Source: a phage. From it: a DNA stretch of 64,000 nucleotides. The stretch lies in NCBI GenBank assembly GCA_036253035.1, contig GCA_036253035.1_4123.1; one strand, 5' to 3'. Below are positions 1-64,000 of this stretch, piece by piece; within the stretch, counting starts at the first letter, position 1; every line of letters starts with the position of its first letter. The translations under genes and the position numbers were made by a program. The notes under the pieces were generated by a model. That model saw only the letters and a list, made by a program, of their open reading frames with translations. It had not been told where the DNA came from and searched no databases.

Positions 1-598
1 ATGAACCACCACGGATAGGATGCCCACTACCACTTAAAAAGCTTTTCGGTGTAATATCAAACTCACCAAATTCAGGATCAATAATAGTTACTTTTGTTTT
101 AGTATTAATATAATTAACTTTGCTATAATCAAAATCAATGTCAGATCTCTTTTCTTTTGCTTCTTTAATAAATTGTTCTGTTGTTTTTGTTTTTTTTACA
201 ATATCGTTATTAATAGATCTAGAAGGATGTCCACAACCACTTAAAAAGTTGGTGGGTGTAATATCGAATTCACCATATTCAGGATCAATAATAGTTACTT
301 TTGTTTTAGTATTAATATAATTAACTTTGCTATAATCAAAATCAATGTCAGATCTCTTTTCTTTTGCTTCTTTAATAAATTGTTCTGTTGTTTTTTTAGA
401 TGAACCACCACGGATAGGATGCCCACTACCACTTAAAAAGTGATTGGGTGTAATATCAAACTCACCAAATTCAGGATCAATAATAGTTACTTTTGTAAAA
501 GAATTAATATAATTAACTTTACTATAATCAAAATCAATGTCAGTTCTTTTTTCTTTTGCGTCTTTAATGAATTGTTCAGTTGTTTTTTTAGCTGGCAT
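1..598 (-). CDS. tandem-repeat protein, N-terminal part (three ~65-aa repeats; gene continues past window start)
   Basis: ATG at 598 on minus strand, frame open to position 1; repeat unit FIKxAKEKRxDIDFDYSKVNYINxxTKVTIIDPEFGEFDITP..SGxGHP; resembles nucleic-acid-binding repeat modules found with phage homing endonucleases, Cys mostly lost. Confidence 0.55.
   Translation of the reverse strand, partial: MPAKKTTEQFIKDAKEKRTDIDFDYSKVNYINSFTKVTIIDPEFGEFDITPNHFLSGSGHPIRGGSSKKTTEQFIKEAKEKRSDIDFDYSKVNYINTKTKVTIIDPEYGEFDITPTNFLSGCGHPSRSINNDIVKKTKTTEQFIKEAKEKRSDIDFDYSKVNYINTKTKVTIIDPEFGEFDITPKSFLSGSGHPIRGGS
1..598. repeat. tandem direct repeat, about 3 copies of a ~200 bp unit (coding)
   Basis: near-identical blocks starting near 1, 205 and 400 (e.g. 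ccacttaaaaag...caggatcaataatagttacttttg recurs). Confidence 0.8.
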
Positions 599-648
599 TA
601 ATTAAAAACTCCAATTTAGTACTTTAATTTCTATAAAATAATTATAGC

Positions 649-676
649 AAAAAAGGCTGACCGAAGTCAACCTTTT
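649..676 (-). terminator. rho-independent terminator (GGUUGAC-UUCG-GUCAGCC hairpin + U tract)
   Basis: plus aaaaaaGGCTGACCGAAGTCAACC; on minus strand perfect stem with one G-U pair, UUCG tetraloop, followed by U run. Confidence 0.8.
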
Positions 677-679
677 CCT

Positions 680-1156
680 TTAATAGTTATTCATTTCATC
701 TTTGATTTGTTCTTCAATTTCATTCAACATATCTTTAACGTACTGTGGACATTCAACATCAGTAAACTTATACCACGTAGGCTTCATCTGGAGCTTCTCA
801 ATCAAACGGTCACGAGACATTTTAATCTCTGACTCCGTTGGTACGTAGTCATTACAAAACTCAGCAGGGAAGCCGCTAATGTCGTTTACTTCAGTGTTTT
901 GAATCTTCATACCACGACGCAGACATTCGTTGACAATATCAATATGACGCTTCTGTAAGTACAGTAACTTGTCGTAGAAAAATGTTACATGACCTGAACC
1001 TAACAGATAAGTACTGTTAATTTTGAAATCACGTACACGCTTACGTGCTTGAACGTGTTTTTGTACAGCACCAAATACACGTGGGAGTTCACGATATTCA
1101 GCCATCAGATGTTGGTCAGCAAGTTCTTTAACGTGTACTAAGTTAATGCGTGTCAT
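680..1156 (-). CDS. denV: endonuclease V, pyrimidine-dimer DNA glycosylase
   Basis: 158 aa; [32 protein letters not shown] closely matches T4 DenV as I recall it; RBS AGAGGA. Confidence 0.85.
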
Positions 1157-1191
1157 GTATTCATCCTCTCGTTTCGATGAAATGATTATAG

Positions 1192-1217
1192 CAAAAAGGG
1201 CTGACCGAAGTCAACCC
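1192..1217 (-). terminator. rho-independent terminator, same conserved hairpin
   Basis: GGGCTGACCGAAGTCAACCC flanked by A run (plus); stop codon of 1211..1624 lies inside hairpin. Confidence 0.75.
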
Positions 1218-1624
1218 TTTTTTCTTTCAATCAAACATAGTCTACCAGAATGTACCATGCGATGGTGATTAGAACAAAGAATCATACACTTTCGAATTTC
1301 ATCTTTGATAGCATCTCGACTTTTACTGAACATAGAACTTGGTGTATGTTCTTTGGTATTAGGGTCAAGATGGTGAAAGTCTAAACATTCTGGATACTTC
1401 ATCATACAAATACTACAACCATAAAATGATTTAACTCTGGTCATGAAATCTTTATTTTTTCTTTTGATTTCTTCAAGTTTTTTGACATCAGTTTTTTTAT
1501 TTCTGGTTTTCTTACTGGTAATATTACTACAACCTTTGCATGTATTTCTATGTTTCCCAGTATCTTTTCTTATACCAAATTCACTAATGTCTTTTTCAAT
1601 ATTACACGTGATACACTTCTTCAT
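1211..1624 (-). CDS. HNH endonuclease with N-terminal Cys-rich zinc finger
   Basis: 137 aa; CxxC..CxxC then DFHHLDP..CSNHHRMVH (HNH-type His/Asn pattern). Confidence 0.65.
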   Translation of the reverse strand: MKKCITCNIEKDISEFGIRKDTGKHRNTCKGCSNITSKKTRNKKTDVKKLEEIKRKNKDFMTRVKSFYGCSICMMKYPECLDFHHLDPNTKEHTPSSMFSKSRDAIKDEIRKCMILCSNHHRMVHSGRLCLIERKKG

Positions 1625-1636
1625 TGTTTAATCCAT

Positions 1637-1924
1637 TTATTCAACAATCCCCAACTTCACAATCTCATACCCGTCCAGATAGCCGTAGGAACACTCAGGT
1701 GTTTCATAAGATGAACCATCATGGATGCCCTGGCATTGACTTTTGGAATTCTCAAGCAATCGTTGTAGTACTGATACGTCATCAAGAACGTAATACAAGT
1801 TAGCATATAGGTCAGTTACAATACAGTACTCCAACATATCAAATGTATCAATCGAAATTTCAACCTTAGCAAATCGTTTCTTTTCTTTATTATACAGTGC
1901 GTACATATTAATCTCCATAATCAA
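1637..1924 (-). CDS. hypothetical protein
   Basis: minus ORF 95 aa tiled with neighbours. Confidence 0.5.
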   Translation of the reverse strand: MIMEINMYALYNKEKKRFAKVEISIDTFDMLEYCIVTDLYANLYYVLDDVSVLQRLLENSKSQCQGIHDGSSYETPECSYGYLDGYEIVKLGIVE

Positions 1925-2324
1925 GTTTAACTAACTTACCATTCAGATAACCAAAGTTTTCTGGCTTCGCATCTGAATAAAAGAAGTCAGTACTTAACTC
2001 TGAATTCAATGCTAAAGCACACAACTCCACCCAAAATAAACCCCTATGTTGAACTGGCTTACAACGTTTCTGTACAGTTACTAGTCCAGTACATGATGAC
2101 CACAAAGTAGGACAGATACCAGTATCACTACGATTGGAGTACTGCATCCACGAACGTTCATTGAGGTTAGCTATCATCCCTGTTAAGAATAGCTTCCAAC
2201 TTTTAAAGGTTGGAATCTTGATAGCATATTCCCCAATGAGGATAACAGTTCGTGTTGCACCTTTAAAATCTATATTCATATTTTTAATTAGAAGAACACA
2301 AACCAAGTCCAGAACAAATTCCAC
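1908..2324 (-). CDS. hypothetical protein
   Basis: minus ORF 138 aa. Confidence 0.5.
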   Translation of the reverse strand: MEFVLDLVCVLLIKNMNIDFKGATRTVILIGEYAIKIPTFKSWKLFLTGMIANLNERSWMQYSNRSDTGICPTLWSSCTGLVTVQKRCKPVQHRGLFWVELCALALNSELSTDFFYSDAKPENFGYLNGKLVKLDYGD

Positions 2325-2539
2325 ATTACAAATAAAGACATAGTGGTTTTATGTACGATATCAGCAGTACTGGTCCATCCTCCACCGTGTCCTATTCCAT
2401 TTATGAATAGAACTAAGAACAAGATACCATTTACTACAATAGTACATACTAAGTACACAAATACATTCCATGCAAGTCCAGGGGATACTAAAGTAAATGG
2501 TAAAACTATTAGTAGTATTAGAACTAATAATATTTTCAT
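2288..2539 (-). CDS. small membrane protein
   Basis: 83 aa, two hydrophobic helices (ILLVLILLIVLPF.., GILFLVLFINGIG). Confidence 0.5.
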   Translation of the reverse strand: MKILLVLILLIVLPFTLVSPGLAWNVFVYLVCTIVVNGILFLVLFINGIGHGGGWTSTADIVHKTTMSLFVMWNLFWTWFVFF

Positions 2540-2578
2540 TTATCGCCTCACTTAATTAACGTGACATATCACGTAATA

Positions 2579-2755
2579 TTAGTACGAATCAGATTCCCAG
2601 TACTCGATTGCTTCTTTCAGCAATTCTTTAGCACGTTGTTTTGCAATGCGAGCGGGAAACTGATATGTGTACATTAACTGACGCTTCACTTCATTCAGTG
2701 AAAGCTGTTCATGGTACAGTGCATCCATCAGTCGATTACGAGTACGTAGTTTCAT
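2579..2755 (-). CDS. small hypothetical protein (58 aa), not in ORF track
   Basis: MKLRTRNRLMDALYHEQLSLNEVKRQ..; RBS AAGGA 6 nt upstream of ATG. Confidence 0.45.
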   Translation of the reverse strand: MKLRTRNRLMDALYHEQLSLNEVKRQLMYTYQFPARIAKQRAKELLKEAIEYWESDSY

Positions 2756-2766
2756 ATAAGTTATCC

Positions 2767-3321
2767 TTATTTCAAAGAATCATAGTAAGCAGTGTCAAAG
2801 ATTGGAGTCATAATAACATAGTCAATACGGTCAATGTAAGTTGAACTCCACATTTCTGGTTTGTCATATAACTGACGCTCGCGTTCATTCATACGAGTCA
2901 GTACTTCTTCCAATTTACTACGTGAATCCATCAATGTATTACTCGAACCATAAGTGAAGTACTCAGTCCAATGATATTCATATTCAGTACTGATAGATTG
3001 AATAGTACCATCTTTGAAATGAGCTAAGGCATAACCTTTCTCTACAAAGTTATCAGGTGGAAGAACACCATCTGGATTAGTTTTCAAGGCTTGTGCTAAC
3101 TTTTCTTTAATTTCAGTTAACGTGCATACTGAACGAATGTTCTTCAGGTTTGATACTTGAAAATCACTGTACTTTCCAAAGAAAAAGACACGCCAATCTT
3201 TAGGTTCATTATCAGATACGGTAGCATTAGGATGATGGGCGAGTAAACGAAGAAGGCCAGCTTTATGACCGTTAATGTAGATTTCATGGATGTGGTTAGC
3301 AGTTTTCTTAAAAGTAATCAT
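2767..3321 (-). CDS. hypothetical protein
   Basis: minus ORF 184 aa. Confidence 0.6.
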   Translation of the reverse strand: MITFKKTANHIHEIYINGHKAGLLRLLAHHPNATVSDNEPKDWRVFFFGKYSDFQVSNLKNIRSVCTLTEIKEKLAQALKTNPDGVLPPDNFVEKGYALAHFKDGTIQSISTEYEYHWTEYFTYGSSNTLMDSRSKLEEVLTRMNERERQLYDKPEMWSSTYIDRIDYVIMTPIFDTAYYDSLK

Positions 3322-3369
3322 GGTAGTTCCTCGATTGTAGGGATGAGAAGTTCATCCCCCTTGATAAGC

Positions 3370-3397
3370 ATTATACAGTACTGAATGTGTTTGTCAA
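3370..3397 (-). promoter_or_regulatory. sigma-70-type promoter (TTGACA-16-TATAAT)
   Basis: minus strand GTTGACAaacacattcagtactgTATAATG; spacer contains CAGTACTG. Confidence 0.65.
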
Positions 3398-3398
3398 C

Positions 3399-3794
3399 TC
3401 AAAATAAATTCATTTCATGTGCGTATTGTGGTTCAAGATAAGATAAGTTTTTGAAACTGTCTTTCAATTCCGCAGCATCTACGTACACAGTACCAGGTAC
3501 ATTCCCCATAGTGAAGCCAACCCAAACAGTCATGTTTCCAGTTCCTAAGCGGGGCATTGATAGCGTCCCATCAGGTGAAACATCAAACGCTACACTAAAG
3601 TCATCCGTTACAACTTCCGAACCATTTTCCAGAATAATACAACCACGTTCTTTAAGCTTCTGAATGTGGATAGCAGCCTCTACAGCACGTTTAAAGTTAT
3701 AGTAAGACTCTTTATCCTCAAACATAGATTGTTTAACCAGACGCTTGTTTAGCTCGGTTACTTTGTACATTTGTCGCATTATTTCAACACCCAT
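3399..3794 (-). CDS. hypothetical protein
   Basis: minus ORF 131 aa. Confidence 0.55.
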   Translation of the reverse strand: MGVEIMRQMYKVTELNKRLVKQSMFEDKESYYNFKRAVEAAIHIQKLKERGCIILENGSEVVTDDFSVAFDVSPDGTLSMPRLGTGNMTVWVGFTMGNVPGTVYVDAAELKDSFKNLSYLEPQYAHEMNLF

Positions 3795-4033
3795 AGTGGT
3801 AGGATTTCATATGAACCTGGAGGTGCTGGATTGATAATCTCAGGGTATTCAGTACTGTTAGGATTACCACCAGCATTGAACTCAGCAAGTAATAATTCGA
3901 GTTCATTCCTATCATGTACAACAAACACGCAATATCCAGTTCCTTCTTCAAGAACTGTAGTTGACCCCGCACAATCCCATACGGTATCAATACATAATAA
4001 TTCTTTAGTGTTTTTATTACGCAACGCAAACAT
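3779..4033 (-). CDS. hypothetical protein
   Basis: 84 aa; strong RBS AGGAGA before ATG; preferred over alternate-frame ORF 3784..4086. Confidence 0.55.
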   Translation of the reverse strand: MFALRNKNTKELLCIDTVWDCAGSTTVLEEGTGYCVFVVHDRNELELLLAEFNAGGNPNSTEYPEIINPAPPGSYEILPLWVLK

Positions 4034-4042
4034 ATATGTCTC

Positions 4043-4387
4043 CTATCGATTCGGCATATTCGTTCGTAGTCGCAAGAGAAATTCAACCACTGACCATGTT
4101 GTAATGAAGGCTATATAAGTTGCAAGGAATCCAGTAAGAATAAATGCAACCAGCGTACTACCATTTGGGGAATCAGTTTTAATGCCGATGACACCATCGG
4201 CTACAGTGAAACATGTAGCCATTAATGTGTAACCTACGTACAACACAAAGAAAAACTCATTCTCCATTGAAGGATAGAAACGGTTAAACACTTTATAAAA
4301 TTTAAAGTACAGTAGGATTATACCAACAAAGGCATAGAATGTAAACAGTGTTGTTATAATATATGAGATTAGGTTCAAATTATACAT
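4043..4387 (-). CDS. membrane protein, paralog 1 of 3 (4 predicted TM)
   Basis: ATG at 4387 with GGAG RBS (track ORF starts 4411 at GTG); motifs F(K/R)Y.(V/T)L..R.YP and C-terminal R..NxPE(R/K) shared with next two genes. Confidence 0.6.
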   Translation of the reverse strand: MYNLNLISYIITTLFTFYAFVGIILLYFKFYKVFNRFYPSMENEFFFVLYVGYTLMATCFTVADGVIGIKTDSPNGSTLVAFILTGFLATYIAFITTWSVVEFLLRLRTNMPNR

Positions 4388-4388
4388 A

Positions 4389-4730
4389 TCAACGCTCCGG
4401 TAGATTATCACGTAATGTTTTAATTCGATGATACATTTTCATACCAATATTACCAAAGATACCATATCCAAGTACTAAAATGTATGCAATAAGCATAGTA
4501 ATAATTACTATAGTACCAAAACTATAATGTACACTACTGATACCCATTGTAGTTTCAACGATTATTTGAGAAACTGAAAGAATCAAAAGTACAACTACAA
4601 TTGGATGATTTGGGTACATTCGGTTGAACAACGTTTTGTACTTAAAGAAGCACAGTACTCCACCGAATAAGAAGTAAACAATGTAAATGCAAGCAACAGC
4701 ATAGGCAAACATGTTAGTGTAATAAATCAT
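4389..4730 (-). CDS. membrane protein, paralog 2 of 3
   Basis: 113 aa, hydrophobic, shared motifs as above. Confidence 0.6.
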   Translation of the reverse strand: MIYYTNMFAYAVACIYIVYFLFGGVLCFFKYKTLFNRMYPNHPIVVVLLILSVSQIIVETTMGISSVHYSFGTIVIITMLIAYILVLGYGIFGNIGMKMYHRIKTLRDNLPER

Positions 4731-4739
4731 TACAAATCC

Positions 4740-5078
4740 TTACTTTTCAGGGATATTAGAACGCCATATATCAATGCGATGAACTAGTCCAAAGAACAAC
4801 CATACTGGAACGGCAGCTATCATAACAACAAATGAAAACCCAGTCAAGACCGATACCAGATTTAATTCATCAGTACTATACCCACATATCAGTACTTCTA
4901 ATATTCCCCACGTACATGCACAAAACATCAAGAATGAAATTGGGGCATCATAGTAGATACGTTCATATAAAGTAGTGTATCGGAAGAATGCAATAATGTA
5001 GCAAAACATATAATACACCCAAACCAAAGATACTACATAAAATGATACTTTGTTTATTAATTCAAAATATTGTTCCAT
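4740..5078 (-). CDS. membrane protein, paralog 3 of 3
   Basis: 112 aa, hydrophobic, shared motifs as above. Confidence 0.6.
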   Translation of the reverse strand: MEQYFELINKVSFYVVSLVWVYYMFCYIIAFFRYTTLYERIYYDAPISFLMFCACTWGILEVLICGYSTDELNLVSVLTGFSFVVMIAAVPVWLFFGLVHRIDIWRSNIPEK

Positions 5079-5080
5079 TT

Positions 5081-5362
5081 TTACCCCAATATATATTCAG
5101 AGAGTAATGTATTAGCTTCATCTTTGTTCTTAAGGTAATACATGTAATATAGATTCGGTTCACCATCTTTAGCACTCAAATCGAAGTACTTTAAACTATG
5201 TACTTTCATAGTAAAAACAAATAATGGCTTAAAACCAATCTCACCGTACTTAATAAACAGTTCATCCAAATGAATGTAACTTTTTGATTTGGATAATTCT
5301 TTAACGTCTGCATCAATTTCAGATAAAAGATGCTTACCTATTAAGTTTTCAAATGAACGCAT
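5081..5362 (-). CDS. hypothetical protein
   Basis: minus ORF 93 aa. Confidence 0.5.
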   Translation of the reverse strand: MRSFENLIGKHLLSEIDADVKELSKSKSYIHLDELFIKYGEIGFKPLFVFTMKVHSLKYFDLSAKDGEPNLYYMYYLKNKDEANTLLSEYILG

Positions 5363-5423
5363 GATTTTATCCTTTACCGCAATTTTTATGGTTTATTAAG
5401 AATACACCAGAACATCAGTTCTG

Positions 5424-6065
5424 TCAATAAAAAACTGGATCTTCTTCAGTAACTGGTATTTCTCTACGTACATCACACGAAAGAGGATCAGTAATGAATA
5501 CATTGCCATCTTTATCCATCATGACATTACTGGAATGAATGTCTGGTACAAAACGCCCGTGAAACTCTTTCATGATGTTAGCAGCGACCGTCGCAATAGC
5601 AATCTCTTCAGAATTTCCACGCATATCATTCACTGAAGTAGCGTACTGACCAGCATGTGCATACGAATACAAATCACCAATTTTAGTACTAACAAAGTCA
5701 TCATAATTATTTTTTTGTTTAATTATAGGATAGTACTTGTCCATCTCATACCATCCAAAGTTTCCTTGTTCGTTGGCACTGTAGATCACTGGAAGAAACT
5801 TGGTTCCTGCGTTTTCAATGCAGTACTTTGCATAAGCACGAAAACCATCCCAGCGTGAAGTGGTTACTTTAAATGCACGTCCAGGATAGTTTTTATGTTC
5901 AACTACTACAGAGTACATCCCCATTCCAAGCAAAGTAAGTCCAGCAGCTTTAACTTGTGGAAAGATTACGCGTTCAGCATAAGGAATATCAAACTCCATC
6001 GCACAACGAGTTTTTGATGGACGCAAAATGTCAATTAAAGTTTTGAATATTTCTTGCTTAGTCAT
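5424..6065 (-). CDS. protein-kinase-like fold protein (putative Ser/Thr kinase)
   Basis: Gly-rich loop LGMGMYSVV, AFKV lysine motif, catalytic-loop-like DIHSSNVMMD, ITD; probable start ATG 6065 with AGGA RBS (track start 6098). Confidence 0.5.
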   Translation of the reverse strand: MTKQEIFKTLIDILRPSKTRCAMEFDIPYAERVIFPQVKAAGLTLLGMGMYSVVVEHKNYPGRAFKVTTSRWDGFRAYAKYCIENAGTKFLPVIYSANEQGNFGWYEMDKYYPIIKQKNNYDDFVSTKIGDLYSYAHAGQYATSVNDMRGNSEEIAIATVAANIMKEFHGRFVPDIHSSNVMMDKDGNVFITDPLSCDVRREIPVTEEDPVFY

Positions 6066-6101
6066 TACTTTATCCTCTGTAGTTAATATCAACATCATAA
6101 C

Positions 6102-6126
6102 AAAAAAGGCTGACCGAAGTCAACCC
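6102..6126 (-). terminator. rho-independent terminator, conserved UUCG hairpin
   Basis: aaaaaaGGCTGACCGAAGTCAACC. Confidence 0.8.
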
Positions 6127-6134
6127 TTTTATTA

Positions 6135-6554
6135 TCATTTACAGTTTTCTATAACTATTGCACGTTTTAGTATTTTACTTTCATAAACATACTTAAGATG
6201 ACCTTCTTCACGAATACGATTGAACACATATCCTAGTTTATCTTTTAGTACTGAAGCGGTATCAATGTCAAGATTAACTTCAACCCCTCCTGTTAATTTA
6301 ACTTTATATGTAAAGCTAAAAGCATCACCAGATTCAACCAATGGGACTACTTGTTCATACGTATTCAACATAACTCGTTCATCATTAACTAAATTATATA
6401 TTACAATATCACAAGTTTTTACCCCAATTTCCTCTAAGGTAGGAGCATTGTCTACTATAACATCTTTTACTGTATTAGCAACCTGTTTAGCATCTGCTGC
6501 ATATACATTAAAACTAAGAAGTACTAAAATAATACTTAAAAAAATCTTTTTCAT
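6135..6554 (-). CDS. secreted protein (signal peptide)
   Basis: 139 aa; MKKIFLSIILVLLSFNVYA|AD. Confidence 0.6.
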   Translation of the reverse strand: MKKIFLSIILVLLSFNVYAADAKQVANTVKDVIVDNAPTLEEIGVKTCDIVIYNLVNDERVMLNTYEQVVPLVESGDAFSFTYKVKLTGGVEVNLDIDTASVLKDKLGYVFNRIREEGHLKYVYESKILKRAIVIENCK

Positions 6555-6563
6555 TATATATCC

Positions 6564-6887
6564 TTATTTTATTTTACACGTCATATCGGGTTGTGCTGGT
6601 TTATTATTTTTAAAAGGATTAGGTTTTTTATCTTTCTTTTTATCTTTTAATGGTTTTTTGTCTTCTTTTTTATCTTTGTCTTTTTTATTGGTATCAGATT
6701 CAGTTGGAGTATTACATTGTGCTGGTGATGGGTTTGTTGGGTTACAGCTATTGTCTGGTGGGAGTTTTACTTCTTTACAATTGTAAAATAGTAAACTTTT
6801 ATTTGTGGTTAAATTATGAAAACGATAATTTATTTCATTATTATAATAAATTTTTTTAGTACTTTCAATGTCATTACACATTGCCAC
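6564..6887 (-). CDS. hypothetical Lys/Asp-rich low-complexity protein
   Basis: 107 aa, KDKDKKEDKKP repeats. Confidence 0.4.
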   Translation of the reverse strand: MAMCNDIESTKKIYYNNEINYRFHNLTTNKSLLFYNCKEVKLPPDNSCNPTNPSPAQCNTPTESDTNKKDKDKKEDKKPLKDKKKDKKPNPFKNNKPAQPDMTCKIK

Positions 6888-6891
6888 GGAA

Positions 6892-7143
6892 TCACCGAAA
6901 CTCTTTTTCTATTCCGAGTACATCCGTCTTACGCTCAGATAGTATACCTGAAGTATATGAATCTTTGTTGTCAAACGCATTAAATCCAATAGTTCTGTCG
7001 GTGTCGTGTATTATTCCTTTTGTGTATGAGGTAGTATAGAACTCCCCATTTCTGAAATCCTGCCTTGCTACGGAGCAATGATAATCTGCACCATAAGCAG
7101 TACTGGAAAATAATACAATTCCAAATATAATATATTTTTTCAT
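6892..7143 (-). CDS. secreted protein (signal peptide)
   Basis: 83 aa; MKKYIIFGIVLFSSTAYGA. Confidence 0.55.
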   Translation of the reverse strand: MKKYIIFGIVLFSSTAYGADYHCSVARQDFRNGEFYTTSYTKGIIHDTDRTIGFNAFDNKDSYTSGILSERKTDVLGIEKEFR

Positions 7144-7177
7144 TGTAATCCTCTTCTTAATTCCTCTTTTGTATTTA

Positions 7178-7202
7178 CAAAAAAAGGCTGACCGAAGTCA
7201 AC
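7178..7202 (-). terminator. rho-independent terminator, conserved UUCG hairpin
   Basis: aaaaaaaGGCTGACCGAAGTCAACC. Confidence 0.8.
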
Positions 7203-7213
7203 CTTTAGTTTTA

Positions 7214-8767
7214 TCATTTACCGTATTTGCTCATGATGTCCTTTTCCCAATGAGTTACGTTACCGTTATCGTAATCTTTAAAGGAATTATCAAGAGTAGT
7301 TAATGCATATTCGTATGCTTCAGGTGATTCAATGTCAACATCATCAGCACCATTTACTAAATCAGTCCATGCTTTTTGTAGTTTACGAGCATTTTTACCA
7401 ACATTACTTTTAATCCAACTAATGTTTTTGTTGATACTCTTATTATCAGCACCAGCTTTTTTACCAATATCGGATATCCACATCATTAGCTTTTGGAGTT
7501 CATGAATGGAGTTGTCGTTCATTTCACGATCTTTAGCCAATTCTGCTTCCATGCCATCAGTATCAGTACCATCTTTAGAACCTACATCAATTCCATGTTT
7601 AGCTAATAGTTTACCAAGTTCAAAGAATGCTGCCTCAGCAGGGAAGTCATAACCTTTGTCTTTGTAGTTGTTCCATGCACTATCAAACTCATCTACAAAT
7701 CGGTTGGCATAATCTGGATTGTCCACGAGAGCTTTGTACACTGCCATTGCATGTTCAAATCCTTCTTTGTCAGAACCAAACTCTCCCATTTCTGGACGAT
7801 GAATGTAACCATCCATATCAACAGTATCAGGTAAATCATCATGAGATGTTTCAGCATCTTTCTGGTCAACTGCACCTTCTTCATCATCACGCATCAGATA
7901 ACCATCTCGTGTAACCTTCTCACCGTGATCAGCTTCATACTTTTTCATAGTATTGAATGCAGCATCCATTGCAGTTACAAAACGACTCTTTTCACCTTGT
8001 ACATAAGATTTAAGTGCATCGTTAACTGCATCAGATACTAATTTAATCTTATCGTCTTTACCTTCCAGACGGTTTTCTAACTTAGCTAGTACATTCTTAA
8101 CTTGTTGAGCATTAGCACGGTCTTCTTTACCAATACTATCAAATGTTTTAAGTACGCTTTCAAGACTTACTTCCTCTTGTGCAGGCACATCACCTTGTTG
8201 CGTACCTTCAAGTGCACGCATTATAGTACTGAATACTTCAGTTGGTTCAGTACTGGTATTTCCACTCATTGCATCAAGTACAGCTTGTGCTTTGACTTTT
8301 AATTCTTCTTTAGGTACAGATTGCAATTCTTTCACAATACCTTGGATAAGTTGTGGTTTATTAGCAAAAATCTTACCTAACTTATCAGACAATTCTTTGA
8401 CAGGGTTAACCGCCTTTGGTGCTTCTTGTTTTGGTTCTTCTTTCGCAGGAGAAGACTTTTCTTTTTCTTCACGTTCCATATCAGCTAGGCGTTGTTTTTG
8501 TGTAGCATTAAGAAGTCCCAATGAATTAACATAACGTAGCTTTTCTAGCTCAGTCATGTTCTCAGTACTCTTAACTTCACCTGCTTCTGCGTTTGCTTTA
8601 CCAGCTAGACCAGTTCCTTGGTTACGTGATCCACGTGAACCTTGACCTGCTTGATAACTATTTGGTCGGCGGTTGCGTTCACTCCATTTATCCGAGTGAC
8701 CAGCCATGTTACCACCATTTTTATCAGTAAAATTACTTGGCATTTGATTTCTCTCCATAGATTTCAT
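7214..8767 (-). CDS. large hydrophilic protein, unknown function
   Basis: 517 aa, acidic/coiled; shares KYLxSLGLL motif with 9014..9397; TATAAATA-like motif about 25 nt upstream. Confidence 0.7.
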   Translation of the reverse strand: MKSMERNQMPSNFTDKNGGNMAGHSDKWSERNRRPNSYQAGQGSRGSRNQGTGLAGKANAEAGEVKSTENMTELEKLRYVNSLGLLNATQKQRLADMEREEKEKSSPAKEEPKQEAPKAVNPVKELSDKLGKIFANKPQLIQGIVKELQSVPKEELKVKAQAVLDAMSGNTSTEPTEVFSTIMRALEGTQQGDVPAQEEVSLESVLKTFDSIGKEDRANAQQVKNVLAKLENRLEGKDDKIKLVSDAVNDALKSYVQGEKSRFVTAMDAAFNTMKKYEADHGEKVTRDGYLMRDDEEGAVDQKDAETSHDDLPDTVDMDGYIHRPEMGEFGSDKEGFEHAMAVYKALVDNPDYANRFVDEFDSAWNNYKDKGYDFPAEAAFFELGKLLAKHGIDVGSKDGTDTDGMEAELAKDREMNDNSIHELQKLMMWISDIGKKAGADNKSINKNISWIKSNVGKNARKLQKAWTDLVNGADDVDIESPEAYEYALTTLDNSFKDYDNGNVTHWEKDIMSKYGK

Positions 8768-8798
8768 TTTTTTCTCTATGTCTATATTTATAGTATAA

Positions 8799-8822
8799 AG
8801 AAAAGGCTGACCGAAGTCAACC
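8799..8822 (-). terminator. rho-independent terminator, conserved UUCG hairpin
   Basis: gaaaaGGCTGACCGAAGTCAACC. Confidence 0.75.
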
Positions 8823-8830
8823 TTATTTTG

Positions 8831-8944
8831 TTACTTAGATTGTTCTTGTGCAGGTGGATTTACTTTTTGATCCACTACATAGAATACACCACCAACCAGT
8901 ACTGCGGCGATGAGTGCAGCAACTACAAATTTCAAACCTTGCAT
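8831..8944 (-). CDS. small membrane peptide (37 aa), not in ORF track
   Basis: MQGLKFVVAALIAAVLVGGVFYVVDQK..; RBS GAGGT; bracketed by two terminators. Confidence 0.45.
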   Translation of the reverse strand: MQGLKFVVAALIAAVLVGGVFYVVDQKVNPPAQEQSK

Positions 8945-8980
8945 ATATGATACCTCAGTTATATTGAGAAGTTATGATAC

Positions 8981-9006
8981 AACAAAGGGCTGACCTTAGT
9001 CAACCC
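8981..9006 (-). terminator. rho-independent terminator, variant of conserved hairpin
   Basis: GGGCTGACCTTAGTCAACCCC with flanking A/T runs. Confidence 0.7.
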
Positions 9007-9013
9007 CTTTTTA

Positions 9014-9397
9014 TTACTTCTTGAACTTATGTTTTTCACTTTCGATTGCATTCACGATTTCATCATGAATTTTACGAAGATTGTGAGTTTTCTTGAGAGA
9101 ATCATGCAATGCACGGAATGCAGAGTGTACTGTTGCTTTAAAGTGCTCTTTAGGAGTTACTTTAAGTTTCTCGATAATATCACGTACATAGATTGGGTGA
9201 TCCTCAAACACACGATTAAGCTCATGACCTAGTGATTCTAGGCTAAATGCTTTTTCACGGGATGGACGATCATGTGCAAGACTTTGGTCCGGTTTTAGAA
9301 GACCTAGTGAATCTAGATACTTGTGCTTATGTGCATTGTCTAGACCAGAAATATCAACATCATGTGATGGATCTTTCTTATTCCATTTATCAACCAT
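9014..9397 (-). CDS. hypothetical protein sharing N-terminal motif with 517-aa protein
   Basis: 127 aa; KYLDSLGLLKPDQ. Confidence 0.6.
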   Translation of the reverse strand: MVDKWNKKDPSHDVDISGLDNAHKHKYLDSLGLLKPDQSLAHDRPSREKAFSLESLGHELNRVFEDHPIYVRDIIEKLKVTPKEHFKATVHSAFRALHDSLKKTHNLRKIHDEIVNAIESEKHKFKK

Positions 9398-9475
9398 TTT
9401 TATAACTCCTATAAGAGATAAATTTTACTATAATATTTATAGTTCCGTTGTCATTTATATCGAATGACATAAAAC

Positions 9476-9503
9476 ATTATATCATAATAAGAATGGTTGT
9501 CCC
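9476..9503 (-). promoter_or_regulatory. promoter, extended -10 (TGaTATAAT) with weak -35
   Basis: minus GGGACA-16-TATAAT preceded by TG; upstream of 9014..9397. Confidence 0.4.
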
Positions 9504-9512
9504 AAAGTTAAA

Positions 9513-9956
9513 TTAGTACTGATCAAGTTCAGATGTAAAAATGAATGCATCCATGTCTTCCAACGTAAGTTTTAAGTCTGGTACATACTTAAGAATAACG
9601 CACTCTGGCTTCTTAATAGCAGCTTGATAAGCAGCAATGGCAAGGGATTCCAACTGCTGTGCTGTATAATTTTTACGTTCTGCATTAAAAACTTTGTTTT
9701 TGATATCACCACCTGGGAGTTTTTCAAACTCACGCATAACTGCGGCAAGAACATCGTCGGCAGTGTTACTATATACCCATTGGGGTAATTGCATTACATT
9801 ATAAATCACACCACTATCATCCATCAAAGAGATCCATTTATATCCATCACTCGCACTGAACAAACGCCCTTTTAGTACTGTATTATTGGTTAAATTTACA
9901 AATGCAAAAATATCTTGTTCGTTAAGTTCAATACTATTAACATTTACCCAACTCAT
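9513..9956 (-). CDS. hypothetical protein
   Basis: minus ORF 147 aa. Confidence 0.55.
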   Translation of the reverse strand: MSWVNVNSIELNEQDIFAFVNLTNNTVLKGRLFSASDGYKWISLMDDSGVIYNVMQLPQWVYSNTADDVLAAVMREFEKLPGGDIKNKVFNAERKNYTAQQLESLAIAAYQAAIKKPECVILKYVPDLKLTLEDMDAFIFTSELDQY

Positions 9957-9969
9957 TACGATTCCCTAT

Positions 9970-10566
9970 TCATAAATCACGAACAATATTCATTAAACAC
10001 AATTTAGGCTTTATAGCATTCAAAACCCATATGCACTCTTTGTAAGTAGCTATTATATCATCTAAATGCTCAGTCACAATACTTTCTTGAAAATATTCTT
10101 CATCATTGAGCTTTGCTAATTTAGTAACATCACATGTAGGTACTATAGGTCTGGATTGTACACCCATGCCATTATTAATATTAGTAAAATGTACAAAATT
10201 GTATTTCACTACACCTTTATCTAGATTTACTATACATGACAAGTTTTCCAACTCAGTTAGTTCTTTACTACAAGTAACATTAATGAAACCAGTATTATAG
10301 GCTCTATAATCATCTACTGATATCTCAAAATCATTACGCTGAAATATAAGTGAAATGAGTTTGTCCAGTGGTTTTACATTCATATATTTTAATGAATTTA
10401 CGTATGATACTTCAATCTTAGATGAAATTATTTTTTTACTAAGTGCAGTTAATTCTTTGTTAGATTTAACTGTTAAAACAATAGGTTTAAACCTAGAACT
10501 TTTGTTCTTTTTTGATACTTTAAAACGACCTTTACGATTCATAATTTCCTCAATTAATAATTTCAC
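9970..10566 (-). CDS. hypothetical protein
   Basis: minus ORF 198 aa. Confidence 0.6.
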   Translation of the reverse strand: MKLLIEEIMNRKGRFKVSKKNKSSRFKPIVLTVKSNKELTALSKKIISSKIEVSYVNSLKYMNVKPLDKLISLIFQRNDFEISVDDYRAYNTGFINVTCSKELTELENLSCIVNLDKGVVKYNFVHFTNINNGMGVQSRPIVPTCDVTKLAKLNDEEYFQESIVTEHLDDIIATYKECIWVLNAIKPKLCLMNIVRDL

Positions 10567-10771
10567 ATTTAACGTGTGGTTTATATAACATAATTAACCC
10601 ATTTTTAAGTACAATGATTGTTCCTCGGTCAGTAATAGAAACGTTTTTAATTATACTTTTTTTATATGTTTCAACATATTTCTCTTCGTAATTTATACAT
10701 TTAACATATTCTTTTTGTTTAGCACTTACAACAGTACTGAATAATATCAGTACAAGTACTATATATTTCAT
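10550..10771 (-). CDS. small secreted protein
   Basis: 73 aa; signal peptide MKYIVLVLILFSTVVSA. Confidence 0.5.
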   Translation of the reverse strand: MKYIVLVLILFSTVVSAKQKEYVKCINYEEKYVETYKKSIIKNVSITDRGTIIVLKNGLIMLYKPHVKCEIIN

Positions 10772-10823
10772 TACTATACCTTATAAACAAAAAGGAATTC
10801 ATTTAAGAATTCCTATTTTACAA

Positions 10824-11117
10824 TCATTTATCTAACATACCATTGTGTAAACGTTCATATACTTCAGTTCGACGCAAATTCACAATATCTTCTGCGTATT
10901 TTAATGTAAATGCCCATGCTTTTGGATGTACGTTAAGCTTCATACGAATTCGATTTTTCATCAACTCTCCACTTAAACGAATAAATTCGTGTACACCACG
11001 ACTACCGTATTCAGTAATTAAATCATTAATGTACATATCACGAAGAGTTTCATCTGCACATTCTTTAACCATTTCTACGTCAGCGACGATGCTTTCATTA
11101 ACTGAAGTACTGATCAT
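10824..11117 (-). CDS. hypothetical protein
   Basis: minus ORF 97 aa. Confidence 0.5.
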   Translation of the reverse strand: MISTSVNESIVADVEMVKECADETLRDMYINDLITEYGSRGVHEFIRLSGELMKNRIRMKLNVHPKAWAFTLKYAEDIVNLRRTEVYERLHNGMLDK

Positions 11118-11129
11118 TTTTAATTTACC

Positions 11130-11396
11130 TTATTTAAATTCGACTGTAATTTTATCACCTTCAACTACGAACTTACAGTTGTAGCGACGTGCCATATCCA
11201 TGTACATATGCTCAGAGTACCAAGGAACATCAATAATCGGATGCTCTGCGTATTGTAGAACTTCACGGTCGCCCACTGTAGTAATGATGAAAGGAATGTT
11301 CATCTCTCGTAAAAACAGTTCAGCACCAGGAGAACGATTAATAAATTCAGTATCATTACGTAAAGTAAATCCATTATATTGTAATTTAAGCTTCAT
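11130..11396 (-). CDS. hypothetical protein
   Basis: minus ORF 88 aa. Confidence 0.5.
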   Translation of the reverse strand: MKLKLQYNGFTLRNDTEFINRSPGAELFLREMNIPFIITTVGDREVLQYAEHPIIDVPWYSEHMYMDMARRYNCKFVVEGDKITVEFK

Positions 11397-11410
11397 ATGT
11401 TATCCTCTAT

Positions 11411-11755
11411 TCAATACCATTCTTTAAAACCATTAAGTTCGGCTATGTGAGTAATTATAACACATATAACATTCAGGTCAAGTATAATTTGATCATAATT
11501 TAATTTTATACGATCATCATTATATGCCCTAAAGACTACATCGTAATCAAAGAAATTTGCGTTTTCATCATTCATTGAAACGATTCGGTATCTACGTCTT
11601 CCATCTGTATTGAATATTGTTAAACACTGTTGAAACTTTCTCATTAACTGTTTAGATAGGATATTATAATATTCAATATCTTTTTGTGAATTACGTGGGT
11701 CATCAGGAAGATAGAATGAAACAAATTTCTTTAATTCTATTTGAGTTTTATCCAT
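11411..11755 (-). CDS. hypothetical protein
   Basis: minus ORF 114 aa. Confidence 0.5.
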   Translation of the reverse strand: MDKTQIELKKFVSFYLPDDPRNSQKDIEYYNILSKQLMRKFQQCLTIFNTDGRRRYRIVSMNDENANFFDYDVVFRAYNDDRIKLNYDQIILDLNVICVIITHIAELNGFKEWY

Positions 11756-12188
11756 ATATTACCTCATGTGTTTCTCTTTTACTTTGTCGGAACTCATCCT
11801 TTGCTTCCTTAACTGACATGATACGAACTAATTTAGCACTACCGCAATAGTACTGAACCTGATTACGACCAATGTCTACATGGTGGTCTGGAACTTCATA
11901 TACAGATATAGCAAACCCAGCACGATGCAATTTACCTAAGTCCATAGTGAAGAATCTGAACAAATCTTTCAAACTTTGACAGCCAAATACCCATCCACTT
12001 TTGATTGAATAGATCCCATCCTCAGTTGGTTCAGGTTGGAATTGAGAAGGTGTAGTCATGAGCAAACGGTCAAATCCATTTTTAGTACTGTATCTGGTTG
12101 AATACCGTGCAAACGGACCTACAGTTCGTGCAGGATCTAAGTTAGGTTCAATGTAACTAAATTTAAGTTCAAAACGATATACATACAT
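11748..12188 (-). CDS. hypothetical protein
   Basis: minus ORF 146 aa. Confidence 0.55.
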   Translation of the reverse strand: MYVYRFELKFSYIEPNLDPARTVGPFARYSTRYSTKNGFDRLLMTTPSQFQPEPTEDGIYSIKSGWVFGCQSLKDLFRFFTMDLGKLHRAGFAISVYEVPDHHVDIGRNQVQYYCGSAKLVRIMSVKEAKDEFRQSKRETHEVIYG

Positions 12189-12224
12189 AATTAAAATCCT
12201 CTAATTTATTAAGAGAATTATAAC

Positions 12225-12248
12225 AAAAAAGGCTGACCGAAGTCAACC
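12225..12248 (-). terminator. rho-independent terminator, conserved UUCG hairpin
   Basis: aaaaaaGGCTGACCGAAGTCAACC; stop codon of 12243..12434 embedded in hairpin. Confidence 0.75.
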
Positions 12249-12434
12249 TTTGTTTTGAAGTTCTTGAACTAATTGTCGTACTTCGTTAATATTATTACAC
12301 TGCTTTACAGTGAAGTAATCATACTTACGACCATAGGTTCTTGGGTCATCACCTTCCATATACTGCTGCACATCAAAGATTTGTAAGTAGGGATGCTGCA
12401 TAACACGAATATTTTCACTTTGATAAATCAACAT
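12243..12434 (-). CDS. hypothetical protein
   Basis: track ORF 12243..12488; internal ATG 12434 avoids overlap with upstream gene. Confidence 0.45.
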   Translation of the reverse strand: MLIYQSENIRVMQHPYLQIFDVQQYMEGDDPRTYGRKYDYFTVKQCNNINEVRQLVQELQNKG

Positions 12435-12438
12435 AATA

Positions 12439-12789
12439 TCAATCCTTATATTTACACAAGCCACCAAAACTAGTTTCTTTAGCACCACGACGCATCATAA
12501 CTAATTTAGCATATTGTGTACCATTACTATCTTCATATACATCTACTTCAATAAACGCTAAGAAGTTAGGGTCTGTGTCGTTAGAAAACTCAGTGAAGCT
12601 AATGTCGCCTACTGTATGCTCTTTAACAAACGTATATGATTGTCCATCAATATATACAATATCTCGATCGTCACTATCACCTTGATAGATATGTTTAATA
12701 TTACCATCTGTACAAACTAAACCTTCCAATGGTTCAGCATATGACAATCCACACATTAACATACATACAAAAAATAAAATAATTTTCAT
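12439..12789 (-). CDS. secreted protein (signal peptide)
   Basis: 116 aa; MKIILFFVCMLMCGLSYA|EP. Confidence 0.55.
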   Translation of the reverse strand: MKIILFFVCMLMCGLSYAEPLEGLVCTDGNIKHIYQGDSDDRDIVYIDGQSYTFVKEHTVGDISFTEFSNDTDPNFLAFIEVDVYEDSNGTQYAKLVMMRRGAKETSFGGLCKYKD

Positions 12790-12791
12790 GA

Positions 12792-13169
12792 TTATTTTCC
12801 TCCAACGTTAAGTGATTTCTTGTACTGATATTCTTTATAAGTACTATACCATATATCACCAACGTAAATCAAGTACCACGTAGCAGGATAAAGAGCCAAT
12901 CCAGTACTGATGTATACGAACTTTTGGTCAAGGACATCAAATACATGCAGAAGGAAAGTTACTCCCATAATGCAAGAACAAATTAACCATAAGTTATAAG
13001 CCATTGAATCGCAAGCAAAAATAGAATCAAGCTTAGAAATTAGGACATATTTGTTTGTTAAAATAAAATGAATTACTGCAACTAAACAATATCCTGCCAT
13101 AAAAATAGAAATTAAAAAAGACAGAATAATTGGAATATTCAACAACAAAAGTAAAATAGTGTTTACCAT
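12792..13169 (-). CDS. membrane protein
   Basis: 125 aa, multiple hydrophobic helices. Confidence 0.55.
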   Translation of the reverse strand: MVNTILLLLLNIPIILSFLISIFMAGYCLVAVIHFILTNKYVLISKLDSIFACDSMAYNLWLICSCIMGVTFLLHVFDVLDQKFVYISTGLALYPATWYLIYVGDIWYSTYKEYQYKKSLNVGGK

Positions 13170-13180
13170 TTTTTTAAGTC

Positions 13181-13540
13181 CTATATTTCACAGTGTAAGT
13201 TCAATTTATCTATATCTAGGTCACGGCGTACCGATGAGTCCAAGTAAATTACTATATAGATATCACCATTACCAGTTCTTGGGTCTACAATTAATATTAC
13301 GTTTGCTAATGTACCAGAATCATCTCTATAAGTCGAGATTTTTTTATTACCAATAATACTTTCTACTTTAAAACGATAAATCACGCCATCAACAACTATA
13401 TTTTTACCATTTCTAGGGTCGTTAGTCAATACATGCCACGTTCCCTTAGTACTACGACAATATGTTTCTGCTGCTGCACCATAACTAAAACATGAAAATA
13501 ATGCACACACAAGTGCTATTAATTTTATATAACTTTTCAT
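13181..13540 (-). CDS. secreted protein (signal peptide)
   Basis: 119 aa; MKSYIKLIALVCALFSCFSYGAAA. Confidence 0.55.
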   Translation of the reverse strand: MKSYIKLIALVCALFSCFSYGAAAETYCRSTKGTWHVLTNDPRNGKNIVVDGVIYRFKVESIIGNKKISTYRDDSGTLANVILIVDPRTGNGDIYIVIYLDSSVRRDLDIDKLNLHCEI

Positions 13541-13618
13541 AACAAACCTCTAACGAGAAATACTTCTGTACTATATATATGTACAGAAGTATTTAATACT
13601 ATAGAGGTATTTTGACTG

Positions 13619-13945
13619 TTACATCTTATTCGTGAACTTGAATTTGATAATATCAATCCAAATTTTAACATTTCCTGCAAATAGTGCTTTGATTAGCCAC
13701 ATAATTGCAACAAAGTTCTCAACTAAATCCAAAGTTTTAACTACTGCACCGAGTGGGAAGATAAAACTCAAAACCCATACAATTACTGAAACCACAACGA
13801 CTGTATAGAAAATACGCACAATCGGTGAATCAAGCATAAACAACTCAGAGAACTCTTTTTTATCATTATCATCAGTAATAAAGCATTCGTAAACCAGAAG
13901 CCAAATCAGAATTAAAGACGGAATTGAAATTAGTACTGATAGCAT
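13619..13945 (-). CDS. membrane protein
   Basis: 108 aa hydrophobic. Confidence 0.55.
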   Translation of the reverse strand: MLSVLISIPSLILIWLLVYECFITDDNDKKEFSELFMLDSPIVRIFYTVVVVSVIVWVLSFIFPLGAVVKTLDLVENFVAIMWLIKALFAGNVKIWIDIIKFKFTNKM

Positions 13946-13991
13946 ATTTTTTACCTCAAGTTTAAGTGTTAAGTTTCAGACTACAGGAACC

Positions 13992-14019
13992 ATTATACAG
14001 TACTACTAATGGTTGTCAA
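13992..14019 (-). promoter_or_regulatory. sigma-70-type promoter (TTGACA-16-TATAAT)
   Basis: minus GTTGACAaccattagtagtactgTATAATG. Confidence 0.6.
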
Positions 14020-14245
14020 CTGGTTTTTCTTCAATAAGCATAAGATAACTGATTACGAAGAGTAATACCGACACAATATCAATAACAGTAAAGCTCACGG
14101 GAATGATAATAGAAACCAGTACTAATGCCACGTTTAGCAAGAATACAGTAGTGATATCTACAATCGGTCGTTTAGTGGCTAATGCTACTAGTGTAGGATA
14201 AAACATAAACAATAGTGCAACAACAAAACTTAGTACTAGATACAT
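14006..14245 (-). CDS. small membrane protein
   Basis: 79 aa hydrophobic. Confidence 0.5.
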   Translation of the reverse strand: MYLVLSFVVALLFMFYPTLVALATKRPIVDITTVFLLNVALVLVSIIIPVSFTVIDIVSVLLFVISYLMLIEEKPVDNH

Positions 14246-14916
14246 TTCTTTTTCACCTTAATAAAATTATAACACAAAACCACATCAACATCTGGTTCAT
14301 CATACAAGTACTCAAAACGTTCTTTACTTCGTTTAGTACCAATATAATCACCATTCTTATGCCAACGCCATCCACCATCCTTTGGTTGTTCAGACTTCAG
14401 TACTGGGTGATAGCACAGGACAATTTCTTCTGGACCTTCAATTAGGTTCTTGTACTTATTCATAATCTGTTCAAGCGTATCTGCTACACCATAAGATGGA
14501 TGCATAAGATAAGACTCAGGACGTGGACGTCCACTTGGTAGAATATCATCAGTACTATTAAAGATAGCACGGAAGTCTTCAGATGTGTATAGACTTCCAT
14601 CTTCATGGATCATTGGGTATTCATCCACTACATCGTAATCAGTGAAGTGTTCAATTGCATGTCCAGGTCGATAACCTGCAAGGATACCTGCATGTTTAGT
14701 CTGGACAATAGTCATAACAGATGTATTGTTGTTTACAGTTGGATCATGAATTTCAGCCCAGAACGGATGATTTGGGTCAAAAGTTGCATTTACCAATGTA
14801 CACTCACCAATGTAATCAAACATAGTTTCCTTGAAGTTTAAAGAAACCCCACGTAATGCCCAGTCAGGTGAAGTGATGAAATTAAGATTAACTAACATAA
14901 GTATCCTCAGATGCAA
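14236..14916 (-). CDS. hypothetical protein
   Basis: minus ORF 226 aa. Confidence 0.6.
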   Translation of the reverse strand: MHLRILMLVNLNFITSPDWALRGVSLNFKETMFDYIGECTLVNATFDPNHPFWAEIHDPTVNNNTSVMTIVQTKHAGILAGYRPGHAIEHFTDYDVVDEYPMIHEDGSLYTSEDFRAIFNSTDDILPSGRPRPESYLMHPSYGVADTLEQIMNKYKNLIEGPEEIVLCYHPVLKSEQPKDGGWRWHKNGDYIGTKRSKERFEYLYDEPDVDVVLCYNFIKVKKKCI

Positions 14917-14929
14917 TTTTTTGATGTGG

Positions 14930-15145
14930 TTATTGTATCAAAGATGTATCGATTTGTACAACATTTATTGTAACTATTTCGTACATAAAATCAATTGCAT
15001 TGAACTCTGCATACCACTCTACAATCTCACAAGCAGCATCAACTTGGTTTTTCGCATTAACACGTCTGGCATAGGTGCTGCTCATTTTGAATCTACCATA
15101 TTCATAGACATTGTAGACACCATGACACCACCACATCTTAGTCAT
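14930..15145 (-). CDS. hypothetical protein
   Basis: track ORF 14930..15253; ATG 15145 overlaps upstream stop (ATGACTAA). Confidence 0.4.
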   Translation of the reverse strand: MTKMWWCHGVYNVYEYGRFKMSSTYARRVNAKNQVDAACEIVEWYAEFNAIDFMYEIVTINVVQIDTSLIQ

Positions 15146-15356
15146 TAATGCTAGGCCATACAGTGAATTGTAAGTCTTGGTATTCAAATTTACCAATATC
15201 ATTCTTCTTACGGAATGATTCTTCAACCTGAATTTCTGCGTCGTACTGACCATCGGCCTTTACTACGTACTTAAAATATTCTACATGTGAAAAACGATAC
15301 CCTTCTCCGTCTTGCTTGGATACTTGTACTGACCCTTCAACTAGATATAAATTCAT
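15138..15356 (-). CDS. hypothetical protein
   Basis: minus ORF 72 aa. Confidence 0.5.
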   Translation of the reverse strand: MNLYLVEGSVQVSKQDGEGYRFSHVEYFKYVVKADGQYDAEIQVEESFRKKNDIGKFEYQDLQFTVWPSIND

Positions 15357-15359
15357 TTG

Positions 15360-15581
15360 TCATTCTCCATCATATTCAGTGAGTATTACACTATGTACTG
15401 TTTCAATATAGCGTTGTGTTTTTGGTGTGTTGTACTTAGTTACTTCATCAAACAATTTAAATAGTGCATGTGTTGGACTTAATGCACGAACAAATACATC
15501 AATCTTCTGTACTTCTTTCTTATAACCACGTACATTATTAAACTCAGATACATGCTCATACACAATGTAGTAACGATTCAT
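15360..15581 (-). CDS. hypothetical protein
   Basis: minus ORF 73 aa. Confidence 0.5.
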   Translation of the reverse strand: MNRYYIVYEHVSEFNNVRGYKKEVQKIDVFVRALSPTHALFKLFDEVTKYNTPKTQRYIETVHSVILTEYDGE

Positions 15582-16093
15582 ATATTAAGTAGTTCCATAA
15601 ATTCATCGATCAAGGAAGTTCTAATGCACATAACAAATTCAAAATCAACATCGATAGTATCGAGTAGTTTGAACAACTTTGGTACATTTGGATCATTCAA
15701 CTGGAAGTTATGAATCAAGCTCTGTTGAAACACACTTTCTTCAGTACTGTAATCAATAACAAAATATTCAGCTACACCTGGAGGTGAATAAACATCATAT
15801 AATATCTGACGTTTATTGTGTGTTTCTGAACCAGGACAATATATAAGTTCTATTTCATACGAACCTGCCGAGGATCTATCATAAAACACAATTTCAGTAC
15901 TGATTATTTCACTACCATCACTTCGTTCATGAAAACATACATCGGCATATCGTTTGCCATTTGGCTTCAAAATCTCATGAGTTGTTTTACCATAACATTT
16001 ATCAGTTTCAATGTGAATTTTGTCTTGATATTCAGAACGTCTTACATCATTTCCACGATTAAACAATAAGATCAACAACTCATTAATATCCAT
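15578..16093 (-). CDS. EExxFQxS-motif family protein (outlying member)
   Basis: 171 aa; YSTEESVFQQSLIHNF. Confidence 0.6.
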   Translation of the reverse strand: MDINELLILLFNRGNDVRRSEYQDKIHIETDKCYGKTTHEILKPNGKRYADVCFHERSDGSEIISTEIVFYDRSSAGSYEIELIYCPGSETHNKRQILYDVYSPPGVAEYFVIDYSTEESVFQQSLIHNFQLNDPNVPKLFKLLDTIDVDFEFVMCIRTSLIDEFMELLNI

Positions 16094-16293
16094 TATTTCG
16101 CCTCGATAACCTTAAGGTTAACAAAATCACCTTTTACTTTCATGCATTTGAATTCAGTGCGAGTTTCATCCCCACTATCGCGAGGCCAATGAGTAGCAGA
16201 GTAGCACTGGTCTGGTGTTTTATATACACCTTCACCAATAGTACGAGTGATTTCACCATTGGTGAGAACTACTGCGAGATATAAAGTAAACAT
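16093..16293 (-). CDS. hypothetical protein
   Basis: track ORF 16093..16350; ATG 16293 with AAGG RBS. Confidence 0.45.
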   Translation of the reverse strand: MFTLYLAVVLTNGEITRTIGEGVYKTPDQCYSATHWPRDSGDETRTEFKCMKVKGDFVNLKVIEAK

Positions 16294-16303
16294 GATATTC
16301 GCC

Positions 16304-16450
16304 TTAGAATAATTTATTAATAATAATAGCACCCAACGCAAGAACTGCAATAATTACAGATACCCACATTACTGCATTCACTGTACCAGTTAGTTCTTTA
16401 TCAAACTCCCTGCACTTCTTACGGTACTCTTCCCACTCTTTGTTATTCAC
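16304..16450 (-). CDS. small C-terminal-TM peptide (48 aa, GTG start), not in ORF track
   Basis: AGGAG 7 nt before GTG; ..VNAVMWVSVIIAVLALGAIIINKLF. Confidence 0.35.
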   Translation of the reverse strand: MNNKEWEEYRKKCREFDKELTGTVNAVMWVSVIIAVLALGAIIINKLF

Positions 16451-16662
16451 ACTGCCGCTCCTAATAGGTCGGTAGCTTTCTTCAGTACTACGTCAATTGT
16501 TTCCAGTACTGCACCTTTGTGTTCAATTGATACAATATTATTATAAGTATCAAGGTCCAAGTACTCCATATATTCAGTTTTGAATACACGAACATCAGTA
16601 CTGGTGATTTTAAGATCGCAACCTTTATCCCAGATGACCTGCATCATTTCATTGGTAGTCAT
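16447..16662 (-). CDS. hypothetical protein
   Basis: minus ORF 71 aa. Confidence 0.5.
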   Translation of the reverse strand: MTTNEMMQVIWDKGCDLKITSTDVRVFKTEYMEYLDLDTYNNIVSIEHKGAVLETIDVVLKKATDLLGAAV

Positions 16663-16937
16663 TATTCAACCTTATCATAAACAAGTTTGTGAGTGCTCAG
16701 TACTTTGTTGAGATGACCAGGGCATTCATATACATACAATCGCTCCTGACGTTTTTCCCAACCACCACAGATACGACCTGATTGTGTGCATATTTCATAC
16801 TCGTTAATAAAAGACTTACCTGTGAATGTACAATCCTGACGAACTAAGTCTTTTGCACTAAACCTGCCGTCATCATTACATGCTGTAAGAAACATTGTAC
16901 AGAATACAAAGACAACTGTCAATAGTTTTTTAATCAT
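16662..16937 (-). CDS. lipoprotein
   Basis: 91 aa; lipobox LTAC after signal peptide. Confidence 0.55.
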   Translation of the reverse strand: MIKKLLTVVFVFCTMFLTACNDDGRFSAKDLVRQDCTFTGKSFINEYEICTQSGRICGGWEKRQERLYVYECPGHLNKVLSTHKLVYDKVE

Positions 16938-17302
16938 TGAACATCACCCCAACGGAAACCTTTCATATAATTCAAATTCACCTCAACGAGTTCATGTGTT
17001 TTTGTACACCAAATGGAGAGAGTTTTTGTAACATCACCAGGTTCAGATTCATAATTCACACAATAACCTTCAATGCGTAGAGTTTTGTTAGTCCAATGTT
17101 CCCACTCAATCCAAATTTCATTTGGATAATAAACCATATCTTCTTTGAACGTATGGAATTGATCCATTGGTAAATGACCTTTAACTTCAATTACTTCAGC
17201 ACTTCGAGCCAGTTTTTCAAGCTTGTACTTTATTTCAGCAAGATATTCTTCATCATTCAGACGAGTGAATAAATCTGTTGCACGGGTTGTATCAAGGCTC
17301 AT
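16934..17302 (-). CDS. hypothetical protein
   Basis: minus ORF 122 aa. Confidence 0.55.
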   Translation of the reverse strand: MSLDTTRATDLFTRLNDEEYLAEIKYKLEKLARSAEVIEVKGHLPMDQFHTFKEDMVYYPNEIWIEWEHWTNKTLRIEGYCVNYESEPGDVTKTLSIWCTKTHELVEVNLNYMKGFRWGDVQ

Positions 17303-17550
17303 TGTTGTACTCCATTAATCACTGAAGTGTTGATTCGTGTTTTTCCGCTAGTGTATCCAGTACTGGTGTTTGCATTAGGACAATAAACTGTATACAACGT
17401 TGCACCAGCACCTTCCTGTTGCATACGATAAATCTTACATCCTGCTTCTTTTAATTCAGTAGGGAGTTCAAAATCACTTGTGCGTTCTTTGGTTGAAGCA
17501 TCACATGCAGTGAGTAAAAATGCGACGAGTACTGCTACAATGTATTTCAT
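17299..17550 (-). CDS. lipoprotein
   Basis: 83 aa; MKYIVAVLVAFLLTAC (lipobox). Confidence 0.55.
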   Translation of the reverse strand: MKYIVAVLVAFLLTACDASTKERTSDFELPTELKEAGCKIYRMQQEGAGATLYTVYCPNANTSTGYTSGKTRINTSVINGVQQ

Positions 17551-17858
17551 TAACGAACCTCCACTTCTTGAGAAAGAGCATGAGTCAGTGCATTTGAGTT
17601 CGAACCATTCATTTCACGCTGACATACAAACATAATGGCATCTTGTACTGAACCTGCGATTTCATACTCACGACCTTCTGGATCAGTTACCAGATGTTCA
17701 ACGATACAACCACCCCTCAGTACAGAAGCACCAGTACTTACACTAATTCTGTAACCTAAGAAATCAAACTGCATACATGCGTCAGTAGGTTTCATCCAAT
17801 AACCGCTGTTTTGATTCAAATCGATGATTACAAAACCTTGAGTGTTAGTTTGAAACAT
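17550..17858 (-). CDS. hypothetical protein
   Basis: minus ORF 102 aa. Confidence 0.55.
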   Translation of the reverse strand: MFQTNTQGFVIIDLNQNSGYWMKPTDACMQFDFLGYRISVSTGASVLRGGCIVEHLVTDPEGREYEIAGSVQDAIMFVCQREMNGSNSNALTHALSQEVEVR

Positions 17859-17951
17859 AGTTAATTCCTTAATTAATTTAAAAGGGTGGAAACGCAGTGA
17901 CGAGTACGATTATGCTGTCTTTCCTTTCACTGCATTCCCTTTGATATAAAC

Positions 17952-17980
17952 ATTATACTGCTATTATTCAGTACTGTCAA
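17952..17980 (-). promoter_or_regulatory. sigma-70-type promoter (TTGACA-17-TATAAT)
   Basis: minus TTGACAgtactgaataatagcagTATAATG. Confidence 0.65.
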
Positions 17981-18270
17981 TCGATATAAGTACCTTTTTT
18001 AACATCACAGACTTCTTCCATCCAATGTGGATTTTCGTTTTTATCAGTGACGATTTGTTCTGCTTCTTCTTTTGTTTCAGCTAGGACAATACGATCCCCT
18101 TCATCCAAATCACGGATACGATACACTTTTAGATCTTGTTTCTTCTCAAAGATATTACACAGTTCACGTGCTTTTTCTTCATCGCACTTCCCTTCATTAG
18201 CATAAAACCAGATTGCTTTTTTAATAAGGTCACGTTCTTCTTTAGAAAAAGACATAATATTTCCTATCAT
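17977..18270 (-). CDS. hypothetical protein
   Basis: minus ORF 97 aa. Confidence 0.55.
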   Translation of the reverse strand: MIGNIMSFSKEERDLIKKAIWFYANEGKCDEEKARELCNIFEKKQDLKVYRIRDLDEGDRIVLAETKEEAEQIVTDKNENPHWMEEVCDVKKGTYID

Positions 18271-18300
18271 TTGTTAAAGTGGATTTCGTTTGATATAAAC

Positions 18301-18328
18301 ATTATACAGTACTGATATCTTATGTCAA
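18301..18328 (-). promoter_or_regulatory. sigma-70-type promoter, perfect consensus (TTGACA-16-TATAAT)
   Basis: minus TTGACAtaagatatcagtactgTATAATgtttatatcaaa. Confidence 0.75.
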
Positions 18329-18424
18329 GTATTAATCACCAAAAATCATCAGATACCCAAACCAACCCACACAGACGACTAAGCTAACAATACCAAAGAC
18401 AATCTCTAAAGTCATGTTGTATCC

Positions 18425-18643
18425 TTAATCAATGATTTTATATTCACGATGACCATAGAATCCAGCCTCAAGGATGCGATTACCATCAGCATCTTCCAAA
18501 TCCCACCCACGGGATGTTTCGGCAATAATAGTCATGATGTGACCTCTTGGGAAAATGCCACTCAGAGTGGATACATCCTCAAGTAATTGAACTTTCTTTC
18601 CAACATTGGAATTCGGTTTAAACATTTTATGGCCCTTATTCAT
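18425..18643 (-). CDS. hypothetical protein
   Basis: minus ORF 72 aa. Confidence 0.5.
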   Translation of the reverse strand: MNKGHKMFKPNSNVGKKVQLLEDVSTLSGIFPRGHIMTIIAETSRGWDLEDADGNRILEAGFYGHREYKIID

Positions 18644-18818
18644 TGATCACATCAAGTACTTTATCCAGCTTTTTACCAATGCTTTCCTTTGGTTTCTCAC
18701 CATTCTGGAATACATTAGAACTGCAATAGTCAGGACGTGTATTAGGAAACTTCTCCTGCATCCAACTATGACCATACACACCCAGCATAATACCAACAAT
18801 AAGAATGATAATTTGCAT
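18636..18818 (-). CDS. small membrane protein
   Basis: 60 aa; N-terminal TM helix. Confidence 0.45.
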   Translation of the reverse strand: MQIIILIVGIMLGVYGHSWMQEKFPNTRPDYCSSNVFQNGEKPKESIGKKLDKVLDVINE

Positions 18819-18895
18819 GATAAACCTCTTAATTAATGTTTTATTTTAGAACTCAATATAGAAAGTATACTCTAGTACTTCTTATATGTCAACTA

Positions 18896-19105
18896 TTATT
18901 CTTTCTCACCAACAAACAGTTTAACTTTTGTATTACTGTTATAACACCACATCTGTTCTTTGTTAATAGACATCCAGATATTTTTATTGACCTGTTCGTA
19001 GGTACTATCACGAACAGAAATACATTGATTCATGGAATTCATTGGAGTGATTTGTACACCGCTTTGCATGGAAAGAGCTACTACTAAAAAGATTACTGAA
19101 TTCAT
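18896..19105 (-). CDS. small secreted protein
   Basis: 69 aa; signal-peptide-like N-terminus. Confidence 0.5.
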   Translation of the reverse strand: MNSVIFLVVALSMQSGVQITPMNSMNQCISVRDSTYEQVNKNIWMSINKEQMWCYNSNTKVKLFVGEKE

Positions 19106-19693
19106 TGGATATTCCTTAATGGTTAATCATCCATCTCTTCGAGATGTCTGTTCGCTTCTAATACTACGTATTCTACGCGAATGATCAATAACTGTCAAGG
19201 ACTTTTAATATTGACGGGATTTGAGGAAGGGATTTTTCTTCCCCCCACAAGGAGGGAAATTTGACGCTGATGGTATCAGAGCTATTGCATTGAAGATTAC
19301 TCATAACGAGTGCGAAAGCGGGTCATCCTGTTTCTCTCTACTTCAGTTTCATATGACGGTCTACACTTTTAAACATAGTGTATCTTCATTAAGTATCTAT
19401 GCAATCAAATACTTAATGTGAGTACTCAAATTTTGGACGCAACTTTCCTGTACAAAATTCGATAACTCTCCCTTAGATAATTCGTAAGGTGTTATCCTTA
19501 TATGTCTATCAAGGAACCACCAGCTATCCTAACGTGGTTCTTTATACAGCCGCATTGCCGTGAGGGGTTCAAACTATGCCCACATCTAACGGGTTTCTTT
19601 TGCTGTTCGCACTGTCGGACTGCTCAACTGCCCTCTACGTTTTCGAGTGGATCAGGTACATGAATATCATGCCAACAGAATTGTACAAGATAA
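19106..19693 (-). ncRNA. candidate structured non-coding RNA (unclassified)
   Basis: about 590 bp with no credible ORF in a tightly packed genome, locally GC-richer, multiple stem-loops, extended -10 promoter upstream and terminator of sigma gene further upstream. Confidence 0.3.
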
Positions 19694-19704
19694 TTATATC
19701 ACAA
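19694..19704 (-). promoter_or_regulatory. extended -10 promoter element (TGTGATATAAT)
   Basis: same 11-mer recurs at 39745 and 63615 upstream of genes. Confidence 0.4.
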
Positions 19705-19723
19705 ACTTTTACTTCATCCCATA

Positions 19724-19755
19724 AAAAAAGGTTGGCATAAGCCAACCTTTTTTCT
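19724..19755. terminator. bidirectional rho-independent terminator
   Basis: aaaaaaaGGTTGGCataaGCCAACCtttttt. Confidence 0.8.
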
Positions 19756-20721
19756 TTAGAAATCTTCGTATTCGTACCCTTTTGCAAGTACTAGCTTCTT
19801 AAGCTTTTGCATAGCTTCACTGTACTTTCGATGTATTGATGAACGGGATTTAACATATTTTCCATTATCATCAACAAAACCATTATCAGCAATCTCACGA
19901 AGCGTTTCAGGTTCATATTCACCTAGACCATGAACACGATGGATAATCTCACGTTCTTTAGTACTCAATTCGTTAGTCAGTTCATTGATAGCATAACGTA
20001 AAGGTGCACGAATACTATCAACATTGAGGTTAAAATCAGAAGCAGGTGAATGAATAATGTCACCTAGTGTACCATCGGTAACACCGTCTAATGGTGCATC
20101 CAGAGAAGTGTATTCGCTTTGAAATAACAAACAGTTATTAACATGCTGAATCTCAATCCCAGTACCCTCTGAGATTATTTCAGGAGTTGGGCGAACACCA
20201 TGTTTACGCATATATTCCTGGCAGAATCTTTTTACTTTGATCTTATGAACACTCATATAACGTGGGAAGTGTACCATATAGTTAGCGTCAGAACTTTCGT
20301 TATAAACTGTCATGTAAATACTAGAAGAAGCATAGGTAATGAACTTAACATTCTTATTAAGATCAAAGGTTTTTAGTGCTCTCATGAACCCCTCAACACC
20401 ATATGAAATCTTATCTTCAAATGGGATATAACAAGTACATTTACTTGCTACATCAATAATAAGTCCATAATTGTAACGAACTAACAGTTCAGTGTTTTTC
20501 TTTACATTGATACCAGCTTGAATATCACGAATTAGATCTTCATTGGAAACATTTGGTGGTCGCTTAAGTGTAATATTATATTTGAAACTGCTTTGTACTT
20601 TACCTTCATTTTCATCTTTATCTTCAACGAAATCTAAGGCTTCTAGTGTGTTGACTTCTTCATTAGCAAAACATTCATCCAGAACTTCTTCGGCAATTGT
20701 ATTTAAATCAAGCTTTTTCAC
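19756..20721 (-). CDS. RNA polymerase sigma factor, sigma-70 family
   Basis: 321 aa, GTG start with AGGAGA RBS; region 2 EGFMRALKTFDLNKNVKFITYA and region 4-like TLREIAD..SRSSIHRKYSEAMQKLKK. Confidence 0.7.
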   Translation of the reverse strand: MKKLDLNTIAEEVLDECFANEEVNTLEALDFVEDKDENEGKVQSSFKYNITLKRPPNVSNEDLIRDIQAGINVKKNTELLVRYNYGLIIDVASKCTCYIPFEDKISYGVEGFMRALKTFDLNKNVKFITYASSSIYMTVYNESSDANYMVHFPRYMSVHKIKVKRFCQEYMRKHGVRPTPEIISEGTGIEIQHVNNCLLFQSEYTSLDAPLDGVTDGTLGDIIHSPASDFNLNVDSIRAPLRYAINELTNELSTKEREIIHRVHGLGEYEPETLREIADNGFVDDNGKYVKSRSSIHRKYSEAMQKLKKLVLAKGYEYEDF

Positions 20722-20742
20722 TTACATCTCCTAATGACGAAA

Positions 20743-21240
20743 TCAAAATCGATATACATTAATATTATCATCTGTGAAGCAATCATGGTTATGCACATCC
20801 ATGAAAGTACTAAACACTTTATCATATAAAGTTGTATGTTCTTCATGAATAGCAGCATCTAGCATGTATTCTCCACCACTACCCATAAAGAAAGTGTAGT
20901 CTTCATGTAGATATTCAAGTTTTTTAATAAACTTTCCTTTAGTTAAAATCATATGAATAACATAATCTTTAGAAAGAAGCACACAATGGCAACTTAACTT
21001 TCTGTCAGGTATAACTGGTACTTTATTAATTAACCAATCCAGTACTTTATCAATTTCACTTACTGACCCACTAGCACTGAATAAACGGTCATGTACATAT
21101 AAAGTTTTTTGATTAACAACTCCATATTGATATTTTGGTCTTAGTGGGAAAAAACCAAATAAGTTTCGTGGTATAGTTGACGTAACTCTAGAATCGGTAA
21201 TCAATAAATTTAATCGTTTATCAATATAAACAGTTGTCAT
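20743..21240 (-). CDS. hypothetical protein
   Basis: minus ORF 165 aa. Confidence 0.6.
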   Translation of the reverse strand: MTTVYIDKRLNLLITDSRVTSTIPRNLFGFFPLRPKYQYGVVNQKTLYVHDRLFSASGSVSEIDKVLDWLINKVPVIPDRKLSCHCVLLSKDYVIHMILTKGKFIKKLEYLHEDYTFFMGSGGEYMLDAAIHEEHTTLYDKVFSTFMDVHNHDCFTDDNINVYRF

Positions 21241-21241
21241 A

Positions 21242-21661
21242 TTAAACCTTATCTAAGAATTTATCGTATATATAAAATTCTTTATCGGTGAATACATTAA
21301 TTCTAGTATCGAATCTTTGCATCGTGTTCATATACAATGAACTTTTTAAATAAAAATACAAAGCAACAAATTCTGATATATGCATATTCTTTTTATTGTT
21401 ACATAAATTCTTTAGCATTTTGATGCTATCAAATTCTTCTTTATCAAATCTGTACTGGTAAAAATTGTATCTATTGGAACGGCACTCATAGATACGAAGT
21501 GCCATTATATCAATACATTCTTTAGATTTACAGTACTTATTCAATACGTCATAATCACCCGTACATAATGCTACAAAGATTTTATGTGCAAGCGTAGCTT
21601 TGCCCTCAATCGTATAATAGCCAAAGAATTTAATGATTAAGTACTGAATGAATGTAATCAT
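21242..21661 (-). CDS. hypothetical protein
   Basis: minus ORF 139 aa. Confidence 0.55.
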   Translation of the reverse strand: MITFIQYLIIKFFGYYTIEGKATLAHKIFVALCTGDYDVLNKYCKSKECIDIMALRIYECRSNRYNFYQYRFDKEEFDSIKMLKNLCNNKKNMHISEFVALYFYLKSSLYMNTMQRFDTRINVFTDKEFYIYDKFLDKV

Positions 21662-21666
21662 TTGAT

Positions 21667-21927
21667 TTAGAATTTCTCCGAAATTACTAGAGTGTCATCA
21701 TAATCTTCTGCAATCTCATGAAGAACTTTTAAGTTACTTTCACCAGAAACGCTTTGTACTTCGTTCAAAAGATAGTTTAGATCAACTTTAGTTACTTTTT
21801 CTGAATCAAATACACAGAAAGTCAATTCAGCGTTTGGACAGATCTTCTTCAGATTATCAGCAACAACTTGTTTGAAGTTGAAAGATGGGGAAGCAACCAG
21901 GTTAACTGCAACGAGAATAGATTTCAT
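21667..21927 (-). CDS. hypothetical protein
   Basis: minus ORF 86 aa. Confidence 0.5.
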   Translation of the reverse strand: MKSILVAVNLVASPSFNFKQVVADNLKKICPNAELTFCVFDSEKVTKVDLNYLLNEVQSVSGESNLKVLHEIAEDYDDTLVISEKF

Positions 21928-22001
21928 AATGTTTTCCTTTTTAGCTGATAATTAAATTAGGAGCACATTGTACTCCATATTATTTGTTATGTAAAATACT
22001 T

Positions 22002-22253
22002 TTAGATACCAAGTGCAGTAGATAACTCTTTACGTTTGTTATATGAATCAGATTCAATCTTACTTTTCTTGTTGAAAAGGGATTCAATATCCTTATAGAT
22101 TGCTTCGATAGATTTAGTTACTACCCATTCTGATTCTTGAAGCATACCTTGGAGTCGTGCGTACTCAACTTTAATAGTACTGCGAAGTTCTTCACAAACT
22201 TCTTCATTCTTAATTAGTGCAGCACTAAGTTCTTTGACCTTATCGATGTTCAT
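22002..22253 (-). CDS. hypothetical coiled-coil protein
   Basis: minus ORF 83 aa. Confidence 0.5.
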   Translation of the reverse strand: MNIDKVKELSAALIKNEEVCEELRSTIKVEYARLQGMLQESEWVVTKSIEAIYKDIESLFNKKSKIESDSYNKRKELSTALGI

Positions 22254-22287
22254 AAGTTCCTTACTCTAATTTGTTTTTAACAAAATA

Positions 22288-22316
22288 ATTATATATAACA
22301 TACTAAATTATGTCAA
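22288..22316 (-). promoter_or_regulatory. sigma-70-type promoter (TTGACA-17-TATAAT)
   Basis: plus attata(22288-22293)..tgtcaa(22311-22316). Confidence 0.6.
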
Positions 22317-22738
22317 GTATTTTTAGTACCTTCTTCTGCCATTTTTGTGATATACCAATTAAGTACTGATTTGTGTACCATAAAAAATGTGAATGCAAAT
22401 ATAGCAATAGCTGCTGATGTAACACTATTAGATAATGACCCAAGTTGGATGTTAGTACCTAAAATAACAATAAATGGATACAACACAATTAATCTACTGT
22501 AAGGTTCGTCTCCAGTATCACGGAGAAATACAAGCCTTTCATGATCAGTATCCATTGTGACAATTGAACAGAACATAAGTGCAGACATAAGAGCAATACC
22601 AATTTGTGCTACATTAGAAATTGTAAACCACAAAGGATTTAAACCATATGAAATATTATTTTCTGTACAGTAGTAACCAAACGAATTGAATGCACAAACT
22701 AAAAATACAAAAATACAAATCTTATTATAACCTCTCAT
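22313..22738 (-). CDS. membrane protein
   Basis: 141 aa, several TM helices. Confidence 0.55.
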   Translation of the reverse strand: MRGYNKICIFVFLVCAFNSFGYYCTENNISYGLNPLWFTISNVAQIGIALMSALMFCSIVTMDTDHERLVFLRDTGDEPYSRLIVLYPFIVILGTNIQLGSLSNSVTSAAIAIFAFTFFMVHKSVLNWYITKMAEEGTKNT

Positions 22739-23157
22739 TTGTTTAGCTCCGTTAATTTTCGTTTAACTTCTAGATCATGAAACTCATCTGCATATGAGTT
22801 TTGAACAGTTCTGATGTATTCCAACATAACAAACATAGTTCCACATACCCATAGATATGTATAGTAATCAAATACAAATGCATATAACATACACGGTACT
22901 AAAATGAAAGTGTAAACAAAACTATATCGGGTAGTTCCAAATACTTTCAGATATAACAAACGTCGATGATCACGGGCAAATGTATTGATGCACACTGAAA
23001 ATGTAATTAATGTATACCATGAAATACCCTGAATTAAACCTGAAACATTTAAAAGTTTATGTTCATCGGAAAACCCCAGTGCATTTAGCACTGGAGCCAT
23101 AACCCAACCAATAATACTAATAAGAAAAAGATATTTTGCATTACTTAGTGTGAACAT
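22735..23157 (-). CDS. membrane protein
   Basis: 140 aa, several TM helices. Confidence 0.55.
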   Translation of the reverse strand: MFTLSNAKYLFLISIIGWVMAPVLNALGFSDEHKLLNVSGLIQGISWYTLITFSVCINTFARDHRRLLYLKVFGTTRYSFVYTFILVPCMLYAFVFDYYTYLWVCGTMFVMLEYIRTVQNSYADEFHDLEVKRKLTELNK

Positions 23158-23158
23158 A

Positions 23159-23617
23159 TTACTTTAGTCCCCATGCTTTTTTGATTGCATCAACAGAGTT
23201 TTGGTCCACTACTTCCTTTTTTTCTGATGTAGTTTGAAGTTTATTAATTACATATTCCTTTGCATCTTTTTCTATCATAAATTTACCATCAACCAACACA
23301 CCAAAAACTTTAGAATTTCGGGCTGGATATGGATTAATTTCATCAAGAGTACGGACTTTCTTATCAACTATAATGGCTTTGATGTAACCAGTTTCAAGTA
23401 CTGTTGTAATCACAGTCATTTCAATTGCAACTGGTGAATCTTCCCAATACGCAATCCATTTAGTAAAGCTACGATCAGGTGAATCTTTTGTGCATTTTAA
23501 TTTAATTGCACTATTAAAAATGTATTGTTTAAAATTGTCATCGACAACTTCACTAATACTAAAATAACCTTCACGCTCTTCAACATTACGTTTGAAATTT
23601 GTAGCTAATACATCCAT
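23159..23617 (-). CDS. hypothetical protein
   Basis: minus ORF 152 aa. Confidence 0.6.
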   Translation of the reverse strand: MDVLATNFKRNVEEREGYFSISEVVDDNFKQYIFNSAIKLKCTKDSPDRSFTKWIAYWEDSPVAIEMTVITTVLETGYIKAIIVDKKVRTLDEINPYPARNSKVFGVLVDGKFMIEKDAKEYVINKLQTTSEKKEVVDQNSVDAIKKAWGLK

Positions 23618-23649
23618 TTTCCATCCCCCTTGGGTTACTTGGTGTGTTA

Positions 23650-23678
23650 ATTATAATACTAAGAATCTTTGTTGTCAA
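23650..23678 (-). promoter_or_regulatory. sigma-70-type promoter (TTGACA-17-TATAAT)
   Basis: plus attata(23650-23655)..tgtcaa(23673-23678). Confidence 0.6.
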
Positions 23679-24135
23679 ACTTTTCCCTCAAATATTTTTC
23701 TATTAATCTAATTTGTGTTGGTGGTAAGATAAAATAATCGTACATAGATTTACTACCATGTATCGAACAACCTACACTAATACTATAATCATATGGATAT
23801 AAGTATATTGGGTCTTGTATATCAGGTATGAAAACTATTCTTGATATATTACCATTTCCTATTCTTACTTGGACGTTATCATTATTATTAATATAATTTC
23901 TTATACAGTACTCAATTATACCATTTACTTTAGAATCATAACCATAATTTTTATATTCAGGAAAAATGAAATAGCGTTCATGGTATAGATATGAGCATAG
24001 TAATGCTGGGAAAAAATTCCAAAAACCTTCATGCTTTGCAATTGTTTGTGCATATTTAAAATGATTAGCATTACTAAAAATATTATACAGCACAAAATAC
24101 ACAAATGGACTAACCAACAACACTATTGTTAACAT
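23659..24135 (-). CDS. hypothetical protein with N-terminal TM helix
   Basis: minus ORF 158 aa. Confidence 0.55.
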   Translation of the reverse strand: MLTIVLLVSPFVYFVLYNIFSNANHFKYAQTIAKHEGFWNFFPALLCSYLYHERYFIFPEYKNYGYDSKVNGIIEYCIRNYINNNDNVQVRIGNGNISRIVFIPDIQDPIYLYPYDYSISVGCSIHGSKSMYDYFILPPTQIRLIEKYLREKFDNKDS

Positions 24136-24596
24136 CAGAAGCCTCTGTATTTTTCATACACTTCAACGCATTCCATGATTTTGTCATCGTCCATCATATC
24201 ATAGCCTTGTAGAAATTCTTCTTTATCAACCTTCCCTGCCATCATATCTGTGTCAGAAATTCTGGAGTCATAGAAGGAATACATATCTTTATAGTACTGG
24301 TTTTTGTGCTGCTCAATCTTTACTTTAGCATATCCAGCACAAAATGAAGGAGATTTAACAACTTCCCATTTATGCTTCTTGATGGGTTTATCATTAGCAT
24401 ATTTTTCCCTGTATGTCTGACGATAACGTTCACGCATTTCAGGCATGTATTCGTCAGCAGTACGTTTGGGGGGAGTTTTACCAGTCCCAATAGTTTTAAT
24501 AGTTTGACGTTGTTCTTCTGCGTGTACTGGGGAAATAAAACATGATGTGCCAAACAGTACTGCTACGATAACCATAAAATTCTTAAACATAATCAA
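24135..24596 (-). CDS. secreted protein (signal peptide)
   Basis: 153 aa; MIMFKNFMVIVAVLFGTSCFISPVHA|EE. Confidence 0.6.
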   Translation of the reverse strand: MIMFKNFMVIVAVLFGTSCFISPVHAEEQRQTIKTIGTGKTPPKRTADEYMPEMRERYRQTYREKYANDKPIKKHKWEVVKSPSFCAGYAKVKIEQHKNQYYKDMYSFYDSRISDTDMMAGKVDKEEFLQGYDMMDDDKIMECVEVYEKYRGF

Positions 24597-24820
24597 ACCT
24601 CTTTTACAATAATATCGATTGATACTGGAATTGCAATTTCACTATTACATGAATACACATCAGCACAGTACTCAATATCTAGAACTTTATAATATTTCTC
24701 AAACCCACAAATGGTAAGATTCAACGTTGACCCAACTACTGGGAGTACAGGAAATGATAAGAACGCAATTTTAGAATGAAATTCTTCATTGATATCTTGA
24801 TATACAGTTGCAGTAATCAC
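24593..24820 (-). CDS. hypothetical protein
   Basis: minus ORF 75 aa. Confidence 0.5.
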   Translation of the reverse strand: MITATVYQDINEEFHSKIAFLSFPVLPVVGSTLNLTICGFEKYYKVLDIEYCADVYSCNSEIAIPVSIDIIVKEV

Positions 24821-25401
24821 AATGGTAACTCCTGTAGTGGTTTCATAATACCGAGTACTGGGTGATTTTCAATCATTGGTCGCCCTGGTACACCAGTGAG
24901 GATAACTGGGATAGAACTAATATCTTTTACATAGTTGAATCCCTCAAACGTGAACTCTTGTTTTTTCTCATTATATAATACCCATAGTATTACGTCAGCT
25001 TTTTTCTGGATATTTTTTAACTGTCTAGTACTAACACATGGCCCAAAGTCAGTCCATGATTTATACTTGATACCTTTTACTTCAATACGAAGGTTGTTTA
25101 CCTTAATATCACATTCACCGTCGCGTGCTTCATTTTGGAATGCTGGATCGATATTAAGTTTAATACCAGTATTGTTTTCAATTTCATTAAAAAGTACTAA
25201 AGATGCGTGCTCACATACCATACCAACAAAATGACTATGTGCATGATTAAAACCATATGGCGATTTACTTGCTGGAGCCAAAAGTTTATATCTTTCTGAT
25301 TTTTCAATCGCTTTTGCCATAAAAGAATCAGCTTCATCTTTATATAACTTAACAGTCATTTTTCCATTTTTCAGTACTAATCTATTATCAATAACATTCA
25401 T
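24817..25401 (-). CDS. hypothetical protein (possible PD-(D/E)xK nuclease-like motif)
   Basis: 194 aa; DGECDIKVNNLRIEVKG; assignment weak. Confidence 0.55.
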   Translation of the reverse strand: MNVIDNRLVLKNGKMTVKLYKDEADSFMAKAIEKSERYKLLAPASKSPYGFNHAHSHFVGMVCEHASLVLFNEIENNTGIKLNIDPAFQNEARDGECDIKVNNLRIEVKGIKYKSWTDFGPCVSTRQLKNIQKKADVILWVLYNEKKQEFTFEGFNYVKDISSIPVILTGVPGRPMIENHPVLGIMKPLQELPL

Positions 25402-25517
25402 AAAAACACCTCATTATTCATTCACTACATGATAACACCAAATCATACACCAGTCAAACTCATTTTTTGGATATGCATAATAAATACGTTATAATAATTA
25501 TACCAATGGAGGGATAA

Positions 25518-26672
25518 ATGTCAAGGTCAATTGCTGCGGCTGGACACTATAAGTTTGGTGAATGTGGTTATGTTGTTGATGGTGCAATCCTCAACGATGG
25601 AACTAGACTAAAAAATATTAGAATCTATCGCCAAAGAAGCCATAGATTATATGATTTAGTTGATCCAAGAACTAATATAATATATCGTAAAGTACAAATA
25701 ACAACTAAAGATAATAAAGGTTATCTATTAAATTACAATAAAACTAATGACCAACTATTAAGTGAAATTAATAAAAATTGTTTCTTTGTTCGTGGATATT
25801 CTGAAGAGCCACAAGAAACTGATACTGGATTTGTATATAAATTTATGCTACATAAAACAATTTTAGGTAGTTCACAAACCTTGTATCATATGTATACACC
25901 TGAATGTGGTATTATAGATCGTGATATAGATAATATTCTCATTTCACCAGTATTTGTTGGTAATGACTCAATTAGTGGTAAATTATTCAACACTGGTTCA
26001 GAAATTGATACTAACGGTATGGTAATAACAATCGTATTACCAGACGGGACAGAATACTTTACTACCCAATTTGTTAATGATGCATTTACAATTCCAGTTG
26101 ATGTTATCACACAATCAGGGAAAGGTACTGCTACGCTCACTTCTCCATATTATAACACTAAAGTGGTGGAATTTGATGTTCTTGAAAGTGGTGAGGATAT
26201 TGATTTTGTTACATCAGTTCTTCTATCCCAATTTGAACCTGTTTCGGAAGGTGTATTTTCTGCGGTTGTTCCATTTGATGTTCATGATCGTGGACAGTAC
26301 TTAGCACTTCAAGCATACAGTGGTGACTTATATCAAGTTGGTGTAGATCTTTCTGTAGACGCAGAAGGTAATATTACTGTGTATCAAACTGATAATTTAC
26401 CTGTTTCTTTGAGTATAATCGGAAAAACACTGCATACTACTCCTTTCCATAAAGAATATACTTTAAGTGAGTGGGTTCTCGGTGAAGACTCTATGTACTC
26501 TATCTCAGTTCCAGTAACTGAACATGGTAAAGCACTACCACAAGTTCAATTATATTCTTCAGACAATCATGTAGTTCATAGTGAAATACAAGTGGATGAA
26601 GATGATAATGTAATTCTTAAAGTAGTAGAACCGCTTGACTGCTCAGTCGTAATAGTTGGTTACAACGCATAA
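25518..26672 (+). CDS. hypothetical protein; only plus-strand gene in window
   Basis: 384 aa; strong RBS GGAGGG; upstream TAATAAATA late-promoter-like motif; followed by bidirectional terminator. Confidence 0.7.
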   Translation: MSRSIAAAGHYKFGECGYVVDGAILNDGTRLKNIRIYRQRSHRLYDLVDPRTNIIYRKVQITTKDNKGYLLNYNKTNDQLLSEINKNCFFVRGYSEEPQETDTGFVYKFMLHKTILGSSQTLYHMYTPECGIIDRDIDNILISPVFVGNDSISGKLFNTGSEIDTNGMVITIVLPDGTEYFTTQFVNDAFTIPVDVITQSGKGTATLTSPYYNTKVVEFDVLESGEDIDFVTSVLLSQFEPVSEGVFSAVVPFDVHDRGQYLALQAYSGDLYQVGVDLSVDAEGNITVYQTDNLPVSLSIIGKTLHTTPFHKEYTLSEWVLGEDSMYSISVPVTEHGKALPQVQLYSSDNHVVHSEIQVDEDDNVILKVVEPLDCSVVIVGYNA

Positions 26673-26673
26673 T

Positions 26674-26709
26674 AAAAAAAGCCACTACATTGTAGTGGCT
26701 TTAATTTTA
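26674..26709. terminator. bidirectional rho-independent terminator
   Basis: aaaaaaaGCCACTACattGTAGTGGCtttaatttt between convergent genes. Confidence 0.8.
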
Positions 26710-26714
26710 TCTAA

Positions 26715-27527
26715 TTATTTGAAATTGTCACGTAGAACTTCTTCAAGTGTTTTATCTGGATTGCTAATGGCTACATTATAAATCAATTCTTTAAATGCAG
26801 TTAGTGCCTGCTCAGTTGCTTCTGGACCAAAGTTCTCACTAATGCTTTTAAACATACTTTGTGCACGTTCTGATTTGATACAACTAGTTACAAACTTGTC
26901 AATTTCATTACGAAGCTGCTTAGTTGTCATGTCACCAATGAGCATCTCACTAATTTCTTTTGGTTCATCTGCACTTGTTCGGACATTCGTAAAACCAAAC
27001 ACATCATCACCTGAGCCAAAGCTACGTTTTTCTTTTTTAGTTTCTTTTACTGGTTCTTCTTCAACTTCTTGTTCGTATTCTTTAGTAAAGAGATGAGATA
27101 GTACATCATCAAGATTTTTAACCATACCATCAATACGAGATTCAGCATTCTTGGATACATGTTTGAATGCTTGCTCTAGTGCTTTTTCTTGAATCTGGTC
27201 ACGAACATTATTAACTACATTACGAAGTTTTTCATTACAGTTGTCTAAAATTTCTAATACTTCACCAGTTTTGATTTTTTCCAAAAGTACATCTAAATCA
27301 GATTTTACATTTTGTTTTTGACTTACTTCACCATTAAGAATTGAATTCAATTCTTTAGCACCTTCAACTGCTTCTTCATGTGTTTTAAATTCAACTGGTA
27401 CATCAACACCATCCAGTACAATATTAAGCACTTTACCATCAACGTAGGCGTAGGAGTAAGATGCTTTTTTGAAAGAAATAGTTTTGAAGAAAATGTTGCT
27501 CATATTGATATACTCCTTAGTGCCCAC
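26715..27527 (-). CDS. hypothetical acidic protein
   Basis: minus ORF 270 aa. Confidence 0.65.
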   Translation of the reverse strand: MGTKEYINMSNIFFKTISFKKASYSYAYVDGKVLNIVLDGVDVPVEFKTHEEAVEGAKELNSILNGEVSQKQNVKSDLDVLLEKIKTGEVLEILDNCNEKLRNVVNNVRDQIQEKALEQAFKHVSKNAESRIDGMVKNLDDVLSHLFTKEYEQEVEEEPVKETKKEKRSFGSGDDVFGFTNVRTSADEPKEISEMLIGDMTTKQLRNEIDKFVTSCIKSERAQSMFKSISENFGPEATEQALTAFKELIYNVAISNPDKTLEEVLRDNFK

Positions 27528-27858
27528 TAGCTGGGAAGGTTTTAAACATATAGTGACATTGTACTAAATCATTGAACTTCAATCCGAAATCTTTAGTACC
27601 CATCAGTGTGTGATAAAAATAATGCGAAATTGTATTAGTTTCAGCGTCTTTAATATAGATACCAAATTCGGTACAGCAAAACTGAACAACTTCATTATAA
27701 CTTTCTAACTTGGAAATTACAAGTACTTGATCATAAGAATTTTTATCAAATCCAATGATGTACATTTCCTCTGTTTCTGGGTGTACAATCATCCCACCGC
27801 GAGAAATAATTTTCTCGAAGTTACTGCTCAAGTACTGAATTGTTGAACTTAAGTTCAT
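27517..27858 (-). CDS. hypothetical protein
   Basis: minus ORF 113 aa. Confidence 0.55.
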   Translation of the reverse strand: MNLSSTIQYLSSNFEKIISRGGMIVHPETEEMYIIGFDKNSYDQVLVISKLESYNEVVQFCCTEFGIYIKDAETNTISHYFYHTLMGTKDFGLKFNDLVQCHYMFKTFPASGH

Positions 27859-28062
27859 TTACAACTCCTTACGTATTACTCGTCCGGTAAGATGTTCATC
27901 TGTACAGAACTTCATTATAAATGCTTTTAGATGGAAGTCTTCTAAAATTCTATATGCTTGCGTTTTCATAACGACTTCCTTCTTCTCCACATCAACAATT
28001 ATATCATGTTTCTCGTGAAGTTCCTGGATCATTTGATATGAATTCAAACTTAGTACGCTCAT
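27859..28062 (-). CDS. hypothetical protein
   Basis: track ORF 27859..28071 (TTG); ATG 28062; overlaps next gene by ~59 nt. Confidence 0.4.
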   Translation of the reverse strand: MSVLSLNSYQMIQELHEKHDIIVDVEKKEVVMKTQAYRILEDFHLKAFIMKFCTDEHLTGRVIRKEL

Positions 28063-28378
28063 AACCACCAATGTCCTCCATCTCCCACAAAATTTGAACT
28101 GCCACTTCTAATTCGTGGTGAATTTGAAAATAACCATTACTTGCAGTGTAGATGTAGCCATTTTTAGTAATTGCATAACCCCACTTTTTACTTTGAGAAT
28201 GCATCTCACGTTTCAACCCATAAGGGGAAGGTGGCTTCTTGACTGGTTCTGGTTCTCGGTTTTCGTTGTAAATCTCTTGTTCGATTCGCAACGCTTTATG
28301 ATATGAGTATACATGAATCAGGCGACAAAGTACAATAGTAATGCAACAAATAATTGTAAATGTGATCAAGCTCATCAA
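28004..28378 (-). CDS. hypothetical protein with N-terminal TM helix
   Basis: minus ORF 124 aa. Confidence 0.55.
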   Translation of the reverse strand: MMSLITFTIICCITIVLCRLIHVYSYHKALRIEQEIYNENREPEPVKKPPSPYGLKREMHSQSKKWGYAITKNGYIYTASNGYFQIHHELEVAVQILWEMEDIGGYERTKFEFISNDPGTSRET

Positions 28379-28794
28379 TTTGCCCTCTGCCTAGATACAT
28401 ATTCATTAATTGCATCTTCCAAATCATACCCTGACATTTTTACATTATCAATAGAAACATGATATTTTTTCAGCACTTTTTGTCCAGCAGTGTTCTCCCA
28501 TATCGACCCATCAGGTTCAATATGAACTTTATGGTTCAGGATGAAATCAAACATTTCTTCTTTTGATAAGTTTGCTTTACGGGTTTCAATGTGATTAGTA
28601 TTAAGTAATTCACGAGTATGTTTAATTCCATATTCAGTGTGCTCACCAACACTACGATGCAAAACTTTTAACTGCTCGGCAGCAGTTTCTTCATCATAAA
28701 CATGAATAGTTTCAGTACTATATAAAATATCCTGAATATTACCAGTACTTACTTCTGTCCAAGTGTCTTTGAAATGAATTTTGATTGTTTTCAT
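28375..28794 (-). CDS. hypothetical protein
   Basis: minus ORF 139 aa. Confidence 0.55.
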   Translation of the reverse strand: MKTIKIHFKDTWTEVSTGNIQDILYSTETIHVYDEETAAEQLKVLHRSVGEHTEYGIKHTRELLNTNHIETRKANLSKEEMFDFILNHKVHIEPDGSIWENTAGQKVLKKYHVSIDNVKMSGYDLEDAINEYVSRQRAN

Positions 28795-28805
28795 AGAAGC
28801 TCGTA

Positions 28806-29252
28806 TTAGTTATATGCTGTGAATAGGTCAATGTTTTTATCATCTACACTGATTAATTTGCCAGTTGAACTAACAAACACAATATTTCCACCGGGCGTTA
28901 GTTGAACACGCTGGTTAACTGAATATTGCCCATTAAGGTTGTAATCAGCCCATTCGACTACATAACGTTGAATAACACCGTTAGTATCATAAAGATAAAC
29001 GTGTGTCACGTCACGCATTTTCAAACGTTCCAACAATGTAGAGTTATCCATGAAATCAGATGGTGTATTGCTGCGTAAAGCAATACCAAACTCACCGATA
29101 ACAGTACTAATTGTCAGTCCGTTTGAAAAACGGCTACAAAGAGTCTTCTCATCAGCAATATGCATCCATAAAACATTCTTTACATCAATATCAACAAATT
29201 CACAGTTTTCAAAAACCAAACCTACTTTGGAAACTTTACCATTAAATTGCAT
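28806..29252 (-). CDS. hypothetical protein
   Basis: minus ORF 148 aa. Confidence 0.55.
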   Translation of the reverse strand: MQFNGKVSKVGLVFENCEFVDIDVKNVLWMHIADEKTLCSRFSNGLTISTVIGEFGIALRSNTPSDFMDNSTLLERLKMRDVTHVYLYDTNGVIQRYVVEWADYNLNGQYSVNQRVQLTPGGNIVFVSSTGKLISVDDKNIDLFTAYN

Positions 29253-29652
29253 TAGTAACTCCTATTTTTTTATATTTTAAAATTAAATCACTCACGGCTT
29301 TCATTAGATTATATGGAATAGCTAACTCTTTAACAGTACTATCCATAAAATGTTCTTCTTCGGTATCATAAAATGTTGAACTATAGTGTTCACAATCATT
29401 TATACTATCATAAAAAGAAGACGTAAGTTTATCGACAATGACAGTGATTTGTTTACCAGTTTTGGTATATCCTACCTGAACGGTTAATCCAATATCATCA
29501 GCCTCTACACGAATTATAAACGAATTATTAGTATAGTTCAGCCAACAATCTTCACCAAAGTATACAACACTGTGTTTCTTCTGAAATGAAGTTGCGGTGT
29601 TAAGAACGCCAATAGCAACATCAACTGTTTTTTCATTTAAAATATTAGACAT
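29242..29652 (-). CDS. EExxFQxS-motif family protein
   Basis: C-terminal TEEEHFMDSTVKE; internal ATG 29652 avoids overlap. Confidence 0.55.
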   Translation of the reverse strand: MSNILNEKTVDVAIGVLNTATSFQKKHSVVYFGEDCWLNYTNNSFIIRVEADDIGLTVQVGYTKTGKQITVIVDKLTSSFYDSINDCEHYSSTFYDTEEEHFMDSTVKELAIPYNLMKAVSDLILKYKKIGVTNAI

Positions 29653-30061
29653 TTGTGTTCCTGCTTCGTATGTTTCGTGAAATCTCAAAAATACCATTCA
29701 ACTGTTCAACAGTTAAACCCTGTAAATCATAAACAGTTGATAGTTGAAAGAAAAGTTCTGAATCTATACTATCATGTTCAATTGGAAGATTCAAGAGGTC
29801 TTTGTTAATAAAATAATCATATGTTCGAATTGTCAAAGAATCACCAAAGATATCAATGTAAAATTTCGGAACATTATGTAACGAAACATCTATTAATATG
29901 TTTTCAGCATATCTACAAGAAATTTTAGAATTATTTTTATAAGATTGGTATGAAAAATTATAAGGTTCATCGACCAATGTGTATGATGAGGTATCACCTT
30001 CGGAAAATATTACACCACATTCAATAAGATGTGTTAACGACTTAGGTGGAATTTTTAACAT
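29645..30061 (-). CDS. EExxFQxS-motif family protein
   Basis: 138 aa; DSELFFQLSTVYDLQGLT. Confidence 0.6.
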   Translation of the reverse strand: MLKIPPKSLTHLIECGVIFSEGDTSSYTLVDEPYNFSYQSYKNNSKISCRYAENILIDVSLHNVPKFYIDIFGDSLTIRTYDYFINKDLLNLPIEHDSIDSELFFQLSTVYDLQGLTVEQLNGIFEISRNIRSRNTNV

Positions 30062-30062
30062 T

Positions 30063-30491
30063 TCACTTCCTATCCTTACTCATATTACTACGGATCACCC
30101 CACTAAGAAAACATATTTTCCTTAATGTATCATAACTGATATTTGTAAGATCATGTACAAAATTCAACTGCAAGTACATTTCTTCAGTTAATTGATTAAA
30201 TGTATCATCAACACAAATGTTAGTATGTTCCGTTATATCTATTTCTATATTATTTTCCCAAATATCAATGCTAACAGCATAGTCTGATGTATGTCTGGAT
30301 TGAACTGAAATAAAAATATTATTACTGTTGTATAATGTCTCGGTGTATCCATTCAAAAATGATCCAACGACAACATCAAAAATGCCATCTCTAATTGGAT
30401 TTTTTGTTTCAAACGTATCACTACAAACTTGACGGTATACAATGTCAACATACTTATCAATTAAAGTAAACAAATAACTCATTGCATTCAC
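30063..30491 (-). CDS. EExxFQxS-motif family protein
   Basis: 142 aa; TEEMYLQLNFVHDLT. Confidence 0.6.
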   Translation of the reverse strand: MNAMSYLFTLIDKYVDIVYRQVCSDTFETKNPIRDGIFDVVVGSFLNGYTETLYNSNNIFISVQSRHTSDYAVSIDIWENNIEIDITEHTNICVDDTFNQLTEEMYLQLNFVHDLTNISYDTLRKICFLSGVIRSNMSKDRK

Positions 30492-30496
30492 CTATA

Positions 30497-30527
30497 TAAG
30501 AAAAAAGGCCGATTCATCGAATCAGCC
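30497..30527 (-). terminator. rho-independent terminator
   Basis: minus GGCTGATTCgatGAATCGGCC + tttttt. Confidence 0.7.
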
Positions 30528-30716
30528 TTAAGTATAACACAGTAGAAGTTAAAAAGTCAACTTCTAAATTACAGCATCCAAGAGGAATAAAAAGATACTG
30601 TTAGAGGGTAACGAATATAATGAATTTGAGGGTAATATCATTATACGTAAAAAAGTGATAGCTTCTATACATAAGGAGGAATCAGTACTGACTAGAAGCT
30701 ATCGGGTTAAACGATT

Positions 30717-31001
30717 TCAGTACTGAGTGTTTAGTTTAGGATGAGTATTTCCATCTTCGATTTGTTTTAGAATCGAGTCACGAATTTCTACTGCCCCTTG
30801 ATAACTATATTTATCTTTTGGGATCACCCATGTATATTCGCCATCAGTGGTTTTAAAATCAATACATGGATTATCCCTGTATTCAGATGCAATGATTGCA
30901 ATAACATGTAATGAATTCAATGAATGATTTGTATAAGGATAATTGTTATTATCTCTGAACGTGAATGTTTTAAGTTCATCAGGTGCAACAATGAATTCCA
31001 T
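30717..31001 (-). CDS. hypothetical protein
   Basis: minus ORF 94 aa. Confidence 0.5.
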   Translation of the reverse strand: MEFIVAPDELKTFTFRDNNNYPYTNHSLNSLHVIAIIASEYRDNPCIDFKTTDGEYTWVIPKDKYSYQGAVEIRDSILKQIEDGNTHPKLNTQY

Positions 31002-31192
31002 TATTCATCCTCGTACTTCTTGAATGGTGGAACATCTACCTTGAAGTCTTTGCACATCTTAGTTGTACGAACTTCAGTACCGTTGTGATAATTTTTCTTA
31101 AATTCATAAGAAACATAATTACGAATACCAGGTGTATGAATAATAGCAAGAACCAATGTACGACCAAACAAGCATAATAAATTCCAGAACAT
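31001..31192 (-). CDS. hypothetical protein
   Basis: minus ORF 63 aa. Confidence 0.45.
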   Translation of the reverse strand: MFWNLLCLFGRTLVLAIIHTPGIRNYVSYEFKKNYHNGTEVRTTKMCKDFKVDVPPFKKYEDE

Positions 31193-31201
31193 ATGAATCT
31201 C

Positions 31202-31567
31202 CTAATTGTGGGTTTTAACCAAACGTGAGACAGCTAGTATAGCATTAACCTCATCCAATGTCAACCCACCAATGTCATTAATCATTGAGTACTGAAATAG
31301 TGATTCTTCAGTGTAATGGTAATCATGAGAAGCAATAAAGATTGCTGGTTTAGATGCATCCAAAATTATCTTTGTCATTGTACTATATATATCAAATTGA
31401 TATAATAGATTTTCACCTGTATATGCTACGTAGATATTATTTGAATAGGCTGGATGTACCATTGTAAAACCATCATAACATAATATTTTTATGTTCGGAT
31501 CGTCAAAATTGCCTGTATAAAGGTTATTACAAACATCTTGCATTATACGTACTATTAGACTAGTCAT
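31202..31567 (-). CDS. EExxFQxS-motif family protein
   Basis: 121 aa; TEESLFQYSMINDIGGLT. Confidence 0.6.
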   Translation of the reverse strand: MTSLIVRIMQDVCNNLYTGNFDDPNIKILCYDGFTMVHPAYSNNIYVAYTGENLLYQFDIYSTMTKIILDASKPAIFIASHDYHYTEESLFQYSMINDIGGLTLDEVNAILAVSRLVKTHN

Positions 31568-31985
31568 TTAATGGATTTAGTACCTCTTCTGGAATCAACT
31601 TTTGAACTTTAAGTATAGCTTTAATGTCCTCAAATGTTAATCCTAATATGTCGTTAAGGAGGCAGTACTGGAAGAATTTTTCTTCAGTATCAATATCGTT
31701 AACATTCAATTCAATTGATTCATCATCATAATCATAATCTTCATTATCACATTCATAACTTCTGAATATAACTTTTTCAAAATACACATCAAATGAATAA
31801 AAATGATTATTGAATTCATAACCAAGAAAAATATTAAAACATTTACTCAAATCTGTGGTTTGATTCAAATCTGGATCATAGCAAAATACTCTAACTTCAC
31901 CAATATCTTCTAATTGTACATCATGCAATGACCATGCGTTGTTTTTTAATACATAGTTCACCATTCTAACAATGTTGTATTTCAT
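31560..31985 (-). CDS. EExxFQxS-motif family protein
   Basis: 141 aa; TEEKFFQYCLLNDILGLT. Confidence 0.6.
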   Translation of the reverse strand: MKYNIVRMVNYVLKNNAWSLHDVQLEDIGEVRVFCYDPDLNQTTDLSKCFNIFLGYEFNNHFYSFDVYFEKVIFRSYECDNEDYDYDDESIELNVNDIDTEEKFFQYCLLNDILGLTFEDIKAILKVQKLIPEEVLNPLND

Positions 31986-31991
31986 AGTGTA

Positions 31992-32081
<90 letters not shown>

Positions 32082-32093
32082 AGAAGTAAGATA

Positions 32094-32194
<101 letters not shown>

Positions 32195-32249
32195 GCCAAG
32201 TGTCGGCATAGGTGCAGCACTACAAAGTACTTCAAGCTGTTTGGCAGTC

Positions 32250-32336
<87 letters not shown>

Positions 32337-32338
32337 TA

Positions 32339-32464
<126 letters not shown>

Positions 32465-32483
32465 GCATACTCGAAGTACCTCT

Positions 32484-32589
<106 letters not shown>

Positions 32590-32633
32590 AATTGCTTTAT
32601 AAGCTACTGAATCGGGAATCACAACCTCCCCAT

Positions 32634-33151
<518 letters not shown>

Positions 33152-33172
33152 TTATACCTCTCATTGTTTATG

Positions 33173-33244
<72 letters not shown>

Positions 33245-33248
33245 TAAT

Positions 33249-33856
<608 letters not shown>

Positions 33857-33907
33857 ATAAACCTCACTATACGTAACTTACACCATATACGTCTGATTGT
33901 GGAATTC

Positions 33908-33932
33908 ATTATATCAGTACTGAACTATTTAG

Positions 33933-33936
<4 letters not shown>
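33908..33936 (-). promoter_or_regulatory. sigma-70-type promoter (TTGACT-17-TATAAT)
   Basis: plus attata(33908-33913)..agtcaa(33931-33936). Confidence 0.6.
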
Positions 33937-34345
<409 letters not shown>

Positions 34346-34355
34346 GCTTTTTTTT

Positions 34356-34517
<162 letters not shown>

Positions 34518-34521
<4 letters not shown>

Positions 34522-34678
34522 AATCGTACCAGTAGTTCAATTAAGTACATTTCATATGCTGGATCGTTGATAAGTTTATCATACAGATGTGGCTCTGAAA
34601 TGAATTCCCAATGATACTTTAGCCATCTACCGATACCCGAATATCTAAAATTAATGTCATTCATCCATTCTTCATGTG

Positions 34679-34682
<4 letters not shown>
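34518..34682 (-). CDS. MTHEEW-family mini-protein (54 aa), copy 2
   Basis: MTHEEWMNDINFRYSGIGRW..; ATGA overlap with copy 1. Confidence 0.5.
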
Positions 34683-34843
<161 letters not shown>

Positions 34844-34866
34844 GGTTTTTAACCTTTAATTAAAAT

Positions 34867-34943
34867 TGGCCGAGGTAGAGGGACTTGAACCCCCAACCTA
34901 GAGATTAGAATTCTCTTGCACTATCCAATTGTGCTATACCCCG
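34867..34943 (-). tRNA. tRNA-Arg (anticodon UCU), CCA encoded
   Basis: acceptor CGGGGTA/TACCTCG, T-arm GGGGG-TTCAAGT-CCCTC, anticodon loop AUUCUAA. Confidence 0.8.
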
Positions 34944-34947
34944 TATT

Positions 34948-35063
<116 letters not shown>

Positions 35064-35096
35064 ATGTTATGTCCCATTATATAATGAATTAATGAT

Positions 35097-35315
35097 TTAT
35101 GCAAGTGCTTTAGATACACCGACACCAATAATTCCAGTGATATCGATATGGATATTGGCAAGTTGATTACTATCATATGGGTTTGTTTCTGTAATAACCA
35201 ATGTTGTATCATTGACTAAAACCACAGTACCTTTTACACGATAACCATGTAGTAGTACTTGAACCTCATCTTCAGGTTTTAATGATTGAATAACTTCAAA
35301 TAAAGTTGTTTCCAT
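35097..35315 (-). CDS. hypothetical protein
   Basis: track ORF 35097..35423; ATG 35315 with AAGGA RBS avoids overlap. Confidence 0.45.
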   Translation of the reverse strand: METTLFEVIQSLKPEDEVQVLLHGYRVKGTVVLVNDTTLVITETNPYDSNQLANIHIDITGIIGVGVSKALA

Positions 35316-35331
35316 TTTTTGTATTCCTTGT

Positions 35332-35514
35332 TTAGTTTTGATTATTTGACTTTCTAAATGCCAGTTCGCATATAAACCAGGGTTTTCTGGTATCCAAAAC
35401 ATATGACCTGAAAAGATTTTCATCTCTTAATATATCATAATGTACCTGACGAATGCCATTCCCAAAGCAGTCATGTTCTTTATGCTGTTTGGACATCCAT
35501 TCTTCGTGTGTCAT
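35332..35514 (-). CDS. MTHEEW-family mini-protein
   Basis: MTHEEWMSKQHKEHDCFGNGIRQVHYDIL.. Confidence 0.5.
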   Translation of the reverse strand: MTHEEWMSKQHKEHDCFGNGIRQVHYDILRDENLFRSYVLDTRKPWFICELAFRKSNNQN

Positions 35515-35515
35515 T

Positions 35516-35851
<336 letters not shown>

Positions 35852-35856
35852 TCTTA

Positions 35857-36033
35857 CTATTTTTTATCTCTAATAGCAAGCTCGTAGATGAACCAGTGGT
35901 TGGAATCTTCGTCCAAAACCAATGATTCGAACGTTTTTTTATCGTTCAAAACATCATAATGGCCTTGGCGTATACCAAATCCAAAATGATCATGTTTATA
36001 TTTTAGTGACTCTATCCATTCTTCATGTGTCAT
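35857..36033 (-). CDS. MTHEEW-family mini-protein
   Basis: MTHEEWIESLKYKHDHFGFGIRQGHYDVL.. Confidence 0.5.
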   Translation of the reverse strand: MTHEEWIESLKYKHDHFGFGIRQGHYDVLNDKKTFESLVLDEDSNHWFIYELAIRDKK

Positions 36034-36111
36034 TTTATGTATCCAGTTCAATTAAGTGTTTCATTTATTCTTCTGTAAAGAAAGCATTGCAATGGACAAT
36101 GGAAAAGGTTA

Positions 36112-36291
36112 TTATATTTTTTTGTCTCTAACCGCAAGCTCATAGATGAACCAACGATTTCCATTCTCATCTAGTACATATGATTCGAACTTATATTTGT
36201 CTCGTAAAATATCGAAATGACCATCAATAAATCCATTTCCAAACTGGTCATAACGTTTTTTCATCATTGCCATCCATTCTTCATGTGTCAT
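36112..36291 (-). CDS. MTHEEW-family mini-protein (59 aa), not in ORF track
   Basis: MTHEEWMAMMKKRYDQFGNGFIDGHFDIL.. Confidence 0.45.
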   Translation of the reverse strand: MTHEEWMAMMKKRYDQFGNGFIDGHFDILRDKYKFESYVLDENGNRWFIYELAVRDKKI

Positions 36292-36473
36292 CTCTTAATA
36301 TCCATAACGGCTATACTAAAATATGTACCAAAATCATCACAATTGATAATGTTGTTATAGTACTCAATTGGGTTACGCAATGATATATACAATTCAAGCT
36401 TAAAATAGTATATATCTGCTGCATTTATATTATAGTGTAGATTAAACCACTCATCAAATGTCTTAGGCTGCAT
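36288..36473 (-). CDS. hypothetical protein
   Basis: minus ORF 61 aa. Confidence 0.4.
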   Translation of the reverse strand: MQPKTFDEWFNLHYNINAADIYYFKLELYISLRNPIEYYNNIINCDDFGTYFSIAVMDIKR

Positions 36474-36867
36474 TATATTTATCTTTATAAAAATCCATGA
36501 TTTTAGTCAACAGTACTGCAATCGTATAATCTAAATCAGGATAAAGTAAATTGTACTGAAATTCTTCCTCAACACTATAGTTAGTGGTACAGTACTGGTA
36601 ATCTTTATAACCTATTGAAAAATAATTCGGATACAATGTACAACGAAAGCGATAAGCTTCATCTGTCATATAATCATTGTATTCAACACAGAAGTATAGT
36701 GATTTTGAATTTAATTCGATAAGCTCAACGAATCCATCAGGTAATGAATGGTTATAAATTACTGAATCTTCATTAAACCATTCATAGTATTTTTCCAAAA
36801 AATCACTAATGGATACATCCAGACTTTGTATAGGTGGAGTTATGATAATTTGAACTTCTTTATTCAT
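36463..36867 (-). CDS. EExxFQxS-motif family protein
   Basis: 134 aa; YSVEEEFQYNLLYPDLD. Confidence 0.6.
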   Translation of the reverse strand: MNKEVQIIITPPIQSLDVSISDFLEKYYEWFNEDSVIYNHSLPDGFVELIELNSKSLYFCVEYNDYMTDEAYRFRCTLYPNYFSIGYKDYQYCTTNYSVEEEFQYNLLYPDLDYTIAVLLTKIMDFYKDKYNAA

Positions 36868-37367
36868 TTCGACCCCTTACTATATTTCACGTATGGGTTA
36901 TCATACAGATCATAACTTTTTTGTGCACGTTCTTTTCGGCGTTCATACATGATTCTATCATACTCTTTAGCTTTCTGATTTGCTTCATTATACAATTTTA
37001 AAATTAGCAAAAATGCATCAAGATCGGGATAGTTTGCCGGATTGATAGTACTCAGCATAAATCGTTCTTCTTCAGTTCTAGCTAAGTCAAATTCATACTT
37101 AATAGTTTTATACCCACTCCATTTATATATATGCGTTACTTTATTAGTAAGTACATTATATTCAACGAAGTCAGTACTACCATCAAGTACACGAGTAATC
37201 TTAATAGATGTACCAATGACAATCTGCACAGAACTCATTTCTGAAGTTTTAAAGTAATAAATGTTATTACGGCGAAGATTAACTTCTCGATCTCCAATGC
37301 GAACATGCTTAATAACTTCCATTAATGGTTCTGGGACACCACGAATCGGCATGTTAGTATTCCTCAA
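36864..37367 (-). CDS. EExxFQxS-motif family protein (with extended C-terminus)
   Basis: 167 aa; TEEERFMLSTINPA. Confidence 0.6.
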   Translation of the reverse strand: MRNTNMPIRGVPEPLMEVIKHVRIGDREVNLRRNNIYYFKTSEMSSVQIVIGTSIKITRVLDGSTDFVEYNVLTNKVTHIYKWSGYKTIKYEFDLARTEEERFMLSTINPANYPDLDAFLLILKLYNEANQKAKEYDRIMYERRKERAQKSYDLYDNPYVKYSKGSK

Positions 37368-37923
37368 TAACGGTTAGGAATCTATCCCAACCAGTATAAG
37401 TGAAATGATCAAAGTATTGTTTTTCGCCACCTACCATATATACTTCAATTAAACCGTGGTCGAAATAATTTTTTGGTTTTTTAACTTCAGTTACGATTGC
37501 TTTATGTCTGAAACCATTATAATCAGTATATGTTACAATATCGTGAATTTTGATATTATCAGGTGTATAAGTGTTGGCGTTATTATTGAGAACATGAAGA
37601 TGATGGTCTACGATTTCTTTACTGGAAATTACTCCAAATATGTTACCAGAAAATACTTTATTACCATTACAGGTCAATGCCCAGCCATCACCAACTTCAA
37701 TAGATTCAAATACATAATGTGTGCAAATTTTAGATACATCTGACGTATCCCAGTAATCACCATCAAGATTGGTGAATTTATAAACAGTTTTGAGTTTTTC
37801 GCCATCAAATGAAAGCAATGATACTCCGATAACAACCGTTCCGTCTTCAAGAATAATATTAAATTTATTATTTGTATTAAAATATGCTTCTGACTCATAT
37901 GTGTTGAATTTAATAAAGTTCAT
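37354..37923 (-). CDS. hypothetical protein
   Basis: minus ORF 189 aa. Confidence 0.6.
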   Translation of the reverse strand: MNFIKFNTYESEAYFNTNNKFNIILEDGTVVIGVSLLSFDGEKLKTVYKFTNLDGDYWDTSDVSKICTHYVFESIEVGDGWALTCNGNKVFSGNIFGVISSKEIVDHHLHVLNNNANTYTPDNIKIHDIVTYTDYNGFRHKAIVTEVKKPKNYFDHGLIEVYMVGGEKQYFDHFTYTGWDRFLTVIEEY

Positions 37924-37970
37924 ATGTTCTCCTTAGTAAGTCATAGTATTATATCAGAGTTTCATTGCAC

Positions 37971-38363
37971 TTACCAGCATGTTTTCATAACTTCTGTGAT
38001 GTAAATCATTTTATCTTTTAGTGTGTAAGGGATGCAAATTTCACCTGGGCTTAACGTTGTGTTCTTTTGAAACTCATCTTCTTCGGAATCAGCCAGGTAA
38101 AATGGGTGTGTCACAAAGGTATCATCAACTGGACGATTATGTGGTTTCATTAATGCATCATGATTGACAAAATAATAAGCATCAATATCAGGACGGAAAT
38201 ACAAACAATCAACCTTAATGCACGGGTGTAACCATAAGGACAAAGAATATGTTATTTGGTTACCAATTTGTCTTGGGCCTGATGCAATTGTATTGATGTT
38301 ATTTTTATCTTGTACCATTTCATAAATGAAATCTATCATTTCGTGTAGTTCTGATTCAGTCAT
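37971..38363 (-). CDS. EExxFQxS-motif family protein (divergent)
   Basis: 130 aa; SEEDEFQKNTTLSP. Confidence 0.55.
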   Translation of the reverse strand: MTESELHEMIDFIYEMVQDKNNINTIASGPRQIGNQITYSLSLWLHPCIKVDCLYFRPDIDAYYFVNHDALMKPHNRPVDDTFVTHPFYLADSEEDEFQKNTTLSPGEICIPYTLKDKMIYITEVMKTCW

Positions 38364-38373
38364 TTTATTTCCT

Positions 38374-38410
38374 TAAAAAAATACCCAGTACTTGACTGGG
38401 TATTTACAAA
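38374..38410 (-). terminator. rho-independent terminator
   Basis: ATACCCAGTacttgACTGGGTAT flanked by A run (plus) giving U run on minus transcript. Confidence 0.7.
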
Positions 38411-38417
38411 GTAACGT

Positions 38418-38567
38418 TTAATCAGATTTCTTTTCGTAATCTGTAAAAACAGTCAGGATTGTTGCACATAGTGAATCAACTACTGATGCACGTGTGTTAT
38501 CAAGGTCTTTAGCTAGTGCTTGAATCTCTTGAAGTTTTACTACTAAGTCGATTTTTTGATTACTCAT
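38418..38567 (-). CDS. small hypothetical protein (49 aa), not in ORF track
   Basis: MSNQKIDLVVKLQEIQALAKDL..; RBS AGGAGAAGTAATG. Confidence 0.45.
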   Translation of the reverse strand: MSNQKIDLVVKLQEIQALAKDLDNTRASVVDSLCATILTVFTDYEKKSD

Positions 38568-38589
38568 TACTTCTCCTATTGGATGTTTT

Positions 38590-38880
38590 TTAGATATTAA
38601 TTTTTATACCACTAAGGTCTAGAACTTTTTTATTAGATACTGTTTCTGATTCTAATTTAGTTTCTTTTACCTCAGTGTTAATATTTACGTCATCTTTGAG
38701 AATATCAGGGATAATACCATGTTGAATATCATCGTACATAGAAACAACGGTTTCGGCACAAGATAACATTTCACGAACTTTGTACTGATAACCCTGTGGT
38801 AACTCATTGATGATTTCCATAATATCTAGTAATTTAGTTTGGACATCAATAAGAATTTTTCTTGATTTTTCTGGTTCCAT
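38590..38880 (-). CDS. hypothetical protein
   Basis: minus ORF 96 aa. Confidence 0.55.
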   Translation of the reverse strand: MEPEKSRKILIDVQTKLLDIMEIINELPQGYQYKVREMLSCAETVVSMYDDIQHGIIPDILKDDVNINTEVKETKLESETVSNKKVLDLSGIKINI

Positions 38881-39386
38881 TACTCCAACTCCACAACATT
38901 ACTTTTTTTGGATTTAATCACTGATGGTGGCTCATTAACGCTTGTTTGACCACGAAGTGATTTTTCCAACGCAATGATGCGTTTTAAAGTTTTTATTGAT
39001 GGTCGCTTCTTCGTCAACTCAGCTTTTGCTTCTGAATAATATTTTCTTACATATCCATAGGCATAATATTTTGAACCAATGAAAATTTCAGCAACTACTG
39101 GATTTGAGTATTGTGTATCAATTCCATCTAGATCCGTGTCTACCGAGTAGAATGAAATATTTGTATCACATGCTGAAATTTTAGCCACCAAAAGATTTGC
39201 ATCGAACTTATCTAAAATTAGAGAAATTGTTTTTTCGGCATCAGCACTATATGGCATAGCAGACATTAAAAGTTGGAATGTCTTAAAGTACTTACTTCCA
39301 CTAATCATGGTATTGAAAATCAATCCAATGGTGATTAATGCAAGTGTACCAATACACACAAACAAAAACCAATATTCAACACTCAT
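38880..39386 (-). CDS. hypothetical protein with N-terminal TM helix
   Basis: minus ORF 168 aa. Confidence 0.6.
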   Translation of the reverse strand: MSVEYWFLFVCIGTLALITIGLIFNTMISGSKYFKTFQLLMSAMPYSADAEKTISLILDKFDANLLVAKISACDTNISFYSVDTDLDGIDTQYSNPVVAEIFIGSKYYAYGYVRKYYSEAKAELTKKRPSIKTLKRIIALEKSLRGQTSVNEPPSVIKSKKSNVVELE

Positions 39387-39451
39387 TTATAAATCCTCTT
39401 ACTTTATATGATTAAAATGCCCCATCAAAAATGATGAGGCGGTAAGATAAA

Positions 39452-39661
39452 TTACTTACGATTTGCTTTACGCAGTTCAGATAGTTCTTCTTGAAGACTT
39501 TTCTTCCATGCAATCAAGTGAGCAAAACGGATTGGCCTTGCACCAGTACCGTGGAATACTGCTAGAGCTTCTTCTGCTTGATGAATCTGGAATTGAATGT
39601 AGTTCACAGTGCGGTCGAAGTCGGTGATATCTAGTACTTGTGCGTTAGTTTCTTTAGCCAT
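39452..39661 (-). CDS. hypothetical protein
   Basis: minus ORF 69 aa. Confidence 0.5.
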   Translation of the reverse strand: MAKETNAQVLDITDFDRTVNYIQFQIHQAEEALAVFHGTGARPIRFAHLIAWKKSLQEELSELRKANRK

Positions 39662-39744
39662 TTTAATACCCTTTTATTTCTTTTTTATGAAAAACCCTCA
39701 TCATTGAGGAATGGTTTGCATTTTAATATCTGCCGATAACAAAC

Positions 39745-39772
39745 ATTATATCACAATATCTGTTCTTGTCCA
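39745..39772 (-). promoter_or_regulatory. promoter, extended -10 TGTGATATAAT with TGGACA -35
   Basis: plus attata(39745-39750), tcaca, tgtcca(39767-39772). Confidence 0.55.
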
Positions 39773-39776
39773 ATTT

Positions 39777-40073
39777 TTAATTATTAGAAAGAACAATTTT
39801 TGAAACTGGTAAATCTGTATCATTTACACGTTGTTCATTATATCCATTCTGTACAAGAATGTCAATAACTTTAGACTTATCAATTGTAAATGATTCTAAC
39901 ATATCATATCGGTAATAACCAATAGTCTGACTGAACTCATATTTTCCTGGCTGTTGACGACAACACGTATTTGTTTCAGCCATAATCTTATTGATTAGGT
40001 AATATGTTTCAGTACTATCAATATTTGGAATATAGATCTTATCATCAAAATGAATTACTTCATGTTTATTCAT
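39777..40073 (-). CDS. hypothetical protein
   Basis: track ORF 39777..40136; ATG 40073. Confidence 0.45.
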   Translation of the reverse strand: MNKHEVIHFDDKIYIPNIDSTETYYLINKIMAETNTCCRQQPGKYEFSQTIGYYRYDMLESFTIDKSKVIDILVQNGYNEQRVNDTDLPVSKIVLSNN

Positions 40074-40335
40074 AGAGTGATTCAATCTCCGCTTTAAGAA
40101 TGGAAATGATCTCTTTCTGAAGACCAGTAATTTCACTGTTCAAAGATGATAGTCGCTTTGATAATGCCATGAATTGCTTTGCATCTTCTTTAGAACGGTC
40201 ATTTCGTACTTTATCAGAACTCCAGTTAGCATATGATTGCTCATCTTTCCTGTTAAGGATATCCCAGTCTAAACGTACTAGTTTACGTTCTTTCTTCAGT
40301 TCGCTTAAGCGAGATTTCATTTCGTCTTTAGTCAT
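40066..40335 (-). CDS. hypothetical coiled-coil protein
   Basis: minus ORF 89 aa. Confidence 0.5.
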   Translation of the reverse strand: MTKDEMKSRLSELKKERKLVRLDWDILNRKDEQSYANWSSDKVRNDRSKEDAKQFMALSKRLSSLNSEITGLQKEIISILKAEIESLYE

Positions 40336-40625
40336 TAGATTGTTCCTTTCATGAAGTCTGGAATAACGATTACGATAGGAGGATTATACTCTACATAACC
40401 ATTTTTTGTCAATAGACTTTTAATATCTGAAATCACATTATCATGCTGTTCAATATCTTTGTCACAAAAGATTTCCAATTCTTTCTGAAACGGTTTTTTA
40501 ACCGAGATGTTTTGAGTCAGTGTTTGGATTCTCTGTAACATATCAATTGGATCTGGACTAAACTCATTACCAACATAAAGAGTACCAGATGCATCTTTTT
40601 CTAGCAAGACTTCTAAAATTTTCAT
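40335..40625 (-). CDS. hypothetical protein
   Basis: minus ORF 96 aa. Confidence 0.5.
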   Translation of the reverse strand: MKILEVLLEKDASGTLYVGNEFSPDPIDMLQRIQTLTQNISVKKPFQKELEIFCDKDIEQHDNVISDIKSLLTKNGYVEYNPPIVIVIPDFMKGTI

Positions 40626-41458
40626 TTCGTATCCTTCAATTTACTAAAGTTTTCTCGTGTAAATCCAGGAACTGGAAAATATACATCACAGTCAACATCA
40701 GGATTCATAATTACCATGTCATTACATATTATATCACGAATTTTACTGCCGTCCACGATTTTTTGCATTAAATCATTCCATTTTTTACGAGAAATAACGA
40801 ATGTACTAATTATACATAAATCATGTCCACGTTTTGAAATATATCCTAGTACTTCATTATCGTAAACAACACGTATGGTAACTTTTCCAATTGTAACCCC
40901 TCTTACTGGATTAATACTAGTATCTTCAAAAATTAATTCTAATTTAAGTTTACCATTCGAAATAAGTGATGAAGTATATTTAGAAACCATTTTATCAATT
41001 TCTTGAGTTAAATCATCTCTACCTAGATATTCAAATACAGAATAAGTTAATTCGTCTGCATCTAACTGTTGGATAGTTGGAAGCTGTGCAACCATATCTA
41101 AAGATACAGGTTCGATATATATTCTTTCAATATCAGAAGATTGTACAAATAGACAACCATCAGGTGTCGTATCTCTAACAATTTCGGCATAATATGTATA
41201 AAGATAAAAAACATTAGACTCTGATGAGTCAGTTTCTACCCAAATCTCAGATTGTTTCATTTCATCTTTATGAAGAATTCGTTGAGTAAATCCTATGTAA
41301 AAACCAAGATATAAATCATCATCAGTTTCAAACGGATTAAACATCAAATACGGATATTTGTCAAGGTACTCATTGAACTTACGCTGTACATCTCTATCAC
41401 AATCCATGATATACTTTCGGAATTCAGAAATGATTATTTTTTCTAATGACATAATCAA
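40622..41458 (-). CDS. hypothetical protein
   Basis: minus ORF 278 aa. Confidence 0.65.
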   Translation of the reverse strand: MIMSLEKIIISEFRKYIMDCDRDVQRKFNEYLDKYPYLMFNPFETDDDLYLGFYIGFTQRILHKDEMKQSEIWVETDSSESNVFYLYTYYAEIVRDTTPDGCLFVQSSDIERIYIEPVSLDMVAQLPTIQQLDADELTYSVFEYLGRDDLTQEIDKMVSKYTSSLISNGKLKLELIFEDTSINPVRGVTIGKVTIRVVYDNEVLGYISKRGHDLCIISTFVISRKKWNDLMQKIVDGSKIRDIICNDMVIMNPDVDCDVYFPVPGFTRENFSKLKDTK

Positions 41459-41652
41459 TCCTCAAGATGCATGTAGTACATAAACATCGCCAACCATATA
41501 AAAAACCCGAAACAACGAAGTAAAATATCAATTGTTGGATCTGTCCCACCATTAACTTGGTAAACGATTACTGGGATTAAAGCAATAGTAATAGACACAG
41601 CACATAAGATGAATGCAACAAACACCTCAAACATAAACTTAATCGTTTCCAT
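41455..41652 (-). CDS. small membrane protein
   Basis: 65 aa, two TM helices. Confidence 0.5.
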   Translation of the reverse strand: METIKFMFEVFVAFILCAVSITIALIPVIVYQVNGGTDPTIDILLRCFGFFIWLAMFMYYMHLED

Positions 41653-42211
41653 TATTATCCTTCAATGTGTAGTGTAGTACATCTAAAAAGTTATACATTG
41701 ATTCATTACGCACAACCTTGATTGTTAAATTACGACAACCCAACATACGTTTGAGGCGACGCTTCACCGCAGTTAAATCATGTGTACTATTCGTATACAG
41801 ACCATTAACCTGACCTGGAACAGTTGGCACATGAAGAATGTAATCATAATTCATTAGTAAGCGTTGATTATATTTCTTTAATGCTTGCTTGTATTCTGAA
41901 ATATTTTCAAAGAATGTACAATAACGGTCGTAACGATTCATTTTATTCAAAATTGAAATACGAAAAGCGTCACCACTATTCCAATCATCTTCAGTTGGGT
42001 TTGGGTTGATATGTGCCATGTTAGCTGTACTGTACCCACCACTTGTGAAAACTTCAGAATATCCATTCTCAAAAACATACAATGTTGCTTTGTGGCCTCG
42101 GAATTCTTTACGGTACTTTGACAGTACTTGAATGTGATTACGCTTGGACTTGTACATCTCGTAACCTTCATAATCTGAACTGAATTCACAAATTTTATCA
42201 ACACCAGCCAT
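41639..42211 (-). CDS. hypothetical protein
   Basis: minus ORF 190 aa. Confidence 0.6.
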   Translation of the reverse strand: MAGVDKICEFSSDYEGYEMYKSKRNHIQVLSKYRKEFRGHKATLYVFENGYSEVFTSGGYSTANMAHINPNPTEDDWNSGDAFRISILNKMNRYDRYCTFFENISEYKQALKKYNQRLLMNYDYILHVPTVPGQVNGLYTNSTHDLTAVKRRLKRMLGCRNLTIKVVRNESMYNFLDVLHYTLKDNNGND

Positions 42212-42243
42212 TTCGTATATCCTCGTTTAATTAATATAGGAGT

Positions 42244-42272
42244 ATTATATATACTCCATTTTCATGTGTCAA
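42244..42272 (-). promoter_or_regulatory. sigma-70-type promoter (TTGACA-17-TATAAT)
   Basis: plus attata(42244-42249)..tgtcaa(42267-42272). Confidence 0.6.
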
Positions 42273-42411
42273 GCTTTATAATACGGAAGACTTTTTACTA
42301 AAGATTCAGACGTATTATTTTTTACCCATGTACTACCGTTATCATTAGATACGTATCCAGTACCATTAATAAATTTACGCATAATACCAGTAAAAATATT
42401 AGTATACACCA

Positions 42412-42609
42412 TTACTCAGTATCCTTTGGTTTAGAATGTAAACCATACTTTTCATCATAACGATCATAGGTAGTACCATTAGTACTAGCTTTGATGCTTT
42501 CAGTACGATTGATTGGTTCAATCTTAACACCACGATAACCAATCTCTTCTTTAAATTGTTCCCATGATTCACGTAAACTCATTTTAGCCCCTTTTGTTAT
42601 TTCATACAC
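42412..42609 (-). CDS. hypothetical protein
   Basis: minus ORF 65 aa. Confidence 0.45.
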   Translation of the reverse strand: MYEITKGAKMSLRESWEQFKEEIGYRGVKIEPINRTESIKASTNGTTYDRYDEKYGLHSKPKDTE

Positions 42610-42740
42610 TCACGTAGGTCAATCTTTTCTACTGACCCACCGAGCACTAGATAGTGAAAATTAGAATCTTTGTTTGCCATATTCAAAAGATCTGCTTTCT
42701 GTTGAAGCGTAAAGCGTGAAGTACTGTTACGTACTGGCAT
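42597..42740 (-). CDS. small hypothetical protein (47 aa), not in ORF track
   Basis: MPVRNSTSRFTLQQKADLLNMANKD..; strong RBS AAGGAG. Confidence 0.45.
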   Translation of the reverse strand: MPVRNSTSRFTLQQKADLLNMANKDSNFHYLVLGGSVEKIDLRECMK

Positions 42741-42742
42741 AG

Positions 42743-43186
42743 TTACTCCTTAAAGTAGATATCACGAATTTGTTTAATCATCTCTAACTCTTGAAGTCCT
42801 ATCATACCAAAGTCTTCTTGTATTGTCAACTGCTGAAAGTACATTTCTTCTAAATTATTGTACGGGATCTCAACAAGATTCAAAGGCTCACTTTCCACAC
42901 GATAAATTGTATCTTGTACATCATGTTTTTCGATATGAATACTAAATGTATCTTTTTGAATTCTAAATTTATAAAATGTTTGATTTGTTGTAAACAAACC
43001 AACTTTAGGATGGAATCCCATTTGAATACACAAACAATCTTCATCCTTATATTTCAAGTATATAGCTTTTGACGTTGCTAGTACTTTAGATTTTGGGAAA
43101 TAAAAATCACCCATCAGCTTCTGACGTTTCCAGTCCTCATATACAACTGGATGCTTAACCTTCTTCAATTGGTGCAGTACTGTCAT
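42743..43186 (-). CDS. EExxFQxS-motif family protein
   Basis: 147 aa; NLEEMYFQQLTIQEDFG. Confidence 0.6.
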   Translation of the reverse strand: MTVLHQLKKVKHPVVYEDWKRQKLMGDFYFPKSKVLATSKAIYLKYKDEDCLCIQMGFHPKVGLFTTNQTFYKFRIQKDTFSIHIEKHDVQDTIYRVESEPLNLVEIPYNNLEEMYFQQLTIQEDFGMIGLQELEMIKQIRDIYFKE

Positions 43187-43566
43187 AGTTTTTTCCAGTC
43201 CAATGAATCGAAATCGATTTGTTCAGGATTATCAACAGCGACAACTCGTGCATTATGAAGAGTTTCAAAGTAGCCGTTCCACGGTGTACGTACTGGGATT
43301 TTTTCATCTCCAATTTTTACAAAGAAAGAGAATTCACATGACATTGGATCAAACCATTCTTTATGTTTGGCTTCATCGATTATTGTAGCACGTTCGTTAC
43401 TATATGCATCATCGAGTTTCTTAAAGAATACCCAATGCTCTTTCAAAGACTGTAATGCTACAACTGCCTCATCCTTTGATTCCCATTGAACATCCAATGT
43501 ATTGGTAACTGAATCTTCAGTTTCAGTGTCCCCTGTAGTGTAATGTACTTCAATGCAGTATTTCAT
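43183..43566 (-). CDS. hypothetical protein
   Basis: minus ORF 127 aa. Confidence 0.55.
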   Translation of the reverse strand: MKYCIEVHYTTGDTETEDSVTNTLDVQWESKDEAVVALQSLKEHWVFFKKLDDAYSNERATIIDEAKHKEWFDPMSCEFSFFVKIGDEKIPVRTPWNGYFETLHNARVVAVDNPEQIDFDSLDWKKL

Positions 43567-44018
43567 TATTCATCACCTTTTAGTAATTTACAAATTTCAA
43601 TCATATGATAATAACATGTATTCCAAAATTGTCCATTAGTACTTCCAACATCATGCACAGTACTTAGCTGGAACACATATTCATCGTTAAACATATTTTT
43701 CATATCTTCAACGTAACATTCTTTTTTAGAATCATAGTTATATTCTATACTCATTTCTCCATCTGGGTCAAGTGATATTGATGATATGTCTTGAACGAAG
43801 GCGGGGTTTGTTGGAGAAAAGTATAACGTAAGTTGATAGCAGTCTGGGTCAGTTTCATAACAATACACAATATTATAATTCCCACCCGTGGTTGGGCTGT
43901 ATTTAAATTCTGTTTTATTAGTATTTGACATGCTATACCCAAGGTTCTTTATCTCTTGGAGATGTAATAATATTTTATGTAAAGTTCCTAAAACATGAAT
44001 CAAATTATCAATTTTCAT
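43566..44018 (-). CDS. EExxFQxS-motif family protein
   Basis: 150 aa; DEYVFQLSTVHDVG. Confidence 0.6.
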   Translation of the reverse strand: MKIDNLIHVLGTLHKILLHLQEIKNLGYSMSNTNKTEFKYSPTTGGNYNIVYCYETDPDCYQLTLYFSPTNPAFVQDISSISLDPDGEMSIEYNYDSKKECYVEDMKNMFNDEYVFQLSTVHDVGSTNGQFWNTCYYHMIEICKLLKGDE

Positions 44019-44557
44019 TTACGTTCCTTTAAAAAGTTCAGTTTAAAAGTTTTACCAAATTCCATTGTAGCTTTACCCAGATTGTTAATATTTTCTTTCA
44101 ACATTTCTTGCATCTTCCTAATACTTTCATTCCAGGCTTCTTCTTCTTTGCGGAGGACTGGTCGCAATCGTTCCTGAATATCGTTAAAACGTGTATTGAG
44201 TTCAACCAATGATTCATATGTGAAATCTTTCATATCGATGATAGTACTACGTTGAAAGAATTCTTCTTCAGACAAATTACTTAAAATGATTTTATCACGA
44301 CCAATAGATAATGTCAATTCATCATCTTTATTTTTTTTAATTACAATACTAACAGGTGTTTTTAATGTAATGCAAATATCATGATTATTAAATGTTTCAG
44401 TTTGGTTTGACATTCTGAATTGAAGTTTCCCAGATAAAGCATGTACTGGTGATGGTTTCTTTTTACCAGTAATAACATCTTCCCATGAATCGAGAATATT
44501 ATTAATAATTTTAACATAAGGAATTGGCATATATGCACCTATGAAAAATCCACGCAA
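44015..44557 (-). CDS. EExxFQxS-motif family protein (with extended C-terminus)
   Basis: 180 aa; SEEEFFQRSTIIDM. Confidence 0.6.
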   Translation of the reverse strand: MRGFFIGAYMPIPYVKIINNILDSWEDVITGKKKPSPVHALSGKLQFRMSNQTETFNNHDICITLKTPVSIVIKKNKDDELTLSIGRDKIILSNLSEEEFFQRSTIIDMKDFTYESLVELNTRFNDIQERLRPVLRKEEEAWNESIRKMQEMLKENINNLGKATMEFGKTFKLNFLKERK

Positions 44558-44572
44558 TGCGTGGATTTGTAA

Positions 44573-45103
44573 TTATTCAAGTATAGTAATTTCAATTAAA
44601 CGAATTTCGATAAACTCGTTTTCAGTTTCCCATGACGTGCCAAATTTCTTTTCAAGTTCAGATTTCACATCACTTTTAAATTTTCCCATAGTATTAGGAA
44701 TAATTTGTTTGGTTAATTTGTCGTAACCACAATAAAACATAGGTTTCTCCCTTCGAGATATTAGCTGAACAAAATCTTTTGGATATGCAGGTATGTTATG
44801 CATCACTTCATGAATACACTCAGTACTTGAATCTTGTACTTTGTACATTACATTAAGTTTACCTCTGAAATTTGCGGTCATATCAACAATAGTTCCTTTA
44901 CCCGATTTAAGTAAAGTTCCATTCTTTGAATGAGAGCAATAAAATACCTCATCACCAATATTAGGATAATACAAATTAAATTCTAATTCAGATTTTACAG
45001 CCAGCCGTTTGAAACTTTCTGTACGTTTTATATAAGTTTGGTATTTGTTTATGTTCAAAAGAATATCTCTCTTAGTAAATGTGATATAACTGGCATAGTC
45101 CAT
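44573..45103 (-). CDS. hypothetical protein
   Basis: minus ORF 176 aa; 5' end overlaps methyltransferase gene. Confidence 0.5.
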   Translation of the reverse strand: MDYASYITFTKRDILLNINKYQTYIKRTESFKRLAVKSELEFNLYYPNIGDEVFYCSHSKNGTLLKSGKGTIVDMTANFRGKLNVMYKVQDSSTECIHEVMHNIPAYPKDFVQLISRREKPMFYCGYDKLTKQIIPNTMGKFKSDVKSELEKKFGTSWETENEFIEIRLIEITILE

Positions 45104-45915
45104 CCATTCCCAAGCATTTTGTATGCTTGTGTCTTACTAGACACTTTAAAGAAATCTTCAGGAACACCCTGTAATTTACAACATTCTACTACACTTAAGT
45201 GTCTATAGTCAATATTTCTTTTGCCATTCTCTAATAGATATTGACGACTGATCACTGGGTCACGAAACACCAATTGTCGTCTGGATTTATTAAAGTACTG
45301 GTTACAATCACCACCTTTAAAATAGTTAGCATCTATACAGTACGAAGCGGTTCTGTCAGTGTACCAACCATCTTCAATAATATCTTGAAGTTTAGGTGCA
45401 TTGGATAATGCAGGTGGTATAAAAAGCTTATCAGTACTGTACCAGTAATATCTCTGCCTGAAGTGAGGCGTATAATGCTGGGAGTTTATCAGTACTGGCG
45501 TGATTCCTAAAATACTATTAATGTATTCTTTGAAATCTTCCTTCATTTTAACATTTTCAAACAGAAATTTCAAGTTAGGATTGAGACTTTTGATATGATC
45601 AAAAATTTCAACCATTACTAAAAATAACTGCCCACGTATATCATTTAAACCACCCTGTTTACCTGCAACTGACCAGGCTTGGCATGGGAAACCACCCATT
45701 AATAAATCTATTTTGTCCCACTCAATATCCCATTCTCTCCACTTAGTTACATCACCCAATTGGATAATATCAGGAAAGTTAGATTGAGATTCAGCTATTG
45801 CGTACTTATCAATTTCGGATGAATAATATTTTTCAACTGGGATACCCGCATCTTGCAATGCCATATATCCCACACTCATTCCATTAAAAAGAGAAAGTAC
45901 TCGGATAGGTTTCAT
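45055..45915 (-). CDS. DNA (cytosine-5)-methyltransferase
   Basis: 286 aa; motif IV GGFPCQAWS, ENV, C-terminal QAYKMLGNGWTMPV. Confidence 0.75.
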   Translation of the reverse strand: MKPIRVLSLFNGMSVGYMALQDAGIPVEKYYSSEIDKYAIAESQSNFPDIIQLGDVTKWREWDIEWDKIDLLMGGFPCQAWSVAGKQGGLNDIRGQLFLVMVEIFDHIKSLNPNLKFLFENVKMKEDFKEYINSILGITPVLINSQHYTPHFRQRYYWYSTDKLFIPPALSNAPKLQDIIEDGWYTDRTASYCIDANYFKGGDCNQYFNKSRRQLVFRDPVISRQYLLENGKRNIDYRHLSVVECCKLQGVPEDFFKVSSKTQAYKMLGNGWTMPVISHLLREIFF

Positions 45916-45967
45916 ATAAAATCCTTTTTATATTGTTAAGGTACTATAATATATTATAGCATCTTAT

Positions 45968-46258
45968 TTAGAAATCTTCCAAACTTTTTTCATCACACCA
46001 TCGTGATGTACAGATGATTGCAGATGCCAGAATTGAAGCACTTGCACGTCCTCCACCGAGTAAATACTGGCTAATTACGCCAATCATATTGAACACTTTA
46101 TCATACTCGGTTAGTTGTTCAAAACCTTTCTTCCAATGCTGATATTCTTCTTCTGTGACATTAAACTCACCATCAAGTTCCTTTAAAATCTTTTTAAGCA
46201 CAGCACTATGTTCACTCATCATCATCTCCATATCGTTCGTCATAAAAATCATCATCAC
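45968..46258 (-). CDS. hypothetical protein
   Basis: minus ORF 96 aa. Confidence 0.5.
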   Translation of the reverse strand: MMMIFMTNDMEMMMSEHSAVLKKILKELDGEFNVTEEEYQHWKKGFEQLTEYDKVFNMIGVISQYLLGGGRASASILASAIICTSRWCDEKSLEDF

Positions 46259-46297
46259 GATCTAATGGTTCTTTTGGCTTTTCAGACATATATTTCC

Positions 46298-46558
46298 TCA
46301 CATGGTAAAGGTATTATCACCATCCATATCTTCATCAGTTGCTTCAGCTAATGTCTTGATTGTAAGTAATCCACGCTTCACGTACATCATGAAGACCTTT
46401 TCATAATTACCAAACATAATCTCAGGTGACATGTAATTCTCTGTTACAATGACGATTGGACGGCCCTGTGAAAGCATACGAAACATAGTACGATATTTGT
46501 CAAATGTGCGAAATTCATCCATGTTCATCATGTGGCGTTTACGAACTACTTTAGTCAT
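46298..46558 (-). CDS. hypothetical protein
   Basis: minus ORF 86 aa. Confidence 0.5.
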   Translation of the reverse strand: MTKVVRKRHMMNMDEFRTFDKYRTMFRMLSQGRPIVIVTENYMSPEIMFGNYEKVFMMYVKRGLLTIKTLAEATDEDMDGDNTFTM

Positions 46559-46572
46559 CTTATTACCTTTAG

Positions 46573-47013
46573 TTAATTGAACTCTACTTCTGGATAATGA
46601 TTATAGAACATCTCACGAACTGCGTCAAGATGTTCTTGAAATTGTTTTATATCTTCTAATGATGGTGCATCAATAACAGTACTAAGTTGAAACAACGATT
46701 CTTCTGTGTTATATAGTGACATATCAAATGAATTATTGTTGTCATCAGTTATGATATTATCACAAATTTCGTAAGTGTCAATACAAACATCATCAAGTGT
46801 TGTATTATCATATACAGTGTATACGAATACAAAAATAAAAGAAGAATGTTCTTTACCATAACGGGGTGGGTCATATGTCACATAGCATTTGTGGTCAAAT
46901 GTATCGAGTTCCATAGACACCACCCCAGCTTCACGATATTCATTAGTTTCACTGGTAAGATCCGGTATTGATGTTATCGAAAGTAAGTGGAGAAATTTAC
47001 TTGGATTTAGCAT
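46573..47013 (-). CDS. EExxFQxS-motif family protein
   Basis: 146 aa; TEESLFQLSTVIDAPSL. Confidence 0.6.
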   Translation of the reverse strand: MLNPSKFLHLLSITSIPDLTSETNEYREAGVVSMELDTFDHKCYVTYDPPRYGKEHSSFIFVFVYTVYDNTTLDDVCIDTYEICDNIITDDNNNSFDMSLYNTEESLFQLSTVIDAPSLEDIKQFQEHLDAVREMFYNHYPEVEFN

Positions 47014-47468
47014 TTCACCACCATTGGATTTTGCGACTGTATATTAAAAAGGGATAATACAAAAGTACTCAATTTTTCGAAACAATCTACTAATACATTT
47101 AACTCATCATAACTAACACCAATTTCACGAATAAGCGATTGTTGAAAGAATCCTTCTTCGGTTAACGTTAAACTACTAACCTCAGTTATGTTATAATAAC
47201 TTTGGGATGTTGTGGTTGATATTAGTTGTATTGCAATCGTATCTGATGTTGTGTTGTACAGATATAAATATTTTGTTTTTCTTTCCAATGGATCTATACA
47301 TGAAAGATCGATCATGTCATAGGTTTTTCCAATAAAAATATTACAATCATCTGACAATTCACAACAAATGCGTATATGTTCTTTCGGGTCATGAACACGT
47401 TGTGTGTCAAATTCACATGACATTGCAATTTCAAAATGATTTTTTATTTCGTCAACATTCATCTGCAC
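47007..47468 (-). CDS. EExxFQxS-motif family protein
   Basis: 153 aa; TEEGFFQQSLIREIG. Confidence 0.6.
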   Translation of the reverse strand: MQMNVDEIKNHFEIAMSCEFDTQRVHDPKEHIRICCELSDDCNIFIGKTYDMIDLSCIDPLERKTKYLYLYNTTSDTIAIQLISTTTSQSYYNITEVSSLTLTEEGFFQQSLIREIGVSYDELNVLVDCFEKLSTFVLSLFNIQSQNPMVVKC

Positions 47469-47836
47469 CCACCATTAATTCTTATATTTGTATAGTTTAA
47501 TGCTTTTTTAATAATACCAATTTCTGTAATTCCTATTACATTTTTCTCAATCAATGACAATTGGAATAGTTCCTCTTCGGAAATATCAATACTGTGGATT
47601 CTTGTACAATAATCGTTGAAGTCATATACATATCGTATTGTATAGTCGTTTATAGAAACTGATACAATTGCAATTCCATCATGGATGTAAGTTAGTTCAT
47701 TTGAGTATCTATTAAAAATTAACCTATCTGGTGAACCTATTGGTAGTTGAAATGTATTTCTAGTATCTTGAACAATAACAAAATCATCATCTATATTTCT
47801 ACTCAGAACACCCAAAATATCATATATAGTAGTCAT
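47459..47836 (-). CDS. EExxFQxS-motif family protein
   Basis: 125 aa; SEEELFQLSLIEKN. Confidence 0.6.
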   Translation of the reverse strand: MTTIYDILGVLSRNIDDDFVIVQDTRNTFQLPIGSPDRLIFNRYSNELTYIHDGIAIVSVSINDYTIRYVYDFNDYCTRIHSIDISEEELFQLSLIEKNVIGITEIGIIKKALNYTNIRINGGCR

Positions 47837-47837
47837 G

Positions 47838-48242
47838 TTATTCTTTACCTTCAGCAGTTCTGATAATTTTCATAACTTCTCTGGATAGTGCGTATATTTT
47901 TTTATAGTACTCAAATGTAACTGAACCAAAATCATTAATAGTACTAGCCATGAAGAACGATTCTTCTGTATATAGTTCATTTGACAAAGCAACCAGTTCT
48001 TGGTGAAATTTTGCGTCCTTCCAATAACGAAATTCAAAAACAAATTGTCCGTCATGACCGACTCTACAACATTCAGAACGATCACTGTCTACACAGCTAA
48101 ACACAATATCCCTTTCAGAGTCGTACCAGATATTTCCAATATTTGTTTCAATAACAGCATAATCAATTTTTTTAGAATTTGGAATTAAACCTTTTTTCAC
48201 CAGCACTAAACTGGTATTATCAATATCTAGTAAACTTACCAT
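47838..48242 (-). CDS. EExxFQxS-motif family protein
   Basis: 134 aa; TEESFFMASTINDFG. Confidence 0.6.
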   Translation of the reverse strand: MVSLLDIDNTSLVLVKKGLIPNSKKIDYAVIETNIGNIWYDSERDIVFSCVDSDRSECCRVGHDGQFVFEFRYWKDAKFHQELVALSNELYTEESFFMASTINDFGSVTFEYYKKIYALSREVMKIIRTAEGKE

Positions 48243-48243
48243 A

Positions 48244-48654
48244 TCAATTCCCCATTACTAAAGTGTTTTTAATCTCCAACAATTCACTATACATATTCTT
48301 CAATTGTAATATATCTTCAAAAGTAATACCACCAAGATCATCAACTAATGAACGTTGGAATAAAGATTCACTTGTTTGTAATGTATCTAAATCGGTGATT
48401 TTTAATAAAGAACTTGGATTAAGTGTTTCGACTAGTAGTATGTTTTTGTATGGTACATATGTGATCTTGATGTTCTTTTTATAATTAATCTTATAAAATC
48501 GCATAATTGACGATTCATCACTTAGTTGGATAATTGGGTCGTCTTGTTCATTAGACCACCATACAGTACTAGTCATATGATTGACGTGGTGGTTCAATTC
48601 TGATATATCCAAATCTAAAAAATATTTTAGTTCATTGTGTAAATCTAAACTCAT
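48244..48654 (-). CDS. EExxFQxS-motif family protein
   Basis: 136 aa; TSESLFQRSLVDDLGGIT. Confidence 0.6.
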   Translation of the reverse strand: MSLDLHNELKYFLDLDISELNHHVNHMTSTVWWSNEQDDPIIQLSDESSIMRFYKINYKKNIKITYVPYKNILLVETLNPSSLLKITDLDTLQTSESLFQRSLVDDLGGITFEDILQLKNMYSELLEIKNTLVMGN

Positions 48655-48709
48655 AAATTTATCCTCAATGCAGCATCATCATGTATTGTAGGATAAACCC
48701 ACAATAATG

Positions 48710-49105
48710 TCAAGATGTGAAATAATTATACCAGTAATATAGTTCTTTTAATTCTTCAGTACTGAACAATACTTCTTCTATTGTAGATTGTTGAAAGTGA
48801 TATTCATCATTTAGATACATAGAAATATTACTATATACTTTCCTATTGTATTGACATAAAAAAGAAGTTTTTTGATTAATGTATTCAGTAAATGTTAATT
48901 TATCTAACTCAATATCGAATGATAATTTAATAATATGACTATTATCATTTACATACATTAGTTTCTTTGAAAAATGATCAATTGTAATATATTCTTTATG
49001 AGAGAACTGAAATATATTATTAAATTTATTACCATTTGTGCTTCTAAATTTTTCAAGGTAATAAGAAAGTGGTTTAATTATTGAAGTTCCAATATTGTTC
49101 TTCAT
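48710..49105 (-). CDS. EExxFQxS-motif family protein
   Basis: 131 aa; NDEYHFQQSTIEEV. Confidence 0.55.
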   Translation of the reverse strand: MKNNIGTSIIKPLSYYLEKFRSTNGNKFNNIFQFSHKEYITIDHFSKKLMYVNDNSHIIKLSFDIELDKLTFTEYINQKTSFLCQYNRKVYSNISMYLNDEYHFQQSTIEEVLFSTEELKELYYWYNYFTS

Positions 49106-49118
49106 ATATCCTCAATTT

Positions 49119-49146
49119 TAGATAAGAAAAATGCCCCGAAGATCGG
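49119..49146 (-). terminator. rho-independent terminator
   Basis: GCCCCGAagaTCGGGGC with flanking A/T runs. Confidence 0.65.
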
Positions 49147-49265
49147 GGCAGTACTAAAATGATTTTGTACCAAAAGGGGAATAAGAACAAAATGAAAATA
49201 TAATAACGCATCATTATTATGTAAGGGAGGAAAGTAACATGATATGTTAACCATTTCTGGTATAT

Positions 49266-49817
49266 TTATTTATCATTTAATTCTTTAAGTTGGGTTTGTA
49301 TATCTTTAGTTATATTTCGAATTTTCTTAAAGCAATAAACACTATCGTCCAATTCGATTTTAAGTTCATGTGTAAATGCATACAGAAGTTCAGCAAATAC
49401 TAAATCTTGACGCATCCAGTTTCCATCTTTATATAAAGTCATTACACAATATGGGCATTCACTATTAGAAGTTTGCTTTCCAATAAAAACACTTTGAATT
49501 GATTCATGCTTAAAGCCAATAAAACTTTCATTTATTTTTTTAATTTCAGTACTGATATCGAATTTAGCACTGGTGTTGATTGCAAAAATTTTATTCCCAC
49601 TTTCATCAGTATTGATATTGAGTTCAATATCACTACCTAGTTTACGTACTGCTAGAGTATAAAGAAGTAATTCATACATGTCGTAACTTGTTACATTACC
49701 ATTTGGTGCAATTACATCAACACTAACACCGTGCATTTTTACTTCTGTATTAAATCCATCTTTATCAGAAAGAAAATCAGTGATTTGCTTTGTAAGGATT
49801 TTAATTTGGTCTATCAT
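49266..49817 (-). CDS. hypothetical protein
   Basis: minus ORF 183 aa. Confidence 0.6.
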   Translation of the reverse strand: MIDQIKILTKQITDFLSDKDGFNTEVKMHGVSVDVIAPNGNVTSYDMYELLLYTLAVRKLGSDIELNINTDESGNKIFAINTSAKFDISTEIKKINESFIGFKHESIQSVFIGKQTSNSECPYCVMTLYKDGNWMRQDLVFAELLYAFTHELKIELDDSVYCFKKIRNITKDIQTQLKELNDK

Positions 49818-49837
49818 ATTTCATTTCCTTATGTGAT

Positions 49838-49863
49838 AAAAGCCTCCATTATGGAGGCTTTTG
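49838..49863. terminator. bidirectional rho-independent terminator
   Basis: aaAGCCTCCattatGGAGGCTtttt. Confidence 0.7.
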
Positions 49864-49870
49864 TATTTAC

Positions 49871-50299
49871 TTAGAGAGATTCTTCGTATTCAGCAACAAT
49901 CCCAACCATTTCATTAATGAACTTGATGTGAGAATGTGTCACTGTACGGAAGTCGTAAACAAGTGACTGTTGGAAAAATACATCTTCATCAAGAGAACCA
50001 TCAAAGTTCAAATCAATGTTTTCATCGTCATTGCTTGGTGCAACTTTAATATTCAGAAGATTTTCATCAACTGCAAGTTTTACAACACAACCCAGTGCAA
50101 TGGCAAGAACATATGCTGGTTTCTTAGCTTTTTCATTACGGAATGGTGCACGTAGAGCACAAAAAGTACTGCTAATCTCATCATTTGGTTCTTTGTATTT
50201 AACATTGACCATTAGTTCTTCGATTTTGACGCTCTCAATAACACGACCAGTTTCTGGAGCGAAGAAAGAATGTTCACGGATAGTTTGTTCGATATTCAT
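49871..50299 (-). CDS. EExxFQxS-motif family protein
   Basis: 142 aa; DEDVFFQQSLVYDF. Confidence 0.6.
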   Translation of the reverse strand: MNIEQTIREHSFFAPETGRVIESVKIEELMVNVKYKEPNDEISSTFCALRAPFRNEKAKKPAYVLAIALGCVVKLAVDENLLNIKVAPSNDDENIDLNFDGSLDEDVFFQQSLVYDFRTVTHSHIKFINEMVGIVAEYEESL

Positions 50300-50302
50300 A
50301 TA

Positions 50303-50497
50303 TTATTCCTTATTTAGATTGCTAAAAATACGAAGATTGCGGTTTGCTTTAAACTGTTTCAAATCACCAAATCTATCATCAACGATGAAAGTTGCTGATT
50401 TCTTTGACTGACATATTGTACAAATCAACATACCTTGTATTGTATACTCAGTTGAGCAATTTGTACAGTACTTTTTTTCATAAAGTTCAGTACTCAT
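50303..50497 (-). CDS. small zinc-ribbon protein
   Basis: 64 aa; CTNC..(14)..CTIC. Confidence 0.5.
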   Translation of the reverse strand: MSTELYEKKYCTNCSTEYTIQGMLICTICQSKKSATFIVDDRFGDLKQFKANRNLRIFSNLNKE

Positions 50498-50829
50498 AAA
50501 ACCTTCACATCAGTACGTTTTTCTCTTTGTTCTTTTTTAACCTCATCAGTTCTAGTATCTTCTAATTGTAACACAACTTCTTTTAGAATGTCAACATCAA
50601 TTGTTGCTTCTACATATTGATAGTCGTTTACACCAAAAACATACTTTACTGCAACCCATACACGGTTATACCATTTTAAAAAAGGATTTAAACGCATACT
50701 TATCAGACATTGACCAAGTTTATCATCTCCATATTCCTCTGTCAAGTCAAATTGTGCAATGTGAACGCAATGCTCCATTTTATCGCCACAAGAACAACGT
50801 AAAATATACTCTTTACTATCTTCACTCAT
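50494..50829 (-). CDS. hypothetical protein
   Basis: minus ORF 111 aa. Confidence 0.55.
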   Translation of the reverse strand: MSEDSKEYILRCSCGDKMEHCVHIAQFDLTEEYGDDKLGQCLISMRLNPFLKWYNRVWVAVKYVFGVNDYQYVEATIDVDILKEVVLQLEDTRTDEVKKEQREKRTDVKVL

Positions 50830-51248
50830 ACTGGATAAGCCTTTAAAAATTGTTTAAGAACTCCAAACTTAGATGAATCGTAATCGTATTGATAGTTAAG
50901 CTCTCGCTTATCATTCATACGATACACCATATGAAAATTTGGATAACCAATTCTAACAGGTTTTTTAGGATTAGCAAGTAAAATTGCCCATTCTTTTACA
51001 GGAAATACGTTTTCAGACAGCATTTTGATATTTGTTTCAAAATACTTCATGGCTTGCTTTCCGTGCTTGTAATCTTCTTCACTAATCTCTTGACAATCAA
51101 TTCTATGTGTTTCGGTATCTAACACCCATTGTTGATCTTCGGTATATAAATCAATTACATCATCAATAGTATAACTATCAGGTAAATCATAAAATACCCA
51201 ATGAGATAAACCAGAACTTACACCAATTCGAATTTTAAAGAACTTCAT
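50826..51248 (-). CDS. hypothetical protein
   Basis: minus ORF 140 aa. Confidence 0.55.
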   Translation of the reverse strand: MKFFKIRIGVSSGLSHWVFYDLPDSYTIDDVIDLYTEDQQWVLDTETHRIDCQEISEEDYKHGKQAMKYFETNIKMLSENVFPVKEWAILLANPKKPVRIGYPNFHMVYRMNDKRELNYQYDYDSSKFGVLKQFLKAYPV

Positions 51249-51406
51249 TCTTTATCACCTTTTACATAATTATAACACACGACACAGTGAATTACAAGAA
51301 GAATTATTTCCACAATATTAAGAGACAATACATGACTCTGCGGTGTGAAAAGTGCCAATAACAACATTATAGCAGGTATTGTGAATATTTTCCAAGTTTT
51401 TTTCAT
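51245..51406 (-). CDS. small membrane protein
   Basis: track ORF 51245..51550; ATG 51406 gives MKKTWKIFTIPAIMLLLALF.. Confidence 0.4.
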   Translation of the reverse strand: MKKTWKIFTIPAIMLLLALFTPQSHVLSLNIVEIILLVIHCVVCYNYVKGDKE

Positions 51407-51407
51407 T

Positions 51408-51638
51408 TTATTCCTTTGTATATGCATATGGTAAAAATAAAACCTCTGCATTAGGAATGCATTGTGCCAATCCTTCAACAATAGATTTGTTTTTATTACA
51501 TTGCCAAACTTTAGTAATTTTATGTCTAAATACTTTTTTATCAACGACAATCCAGTACATGTCCATTTTAACAGTACTGTTATCAGATGGTGTTAGTAAA
51601 GTATCGATGTCATATGTATCAAAGATTTTGTCGTTCAT
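51408..51638 (-). CDS. hypothetical protein
   Basis: minus ORF 76 aa. Confidence 0.5.
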   Translation of the reverse strand: MNDKIFDTYDIDTLLTPSDNSTVKMDMYWIVVDKKVFRHKITKVWQCNKNKSIVEGLAQCIPNAEVLFLPYAYTKE

Positions 51639-51900
51639 ATAATCTCCTAATAAAATATTCTCGATTCTCTCTTATATACCCAGATACACAGTTAGTTGTG
51701 GCTTGGTTAGTGAATGAAATCTCACTATTGGACACGCCATTTGCATCACACAAAGGACATATTCCCATGTACTTGGGGGTCGGGTAGGTGTCCAATTTGT
51801 ATTTTCCATTACATACCATGTACTGCTGTGGCAATACATCTAATATTATTTCATATTCTTCATCAAACACCTTGAAGCATACCCAACATTTACCCATCAT
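51619..51900 (-). CDS. Cys-rich putative zinc-binding protein
   Basis: 93 aa; CWVC..CPLC. Confidence 0.5.
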   Translation of the reverse strand: MMGKCWVCFKVFDEEYEIILDVLPQQYMVCNGKYKLDTYPTPKYMGICPLCDANGVSNSEISFTNQATTNCVSGYIRENREYFIRRLYERQNL

Positions 51901-52381
51901 AGTTTTCCTTTAACACAGTTCTTATATATTCGAATGTTTTAACAAACCAATCATGTTCGTCGGATACATCTACAACTTTACCACCATATACATAGTAATG
52001 GTAAAAAGGCAACTTGCTTTTTCTTAATCTTTCGGCTAACTCTGGATTTTGAATTATTTTAGCACAAATAGCATCTTGAATAATAGAAATACAATCATCC
52101 GTCATTTCAATTCGATCATGCATATATTTGTTAGCGGCTGCTTTTGCTGCTGCACCAGATACTTTTCTAAGGTCATCATGTTTTTGCCCAGTTAAAAACC
52201 AAAAGTAAAATGTTTCAACTGAAGGGAACCAACCATATGGTTCAAGTGTGAAGCTATGCGAAGAAAAGTTAGATAGATCTCTACCTAACTTCGTTCTGGC
52301 TTTACTATAAATGTTAATATGTCGGTATCCATCATCAGTAGGGTCAATGAAGTTAAATGACTCTTCTGGGAATTCAAACAT
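51890..52381 (-). CDS. NADAR/YbiA-like (DUF1768-like) protein
   Basis: 163 aa; LSNFSSHSF, IIQDAICAKIIQNPELAERLRKS resemble YbiA-family motifs as I recall them. Confidence 0.45.
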   Translation of the reverse strand: MFEFPEESFNFIDPTDDGYRHINIYSKARTKLGRDLSNFSSHSFTLEPYGWFPSVETFYFWFLTGQKHDDLRKVSGAAAKAAANKYMHDRIEMTDDCISIIQDAICAKIIQNPELAERLRKSKLPFYHYYVYGGKVVDVSDEHDWFVKTFEYIRTVLKENYDG

Positions 52382-52383
52382 AA

Positions 52384-52737
52384 TTATTCTTCTTCTCCTG
52401 AAGGTGTTCCACGTAGTTTATCAAAATCAACCCAAATACCATGCTGGTTTTTAAATCGACATTTCTCATAGTACCAACTATAGTCTGTTTCAACACCTTG
52501 TGAAATAGAACGCACACTACAATCATACATATTATATAAATGTTCCCTGACAATATATGTATTAATCAGTACAACGAATAATACAATAATACCACAGATT
52601 TTAGGATGGTCCATAATCAAGTCAAGTACTGAACTAGTTTCAGAACTATCAATCTTACTTCTACAAATAGCAACAATTTTAAGAACAGCGAATGATACCA
52701 GTAATGAAATTACAATAACACTTAAATAAATTAGCAT
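52384..52737 (-). CDS. membrane protein
   Basis: 117 aa, N-terminal TM helices. Confidence 0.55.
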   Translation of the reverse strand: MLIYLSVIVISLLVSFAVLKIVAICRSKIDSSETSSVLDLIMDHPKICGIIVLFVVLINTYIVREHLYNMYDCSVRSISQGVETDYSWYYEKCRFKNQHGIWVDFDKLRGTPSGEEE

Positions 52738-52740
52738 AAA

Positions 52741-53322
52741 TTACACTCCTACACCAAAACGTAAAATAATATTATTAACAAACACTAAATCAAAAGGTGA
52801 CTTTGGTTCAGATACTGAGTACTGAAATGATTCTGCTGCGAAATTTTCTCTATTATACCATGTTTCAGAATTTATTAGCATTTTTTTATCACCAATCGTC
52901 ACTGAATGTAATGGAACATTTGAAGAAGAATTTATTGAATATGCATTAAGATTACCGTTTTCATCTAATGTGATACTAAGATAATATTTTTTCTCAATAT
53001 CAGGAATAAGTTCTTTTGTATACGAATAGATTGAATCAACCCATTCATCATGTACATTTTCTGCACCAATCAGGTGTCCGAATGATAAATTACGTTTAAC
53101 TGGCTTTGATCCTGGTCGAGTTAGAATGAATTGTTTTGTTAAGTAAAAATTATTATGTTTTACTTCAATATTAACATTTTTAAAATTCACCACTTTATCA
53201 TATACATTTCGAAAAACTGTTATATCCCAAGTACTAATTTCATCCATAATACTTATCACCAGTTCTTCTAGTTCTTGTATAAATGGCAAATCATCTTGAT
53301 GAAATCTAGTCATGGTTTTCAT
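52741..53322 (-). CDS. hypothetical protein
   Basis: minus ORF 193 aa. Confidence 0.6.
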   Translation of the reverse strand: MKTMTRFHQDDLPFIQELEELVISIMDEISTWDITVFRNVYDKVVNFKNVNIEVKHNNFYLTKQFILTRPGSKPVKRNLSFGHLIGAENVHDEWVDSIYSYTKELIPDIEKKYYLSITLDENGNLNAYSINSSSNVPLHSVTIGDKKMLINSETWYNRENFAAESFQYSVSEPKSPFDLVFVNNIILRFGVGV

Positions 53323-53923
53323 ATACCTTTTTCAAATTCATAATTTCAAGAATGCTGTATTCTTTATCACCAATCAAATCTTCAGTGAATGCAGTGGGGT
53401 CAGCATCGCTATACAACTTACCATTGATGATAACACAACCATTACTAAGATACAATGCACTCATGATCTGTTGTCCTTCTTTCACATTTTGTGCTAGACC
53501 TGTATTTGTTACTACAAATCCATTTGTTGCTAATGATGATGTTAGTTCTGACCATTCAACTGATATTAAGTCGCGATAGTCCTTAGATACTTTTATATTC
53601 ACAATACAAGCAACTCGTTTAATAGGTGGAGTGCTAATCGTGTACATTTGTGGTTGTTGGTAATTAGAGTTGTATGTTTGTGGTGTTTTAACAGCAGTTC
53701 CTGAATTTTGAGTTGATTTGGTAATTACTGGTTCTACACTGGGGACTGTTGTTCTTAGTGATATAATACGTCCAGTTTCATCCAATTTAAGGACTAAACG
53801 ATGAGTTTCATCCTCAGAGTAATAGGGAAACAAGCCACCGGAATTCATATTTTGAAGCATTTTAATTAATTCATAAGTATTTTTTAAAAACATAGTACAC
53901 CCCATAGAAAAGGGGGAGTACAA
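53306..53923 (-). CDS. hypothetical protein
   Basis: minus ORF 205 aa. Confidence 0.6.
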   Translation of the reverse strand: MYSPFSMGCTMFLKNTYELIKMLQNMNSGGLFPYYSEDETHRLVLKLDETGRIISLRTTVPSVEPVITKSTQNSGTAVKTPQTYNSNYQQPQMYTISTPPIKRVACIVNIKVSKDYRDLISVEWSELTSSLATNGFVVTNTGLAQNVKEGQQIMSALYLSNGCVIINGKLYSDADPTAFTEDLIGDKEYSILEIMNLKKVYENHD

Positions 53924-53941
53924 AGTACTCCCAACATTTAA

Positions 53942-54496
53942 TTATAGTTTAATTGATTCTTGAATACCAGTATCCATTGCTTTCTTGGTACGTGTATCAG
54001 ATACTACTGTACAAAGGTGTTCAATATTTTCACTTGGAAACGTATTCGAATCAAGAATTTTGGAATTCCAGAAGCCTTTGCGGAACTTAGCATAATCAGT
54101 ACACTGGTCAATTTTCATTTTCTGAAGATTGTTGAACTTTGTACGTCCTGTTTCAATTGTCACCATCAATTCCTGATAAATTTTAGGATCAAGATTTGGA
54201 ACCTGTTGTTGAATCTGTGACATTACAAACTTCTGGTCAACACCTTCACGCCCTTTAAAGTATGATTCAATCGTTTCTTTCAACGCATCTTTATACTTAT
54301 CGGCTACTTGAACCTTATCTTGAATAGTAAGAGTATAATTGCTAAGTTGACTTTCTGATGCATCATAATACTTTTTAATGTTTCCTTCAAACTCAACTGC
54401 ACGATCATGTGCACCAACATACATACTAATAGAACCAAACACCATTAGTACGATAACTACCAAAATACCAATTAACGCAAGGAGTTTACCATTCAT
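53942..54496 (-). CDS. LemA-like membrane-anchored protein (tentative)
   Basis: 184 aa; single N-terminal TM then helical domain; size and layout match LemA family; ATGA overlap with upstream gene. Confidence 0.45.
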   Translation of the reverse strand: MNGKLLALIGILVVIVLMVFGSISMYVGAHDRAVEFEGNIKKYYDASESQLSNYTLTIQDKVQVADKYKDALKETIESYFKGREGVDQKFVMSQIQQQVPNLDPKIYQELMVTIETGRTKFNNLQKMKIDQCTDYAKFRKGFWNSKILDSNTFPSENIEHLCTVVSDTRTKKAMDTGIQESIKL

Positions 54497-55587
54497 AAAT
54501 CGTTATCCCTCATATAAAGGCCAATGAAAATAGACAGAATCAACAACACAATGGAAGCACCGATAAGAACATCTTTTCTAGGTTCCATTTTTACTGACAA
54601 GTACTCAAACTCTTTATTAGAGAGTCTCTCAAAATGTTTGTCAATATTATGTACTTCTTTAACTAGTAAGTCAAGAGTTAATTTTTCATTTAATGCATCA
54701 ATACGCATCTTTGCATGTAACTCTTCATTCTTCATTCCTTGTGCAAATGATGTACTGTAAAATTTTACAACGTTACCATCATTGTCAATACCAAAGAACA
54801 TAATAACATCATTCTTCTTACCACCACGCCACGATGCAAGGGTAGCATCAACAAAATCAACATCTTTGTAATCATAAACTAGTACTTGGATGTTTACCTG
54901 CTTTCGTGCACCCATCGTTTTTAGCTCATTACGAAGGTATTCATCGTAACCATCAACGTTGTAATTTGTAGTGTTAATTACGTGATGTGTTTTGTAATAA
55001 TCAACTACACTTGGGTATTCTGGAATAGTACTAAGATACTTTTCATCATACATGTTGTGTAGTTCTTCAGGACTAAACAATGAGTTCTTATCAGCAAATA
55101 GATAGTTGATATATGAACTCTCTGCTGCGGCATAGTCACCAATAATAACTTGCTGCCAACGTGGTGGTGTCATTGTACCTTGACGGTTCACACGTTCAAT
55201 CTCAAACTCACCTACTGTACTTTTCACATACCAATCAACTTCATATGAGTAATCAAAAACCTTATATGATTCACACTCACGATGTGATTTACCTTTACTA
55301 TCATATCGCGTATGGCACTTCTCATGCCATGTATAGTGCTTACATGAACTAGATTGTGTGCAATATTCTTTGTGGCTGTATTTTGAAGTTACTTGACCAT
55401 TCAGAATCTCAACATCATAAAGCTGGCTATAGTTGATTGCGTATGAAATACCAAGAACAAGAGCCGCACCAACCAGACAACAAGCAATATGAATCAATAG
55501 TTCTTTAGTACTGATATGCTTATCGTACATGTATTTCATAACGAATACAACGATAAGAGCAGGTATTAACAGAATAATGAAATTCAT
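54493..55587 (-). CDS. membrane protein with N- and C-terminal TM helices and Cys-rich loop
   Basis: 364 aa; translationally coupled to LemA-like gene. Confidence 0.6.
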   Translation of the reverse strand: MNFIILLIPALIVVFVMKYMYDKHISTKELLIHIACCLVGAALVLGISYAINYSQLYDVEILNGQVTSKYSHKEYCTQSSSCKHYTWHEKCHTRYDSKGKSHRECESYKVFDYSYEVDWYVKSTVGEFEIERVNRQGTMTPPRWQQVIIGDYAAAESSYINYLFADKNSLFSPEELHNMYDEKYLSTIPEYPSVVDYYKTHHVINTTNYNVDGYDEYLRNELKTMGARKQVNIQVLVYDYKDVDFVDATLASWRGGKKNDVIMFFGIDNDGNVVKFYSTSFAQGMKNEELHAKMRIDALNEKLTLDLLVKEVHNIDKHFERLSNKEFEYLSVKMEPRKDVLIGASIVLLILSIFIGLYMRDNDL

Positions 55588-55590
55588 GTA

Positions 55591-56280
55591 TTAATCCATT
55601 TTAAGCTTGTTTAGACAGAATGAAATCTGGATTGCTTCACGTGCTGCATCAAACAGTGGGTGATGTAACTCCAACCCATTAATCCCACACGTATTTGCAT
55701 ATGTGATAAATTTATCCAACTGTACCGAAACGATTTCATCCATTTCAATACGAGCTTCTTCATTCAATAAACGTTTCAATGTGCGTGCATTTTCAGGTGC
55801 ATCATACTTCCACAACTCACCAGCGTTCATTAGTTTTAAATGGTTTGCTTGTAAAATACTACAATCGAAGTTACATCCGTTGCCCCAGACTGAATGAGGA
55901 ACTTCTTCACCATAATCATTGTAACGTAATTCTTTCCAGAAATCAACAATACTACTGTATGCAAAAAATCGTCGTGATTGACCATTCGGTCCATACAGTT
56001 CAGGTGCTTTGAGTTTCATAGTACTGGCAACTTCAGAATATGCATTAGAGTATTCTTTCTGACATGTATTCATCCAAAAATCCATTGCACCTGCGTCTGA
56101 TTTTAAACCAGCAGCAACTTGATCCTGGTATGGTAATTTAATATATAAGAACTGACGAATGTCATTTTCAGGTTTACTTGGAACTACTACTGCTGCGTAA
56201 TTTGGGATAATAATATCATAACCGGAAAGTTCAGGTGTTCCAAGAGCTTCAATATCAACACTAATATGACGACGTTTCAT
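55591..56280 (-). CDS. DEDD-family 3'-5' exonuclease (DexA-like)
   Basis: 229 aa; N-terminal ISVDIEALG exo I motif, C-terminal HHPLFDA. Confidence 0.6.
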   Translation of the reverse strand: MKRRHISVDIEALGTPELSGYDIIIPNYAAVVVPSKPENDIRQFLYIKLPYQDQVAAGLKSDAGAMDFWMNTCQKEYSNAYSEVASTMKLKAPELYGPNGQSRRFFAYSSIVDFWKELRYNDYGEEVPHSVWGNGCNFDCSILQANHLKLMNAGELWKYDAPENARTLKRLLNEEARIEMDEIVSVQLDKFITYANTCGINGLELHHPLFDAAREAIQISFCLNKLKMD

Positions 56281-56300
56281 AAGTTAGTTCCTTATCTGTA

Positions 56301-56345
56301 CATTAAAAAGAGTGCGTTTTCAATAAGATTATATTAAAAACGCAC
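56301..56345 (-). terminator. long hairpin terminator overlapping next promoter
   Basis: GAGTGCGTTTT..AAAACGCACTC (11-bp stem). Confidence 0.5.
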
Positions 56346-56356
56346 TCATATGTCAA
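56328..56356 (-). promoter_or_regulatory. sigma-70-type promoter (TTGACA-17-TATAAT)
   Basis: plus attata(56328-56333)..tgtcaa(56351-56356). Confidence 0.55.
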
Positions 56357-56359
56357 CTA

Positions 56360-57496
56360 TTACTTGTTAGCTTTTTCGGCAATTTCACGAAGAGTGTCTT
56401 CCAGTTCATAGGAAAGTTGTGCAATTTCCTGTTTAGCACGTTCACGTTCCAATTTGCCTTTTTTCTCTTCTTCAATAACTGCTTCAATACTGTCAATCAT
56501 CGTTTTATGTACATTACGCAAGGTTTTAATATCCACAATACCACGGTTGTTTGCCTTTGCTGCGTCCAACATATTTGCTGCAACCATTTTAGAGTTAGTT
56601 TCCAAAAGACGGTTTGTCTCATTATCAATTAGATTGCCTAGTTCATTATCCTTACGTTGACGCTCGGAAATTAACTGTTCAGCCAATTGAGACTTCCATG
56701 CTGGAATAACAACAGATTTTAAATCTTCAAACTTAGAAACAGTGTTCAAGTTTACTTTTTTCATACTCATCAAACGTGGACCACTTAGCTCGCACATCAT
56801 GATAAGACGACGAATCTTATCTTCTTGTTTAGAAAGTGCTTCACAAATCATCTTTTGCTCTTGAATAGCAAAAGAGTCTACATTTTTGTCTGCTTGCATT
56901 TCTAATAATAATGCATCTTGTGTTTTAGTTACTTCTTCTAAACCAACTAATGTATCACGTAATTCAAACAAATATTCTTTGTTTTCATTATATGCTTTAT
57001 CAAGCCATTCACATTCTCCGTGCTGGCGATTAATACCAGTTTGAAGAGTTTTCATAATTTCGTCAATTTGCTCTTTACTGTTTTTGTACTGATCACCTAC
57101 TTTCTGTTGAGCATTAACAAAGAATTTCTTAATACGACCAACAATTGATTTATCTTCTTGAAGACTGTCAATATCAACTGCACGAGTCAACGTAAGAATT
57201 GTGGTGATTGATTTACCAAACTCGGTATTGTCATCCGTTACATTAACTTTAGACATAATTTCATCAGCCAAACGCCCAACAGCAGCACCAGCAGTTGTAC
57301 CAACAGTATTGATGTTTTGAACTGTTAGAGACATAGTATTTCCCTTAACATCTTTCAGTACTGGTAGTGATTTTGTAGTTTGGTTAAAAATATCACTTGC
57401 ATCAATTGTATGACCTTTAGACGCAGTTTTAGTAGTGCGTTTTGCTGATTTAGCTGCGGTGGATGCTTTTTTAGGATTGATTTCTTTCTCGGACAT
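56360..57496 (-). CDS. TelA/KlaA-like (toxic-anion-resistance family) protein, tentative
   Basis: 378 aa, long helical acidic protein; family call from size and composition only. Confidence 0.4.
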   Translation of the reverse strand: MSEKEINPKKASTAAKSAKRTTKTASKGHTIDASDIFNQTTKSLPVLKDVKGNTMSLTVQNINTVGTTAGAAVGRLADEIMSKVNVTDDNTEFGKSITTILTLTRAVDIDSLQEDKSIVGRIKKFFVNAQQKVGDQYKNSKEQIDEIMKTLQTGINRQHGECEWLDKAYNENKEYLFELRDTLVGLEEVTKTQDALLLEMQADKNVDSFAIQEQKMICEALSKQEDKIRRLIMMCELSGPRLMSMKKVNLNTVSKFEDLKSVVIPAWKSQLAEQLISERQRKDNELGNLIDNETNRLLETNSKMVAANMLDAAKANNRGIVDIKTLRNVHKTMIDSIEAVIEEEKKGKLERERAKQEIAQLSYELEDTLREIAEKANK

Positions 57497-57544
57497 TTAG
57501 TATTCCTCGTTTAATTTAATATGATGTGCTGCTCTGTGATAAAC

Positions 57545-57573
57545 ATTATACGGGCAGCACGTATGATAGTCAA
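57545..57573 (-). promoter_or_regulatory. sigma-70-type promoter (TTGACT-17-TATAAT)
   Basis: plus attata(57545-57550)..agtcaa(57568-57573). Confidence 0.6.
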
Positions 57574-57581
57574 GTATTTTT

Positions 57582-58709
57582 TTACTCTTTGTTACCATAT
57601 GCCAGATTACGAATAATTTCTACAGTACTCTCATCCACAGCTTTACCTGTCTGTGATTGTAAACGATTGATAATCAAAGGAATAGTAATAGTTTGAATAT
57701 CTACCATACGATTCATATCAACTTGATATTGCTTACTTGTTGCAATAATGCTCGTTTCAGTCATGGAGGTGGTGATTCCCATTTTCATAATACGTTCTAA
57801 TGTTAATTCATATTCAAACGCATCATCCACACAACGTAGTGCGTATTCACAACCCAACTTACCATATTCAAGTTCATTTTTGATTTCATTAACTTCGTTT
57901 CTAAGTTCTGAAAACATCGTACTAAGACCACTAAACTTATTAGTGTCATACTTAACTGCTTCATTTAGTGCTTTCATCACTTTTGGCAAATCTGATGGTT
58001 GCACTTTGATATCAGTTTTACCAAACAATTTCTGTGTAAAGGTCGGCTTCAATGGGAACAACGTTTCCAACGCAACAGTAAGGTTATTCATAAGCATTCT
58101 AATATAATCACTATGCTGTTGTAATGCTGAGTTAAGATCCAATTGACGTTCTGAAATTTGTTGAATCTTAGTTCCAATTTCTTGTGCACAAACTGGTAAG
58201 TTTACAAACCAGTCTAGTACTTTTACTGAATTCTTTTCAATAGTACTAGGGAATTCAACCCATCTTTCAATGTCATCAATTCTGCTATCGTCTGGGTTGA
58301 TAGGTTTTTTCTTAAGAACAATAGGTGCAGGTACATCTGGTGATGTTTGTACCAAGTCTAAACGTGGTTTGGCACGACCTTCTTTCCATTCACGATATTC
58401 ACGCTCTAATGGCGGTACTGGCATGTTAGGATCAATTCTAATATTACTAAAATGAATTTTATCCTTCATTAAATCAAGAACTTTCAGACGTTTATTATCA
58501 AAATAGATTTCATCTAATGACAGAGTTTTTACATCAAATAACGGATTACCCAATGAGTCATAGGTGCGGCGAACAATTACATTATAAATGTATTTTTTGT
58601 TTGATGAACGGTCATATTGTTTCAATAAAGAGTTCAGTACATAATTATAGTTAAATTCTTGAATCTCAACTTCTTTGCCATTTTCAATGAAAAAATATTT
58701 ACCTTTCAT
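57582..58709 (-). CDS. hypothetical protein
   Basis: minus ORF 375 aa. Confidence 0.65.
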   Translation of the reverse strand: MKGKYFFIENGKEVEIQEFNYNYVLNSLLKQYDRSSNKKYIYNVIVRRTYDSLGNPLFDVKTLSLDEIYFDNKRLKVLDLMKDKIHFSNIRIDPNMPVPPLEREYREWKEGRAKPRLDLVQTSPDVPAPIVLKKKPINPDDSRIDDIERWVEFPSTIEKNSVKVLDWFVNLPVCAQEIGTKIQQISERQLDLNSALQQHSDYIRMLMNNLTVALETLFPLKPTFTQKLFGKTDIKVQPSDLPKVMKALNEAVKYDTNKFSGLSTMFSELRNEVNEIKNELEYGKLGCEYALRCVDDAFEYELTLERIMKMGITTSMTETSIIATSKQYQVDMNRMVDIQTITIPLIINRLQSQTGKAVDESTVEIIRNLAYGNKE

Positions 58710-58805
58710 TATAAAACCTCATAATCAATTAAAATTTACGCTATGGTGATATTGTACATACTTCGACTACACATGTCAACACCTGAAAAGAAAAAAGGAC
58801 GCACC

Positions 58806-59624
58806 TTAGTGCATCCTTTTGTTACTTTTATCCTTGTACCATACAAATGTCTTGACAGGTGGATATTTTTCATTCTTTGGTGGTTCAGGCATGTCGTATA
58901 CAGTTGCATTTCTAAACTTAAGAATGTATGTGTCCATTAAACGGATTATACAATAGTTTAAACATTTTTGTGCTCTTTCTTTCCAAAAATGTTTATATGG
59001 TTCTGGACAACCAAGATAATCAAGTTTATACATACTCATAGCAACTTGCATAAATCTTTGGGCCGAGAATTTTCGCTTATCAATCTTACTTGCTCTGTGT
59101 TGGTCACATGTCCAACTTGATACACCAGGCAAGTGACAAAACAAATCAAAACTAACCATACTATCAAAGTATTTGTTATGACCATGTAACTCACCATAAA
59201 ATACAGCTTCTGACACAGTATCATATAATGAGAAATTTGAATGTATATGTTCATTATCAAAAATACTTTTTAAATCTTTATAAGTTTCTGGAACAGGTGG
59301 CTCAGGTAATACTTCACCGAATACTTCAACACACCATATCTTCCATAAACCTTTTGTAAATTTATTTTCTAATTCTCTATCACTATCAATATAAAAAGTT
59401 TTTTCATTTATGAAAACTTTTCTAGCCATGTATGCTTTAAAAATTGCATCTGGATCAATGTCTTCACGATTTACATCATCCCAGCCTTTACCAATTCTTG
59501 AAATTTCAAATCTACGCATATACATACGACATGCTAAATCTTTAGTAAGGCTGCGACGATACTTTTCATCCTGATGTAATTTGGTTGTTTCGTGAAGAGA
59601 TTTAAGCATATTTAAAATTCTCAT
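58806..59624 (-). CDS. hypothetical protein
   Basis: minus ORF 272 aa. Confidence 0.65.
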   Translation of the reverse strand: MRILNMLKSLHETTKLHQDEKYRRSLTKDLACRMYMRRFEISRIGKGWDDVNREDIDPDAIFKAYMARKVFINEKTFYIDSDRELENKFTKGLWKIWCVEVFGEVLPEPPVPETYKDLKSIFDNEHIHSNFSLYDTVSEAVFYGELHGHNKYFDSMVSFDLFCHLPGVSSWTCDQHRASKIDKRKFSAQRFMQVAMSMYKLDYLGCPEPYKHFWKERAQKCLNYCIIRLMDTYILKFRNATVYDMPEPPKNEKYPPVKTFVWYKDKSNKRMH

Positions 59625-60301
59625 CGCAACACCAAATATTTCCCGTTTCTTCCAATTACATATTGATCACCACTTCGTAGTACTGTATAGCTTTCCCCTA
59701 GTATGGAACTAAGACGCGAAGTGTCTAATTGTGTATCATTCTTTAATAACTTTTTCACATATGTTTCTGAAACAAAACCGCTTCCAGTACTGTAATGTAA
59801 TTTACCATATGCTGTTTTTAATGTCAACATGTTTCCTTCTTTGATTACTGAAACACCAGCATAATCAAGGAACTCACTAATTGAACTAGGAATACCCAAA
59901 TCAATTCTCTGCTGTATTTCTTCAAAATCAACATCGATTGGGTCATTAACACCATATAGTTGTATTTTCCAACCTGGGTCTGGACAAATATTTTCAATAG
60001 TTTTAATTAAACGTAAAAGTTTTTCAGGGAATTCAGCATTTCGTTCCATTTCAACATAAACTTGATATCGACCATCTAAATTTGGTGTTTCTGCTGCTTC
60101 TGTATCAGCTACATCAATAGGTGATTTTTCAATAAAAGAAGATAAATCATATGCTGCATCAAAATTGTTAAGTACCTGAAACATAATAACAATATTACTA
60201 TCTTCAATTTTAGGAGTATATTCATCAACACTAATGATAGGATGAATCAAATCTTTGAGAACTTGCGGACGTAAGCCTTGTTCATTTAATTTCTTTTTCA
60301 T
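59621..60301 (-). CDS. hypothetical protein
   Basis: minus ORF 226 aa. Confidence 0.65.
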   Translation of the reverse strand: MKKKLNEQGLRPQVLKDLIHPIISVDEYTPKIEDSNIVIMFQVLNNFDAAYDLSSFIEKSPIDVADTEAAETPNLDGRYQVYVEMERNAEFPEKLLRLIKTIENICPDPGWKIQLYGVNDPIDVDFEEIQQRIDLGIPSSISEFLDYAGVSVIKEGNMLTLKTAYGKLHYSTGSGFVSETYVKKLLKNDTQLDTSRLSSILGESYTVLRSGDQYVIGRNGKYLVLR

Positions 60302-60864
60302 TACATTCCACCTTCTTGTGTCTCATCCGTTACTTCTACATCTAAATCCACATCATCACCAGTTACAGGTTCTTCAATATTCTCAGGAGAATTCATTGGA
60401 TTACTATTGAATTCTGCTGCCATTAGTTTATATTCATCAAAACTTTCTGGATTAATCAAGTTTCGTGGAATCTGCACTCTAACCAATAGTACTGGTATTC
60501 TTTCATTTTTTGGTATACGTACCGATCCTGATTGTGTCGCAACACTTTTCATATCAGCTTGTCGATTAGGTTCTTTGATAGGAGTTATTTCATAATCAGC
60601 TTTAACATATACTTTAGTACCATGCTTCTCCAAAATAGAGAATGCTGTCGGATCAGGGAAGTTTTCACGATAGTATTTAAAAGTTACAGTACACCAATAC
60701 TTACTTACAATTGGCCCCTCTACCAACTCACCCTCAATAATTCCTTTATACGCATATAAATCATTATCATCGAAATATTTCTCTACAGCAAGAAGTATAT
60801 CTAACATACCACTGTTATCATACAACTGCTGAATAGCATTATCTGTATAATCTAAATCGTCCAT
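60301..60864 (-). CDS. hypothetical acidic protein
   Basis: minus ORF 187 aa. Confidence 0.65.
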   Translation of the reverse strand: MDDLDYTDNAIQQLYDNSGMLDILLAVEKYFDDNDLYAYKGIIEGELVEGPIVSKYWCTVTFKYYRENFPDPTAFSILEKHGTKVYVKADYEITPIKEPNRQADMKSVATQSGSVRIPKNERIPVLLVRVQIPRNLINPESFDEYKLMAAEFNSNPMNSPENIEEPVTGDDVDLDVEVTDETQEGGM

Positions 60865-60960
60865 ATTTTATATTATCCTTAAAAACTAGCACATATAATA
60901 CTATTTACTACTTTTAAAATACAACAAAAGGGGTTTGAATCAAACCCCAATTTAAAAGTT

Positions 60961-61605
60961 TTATTTGTAATATTTACCTAGTACTGAATAAATTTTCAGT
61001 CTAAGTTCTGTCCAGTTTTCGATATATTCAAAACCACTATGATTCTTATACATAGTATTATGAGAACATCCCATCATAACTGATGGAATACCAAGACCCA
61101 TAGCAGTTTCAATATTATTGATATAATCATCAATCATTAGTTTTACATCATATCGTGTTTGTAAATCCTCTAATGCTTCTTTCTTTGATTCATTCATTTC
61201 TATGATAATAATCTCATCAAAGCAGTTTTCACCAAATTCACGCATTAGATTTACATTTCGTAAAACTTCACCATAGCCTTTTTTACCACATTTTGTGAGT
61301 ACTACGAATTTTTCTTTATGAAAACGATCACGTAGCTCTTGTACAATATCAACTGTATTTGGTTCGACTGGCTTTAACAACCCAAACAAATATGATTGTT
61401 GGTTGAACTGTTCAAGAATCTTTTTAACTTCAGGTTGAGGAACACCCAACCAGTCTGATAAATCATATTCTAATGGGTATGGTGTTGATGGTGTGATATT
61501 ATAAGTTTGTTTTACAAACTCAGAAAGCATACCCATATGGTCCAATAGAACTTCATCACAATCAAAAACTATACAACGTGGTTTCATTACATGTTCCCCG
61601 AACAA
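60961..61605 (-). CDS. HAD-superfamily hydrolase (5'-nucleotidase-like)
   Basis: 214 aa; motif I FDCDEVL (DxDxV). Confidence 0.55.
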   Translation of the reverse strand: MFGEHVMKPRCIVFDCDEVLLDHMGMLSEFVKQTYNITPSTPYPLEYDLSDWLGVPQPEVKKILEQFNQQSYLFGLLKPVEPNTVDIVQELRDRFHKEKFVVLTKCGKKGYGEVLRNVNLMREFGENCFDEIIIIEMNESKKEALEDLQTRYDVKLMIDDYINNIETAMGLGIPSVMMGCSHNTMYKNHSGFEYIENWTELRLKIYSVLGKYYK

Positions 61606-62576
61606 ATTAGGTCAATCTCACACAGTAAAGCACTAAGATTCATTTCACGGTCTGATACTGTTGCTTGCTTAACAACTGCATCACGAATTTTAACTTTAAT
61701 CTTCATCAGTGTGATTTCATCAGTACTGAACATTTCAGCATTACGATACAGATAAGAAAAGAATGCATCCATCTCATCATCAGGGATATTTTGTACAATT
61801 TGTTCACGCATTTGGCGAATGTTTCCTGCCTTTAATGCTTCAACAATTGCAGTACGATACCCTGCTGAATTTTCAATACTATCTTCAAGTTTTACTAGCT
61901 TACCATCAACAACTGAACTTTGCAATACGTTTAGTGTTTTACGGAAATCAGGATAGGAAGCATTGATATACTTTTGAACTTGTTCAACACTATCATCACT
62001 ACTCAAATCAACACCTTCTGCTAGAAGAATATTATAAATTCGAGTCATGAATTGTTCCATATCATGCTTTTCGATTGTAATAACTTGAACACGAGAAATG
62101 ATAGGTTTTTGAATTTTATGTGGTTCGTTACTTGTTAAAATAAAGCGAGCATTTTCATGATAGTCTTCCATTACACGTTTCAAACTACCTTGTGCTTTGT
62201 GGTTCATCTGCTCCATTTCTTCAAGAACAAAAATACGATATCTACCAAAACATGATAGCTTTGCTGCGGCATCGATTTTGTCACGAACAGCATCAATGCC
62301 TTCATCGGACATGTTAAGCGTGGTCACATCACTTGGATCAAGGTGTCCATTTTGAACTAGTCCATTAATTAGTACTTTGATCGCAGATGTTTTACCAGTT
62401 CCTGCTGGGCCAAAAAACCCAATATGTGGAATGTCACCAGTCTTAATCCATTCTTCCATTTTCTGGCGTAGTGCATCGTTTTTTGATACATAATCTTCCA
62501 TTGATTGTGGGCGATATTTTTCAGTCCATAGTGTGGTCATTTGTATTTCCTTATGTGTACGTGTTATAGAATCCAA
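61587..62576 (-). CDS. clamp-loader AAA+ ATPase subunit (T4 gp44 / RFC small-subunit-like)
   Basis: 329 aa; EKYRPQ, Walker A GPAGTGKT, FVLEEMEQ, SRVQVITI (SRC-like). Confidence 0.8.
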   Translation of the reverse strand: MDSITRTHKEIQMTTLWTEKYRPQSMEDYVSKNDALRQKMEEWIKTGDIPHIGFFGPAGTGKTSAIKVLINGLVQNGHLDPSDVTTLNMSDEGIDAVRDKIDAAAKLSCFGRYRIFVLEEMEQMNHKAQGSLKRVMEDYHENARFILTSNEPHKIQKPIISRVQVITIEKHDMEQFMTRIYNILLAEGVDLSSDDSVEQVQKYINASYPDFRKTLNVLQSSVVDGKLVKLEDSIENSAGYRTAIVEALKAGNIRQMREQIVQNIPDDEMDAFFSYLYRNAEMFSTDEITLMKIKVKIRDAVVKQATVSDREMNLSALLCEIDLICSGNM

Positions 62577-62836
62577 TCGGCTGAATTATATAATAAAGCC
62601 GTGAAAAGTTCTTCTGTCATTTCCAATTGATTTAATAAAAAATTAAAAGAATTTGCCTTATTTTTAATCCCAGTACTTTCAGCTTGGGCTGATGCAACTA
62701 ATAAAACTTTAAACATATCATGTGAAACTTCATATACATATTTGGTATTTTTTCTATCTTCAAACATGAATCTTCCGTTTTTAGATACTAATGTTACATC
62801 CTTGAAACTAAATTTTCCATCATCAGTTATCATCAA
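62564..62836 (-). CDS. hypothetical protein
   Basis: minus ORF 90 aa. Confidence 0.5.
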   Translation of the reverse strand: MMITDDGKFSFKDVTLVSKNGRFMFEDRKNTKYVYEVSHDMFKVLLVASAQAESTGIKNKANSFNFLLNQLEMTEELFTALLYNSADWIL

Positions 62837-62889
62837 AATCTGTCCAAATAAAAAGCCCAGATATTCATCCGAGCTTTAATTATATTTTA

Positions 62890-63216
62890 TTAACGACCAA
62901 AGGTTAGCATTTTAGTTCGTGGATCTTCATCTGAAACTAAACTAACTGCGGCTGGGTAATCAACCAAGTTTAATTCAATACCATCAACTTCAATAGTTCT
63001 TGACCATCGACCATGATCAATTAAAATCCATTGACCTTCTTTAATATCAGTAATGTCTTCGCCTACAGAATAAACTTTTGCCCAGCGAGAACGAATACCT
63101 CTAATTTTACCGTCATCGTTTGTTAAAACGATACCACCTGCTGTTTTGCGTTCACCATGTTCCAGTTCAGTTACCAGTACTTTACCTTTACATGCAGTCA
63201 TTACTTTATTAGTCAT
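62890..63216 (-). CDS. GroES-like co-chaperonin (Cpn10 family)
   Basis: 108 aa; KTAGGIVLT mobile-loop-adjacent motif, size and beta-rich profile. Confidence 0.55.
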   Translation of the reverse strand: MTNKVMTACKGKVLVTELEHGERKTAGGIVLTNDDGKIRGIRSRWAKVYSVGEDITDIKEGQWILIDHGRWSRTIEVDGIELNLVDYPAAVSLVSDEDPRTKMLTFGR

Positions 63217-63224
63217 TTAATATA

Positions 63225-63569
63225 TTACTCCTGATCTTTGGTTCTAGCTCGACGTGGTGCTTTCTTCTCTTCAGAAACCTCAGCTTCTTGTTCTTCGGGC
63301 TTAACTTCAAAACTCTCATCATCCCATACTTCATCCGTACCATGTTCAGTACTATGAAGTTGATGTTCAGGGATATAATCAGGAATTTGCATTTCTCGTT
63401 CTTTTTCTTGAATCAACTCTTCACGAGTTTTAATAATTGTTCCACCTGAACCGATTTTATCACCACGTGCGTTTAAATTAGCATTACCTAATGCTACCTG
63501 ATGTTGATTTTGGTACTTGAGCATATCCATGTCAATTGTTGTACCACGATAAGTTGTATGTTTAGACAT
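63225..63569 (-). CDS. hypothetical acidic protein
   Basis: minus ORF 114 aa. Confidence 0.55.
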   Translation of the reverse strand: MSKHTTYRGTTIDMDMLKYQNQHQVALGNANLNARGDKIGSGGTIIKTREELIQEKEREMQIPDYIPEHQLHSTEHGTDEVWDDESFEVKPEEQEAEVSEEKKAPRRARTKDQE

Positions 63570-63614
63570 ATCAAAATCCTTTTATTGTATGTGTGATATA
63601 AGCCTACAATAAAC

Positions 63615-63625
63615 ATTATATCACA
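63615..63625 (-). promoter_or_regulatory. extended -10 promoter element (TGTGATATAAT)
   Basis: minus catgTGtgaTATAATgttt; inverted copy of the same motif 16 bp away. Confidence 0.4.
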
Positions 63626-63632
63626 TGTTTTT

Positions 63633-64000
63633 CTACCATTTCAAAAATTCGTTAACATCAAGTTCGTACTTCAATGAATCTACCATATGTAGTCCAATCA
63701 AAAACAAACAGTATGATGCAACAGAGCTTCCACGACCTAGACCCCAAAAGATCTCATTTTCTTCCATATAATCAACAAGCCATATCATACATCTTAATAG
63801 CTTTGTCATATTATAATATTCATATAAATCTAGTTCATACTCAACACGCTTTCGTGCTTCATCTGATGTACATTTTTGTAAGAAAAAGTCACGTAGATTT
63901 ATATTATCGTATACTGGATCATAACGCCAAAGTTCATGATTTTTATCATGCTCGATAGTATAATCCAGCATACGTTGTTCTAAGCCAAATTTTTTACAGT
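63633..64000 (-). CDS. DnaE (family-C polymerase) N-terminal-region homolog, C-terminal part of an ORF that starts beyond window end
   Basis: frame open to 64000; ..RVEYELDLYEYYNM..IWLVDYMEE..GLGRGSSVASYCL..ELDVNEFL parallels E. coli DnaE ..RLETELQVINQMGF..YFLIVMEF..GPGRGSGAGSLVAYAL..DLLFERFL as I recall it; ORF stops where PDFDVDF would follow. Confidence 0.5.
   Translation of the reverse strand, partial: CKKFGLEQRMLDYTIEHDKNHELWRYDPVYDNINLRDFFLQKCTSDEARKRVEYELDLYEYYNMTKLLRCMIWLVDYMEENEIFWGLGRGSSVASYCLFLIGLHMVDSLKYELDVNEFLKW

What the first reader, a model, noticed from the sequence alone, without database searches (positions are those of the whole stretch)
6135..24596. Many small secreted proteins and lipoproteins
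At least ten small genes carry signal peptides or lipoboxes (6135, 6892, 10550, 12439, 13181, 16662, 17299, 18896, 24135 and others), implying a large set of periplasm- or envelope-targeted phage products.
Basis: partly seen in the sequence, partly recalled or inferred. Interest (0 to 1): 0.4.

Follow-up and report, generated by a model that had tools for sequence, protein, structure and literature searches.

The report
Early cluster of exported phage proteins
An 18-kb stretch of an E. coli jumbo phage (121Q/PBECO4 type) holds most of the phage's genes for small proteins exported to the periplasm or membranes, probably made early to alter the infected cell's envelope, though their functions are untested.

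The parts
6135..6554 (-). 139-aa exported protein. SPase-I signal peptide MKKIFLSIILVLLSFNVYA|ADA; mature part 120 aa with 2 Cys.
   Evidence: Orthologues in Ec-M-J and Turkey5 at 40% identity keep the signal peptide and 2 Cys. Absent from UE-S1.
6892..7143 (-). 83-aa exported protein. Signal peptide ...STAYG|ADY; 1 Cys in the mature part.
   Evidence: phrog_28901. Lies in the same hairpin-bracketed cassette as 6135.
6106..6127 (-). PeSL-like composite terminator/promoter hairpin; downstream border of cassette 6135-7143.
7184..7205 (-). PeSL-like composite terminator/promoter hairpin; upstream border of cassette 6135-7143.
   Evidence: UE-S1 has a single copy of the element and no cassette.
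8831..8944 (-). 37-aa single-pass membrane peptide.
   Evidence: annotated 'membrane protein' in Ec-M-J.
10550..10771 (-). 73-aa exported protein. Signal peptide ...TVVSA|KQK; mature part 56 aa with 2 Cys.
12228..12251 (-). PeSL-like hairpin/terminator that closes the envelope module; it also carries a TTGACT-17-TATAAT promoter.
12439..12789 (-). Periplasmic beta-barrel B: 116 aa, signal peptide ...LSYA|EPL, Cys26/Cys112 invariant in the family alignment.
12792..13169 (-). 125-aa membrane protein with 2-3 TM segments (heuristic finds two non-overlapping segments, three peaks), lying between the two barrel genes.
   Evidence: Same position in RaK2, Turkey5 and Ec-M-J.
13181..13540 (-). Periplasmic beta-barrel A, paralogue of 12439: 119 aa, signal peptide ...FSYG|AAA, 2 conserved Cys.
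13619..13945 (-). 3-TM membrane protein of 108 aa; first gene after the perfect promoter.
13992..14019 (-). Perfect sigma-70 consensus promoter (TTGACA-16-TATAAT), its -35 hexamer 74 nt upstream of the 13945 start.
   Evidence: Equivalent promoter present in Ec-M-J and UE-S1.
14006..14245 (-). 3-TM membrane protein of 79 aa; first gene of the conserved five-gene module.
16093..16293 (-). 66-aa protein with a short hydrophobic N-terminus and 2 conserved Cys. Export ambiguous.
16304..16450 (-). 48-aa protein with a C-terminal TM segment.
16662..16937 (-). 91-aa lipoprotein. Lipobox LTA|C, +2 Asn; 4 further Cys in the mature part.
   Evidence: 100% identical to the Ec-M-J orthologue.
17299..17550 (-). 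83-aa lipoprotein of family phrog_902. Lipobox LTA|C, +2 Asp; conserved C38 and C57.
17952..17980 (-). Perfect sigma-70 consensus promoter heading the unit that contains both lipoprotein genes.
18636..18818 (-). 60-aa protein with an N-terminal TM segment or uncharged signal-like segment (ambiguous).
18896..19105 (-). 69-aa protein with a conserved short hydrophobic N-terminus and 2 Cys. Ambiguous signal peptide.
22313..23157 (-). Two adjacent multi-pass membrane proteins (141 and 140 aa).
23659..24135 (-). 158-aa protein with an N-terminal TM anchor.
24135..24590 (-). 151-aa exported protein. Signal peptide ...SPVHA|EEQ; 2 Cys in the mature part.

Best explanation
This is the envelope-directed part of the early, hyperplastic gene region of a 121Q/PBECO4-type jumbo phage. 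Host sigma-70 RNA polymerase transcribes it soon after infection from consensus promoters. The host Sec translocon, signal peptidases I and II and the lipoprotein pathway then deliver at least eight small disulfide-bonded proteins to the periplasm or to a membrane leaflet, and about ten small proteins to the inner membrane.

Their most likely job is to change the infected cell's envelope in the phage's favour. The leading candidate is exclusion of superinfecting phages at the injection or cell-wall-penetration step, or protection from outside attack, as T4 does with its early proteins Sp and Imm and T5 with its early lipoprotein Llp.

The core is a five-gene module, TM-TM-barrel-TM-barrel (14245 to 12439), conserved as far as Klebsiella phage RaK2. 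The rest are accessory cassettes gained, lost and swapped between related phages, partly at terminator/promoter hairpins.

Shown here: the signal peptides, their clustering and conservation, the promoter and terminator layout, the mosaicism, and the barrel fold at the level of a model. Inferred: actual export, early timing, and any exclusion or inhibitor activity.
For: Identity of the phage.

Signal peptides and statistics.

Conservation of signal peptide and Cys pairs across diverged orthologues.

Timing:
- There are 12 perfect TTGACA-N16-18-TATAAT sites, all on the coding strand (0.21 expected). Ten lie 58-130 nt and two about 200-280 nt upstream of a gene start.
- The T4-type late motif TATAAATA occurs only twice on this strand, both times in front of the two genes annotated as virion structural.
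- The paper on the related phage CBB places RpoD-like promoters in the short-ORF region and takes that region to be early (PMC5259590).

Plasticity:
- Six PeSL-like hairpins, with the 18-nt core exact in all five relatives examined, including RaK2 and CBB.
- Cassette 6135-7143 is bracketed by two copies and is absent from UE-S1, which keeps one copy.
- There is a block 99-100% identical to a phage whose sigma factor is only 60% identical.
- This matches the PeSL shuffling model for T4-like phages (PMC4122927).

Host-interface signature: envelope proteins diverge faster than their neighbours (42 vs 68%, 78 vs 91%, 83 vs 90% median identity; p = 0.0009, 0.005 and 0.02).

Module synteny in RaK2, Turkey5 and Ec-M-J.

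Precedents: T4 Spackle is an early periplasmic inhibitor of the tail lysozyme (PMC7677548). T5 Llp is made shortly after infection and is a lipoprotein of the outer membrane's inner leaflet.
Against: - No protein in the set has a significant sequence match to any characterised exclusion, immunity, lysis or inhibitor family (Pfam, NCBIfam, PDB).
- The Cor and TrbK matches of 17299 are weak (E 0.005), fall below cut-offs and lie mainly over the signal peptide.
- The PliC resemblance does not hold across methods. Foldseek ranks Tp0751, lipocalins and avidins first, with no PliC in the top 50. hhalign against MliC gives 0.09% probability. The MliC motifs SxSGAxY and SKGDEA are absent.
- The model of 17299 is of low confidence (pLDDT 62).
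- Promoter assignment rests on consensus only. No transcript, proteome or fractionation data for these genes were found.
- SignalP/LipoP could not be run.
Confidence: 0.55

Rival explanations
1. The barrel pair, and possibly other members, are periplasmic inhibitors or immunity proteins against peptidoglycan hydrolases. Targets could be tail lysozymes of incoming phages, T6SS or bacteriocin effectors from neighbouring bacteria, or host autolysins. They would keep the infected cell intact until the phage's own timed lysis. This is a more specific sub-case of the main explanation.
Against: Foldseek does not recover PliC/MliC. There is no sequence or profile similarity and the lysozyme-binding motifs are absent. 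Eight-stranded up-down barrels are common and serve many functions. In 1.84 billion representative proteins the family connects only to itself.
Confidence: 0.2
2. Some of the set are lysis-timing components expressed from this region: antiholin- or RI-like periplasmic sensors, spanin-like lipoproteins, or holin-like membrane proteins.
For: Small membrane proteins, periplasmic proteins and lipoproteins are the usual building blocks of lysis cassettes. 17299 has a faint Rz-like spanin PHROG match (E 0.067).
Against: No endolysin or holin family is found in the stretch. The Rak2-group endolysin gene named in the CBB paper is 121Q gp532, whereas this region of 121Q is numbered about 150-201, so it appears to lie elsewhere. 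Neither lipoprotein gene overlaps or abuts a type-II membrane i-spanin partner, since 16934-17302 has no TM segment. The promoters are sigma-70 type and there is no late motif.
Confidence: 0.1
3. The N-termini are chance hydrophobic stretches produced by AT-rich codon usage or by mis-called starts, not real export signals.
For: The genome is 29-37% G+C, which enriches for F, I, L, K and N. Some database annotations start 12439, 13181 and 18896 downstream of the signal peptide.
Against: Antisense ORFs 0/74, reversed proteins 0/144 and shuffled proteins 0.04% pass the same test. The rest of the same genome gives 3 hits in 333 kb. A Shine-Dalgarno motif lies upstream of the long start in every case. 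The n/h/c architecture is preserved while the sequence changes.
Confidence: 0.03

Closest known systems
T4 early superinfection-exclusion pair Sp (Spackle, gp61.3) and Imm
   Same: These are early genes of a large lytic myovirus. Sp is a small periplasmic protein with a cleaved export signal and a disulfide, and it blocks incoming phage tail lysozyme. Imm is a small inner-membrane protein (PMC7677548). The module here likewise combines small membrane proteins with small disulfide-bonded periplasmic proteins behind a sigma-70-type (presumed early) promoter.
   Different: Sp is an alpha-helical bundle, whereas the proteins here are beta-barrels. There is no sequence or PHROG match to Sp or Imm. 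The genes here form one syntenic five-gene module with two paralogous barrels. No activity has been shown.
MliC/PliC family of periplasmic or lipoprotein inhibitors of c-type lysozyme (Pfam MliC, COG3895), and relatives PhiA and ACP
   Different: There is no Pfam hit, hhalign probability is 0.09%, the lysozyme-binding motifs are absent, and Foldseek prefers lipocalin/avidin-type barrels.
Phage exclusion lipoproteins: T5 Llp and phi80/N15/T1 Cor (and plasmid TrbK)
   Same: 17299 and 16662 are small lipoproteins lying behind sigma-70-type (presumed early) promoters, with intramolecular Cys pairs. 17299 has weak matches to Cor (phrog_1119, E 0.005) and TrbK (E 0.006), and its orthologue is labelled Cor in the vB_Ec-M-J record.
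   Different: The matches are below threshold and centred on the signal peptide. There is no match to solved Llp by sequence profile or by fold, though the model was poor. The genes are not next to a receptor-binding protein gene. The +2 Asp predicts inner-membrane retention, whereas Llp acts at the outer membrane's inner leaflet; this rests on the established +2 sorting rule, taken from general knowledge.
Hyperplastic regions and PeSL promoter-early stem-loops of T4-like phages (Arbiol 2010; Comeau 2014)
   Same: Short ORFan genes lie in an early region. A conserved hairpin terminator overlaps a sigma-70 promoter. Indels are bracketed by copies of the element. Identity between relatives is mosaic.
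   Different: It is found here in Rak2-like jumbo phages with their own element sequence (GGTTGACTTCGGTCAGCC), which is conserved exactly across three genera. The cargo is unusually rich in exported proteins.

Membership tests
Sec/SPase-I secreted proteins (general) | Positively charged n-region, 8-15 residue hydrophobic core, small residues at -3/-1, and no further TM segment | tested here: met
   Met for 6135, 6892, 10550, 12439, 13181 and 24135 by an in-house heuristic with controls and conserved in orthologues. Curated predictors (SignalP) were not available.
Bacterial lipoproteins (SPase-II/Lgt substrates) | Lipobox [LVI][ASTVI][GAS]C at the end of the h-region, with Cys invariant in the family | tested here: met
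   16662 and 17299 both have LTAC. The Cys is invariant in 38 of 38 members of the 17299 family and in the 16662 orthologues found in four relatives. The lipobox-like sites in 13181 and 24135 are not conserved, so these are not lipoproteins.
MliC/PliC lysozyme inhibitors | Sequence membership (Pfam MliC model; conserved SxSGAxY and YxxxTKG/SKGDEA motifs) | tested here: not met
   No Pfam hit at E<=0.1. hhalign against E. coli MliC gives 0.09% probability. The motifs are absent from alignment A5.
MliC/PliC lysozyme inhibitors | 8-stranded antiparallel beta-barrel fold with a disulfide linking the terminal strands, in the periplasm | tested here: inconclusive
MliC/PliC lysozyme inhibitors | Binds and inhibits lysozyme | not testable with these tools
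   Requires a biochemical assay.
Cor superinfection-exclusion lipoproteins (phrog_1119) | Significant match to the family profile over the mature domain | tested here: inconclusive
   E 0.0046 for 17299 over residues 1-48 only. 3 of 5 family members match, best E 0.0013. The proper family, phrog_902, matches at E 2.6e-14.
Cor superinfection-exclusion lipoproteins (phrog_1119) | Blocks FhuA-dependent phage adsorption | not testable with these tools
   Requires plating assays.
T5 Llp | Sequence or fold similarity to the solved Llp structure | tested here: not met
   A PDB profile search with alignment A1 found no Llp. Foldseek on the 17299 model gave nothing at E<3, but the model is of low confidence, so the fold part of the test is weak.
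T4 Imm / Sp | Match to the Imm or Sp families | tested here: not met
   PHROG scans of all exported and membrane proteins return only small families of unknown function.
PeSL composite terminator/promoter elements | GC-rich hairpin plus T-run overlapping a -35/-10 sigma-70 promoter; repeated; flanking indels between related phages | tested here: met
   Six copies, with TTGACT in the stem and TATAAT 17 nt downstream in several of them. The 6135-7143 indel relative to UE-S1 is bracketed by copies.

The most novel reading that the evidence does not exclude
The conserved TM-TM-barrel-TM-barrel module (14245-12439), sigma-70-driven and shared by Escherichia Asteriusviruses and Klebsiella Alcyoneusviruses, is a previously unrecognised envelope complex of jumbo phages. 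Its PliC-like periplasmic barrels would neutralise peptidoglycan hydrolases or the injection machinery of competing phages. The surrounding hairpin-flanked cassettes of secreted proteins and lipoproteins would form a rapidly exchanged arsenal for phage-phage competition at the cell envelope. This would include the family of 17299, which occurs in 576 phage records and has no known function.
Probability: 0.2. Interest if true: 0.65.

Novelty: new member of a known kind. Interest (0 to 1): 0.4.

Why it matters
Rak2-like jumbo phages are candidates for phage therapy, yet most of their 600 or so genes have no assigned function. This stretch contains 7 of the 10 genome-wide strict signal-peptide hits counted in a 352-kb close relative. 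That gives a short, testable list of candidates for superinfection exclusion, envelope protection or receptor modification:
- eight exported proteins;
- one five-gene module conserved across genera;
- one lipoprotein family found in 576 phage records.

Such functions affect how phages behave in cocktails and how they compete. If the barrels inhibit cell-wall hydrolases, they would be a second, structurally unrelated solution to the problem that T4 solves with Spackle.

Tried and rejected
- Pfam, NCBIfam and PHROG scans of all candidates returned only PHROGs of unknown function and sub-threshold noise.
- PDB sequence searches for 17299 (as a profile), 6135, 24135 and 16662 found nothing.
- The 17299 structure model, built from a 38-sequence alignment, was poor (pLDDT 62), and its Foldseek search was empty.
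- A profile search with the barrel family against 1.84 billion representatives gave only about nine genuine small relatives. The long repeat proteins it also returned showed no related Pfam domain and look like noise. No bridge to MliC was found.
- hhalign of the barrel family against MliC was negative.
- The two membrane proteins of the module are not detectable paralogues of each other.
- The 'immunity to superinfection' labels in the vB_Ec-M-J record could not be reproduced with PHROGs, so I did not use them as evidence.
- The gene neighbourhood of 17299 homologues in rV5-like, FelixO1-like and T5-like Vibrio phages shows only small hypothetical genes, with no annotated receptor-binding protein nearby.
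- The overall count of sigma-70-like matches is not above the shuffled expectation (92 vs 102). Only the perfect-consensus subset is informative.
- Literature searches found no study of these proteins.
Full report
**What the window is.** Megablast of 6000-25000 against the phage collection gives 100% coverage at 96-97% identity to Escherichia phages slurp01, G17, Sharanji, 121Q and PBECO4. These are genomes of 348-370 kb in the genus Asteriusvirus, part of the Rak2-like jumbo myoviruses. Almost all genes are on the - strand. In published annotations of this stretch nearly every gene is 'hypothetical protein'. The exceptions are a protein kinase, an RpoD-like sigma factor (19756-20721), two virion structural proteins and a membrane protein; in some relatives there is also an HNH endonuclease that this window lacks.

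**Checking the observation.** All nine named ORFs are present. No signal-peptide predictor was available, so I wrote an explicit heuristic. It scores n-region charge, the best 8-residue hydrophobic core, the -3/-1 rule or a lipobox, and absence of TM segments in the mature part.
- Under strict settings it accepts 6135, 6892, 10550, 12439, 13181, 16662, 17299 and 24135.
- Each has a Shine-Dalgarno motif in front of the start that includes the signal peptide. For 24135 the real start is the ATG at 24590.
- 18896 has a short, uncharged but conserved hydrophobic N-terminus and stays ambiguous.
- True lipoboxes are limited to 16662 and 17299 (both LTA|C). The lipobox-like sites in 13181 and 24135 disappear in orthologues.
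- The stretch also has single-pass or ambiguous proteins (8831, 16093, 16304, 18636, 23659) and five multi-pass membrane proteins (12792, 13619, 14006, 22313, 22735).
- Roughly a third of the genes here are therefore envelope-directed.

**Is it more than chance?**
- Strict hits are 8 of 45 genes inside versus 1 of 99 outside (Fisher p=4e-4). Loose hits are 12/45 versus 3/99 (p=6e-5).
- The same test gives 0/74 on antisense ORFs, 0/144 on reversed proteins and 0.04% on shuffled proteins.
- On an E. coli sample it finds MliC and SlyB and rejects seven non-exported proteins.
- I assembled the unannotated 351,992-bp relative OR844650.1, to which the window maps collinearly at 97-99%. Of 488 genes called, only 10 pass the strict test, and 7 of them lie in the equivalent 18.5 kb (binomial p=1.2e-7).
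- Multi-pass membrane genes are also largely confined to the two ends of that record, with one further 20-kb bin (240-260 kb) holding two.

**Are the signals real?** I fetched the syntenic region, anchored on the sigma factor, from UE-S1, vB_Ec-M-J, Turkey5, RaK2 and CBB. Their sigma-factor identities to the window are 84, 60, 57, 44 and 35%.
- Orthologues keep the n/h/c architecture and the cysteine pairs although the sequence drifts. For example, the 6135 orthologues at 40% identity read MKKTILSVIGTVLFMVTSVASA|ATV and MLKVIFRSISSLLLMISSVCYA|NEV.
- An even number of Cys in most mature domains fits periplasmic disulfide formation.

**Regulation.**
- The window has 12 perfect TTGACA-N16-18-TATAAT sites, all on the coding strand, against 0.21 expected. 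Ten lie 58-130 nt upstream of a gene start and two lie about 200-280 nt upstream.
- Five are in this stretch and head units that contain the exported genes: 25524, 23678, 17980, 14019, plus 18328 and 22316.
- The T4-type late motif TATAAATA occurs only twice on this strand in 64 kb. Both copies sit directly upstream of the two genes annotated as virion structural, 7214-8767 and 9014-9397.
- The exported genes are therefore most likely transcribed early by host RNA polymerase. This is an inference from consensus only. It agrees with what was proposed for the related phage CBB (PMC5259590).

**Plasticity.**
- A 22-nt hairpin, AAGGTTGAC-TTCG-GTCAGCCTT, followed by a T-run and usually a TATAAT 17 nt after its TTGACT, occurs six times (653, 1197, 6106, 7184, 8803, 12229; none expected).
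- Its 18-nt core is exact in all five relatives, including Klebsiella RaK2 and Pectobacterium CBB. In the 352-kb relative it occurs only in the first 12 kb.
- This is the architecture of the PeSL elements that mediate cassette shuffling in T4-like phages (PMC4122927).
- In line with that model, the cassette 7143-6135 (two exported proteins plus a Lys-rich ORF) lies between two copies. It is missing from UE-S1, where a single copy joins the flanking genes.
- Identity to relatives is mosaic. Genes 14930-16937, including lipoprotein 16662, are 99-100% identical to vB_Ec-M-J, whose sigma factor is only 60% identical. Lipoprotein 17299 is 100% identical to UE-S1.
- Envelope-directed proteins diverge faster than their neighbours. 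Median identity is 42 vs 68% to Turkey5 (p=0.0009), 78 vs 91% to vB_Ec-M-J (p=0.005) and 83 vs 90% to UE-S1 (p=0.02).

**The conserved core.**
- 12439 and 13181 are weak paralogues. Both subfamilies exist from E. coli phages to RaK2, with two invariant Cys near the ends of the mature domain.
- With three small polytopic membrane proteins (2-3 predicted TM segments each) they form a module in the order TM (14006), TM (13619), barrel (13181), TM (12792), barrel (12439). RaK2, Turkey5 and vB_Ec-M-J have the same order.
- In this window a perfect promoter at 14019-13992 precedes the second gene, and the module ends at the hairpin 12251-12228.
- The family is tiny: 16 clusters among 5.8 billion proteins, and about nine genuine representatives among 1.84 billion. 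None has a Pfam domain.
- An AlphaFold2 model of mature 12439 is fairly confident (pLDDT 81.9, pTM 0.72) and shows eight beta-strands.
- Foldseek puts Tp0751, lipocalins and avidins first, with no PliC in the top 50.
- hhalign against E. coli MliC is negative and the MliC motifs are absent, although the two Cys bracket the barrel as in MliC.
- I conclude the fold is a small periplasmic calycin-type barrel. Its nearest solved relatives may be peptidoglycan-hydrolase inhibitors, but it is not a demonstrable member of that family.

**The lipoproteins.**
- 17299 belongs to phrog_902 (E 2.6e-14).
- tblastn finds the family in 576 phage records: T5-like Vibrio phages, Felixounavirus, rV5-like phages, and Serratia and Pectobacterium phages. 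In the records listed it is always annotated 'hypothetical'. Its neighbours are small hypothetical genes; no receptor-binding protein gene is annotated nearby.
- In 38 sequences the lipobox Cys, P30 and C38 are invariant, and V55, C57 and P58 nearly so.
- Matches to Cor (E 0.005) and to the plasmid entry-exclusion lipoprotein TrbK (E 0.006) are sub-threshold and mostly cover the signal peptide.
- No PDB relative was found and the structure model was poor.
- The +2 residue is Asp in the jumbo-phage members. By the classical +2 rule (general knowledge, not tested here) this favours inner-membrane retention and so argues against a Llp/Cor-like plug on an outer-membrane receptor.
- 16662 (+2 Asn, four further Cys) is confined to Asteriusviruses.

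**Interpretation.** The best-supported reading is an early, host-transcribed, recombinationally plastic region whose cargo is unusually rich in proteins exported to the periplasm and membranes.
- By analogy with T4 Sp/Imm (PMC7677548) and T5 Llp, and given the fast divergence and cassette exchange, the most likely role is remodelling or protecting the envelope of the infected cell. Superinfection exclusion is the leading specific function.
- A peptidoglycan-hydrolase-inhibitor role for the barrels is a plausible but weakly supported sub-hypothesis.
- Lysis control is less likely. No lysis enzymes lie here, there are no spanin partners and there is no late promoter.
- The artefact explanation is excluded by the controls.
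- No function is demonstrated for any of these proteins.

**Verdict.** In kind it matches known early hyperplastic-region genes of large lytic phages, so it is a new member of a known kind. It has two notable components: a module conserved across genera with PliC-like barrels, and a widespread uncharacterised phage lipoprotein family. Interest is moderate (0.4).

Noticed in passing
window 653-674, 1197-1218, 6106-6127, 7184-7205, 8803-8824, 12229-12250 (- strand): Six copies of a composite hairpin terminator/sigma-70 promoter, AAGGTTGACTTCGGTCAGCCTT plus a T-run plus TATAAT. The 18-nt core is exact in RaK2, CBB, Turkey5, UE-S1 and vB_Ec-M-J. In a 352-kb relative it is restricted to the first 12 kb. 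It resembles the PeSL elements of T4-like phages, which as far as I could find have not been described for Rak2-like phages.
   Followed up: partly
window 8785-8792 and 9434-9441 (- strand): The T4-type late-promoter motif TATAAATA occurs only twice on the coding strand of the 64-kb window. Both copies are immediately upstream of the two genes annotated as virion structural proteins (7214-8767 and 9014-9397), which are embedded in an otherwise sigma-70-driven region.
   Followed up: partly
window 3370-56356 (- strand), 12 sites: Twelve perfect TTGACA-N16-18-TATAAT promoters, all on the coding strand (0.21 expected). Several share the spacer ending CAGTACTG before TATAAT, which hints at an extended conserved early-promoter motif.
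   Followed up: partly
window 14930-16937: A block of genes 99-100% identical at protein level to phage vB_Ec-M-J, whose sigma factor and many other genes are only 60-90% identical. This points to recent recombination between divergent Asteriusviruses.
   Followed up: partly
window 18818-18896: SHEFM2K, 121Q and vB_Ec-M-J carry an HNH endonuclease gene plus a small ORF between the orthologues of 18636-18818 and 18896-19105. This window lacks them, leaving a 78-nt gap. The endonuclease looks like a mobile insertion.
   Followed up: no
window 34357-36291: A tandem family of five 54-64 aa proteins beginning MTHEEWM, interleaved with tRNA genes. Seven tRNAs lie at 32002-35829: Thr, Asn, Met, Ser x2, Arg, Gly.
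   Followed up: no
window 4043-5078: Three adjacent paralogous 3-TM membrane proteins, just upstream of the stated region. The envelope-rich zone therefore extends down to about 2.3 kb (2288-2539 is also a membrane protein).
   Followed up: no
window 31202-31985, 47838-48654, 49871-50299, 43566-44557: A dispersed paralogous family of about 120-180 aa cytoplasmic proteins that share a C-terminal region (blastp E 1e-9 to 1e-2).
   Followed up: no
proteins P0001-P0043 (family of window 17299-17550): All but one of the family members (42 of 43) carry a precomputed Pfam tag PF16225. My hmmscan of five members against Pfam-A at E<=1 does not return that family. The name and status of PF16225 could not be resolved here.
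   Followed up: partly
L003 (vB_Ec-M-J) 31221-31457, 33246-33509, 33506-33802: vB_Ec-M-J has extra genes in this region. Two are annotated 'immunity to superinfection', which PHROG scans did not reproduce. Next to them is a further exported 98-aa protein with a faint resemblance to the barrel family (hhalign E 0.02).
   Followed up: partly

What the first reader, a model, noticed from the sequence alone, without database searches (positions are those of the whole stretch)
7214..9397. Two hydrophilic proteins sharing a SLGLL motif
The 517-aa and 127-aa proteins share KYL(D/N)SLGLL near their N-termini, and the larger is preceded by a TATAAATA-like motif. One possibility is a pair of injected virion-internal proteins, analogous in location to T4 internal proteins near denV.
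Basis: inference. Interest (0 to 1): 0.4.

Follow-up and report, generated by a model that had tools for sequence, protein, structure and literature searches.

The report
Paralogous late virion proteins, jumbo phage
These two genes of a 121Q/PBECO4-like jumbo coliphage are diverged copies of one gene, both carry the same late promoter as the capsid gene, and their near-identical counterparts are already known from mass spectrometry to be in the virus particle; whether they sit inside the head and are injected is plausible but untested.

Summary
Both ORFs exist, at 7214-8767(-) and 9014-9397(-). They share (K/R)Y(L/V)(D/N)SLGLL as part of real homology, not a chance pentapeptide. The window is not T4. 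It is an Asteriusvirus, a Rak2-like jumbo myovirus, 98% identical to phage slurp01.

The genes are orthologs of 121Q gp201/gp199 and phAPEC6 gp035c/gp037c. Both were detected in purified virions by MS in phAPEC6 and JP4, and the single-copy ortholog was detected in CBB.

New here:
- An exact TATAAATA precedes both genes. These are the only two sense-strand copies in 64 kb.
- The same motif sits 17-48 nt before the capsid, scaffold and other late genes of phAPEC6, which encodes a gp55-like sigma factor.
- The family is narrow, with 37 clusters in 1.8 billion proteins. Its one constant element is an amphipathic helix, ...EKLKYFxSLGLL, flanked by disorder.
- The large paralog carries recombining C-terminal helical modules and is depleted in (L/I)xE, the T4-type prohead-protease site.

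Head-internal or injected status remains inferred (about 0.4). There is no T4-like CTS and no homology to T4 or phiKZ internal proteins.

The parts
7214..8743 (-). Large paralog CDS. It is 509 aa from the probable start at ATG 8743; the ORF's first ATG is at 8767, giving 517 aa. Ortholog of 121Q gp201 and phAPEC6 gp035c.
   Evidence: ORF. GGAGAG Shine-Dalgarno 7 nt before ATG 8743. All homologs start MPxxF. phrog_20398 at 3.9e-218. Orthologs annotated as virion structural. MS detection reported in PMC7247149 and PMC12648861.
8564..8743 (-). Codes aa 1-60 of the large paralog: a basic (pI 10.2), Gly/Ser/Arg/Asn-rich region predicted to be disordered (GHSDKW...NRR...GQGSRGSRNQGTG).
   Evidence: AF2 pLDDT 41-52. 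pI. The region is conserved but exists as at least two recombining allelic types.
8510..8542 (-). Codes KLRYVNSLGLL, the family-defining amphipathic helix in the large paralog.
   Evidence: Motif scan. K68, Y71, L75 and G76 are invariant across 44 and 29 sequences. Predicted helix 65-74 with pLDDT above 80, flanked by disorder.
8204..8407 (-). Codes aa 113-180 of the large paralog: a conserved four-helix domain homologous to the C-terminal domain of the small paralog.
   Evidence: BLASTP alignment. AF2 helices 114-178. It is the most conserved module, 57-100% identical across the family.
7217..8173 (-). Codes aa 191-509 of the large paralog: three all-helical modules joined by disordered linkers. 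The modules are mosaic and recombine between closely related phages.
   Evidence: AF2 model, pTM 0.29 with good domain pLDDT. Per-module identity table and the 88-aa indel.
8785..8792 (-). TATAAATA, the predicted gp55-type late promoter of the large paralog.
   Evidence: Exact match, one of only 3 in the window against 12.2 expected. The same motif lies 46-48 nt before the MCP and scaffold genes of phAPEC6.
8792..8820 (-). Sigma-70-like promoter TTGACT-17-TATACT. It overlaps the preceding terminator stem and abuts the TATAAATA.
   Evidence: Consensus scan, 10 of 12 positions. Function not shown.
7183..7206 (-). Intrinsic terminator after the large paralog.
   Evidence: Terminator scan. Hairpin of -15.2 kcal/mol, z=-4.1, followed by a U-run.
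9014..9397 (-). Small paralog CDS, 127 aa, pI 9.05. Ortholog of 121Q gp199 and phAPEC6 gp037c. It is an N-terminally deleted derivative of the ~170-aa ancestral form.
   Evidence: ORF. phrog_16530 at 6.2e-56, matching only profile positions 50-168. Alignment with P0078 and CBB_38. MS detection.
9296..9328 (-). Codes KHKYLDSLGLL, the family motif in the small paralog.
   Evidence: Motif scan. Alignment.
9020..9241 (-). Codes aa 53-126 of the small paralog: a four-helix bundle.
   Evidence: AF2 pLDDT 82-89, helices 53-63, 68-79, 83-103 and 107-126.
9434..9441 (-). TATAAATA, the predicted late promoter of the small paralog, 36 nt before the ATG.
   Evidence: The identical arrangement is present in phAPEC6.
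8984..9009 (-). Intrinsic terminator after the small paralog.
   Evidence: Hairpin of -18.3 kcal/mol, z=-4.8. Variant of the repeated GGTTGACTNNGGTCAGCC hairpin.

Best explanation
SHOWN, by sequence and published MS on orthologs (about 0.9 for these points).
The two genes are paralogs of a small protein family restricted to Rak2-like jumbo myoviruses (PHROGs 20398 and 16530). Each is its own transcription unit: a late promoter (TATAAATA, read by the phage's gp55-like sigma factor), the gene, then an intrinsic terminator. Both products end up in the mature virion as minor components.

The ancestral form is a protein of about 160-175 aa that is basic and very hydrophilic. It consists of a disordered basic N-terminus, an amphipathic helix ...DTSKMxPEEKLKYFxSLGLL at about residue 68, a Pro/Glu/Lys-rich linker and a four-helix bundle. 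In this phage, one copy lost most of the N-terminal disordered region (127 aa). The other gained about 320 aa of interchangeable helical modules (509 aa).

INFERRED (about 0.4).
The proteins are head-internal, core or ejection-type proteins. The SLGLL helix, the only element present in every architecture of the family, acts as a docking peptide. It recruits them to a partner in the T4-like prohead, such as the scaffold core, the inner shell surface or the portal. The basic regions contact packaged DNA. The variable C-terminal modules of the large paralog are cargo delivered with the DNA. These proteins could be part of the unassigned inner body seen in 121Q and phAPEC6 heads.
For: Paralogy.

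Identity of the phage and the orthologs.

Virion presence:
- phAPEC6 Table 1.
- JP4 supplementary table.
- CBB Table 4.

Late promoter:
- The only two sense-strand TATAAATA copies in 64 kb precede these genes.
- In phAPEC6, the first 50 kb has only these two copies.
- In the phAPEC6 head and baseplate region, all 6 copies are intergenic, sense and 17-48 nt before gene starts, including the MCP and scaffold genes.
- ATAAATA lies upstream of 10 of 25 MS-positive genes but only 6 of 89 other genes.
- The phage encodes a gp55-family sigma factor (phrog_234, 8.4e-18).
- The CBB paper reports ATAAATA before structural genes.

Terminators.

Evidence for an internal location:
- The phage has a T4 gp21-family protease and a Gp23-family MCP.
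- Its scaffold carries 24 (L/I)xE sites against 6.9 expected. The large paralog has 1 against 4.6, and divergent homologs have 0-2 against 4-6. The proteome background ratio is 1.0-1.3.
- The proteins are all-helical, disorder-rich and hydrophilic, with no beta-rich fibre, tube or decoration-like fold.
- Short family members are small and basic, pI 8.7-9.6.
- The motif is constant across architectures, while either the N-terminal disordered region or the helix bundle can be absent.
- The C-terminal modules recombine among near-identical phages.
- 121Q and phAPEC6 heads contain a radiation-sensitive inner body whose proteins are unidentified.
Against: - No localisation or injection data exist for any family member.
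- There is no cleavable N-terminal CTS. No (L/I)xE is conserved near the N-terminus. The only invariant candidate site, NPVKE|LSD, is V-x-E, and the Glu is absent from the short orthologs.
- CBB_38's 56.6% coverage implies that much of the N-half is retained in the virion.
- JP4 label-free intensities are low: 1.6e6 and 5.1e6 against 1.2e8 for the tail sheath. They are similar to the residual prohead protease. This argues against hundreds of copies and so against a major inner-body role.
- The small paralog's family is not depleted in (L/I)xE.
- The depletion statistics come from homologous, non-independent sequences.
- Orthologs in CBB, GAP32 and BF carry a consensus TTGACA-18-TATAAT promoter instead of TATAAATA. 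Sigma-70-like promoters also precede both genes here, so expression may not be purely late.
Confidence: 0.45

Rival explanations
1. The proteins are minor external or tail, neck or 'hair'-associated virion components. They might act as adaptors for the unusual hairy fibres on the capsid and sheath of these phages. On this reading the SLGLL helix docks onto an outer structural protein.
For: MS shows only that they are in the virion, not where. phAPEC6 and CBB virions carry many unassigned appendages (CBB abstract). Low copy number in JP4 fits an accessory role. No protease processing is evident.
Against: The genes lie far from the tail, baseplate and fibre clusters, inside a block of small non-structural genes. 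The folds are all-helical and disorder-rich, unlike typical fibre, decoration or tube proteins. The (L/I)xE depletion in the large paralog has no obvious reason if the protein never meets the prohead protease.
Confidence: 0.3
2. The proteins are DNA-associated and are co-packaged passively with the genome. They are basic, disordered, nucleoid-type binders, not recruited into the prohead through a docking motif.
For: The N-terminal region is basic and RG/SR-rich, and the short family members are basic. Possible early plus late expression. Low abundance.
Against: The small paralog lacks the basic GSRGSRNQGTG segment yet is still found in virions with good coverage. The large paralog is acidic overall, pI 4.98. 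The strict conservation of a hydrophobic-faced helix points to protein-protein docking.
Confidence: 0.12
3. The proteins are assembly or scaffold-like factors that normally leave the particle. MS then detects only trapped remnants.
For: Helical, coiled-coil-like composition. phAPEC6 gp035c was auto-annotated as an SMC-like protein. The scaffold and protease are also detected at low level in virions.
Against: The true scaffold is packed with (L/I)xE sites for removal, whereas these proteins avoid them. Coverage of 29-57% in three independent studies across two genera is high for a remnant. The hypervariable C-terminus is atypical for a scaffold.
Confidence: 0.08

Closest known systems
121Q gp201/gp199, phAPEC6 gp035c/gp037c and JP4_543/JP4_541 (PHROG 20398 and 16530, 'virion structural protein' of Rak2-like jumbo phages)
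   Same: These are direct orthologs. The small protein is 99-100% identical. The large protein's N-terminal 184 aa are 87-99% identical. Gene order, promoter and terminators are the same. Virion presence was shown by MS.
   Different: The window's large paralog is the long (509 aa) allele. It has an 88-aa module that phAPEC6 and JP4 (417 aa) lack, and its C-terminal domain is only about 73% identical. No function or virion location has been published for any member.
T4 internal proteins IPI/IPII/IPIII and the CTS system
   Same: What it works like (inferred): small, basic, hydrophilic, non-essential-looking virion proteins. They are encoded outside the head gene cluster near denV (the T4 ipII/ipIII-denV adjacency is from my own knowledge). 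They have their own late promoter, sit in a phage with gp21-type protease, gp22-like scaffold and gp23-type MCP, and combine a conserved targeting element with variable 'cargo' between related phages (PMC9026906).
   Different: There is no sequence homology. There is no 10-19-aa N-terminal CTS and no (L/I)xE processing site after it. The conserved element is internal (residue ~68) and apparently retained. Copy number looks low rather than about 300 per head. Ejection has not been shown.
phiKZ-type inner-body proteins
   Same: 121Q and phAPEC6 show a phiKZ-like bubblegram inner body whose proteins are unknown. The genes studied here are clustered paralogous virion proteins of unknown fold.
   Different: The phAPEC6 authors report no similarity of any phAPEC6 protein to phiKZ IB proteins. 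Only two PHROG families are hit here. The apparent abundance is too low for a 91 x 18 nm body.
Encapsulin cargo-loading peptides (lead from memory, not tested)
   Same: A short hydrophobic-faced peptide rich in S/L/G, flanked by flexible linkers, tethers diverse cargo to the inside of an HK97-fold shell.
   Different: These peptides are usually C-terminal and have a different consensus.

Membership tests
PHROG 20398 / 16530 virion structural proteins of Rak2-like jumbo phages | Significant full-length match to the family profiles | tested here: met
   Large protein: phrog_20398 at 3.9e-218, with its N-terminal 180 aa also matching phrog_16530 at 6.6e-38. Small protein: phrog_16530 at 6.2e-56.
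PHROG 20398 / 16530 virion structural proteins of Rak2-like jumbo phages | Physical presence in purified virions | not testable with these tools
   Not testable for this isolate. Published MS is positive for orthologs in phAPEC6, JP4 and CBB.
T4-type late genes (gp55-dependent TATAAATA promoters) | TATAAATA box a few tens of nt upstream of the start codon, on the sense strand | tested here: met
   8785-8792(-) and 9434-9441(-). The spacing of 36-42 nt compares with 46-48 nt for the MCP and scaffold genes in phAPEC6.
T4-type late genes (gp55-dependent TATAAATA promoters) | The phage encodes a gp55-family late sigma factor | tested here: met
   phAPEC6 gp237c matches phrog_234 'late sigma transcription factor' at 8.4e-18. 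It has no Pfam hit. The gene lies outside this window. gp33 and gp45 homologs were reported absent in CBB.
T4-type late genes (gp55-dependent TATAAATA promoters) | Late-only transcript initiating just downstream of the box | not testable with these tools
   No transcriptome of an Asteriusvirus was found. Overlapping sigma-70-like promoters exist.
T4 internal proteins (CTS-bearing IPs) | N-terminal 10-19-residue capsid-targeting sequence ending in an (L/I)xE site cut by gp21 | tested here: not met
   The N-termini are MPSNFTDKNGG... and MVDKWNKKD.... There is no (L/I)xE in the first 110 residues of the large protein or the first 60 of the small one. Definition taken from PMC9026906.
T4 internal proteins (CTS-bearing IPs) | Sequence homology to IPI, IPII or IPIII | tested here: not met
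   Only PHROGs 20398 and 16530 are hit at E<=0.01. There are no Pfam or NCBIfam hits.
T4 internal proteins (CTS-bearing IPs) | Small basic protein in a phage with gp21 protease, gp22-like scaffold and gp23 MCP | tested here: met
   The small paralog has pI 9.05 and short orthologs have pI 8.7-9.6, but the large paralog is acidic at pI 4.98. Peptidase_S77 at 9.9e-21 and Gp23 at 1.3e-89.
T4 internal proteins (CTS-bearing IPs) | Located inside the head at hundreds of copies and ejected into the host | not testable with these tools
   There are no localisation or injection data. JP4 label-free intensities suggest low copy number.
phiKZ-type inner-body proteins | Homology to phiKZ gp89/90/93/95/97/162 families | tested here: not met
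   The PHROG scan hits only the two Rak2-like families. The phAPEC6 authors found no similarity of any phAPEC6 protein to phiKZ IB proteins.
phiKZ-type inner-body proteins | Abundant (100-200 copies) head protein processed at S/A/G-x-E | tested here: inconclusive
   Several S/A/G-x-E sites exist, but no peptide-level MS is available. Abundance appears low.

The most novel reading that the evidence does not exclude
The ...EKLKYFxSLGLL helix is a new, uncleaved, internally placed capsid-targeting (cargo-loading) peptide for T4-lineage jumbo heads. The family it defines supplies components of the so far unassigned inner body or ejected protein set of 121Q-like phages. The freely recombining C-terminal modules of the large paralog are injected host-takeover or anti-defence effectors.
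Probability: 0.18. Interest if true: 0.6.

Novelty: new member of a known kind. Interest (0 to 1): 0.3.

Why it matters
Taken at face value this is ordinary. The genes are already annotated as virion structural proteins, and mass spectrometry on sister phages supports that.

The added value is modest but concrete:
- It ties both genes to the same TATAAATA late promoter that drives the capsid genes of Asteriusviruses.
- It shows that the two 'families' are one, and defines the family by a single docking-type helix.
- It nominates the family as a candidate for the unidentified internal (inner-body or ejection) proteins of 121Q-like jumbo phages.

If the helix proves to be a portable head-targeting tag, it would be a tool for packaging foreign proteins into jumbo phage heads. 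It would also be a second, mechanistically different solution to the problem that T4 solves with its CTS.

Tried and rejected
1. Function by homology or fold. None of these gave anything useful:
- Pfam and NCBIfam gave nothing significant.
- The PDB sequence search gave nothing.
- Foldseek against PDB for the large model gave nothing below E=0.75.
- BFVD returned only family members.
- The phAPEC6 'SMC/chromosome segregation' label reflects coiled-coil-like composition and is not supported.

2. A prohead-protease site at the invariant NPVKE|LSD. I rejected this as a family feature. It is V-x-E rather than (L/I)-x-E, and the Glu is missing in the small paralog's aligned position (SLE|S) and in CBB, BF, GAP32 and Munch.

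3. Peptide-level MS to test N-terminal processing. The phAPEC6 supplement is not held. The JP4 table lists proteins only. CBB coverage suggests only that the N-half is retained.

4. A shared module with the tape-measure-like virion protein gp231c (GNRGSR...VVNSLGM). The pairwise E-value is 0.13, and the NSLG string is not conserved in RaK2, BF, CBB or Munch orthologs. I rejected it as chance or low complexity.

5. Further paralogs in the same genome. tblastn finds one place per genome for each query. No other ORF in the window carries the motif.

6. An Asteriusvirus transcriptome or localisation study. None was found in the library.

7. JP4 GenBank locus tags do not match the paper's numbering, so the proteins were found by sequence string instead.
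Full report
**1. What is there**

The window is a piece of an Asteriusvirus, a 121Q/PBECO4-like Rak2-type jumbo myovirus of E. coli. Region 6000-10600 is 98.3% identical to phage slurp01 and 93-98% identical to SHEFM2K, G17, Sharanji, PBECO4 and 121Q. It is not T4.

Both ORFs named in the finding exist on the minus strand: 7214-8767 (517 aa) and 9014-9397 (127 aa).

The large ORF most likely starts at its ninth codon, ATG 8743, giving 509 aa. Two observations support this:
- A GGAGAG Shine-Dalgarno sits 7 nt upstream of that ATG.
- Every homolog begins MPxxF at that position.

The genes correspond to 121Q gp201/gp199 and phAPEC6 gp035c/gp037c. A 38-aa transmembrane ORF lies between them (121Q gp200).

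**2. The shared motif is homology**

The small protein reads KHKYLDSLGLL. The large one reads KLRYVNSLGLL.

- Pairwise BLASTP extends the similarity over about 115 residues (E=2e-8).
- The large protein's residues 9-188 match the small protein's PHROG family at 6.6e-38.
- Outside Asteriusvirus, related phages (CBB, GAP32, Serratia BF, Yersinia fHe-Yen9-04, Erwinia Eneladusviruses) have a single protein of about 155-175 aa. It has the full layout: a basic disordered N-terminus, the motif at residue ~68, a Pro/Glu/Lys linker and a helical domain.
- A 171-aa metagenomic member (P0078) links the two window proteins.

The window's small protein is therefore a derivative that lost about 45 N-terminal residues, including GSRGSRNQGTG. 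The large one gained about 320 C-terminal residues.

An exhaustive profile search of 1.84 billion representatives found only 37 clusters, so the family is narrow. Its architectures vary:
- N-terminal region plus motif only.
- Motif at the extreme N-terminus plus the helical domain.
- The full form, with or without diverse C-terminal modules.

The one constant is ...DTSKMxPEEKLKYFxSLGLL. K68, Y71, L75 and G76 are invariant.

**3. Structure and composition**

AlphaFold models built on family alignments give the following.
- Small protein: residues 1-50 are disordered, with a weak helix over the motif. A four-helix bundle at 53-126 has pLDDT 82-89.
- Large protein: residues 1-56 are disordered. 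A confident helix covers the motif (65-74) and a second covers 80-96. A disordered linker follows, then the homologous four-helix domain (114-178). Three further all-helical domains are joined by disordered linkers. The pTM of 0.29 indicates beads on a string.

Both proteins are very hydrophilic (GRAVY -0.9) and Cys-free. The small one is basic (pI 9.05). The large one is acidic (pI 4.98) but has a basic first 60 residues (pI 10.2). Short orthologs are consistently basic, pI 8.7-9.6.

No fold, family or solved-structure match is informative.

**4. Virion association is already published**

| Phage | Protein | MS result | Source |
|---|---|---|---|
| phAPEC6 | gp035c | 8 unique peptides, 28.8% coverage | PMC7247149 Table 1, |
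| phAPEC6 | gp037c | 5 unique peptides, 48.0% coverage | PMC7247149 Table 1, |
| JP4 | JP4_541 (127 aa) | 4 peptides, 29% coverage | PMC12648861 suppl. 2, |
| JP4 | JP4_543 (417-aa allele) | 2 peptides, 5% coverage | PMC12648861 suppl. 2, |
| CBB | CBB_38 (single-copy ortholog) | 9 peptides, 56.6% coverage | PMC5259590 Table 4, |

121Q, PBECO4 and BF records annotate the orthologs as structural.

JP4 label-free intensities are 1.6e6 for the large protein and 5.1e6 for the small one. That is close to the residual prohead protease (3.8e6) and about 25-75 times below the tail sheath (1.2e8). This suggests minor components, although such intensities are only a rough guide.

**5. Late promoter**

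TATAAATA occurs three times in the 64-kb window against 12.2 expected.
- Two copies are on the coding strand, 36 nt before the small gene and 42 nt before the large gene (18 nt before the first ATG).
- The third copy is antisense inside an ORF.
- By my arithmetic, two of three random hits landing within 50 nt upstream of these two genes has a probability of order 1e-6.

In phAPEC6:
- The first 50 kb contains only these same two copies.
- In the 50 kb that holds the head and baseplate genes, all six copies are intergenic, sense-oriented and 17-48 nt before gene starts. These genes include the major capsid protein (46 nt), the scaffold (48 nt), endonuclease VII and the first gene of a virion-protein operon.
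- ATAAATA lies within 100 nt upstream of 10 of 25 MS-positive genes but only 6 of 89 others. Most of those six sit in late clusters.
- The phage encodes a gp55-family late sigma factor.

The CBB paper independently reported ATAAATA before the structural genes of CBB and GAP32.

Each gene is followed by a strong hairpin terminator, so each is a monocistronic late unit embedded in a block of small non-structural genes.

One caveat applies. Sigma-70-like promoters overlap both upstream regions. The CBB, GAP32 and BF orthologs carry a consensus TTGACA-18-TATAAT instead of TATAAATA. Additional early expression therefore cannot be excluded, and no transcriptome exists.

**6. Where in the virion?**

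This is inferred, not shown.

Points in favour of a head-internal, core or ejection-type role:
- The phage builds its head the T4 way, with a Peptidase_S77 (gp21-family) protease and a Gp23-family MCP. Its scaffold is saturated with (L/I)xE sites, 24 against 6.9 expected.
- The large paralog has 1 such site against 4.6 expected (P about 0.04). Divergent homologs have 0-2 against 4-6, while the proteome background ratio is 1.0-1.3. This is what selection against cleavage inside a prohead would produce. The homologs are not statistically independent, however.
- The fold is all-helical, disorder-rich and hydrophilic.
- The short members are small and basic.
- The docking-type helix is the sole constant element. 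The small paralog lacks the basic N-terminus yet is still packaged, so the motif plus helical domain are the common denominator.
- The C-terminal modules recombine independently among phages that are otherwise 96% identical. This resembles host-interacting cargo and the T-even IP locus (PMC9026906).
- 121Q and phAPEC6 heads contain a bubblegram-visible inner body with no assigned proteins.

Points against:
- There is no cleavable CTS and no conserved protease site.
- CBB coverage implies that the N-half is retained.
- Apparent copy number is low.
- The small family is not depleted in (L/I)xE.
- There is no direct localisation.

I put the internal reading at about 0.4, an external or tail-associated accessory role at about 0.3, passive co-packaging with DNA at about 0.12, and a trapped assembly factor at about 0.08.

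**7. Comparison with known systems**

The genes are members of the Rak2-like virion-protein family (PHROG 20398/16530).

They are not members of the T4 IP family. The defining CTS and sequence homology were tested and not met. They may nonetheless work like T4 internal proteins.

They are not homologs of phiKZ inner-body proteins.

The 'near denV' remark is loosely true. A Pyr_excise gene lies at 680-1156(-), about 6 kb away. It carries no mechanistic weight.

**8. Verdict**

Virion presence and the late promoter hold. The internal or injected status is untested, and the T4 analogy is functional at best.
- The finding is mostly already explained by existing annotation and proteomics.
- The residual interest is the docking-helix hypothesis and a possible link to the unassigned inner body. 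Interest 0.3.

Noticed in passing
window 655-672, 1199-1216, 6108-6125, 7186-7203, 8805-8822, 8988-9005, 12231-12248 (all minus strand): Seven copies of an almost invariant terminator hairpin, GGTTGACTTCGGTCAGCC, against 0.01 expected by chance. The stem contains a TTGACT -35-like hexamer, and in several cases a -10-like hexamer follows 17-18 nt later. These appear to be compact terminator-promoter cassettes punctuating this gene block. CBB, GAP32 and BF use a different hairpin (AATCCCCTAAAT...ATTAGGGGATT) that overlaps TTGACA-18-TATAAT in the same way.
   Followed up: partly
window-wide; motif copies at 8785-8792(-), 9434-9441(-), 47263-47270(+): TATAAATA is about four-fold depleted in the window, 3 copies against 12.2 expected; all 100 shuffles had at least 3. 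This fits selection against spurious late promoters in a non-structural gene block.
   Followed up: yes
window 8832-8945 (-): A 38-aa ORF (MQGLKFVVAALIAAVLVGGVFYVVDQKVNPPAQEQSK) with one predicted transmembrane helix sits between the two paralogs. It has its own sigma-70-like promoter and terminator and corresponds to 121Q gp200. It has no TATAAATA.
   Followed up: no
window 5424-6098 (-): A T7 gp0.7-like protein kinase (phrog_15752, 2.7e-98) lies just downstream of the pair. A kinase is also near the positional ortholog in Salmonella phage Munch (CPT_Munch_046).
   Followed up: partly
window 680-1156 (-): A denV-like pyrimidine-dimer DNA glycosylase (Pfam Pyr_excise, 8.6e-15), about 6 kb from the large paralog.
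   Followed up: yes
window 46573-49105 (-): A tandem array of at least five or six paralogous ORFs of about 125-153 aa. They share a C-terminal motif such as TEE(S/G)(L/F)FQ(Q/L)S(L/T)(I/V), for example SEEELFQLSLIEKNV, TSESLFQRSLVDDLG and TEESLFQLSTVIDAP. Function unknown.
   Followed up: no
window 6135-6554 (-), 6892-7143 (-), 10550-10771 (-): Three small ORFs flanking the pair begin with signal-peptide-like sequences (MKKIFLSIILVLLSFNVYA, MKKYIIFGIVLFSSTAYG, MKYIVLVLILFSTVVSA). They are probably secreted or periplasmic phage proteins.
   Followed up: no
window 6564-6887 (-): A 107-aa ORF with a GTG start and an extremely Lys/Asp-rich C-terminal half (KKDKDKKEDKKPLKDKKKDKKPNPFKNNKP). It has no PHROG match and corresponds to 121Q gp203.
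   Followed up: no
L013 (phAPEC6 135001-185000): 7389-8504(-) and 9215-10063(-): The scaffold gp226c carries 24 (L/I)xE sites against 6.9 expected, a very clear signature of T4-style scaffold shredding. The neighbouring gp228c is a hyper-acidic (pI ~4.2) virion protein reminiscent of T4 gp67/gp68-type core proteins.
   Followed up: partly
window 8564-8743 (-) and homologs P0006, P0009, P0031, P0036: The disordered N-terminal 60 residues of the large paralog exist as at least two allelic types, MPSNFTDKNGGNMAGHSDKW... and MPSDYNNGDMKHRNGAIVQHSKRK.... They are exchanged independently of the rest of the gene: P0006 is 39% identical in the first 60 residues but 100% identical from the four-helix domain (residue 113) onward.
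   Followed up: partly

What the first reader, a model, noticed from the sequence alone, without database searches (positions are those of the whole stretch)
19106..19755. About 640-bp non-coding island downstream of the sigma-factor gene: candidate structured RNA
In a genome where genes typically abut or overlap, 19106-19755 has no credible ORF on the coding (minus) strand. It is locally GC-richer than its surroundings, contains several stem-loops (e.g. GGAAGGGAtttttCTTCCCC near 19226, a GAAA-loop hairpin near 19311), is preceded by an extended -10 element (19694-19704) and bounded by a bidirectional terminator (19724-19755). Candidates include a regulatory sRNA, a ribozyme or intron remnant, or a decoy RNA; I could not assign a family.
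Basis: partly seen in the sequence, partly recalled or inferred. Interest (0 to 1): 0.6.

Follow-up and report, generated by a model that had tools for sequence, protein, structure and literature searches.

The report
New large pseudoknotted jumbo-phage RNA gene
The gap after the sigma-factor gene holds a gene for a roughly 500-base, intricately folded non-coding RNA that matches no catalogued RNA family, occurs in 2-5 copies in many giant enterobacterial phages and singly in a few bacterial islands, and has no known function.

Summary
Window 19106-19755 has no conserved ORF and encodes a structured RNA on the minus strand.

- **Homologs:** a core of about 480 nt (about 19686 to 19207) is 70% conserved in distant Rak2-like jumbo phages. 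These span Asteriusvirus, Eneladusvirus, Mimasvirus, the Salmonella 7t3/Munch group and Xanthomonas phages. A near-identical genome carries four same-strand paralogs.
- **Bacterial copies:** full-length single copies lie in an E. coli island, a Serratia locus beside a serine recombinase, and beside a CI-like repressor in an Enterobacteriaceae MAG.
- **Structure:** on 38 distinct homologs, a curated model of 17 helices (84 pairs, four pseudoknot helices) is 96.7% paired. It shows 542 double-compensatory cells against 140±10 in shuffles and 37-42% pairing in slid controls. Conserved G-U pairs fix the strand.
- **Promoter and 3' module:** nearly every copy has an extended -10 promoter (here TGATATAAT, 19701-19693). 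Most also have C-GNA-G triloop hairpins downstream.
- **Family assignment:** Rfam 15 and ARAGORN assign no family.
- **Function:** unknown. My best guess is a trans-acting folded RNA (about 0.5). The main rival is a replication-origin primer RNA, as at T4 origins (about 0.3).

I found no prior description of this RNA class.

The parts
19724..19755 (.). A-run/GC hairpin/T-run (AAAAAAAGGTTGGCATAAGCCAACCTTTTTT). It looks like a bidirectional intrinsic terminator ending the sigma-factor gene's transcript, upstream of the RNA promoter.
   Evidence: Read directly from the sequence. Weak Rfam matches here are only terminator-like sRNA 3' ends. Not flagged by the simple terminator scan.
19693..19721 (-). 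Promoter of the RNA gene: -35-like TGGGAT (19721-19716), 17-nt spacer, extended -10 TGATATAAT (19701-19693). Predicted start is near 19686.
   Evidence: Exact TGNTATAAT match. The same TG(A/G)(A/G)AC...TGnTATAAT arrangement sits at the same position in nearly all homologs. The CBB paper describes a TGAAACG-type -35 promoter class (PMC5259590). Transcription itself is inferred.
19207..19686 (-). Conserved RNA core of about 480 nt, from the predicted start to the invariant 3' tail ...CAAAUCCCGUCAA.
   Evidence: About 70% identity to distant jumbo phages over 19209-19656. nhmmer hits of 160-475 bits in about 100 loci. Structure test.
19612..19678 (-). Helix P1 (19678-19672 with 19618-12), enclosing variable hairpin P2 and bulged hairpin P3 (19655-19645 with 19635-19628).
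   Evidence: P1: 7 of 8 pairs show changes on both sides, 96.9% paired. P3: 5 of 8 pairs, 87.1% paired. P2 folds as a hairpin in 37 of 38 sequences.
19609..19623 (-). Pseudoknot 1: a 3-bp stem (19623-21 with 19611-09) whose loop is the 3' strand of P1.
   Evidence: 100% paired; the middle pair is UA:15, AU:13, CG:10.
19546..19606 (-). P4 (19606-02 with 19550-46) enclosing P5 (19592-89 with 19561-58) and a small hairpin with the conserved loop CAUAGUUUGUA.
   Evidence: P4: 100% paired, 3 of 5 pairs compensatory. P5 is nearly invariant. It appears to extend to 6 bp in the Serratia and MAG copies (my reading of the alignment, not tested).
19502..19555 (-). Pseudoknot 2: AUG (19555-53) with CAU (19504-02), crossing P4 and spanning hairpin P7 (19540-35 with 19519-14).
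   Evidence: Pseudoknot 2: 100% paired, with two of three pairs changed on both sides (UA:36/CG:2 and GC:24/AU:14). P7: 6 of 6 pairs compensatory.
19485..19500 (-). Hairpin P8 (UAAG/CUUA), followed by a near-invariant single-stranded UAAGGGAG.
   Evidence: 3 of 4 pairs compensatory. Alignment.
19420..19472 (-). Variable domain P9. It carries a hairpin AAUUUUG/CAAAAUU with a 17-nt loop UACAGGAAAGUUGCGUC. In other copies this module sits instead, or also, in the P15 loop.
   Evidence: Alignment. The segment folds as a hairpin in 38 of 38 sequences.
19284..19418 (-). 3' pseudoknotted domain. P10a/b hairpin at 19418-19387. Its loop AUUGCAU (19405-19399) pairs with AUGCAAU (19290-84): pseudoknot 3. 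P11 is 19383-80 with 19365-61. GUCAU (19357-53) pairs with AUGAC (19326-22): pseudoknot 4, crossing P13 (19345-41 with 19295-91) and P14 (19338-34 with 19318-14). P15 is 19311-09 with 19301-299.
   Evidence: Pseudoknot 3: 5 of 7 pairs compensatory. Pseudoknot 4: 100% paired, 3 of 5 compensatory. P13 and P14: 100% paired, 4 of 5 each. P10a: 5 of 5.
19207..19283 (-). 3' segment: hairpin P16 with the conserved AUCA(N)CGUCA, a C-run/G-run hairpin (invariant GGGGGG), and the tail CAAAUCCCGUCAA.
   Evidence: P16 folds as a hairpin in 36 of 38 sequences. The C/G hairpin changes only C to U opposite G, consistent with RNA-sense G-U pairs (helix 17). In many other copies an intrinsic-terminator-like hairpin plus U-run precedes this segment.
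19132..19172 (-). Two hairpins with C-GNA-G triloops: AAUAC-GUA-GUAUU (19172-19160) and CAUCUC-GAA-GAGAUG (19146-19132). This is the conserved downstream module of the element.
   Evidence: Five of the seven such hairpins (>=5 bp) in the whole 352-kb relative genome lie just 3' of the four RNA cores. 51 of 68 distinct copies have one within 170 nt, against 0.008 expected.
19170..19198 (-). Sigma-70-type promoter-like site TTGACA-17-TAGAAT between the RNA core and the next ORF. It overlaps the first GNA hairpin.
   Evidence: Promoter scan, 11 of 12 matches. Function not tested.

Best explanation
The interval is a self-contained gene for a large, highly structured non-coding RNA read from the minus strand.

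How it is made (inferred). After the sigma-factor gene's terminator, RNA polymerase starts at an extended -10 promoter (TGATATAAT, 19701-19693). It makes a transcript of about 480 nt, or about 555 nt if the two 3' GNA-triloop hairpins belong to the same transcript.

How it folds (shown by comparison). The transcript forms at least 17 helices, four of them pseudoknots, joined by near-invariant linkers.

Family. It is one of four anciently diverged paralogs in this phage type. The family is otherwise unrecorded. It occurs in 2-5 copies in Rak2-like jumbo phages and singly in a few enterobacterial genomic islands and prophage-like loci.

Proposed action. I think it most likely acts in trans as a folded RNA: a scaffold, a protein-binding RNA or a ribozyme-like RNA, rather than an antisense regulator. 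Its target would be something supplied by the enterobacterial host, because the carriers share no neighbouring protein gene.

What is shown and what is inferred. Shown: absence of coding, homology, strand, conserved promoter motif, secondary structure with pseudoknots, copy number and distribution. Inferred: that it is transcribed, where the transcript ends, and that it acts in trans. My probabilities are about 0.9 that it is a structured-RNA gene of a new family, and about 0.5 that it acts in trans rather than in cis.
For: - Homology: the core is about 70% identical in distant genera, and each genome has 2-5 matching places. There are four same-strand paralogs in OR844650.1, and about 100 further copies in metagenome, viral and genome collections.
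- Structure: 96.7% of cells are paired. 58 of 84 pairs change on both sides. There are 542 compensatory cells against 140±10 in shuffles (0 of 500 reach it). Slid controls reach 37-42% pairing.
- Strand: conserved G-U pairs are UG:33, UG:27, GU:27 and UG:25. G-U to A-C ratios in four helices are 21:0, 67:0, 25:0 and 26:0.
- Promoter: TGnTATAAT with a -35-like box is conserved in nearly all copies, including the bacterial ones. The motif is 3.5-fold over-represented in the window, mostly on the coding strand.
- Independent transcription unit: the copy between the baseplate-hub and endonuclease VII genes runs antisense to its neighbours in two phage groups.
- No shared neighbouring protein among the islands and the phage.
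- No conserved ORF and no Pfam hit.
Against: - No expression data exist for this phage group in the library I could search.
- The 3' end is undefined. This copy has no terminator, while many copies have a terminator-like hairpin about 60 nt before the conserved 3' tail.
- The carrier pattern is what a cis-acting element such as an origin would show: one copy in each small element where one was seen, against 2-5 dispersed copies in 350-kb phages.
- The downstream C-GNA-G triloop hairpins are, from my own knowledge, a motif of exceptional stability in DNA rather than RNA.
- The structure was derived from, and tested on, the same MAFFT alignment.
Confidence: 0.5

Rival explanations
1. The element is a cis-acting replication-origin module. 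The promoter-driven transcript folds and then stays hybridised to the template near its G-rich 3' part, forming an R-loop. That RNA primes leading-strand synthesis, as at T4 oriF/oriG and with ColE1 RNA II. The C-GNA-G hairpins form on the displaced DNA strand and act as loading or priming signals.
For: - T4, a distant relative, uses at least five origins. At those studied, a promoter transcript forms an R-loop primer. oriF and oriG consist of a middle promoter plus a downstream unwinding element (PMC3016281).
- This family has 2-5 dispersed same-strand copies in 350-kb phages, and one copy in each bacterial locus examined.
- Its -35-like box resembles the TGAAACG-type promoters that the CBB paper found mainly upstream of DNA-synthesis genes (PMC5259590).
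- An invariant GGGGGG lies near the 3' end.
- GNA-triloop hairpins on the RNA-like strand are about 90-fold enriched just downstream. From my own knowledge, d(C-GNA-G) minihairpins are exceptionally stable in DNA and occur in phage origins and N4 promoters.
- One copy lies beside the baseplate-hub gene. From my recollection, T4 oriE is near gene 5; I did not check this.
Against: - Four covarying pseudoknots and many invariant linker bases are far more structure than any known primer RNA needs.
- The T4 review states that T4 origins share no local sequence motif.
- Only one of the four copies lies near a GC-skew or strand switch.
- The E. coli copy is intact in an island that has a split integrase and an IS3, with no replication gene recognised nearby.
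- No Klebsiella RaK2 or K64-1 record appeared among the blastn hits.
Confidence: 0.3
2. The element is a long structured 5' leader that controls the genes downstream of it, for example by attenuation or by processing.
For: - This copy has no terminator before the next ORF. In several copies the last hairpin lies 15-30 nt before a Shine-Dalgarno sequence and start codon.
- Many copies contain a terminator-like hairpin plus U-run, as riboswitch expression platforms do.
Against: - The downstream ORFs I read differ between copies, and the four E. coli-phage copies have different neighbours.
- The baseplate-hub copy has no co-oriented downstream gene.
- In the E. coli and Serratia loci the next co-oriented ORF is 0.7 kb or more away.
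- A strong sigma-70-type promoter-like site separates this copy from the next ORF.
Confidence: 0.07
3. The element is a selfish or relic mobile RNA element, such as an ORF-less intron-like or retroelement-derived RNA, that has spread among phages and islands.
For: - It is multi-copy and found in unrelated mobile elements: jumbo phages, a prophage-like locus and integrative islands.
- HNH homing-endonuclease genes lie next to copies in 121Q and in OR844650.1.
- An internal hairpin module occupies alternative positions in different copies.
Against: - Paralogs within one genome are only about 70% identical, and at least one copy keeps the same neighbours in two phage groups. This points to old duplications rather than recent transposition.
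- I saw no flanking split gene, and no group I or II intron match in Rfam even at E<=10.
- Each copy carries its own promoter.
Confidence: 0.06
4. It is not an RNA gene at all, but a decayed protein gene or an array of DNA sites for a DNA-binding protein.
For: - Short motifs recur: AUC(N)(N)CGUC three times, and several TTGAC-like words on the plus strand.
- Some annotators called small ORFs across it.
Against: - Stops or frameshifts appear in nearly all homologs, and there is no Pfam hit.
- There are 542 double-compensatory cells and strand-specific G-U pairs. Duplex DNA sites would not produce these.
Confidence: 0.02

Closest known systems
ROOL and GOLLD RNAs (large ornate bacterial RNAs)
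   Same: Several hundred nucleotides long with many helices and pseudoknots. They are non-coding with unknown biochemical function (PMC12286853). From my own knowledge, they are often carried by phages or prophages.
   Different: Their Rfam models gave no hit, even at E<=10. From my own knowledge, their hosts are mostly Firmicutes, whereas these carriers are Enterobacterales and Xanthomonas phages. This family is multi-copy per genome and has a GNA-hairpin module. Self-assembly, shown for ROOL and GOLLD, is untested here.
Origin transcripts of phage T4 (oriF/oriG R-loop primers) and ColE1 RNA II
   Same: A non-coding transcript from a dedicated promoter. T4 has about five such loci per genome. 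The promoter has a sigma-70-like -10 and a phage-specific upstream box (PMC3016281). From my own knowledge, ColE1 RNA II is a folded primer of about 550 nt.
   Different: T4 origins share no sequence motif and need only about 100 bp. This family is a conserved 480-nt fold with four pseudoknots. No R-loop or priming is shown.
ncRNA001-004 of Pseudomonas jumbo phage PA5oct
   Same: A related jumbo phage has RNA-seq-defined, ORF-free transcripts of about 240-620 nt. Two of them are abundant from early infection (PMC7318152).
   Different: nhmmer with filters off found no similarity to ncRNA002 or ncRNA004. ncRNA001 and ncRNA003 were not fetched. The paper describes no conserved structure or paralogy.
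tmRNA
   Same: A bacterial and phage RNA of similar size with several pseudoknots. The plus strand shares an 11-mer, GACGGGAUUUG, with the 5' region of E. coli tmRNA as I recall it.
   Different: ARAGORN finds no tmRNA and Rfam gives no hit. The shared 11-mer lies on the strand that the G-U evidence rules out. I saw no tRNA-like ends.
d(C-GNA-G) DNA minihairpins (for example GCGAAGC) and phage N4 hairpin promoters (own knowledge)
   Same: The downstream module is a 4-7-bp stem closed by C-G around a GAA, GUA or GGA triloop.
   Different: It is unknown whether the hairpin acts here as RNA or as single-stranded DNA. I saw no N4-type RNA polymerase gene in the part of the window I examined, and I did not search for one.

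Membership tests
Any Rfam 15 family | Covariance-model score at or above the family's gathering threshold | tested here: not met
   The whole window gives only six tRNAs. At E<=10 over 18800-20000 there are only chance or terminator-like matches. Nothing overlaps the element in five distant homologs.
tmRNA | tRNA-like acceptor and T-arm ends plus a tag reading frame, as detected by ARAGORN | tested here: not met
   ARAGORN finds seven tRNAs and no tmRNA in the window.
Group I / group II introns | Match to the intron core models (RF00028; RF00029 and the D1-D4 models) | tested here: not met
   No such match at E<=10.
Group I / group II introns | Interruption of a host gene, with flanking exons | tested here: not met
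   The copies examined lie in intergenic gaps with their own promoter.
Hammerhead ribozyme | Conserved core CUGANGA...GAAA flanking stem II | tested here: not met
   The CAGAUGAG-stem-CGAAG stretch looks similar, but this copy reads GUUGAG and Rfam gives no hammerhead hit. From my own knowledge, these positions are essential in hammerheads.
ROOL / GOLLD large ornate RNAs | Match to the family covariance models | tested here: not met
   No hit.
ROOL / GOLLD large ornate RNAs | Homo-oligomeric assembly | not testable with these tools
   Needs native gels or cryo-EM. Pseudoknot 3 covaries, and that pairing could in principle be intra- or intermolecular.
Structured non-coding RNA gene (generic) | Base pairs maintained by compensatory changes beyond controls | tested here: met
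   96.7% paired; 542 double-changed cells against 140±10; slid controls 37-42% paired.
Structured non-coding RNA gene (generic) | No conserved reading frame | tested here: met
Structured non-coding RNA gene (generic) | A detected transcript | not testable with these tools
   No RNA-seq for this phage group was found. Only the conserved promoter motif supports transcription.
T4-type R-loop replication origin | Promoter whose transcript persists as an RNA-DNA hybrid over a downstream unwinding element | not testable with these tools
   The promoter is present. The first 30 nt after the tail average 75-78% A+T, which is not decisive in a genome of about 65% A+T.
T4-type R-loop replication origin | Position at shifts of strand compositional bias | tested here: inconclusive
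   One of the four copies lies within 8 kb of a skew sign change. The T4 review says this holds only for some T4 origins.
Intrinsic terminator at the 3' end of the RNA | GC-rich hairpin followed by a U-run | tested here: not met
   None lies between 19686 and 19106 in this copy. Many other copies have such a hairpin, but internal to the conserved sequence.

The most novel reading that the evidence does not exclude
This is a new class of large functional RNA made by giant phages. It could be a ribozyme or a self-assembling RNA machine, in which the clade-specific loop pairing of pseudoknot 3 might be intermolecular. Or it could be the first replication origin whose primer is an elaborately folded, pseudoknotted RNA. 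The four paralogs would then be maintained for distinct specificities, or as four origins.
Probability: 0.3. Interest if true: 0.9.

Novelty: categorically new. Interest (0 to 1): 0.8.

Why it matters
Large RNAs with many pseudoknots and invariant junction bases are rare. The well-understood ones (RNase P, self-splicing introns, tmRNA) do sophisticated chemistry or recognition.

This one is conserved across several genera of 350-kb phages and kept in 2-5 diverged copies. Each copy has a promoter of a type that is common in this part of the genome. Full copies also sit in E. coli and Serratia chromosomal islands.

Whichever reading is right, it identifies an unannotated and probably abundant phage product in phages that have been isolated against pathogenic E. 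coli and Salmonella and plant-pathogenic Erwinia, Pectobacterium and Xanthomonas. It also gives a concrete, testable candidate for how Rak2-like phages start DNA replication, which none of the papers I read addresses.

In practical terms, genome annotators now either leave these loci blank or fill them with spurious small ORFs.

Tried and rejected
- **Rfam.** Gathering-threshold scan of the window and E<=10 scans of this copy and five distant copies found no family.
- **tmRNA.** Rejected by ARAGORN and by strand.
- **Paralogs in the window.** blastn and nhmmer find only this copy. The "4 places per record" came from copies elsewhere in the genome. I found them by fetching a whole relative genome.
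- **First IMG/VR pattern scan.** The 23-base pattern was too strict and returned only 121Q. A looser 22-mer worked but also returned chance hits, which nhmmer filtered out.
- **RNAalifold on both strands.** Energies were similar and G-U counts in shared helices were equal, so it did not settle the strand. A helix-by-helix covariation scan and the promoter did.
- **Single-sequence folding.** z is about -1.7 on both strands, which is uninformative.
- **PA5oct ncRNA002 and ncRNA004.** No similarity.
- **Coding.** Rejected.
- **Alternative CCUUA/UAAGG/CCUUA pairing as a switch.** Rejected, because copies with UGAG/CUCA in P8 cannot form the alternative.
- **Pairing of the 3' tail or 5' leader with the rest of the RNA.** None found.
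- **A shared protein partner next to the island copies.** None found. Only a DUF4326/mSLOG protein has a phage homolog, and it lies far from any RNA copy.
- **GC-skew inflections at the copies.** Only one of four.
- **Helices P15, P16 and the C/G hairpin.** Their register could not be fixed on the MAFFT alignment. They rest on per-sequence folding.
- **Literature.** Seven completed full-text searches found no description of this RNA.
- **Not done.** I did not build a covariance model. The element exceeds the 400-column limit, and sequence HMMs already recovered the family.
Full report
**What is at the coordinates.**
The window comes from an Asteriusvirus-type jumbo phage. blastn finds 97-99% identical records, including 121Q, PBECO4, G17 and ECO103 4-12-1. 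Positions 19106-19755 lie between a sigma-70-family gene (19756-20721, minus strand; Pfam regions 2, 3 and 4) and a 69-aa ORF (18896-19105, minus). Only short ORFs overlap the interval, and none matches Pfam. GC content is 0.385-0.44 against about 0.27-0.36 in the flanks. The A-run/hairpin/T-run at 19724-19755 and the TGATATAAT at 19701-19693 (minus) are both present.

**It is a conserved, multi-copy element.**
- A core at about 19209-19656 is about 70% identical in very distant Rak2-like jumbo phages. These are Eneladusvirus (Serratia BF, Erwinia pEa_SNUABM phages, Yersinia fHe-Yen9-04), Mimasvirus (CBB, GAP32, Xanthomonas XbC2), the Salmonella 7t3/Munch group, Klebsiella fENko-Kae01 and others.
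- In all, 62 phage records match, and each has 2-5 matching places.
- The window itself holds one copy.
- I fetched a 99%-identical genome whole (OR844650.1). It has four paralogs at 18.3, 128.5, 208.3 and 261.7 kb, all on the same strand. They are about 70-72% identical over long matches, with shorter pieces up to 85%.
- A 22-base degenerate pattern from the most conserved block recovered about 55 further copies from metagenomes, about 40 from IMG/VR and four from bacterial genomes. The IMG/VR copies lie on contigs of 350-380 kb or on shorter contigs that I take to be fragments of such genomes. Pattern hits that nhmmer did not confirm were treated as chance.

**It is not coding.**
I projected the two largest ORFs of this copy onto 38 aligned, distinct homologs. 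They have in-frame stops in 36-37 sequences and length differences not divisible by three in about half.

**Strand and promoter.**
In RNA sense (window minus strand), nearly every copy begins with TG(A/G)(A/G)AC, a 17-nt spacer and TGnTATAAT. This includes the copy whose neighbours are on the other strand, and the bacterial copies.
- In the window the arrangement is TGGGAT (19721-19716) and TGATATAAT (19701-19693), which predicts a start near 19686.
- TGNTATAAT occurs 32 times in the window against 9 expected. Of these, 25 are on the minus strand, the strand of all credible genes in the 5-kb stretch I examined. It is therefore a general promoter type of this region.
- The CBB genome paper describes a promoter class with TGAAACG in place of the -35. 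It found that class mainly upstream of DNA-synthesis genes (PMC5259590).
- RNAalifold alone could not decide the strand. Helices with real covariation do. Four of them have G-U to A-C ratios of 21:0, 67:0, 25:0 and 26:0 in minus sense. Several pairs are conserved as G-U.

**Structure.**
On alignment A1 (38 distinct sequences) I assembled a model from a column-pair covariation scan. I tested it with the pair-counting tool.
- The model has 17 helices and 84 pairs.
- 96.7% of 3104 cells form standard pairs, against 78.5% in shuffles and 37-42% when partners are slid by 1-3 columns.
- 58 pairs change on both sides.
- There are 542 double-compensatory cells against 140±10 in shuffles (0 of 500 reach the observed value), and 42-84 in the slid controls.
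- Four helices are pseudoknots. Three are 100% paired and one is 91.7% paired, and all four show compensatory changes:
  - a 3-bp stem whose loop is the 3' strand of P1;
  - AUG/CAU crossing P4;
  - the P10 hairpin loop with a strand 150 nt downstream (5 of 7 pairs compensatory);
  - GUUGC/GCAAC crossing P13 and P14.
- Variable segments differ in length and sequence but fold as hairpins in 33-38 of 38 sequences.
- Window coordinates of all helices are given in the parts list.
- Caveat: the structure was derived from the alignment on which it was tested, and that alignment is not structure-aware. Three helices (P15, P16 and the C/G hairpin) are therefore less certain.

**Extra modules.**
1. Many copies have an intrinsic-terminator-like hairpin plus U-run about 60 nt before the conserved 3' tail. 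This copy lacks it.
2. A hairpin AAUUUUG/CAAAAUU with a conserved 17-nt loop sits in one of two alternative places, or in both.
3. Downstream of the tail lie hairpins with C-GNA-G triloops.
   - In the 352-kb relative there are only seven such hairpins with stems of 5 bp or more. Five of them lie 45-90 nt 3' of the four RNA cores.
   - Across 68 distinct copies, 51 have one within 170 nt, where 0.008 is expected.
   - In the window they are at 19172-19160 and 19146-19132.
   - From my own knowledge, this loop type is exceptionally stable in DNA.
4. A TTGACA-17-TAGAAT promoter-like site (19198-19170) follows the core.

**Context.**
Neighbours differ between the copies I examined.
- One paralog lies between the baseplate-hub and endonuclease VII genes, antisense to them, both in the E. 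coli phage and in Salmonella 7t3. It is therefore an old, independent transcription unit.
- HNH endonuclease genes have inserted next to copies in some genomes.
- Full-length single copies with the promoter also occur in bacterial DNA:
  - in an E. coli LR-29-1 island next to ffs, near PDC-M45 candidate defence genes;
  - next to a large serine recombinase in Serratia sp. 2723;
  - next to a CI-like repressor in an Enterobacteriaceae MAG.
- A truncated copy lies in Serratia sp. L9.
- No flanking protein is shared among these loci and the phage.
- RefSeq leaves the E. coli locus unannotated.

**What it is not.**
- Rfam 15 gives no family at gathering thresholds or at E<=10, in this copy or in five distant ones.
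- ARAGORN finds no tmRNA.
- A hammerhead-like stretch fails at core positions.
- The RNA-seq-defined ncRNAs of the related phage PA5oct (PMC7318152) show no sequence similarity for the two I fetched.
- Full-text searches found no description of this RNA.

**How it most likely works.**
Shown: a non-coding, strand-specific, promoter-equipped unit whose sequence is constrained by an elaborate RNA fold.

Inferred: it is transcribed and acts as a folded RNA. The degree of tertiary-type constraint (four pseudoknots, many invariant junction bases) and the lack of any conserved neighbour favour a trans-acting RNA that works with host components. I put this at about 0.5.

The strongest rival, at about 0.3, is a replication-origin module.
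- For it: T4 uses at least five origins. At those studied, a promoter transcript primes synthesis through an R-loop (PMC3016281). In this family the copy number tracks replicon size, the promoter resembles a class linked to DNA-synthesis genes, a G6 run sits near the 3' end, and DNA-type stable hairpins follow on the RNA-like strand.
- Against it: the fold is far more complex than a primer needs, and an intact copy sits in a decayed E. coli island. Only one of four copies lies near a compositional switch, and no RaK2 or K64-1 record was among the hits.

A cis-regulatory leader, a selfish RNA element and a non-RNA reading are less likely, for the reasons given under the rivals.

**Verdict.**
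The element belongs to a family with no counterpart in Rfam or in the literature I could search, so I rate it as a new class. Its function is the open question. The experiments listed under next steps would separate the two leading models.

Noticed in passing
window 32002-35829 (minus strand): A cluster of seven tRNA genes (Thr, Asn, Met, Ser x2, Arg, Gly). Several have TGATATAAT promoter motifs nearby, at 33908-33916 and 35048-35056.
   Followed up: no
window, whole: The extended -10 motif TGNTATAAT occurs 32 times against 9 expected, with 25 on the minus strand. It is a promoter type used throughout this region.
   Followed up: partly
L008 about 17040-17080 (copy 2 of OR844650.1); also L075, L082, L083, L089: In one paralog lineage a hairpin followed by a U-run sits directly after the -10 box, at the very 5' end of the predicted RNA. 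It looks like a terminator. It could be an attenuator, a protective 5' hairpin, or a terminator for the opposite strand.
   Followed up: no
A1 columns about 690-716 (for example L005, L007, L016, L049, L115); absent from the window copy: Many copies carry an intrinsic-terminator-like hairpin plus U-run inside the conserved sequence, about 60 nt before the invariant 3' tail. The true 3' end may therefore differ between copies.
   Followed up: partly
window 19420-19472 (minus); A1 columns 436-470 and 604-636: A hairpin module (stem AAUUUUG/CAAAAUU, loop UACAAUAUAGAUCCGUC or a variant) occupies either of two positions in the RNA, or both, depending on the copy. The motif AUC(N)(N)CGUC recurs three times along the RNA.
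   Followed up: partly
L115 (E. coli LR-29-1, NZ_AP027515.1) 2999-12898: The chromosomal island next to ffs that carries a full RNA copy also holds a split integrase, an IS3, a small resolvase and a three-gene candidate defence system (DuOB, DUF488 and mSLOG-DUF4326; PADLOC PDC-M45). The mSLOG-DUF4326 protein has a 41%-identical homolog in the jumbo phage at about 221.3-221.6 kb.
   Followed up: partly
L002 191-979 (121Q gp170); L005 30961-31932: HNH homing-endonuclease genes lie immediately beside two different RNA copies in some genomes but not in the window. This suggests that these conserved loci attract homing elements.
   Followed up: no
L105 3511-3875 (Serratia sp. L9 chromosome): A 5'-truncated copy of the RNA gene lies between an Hcp/DUF4225 (type VI secretion) gene pair and a RimO/MiaB-like radical SAM gene. 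It is probably a remnant of a lost mobile element.
   Followed up: no
L001 1849-2006 (Escherichia phage UE-S1, ON568341.1): The depositors of UE-S1 annotated part of this element as a bare 'repeat_region'. Other records call up to five small hypothetical proteins across it. The repetition had been seen but not interpreted.
   Followed up: no
L106 5920-6970 (Serratia sp. 2723): About 1 kb of AT-rich, ORF-free sequence follows the RNA gene next to the serine recombinase. It was not analysed for further RNAs or sites.
   Followed up: no
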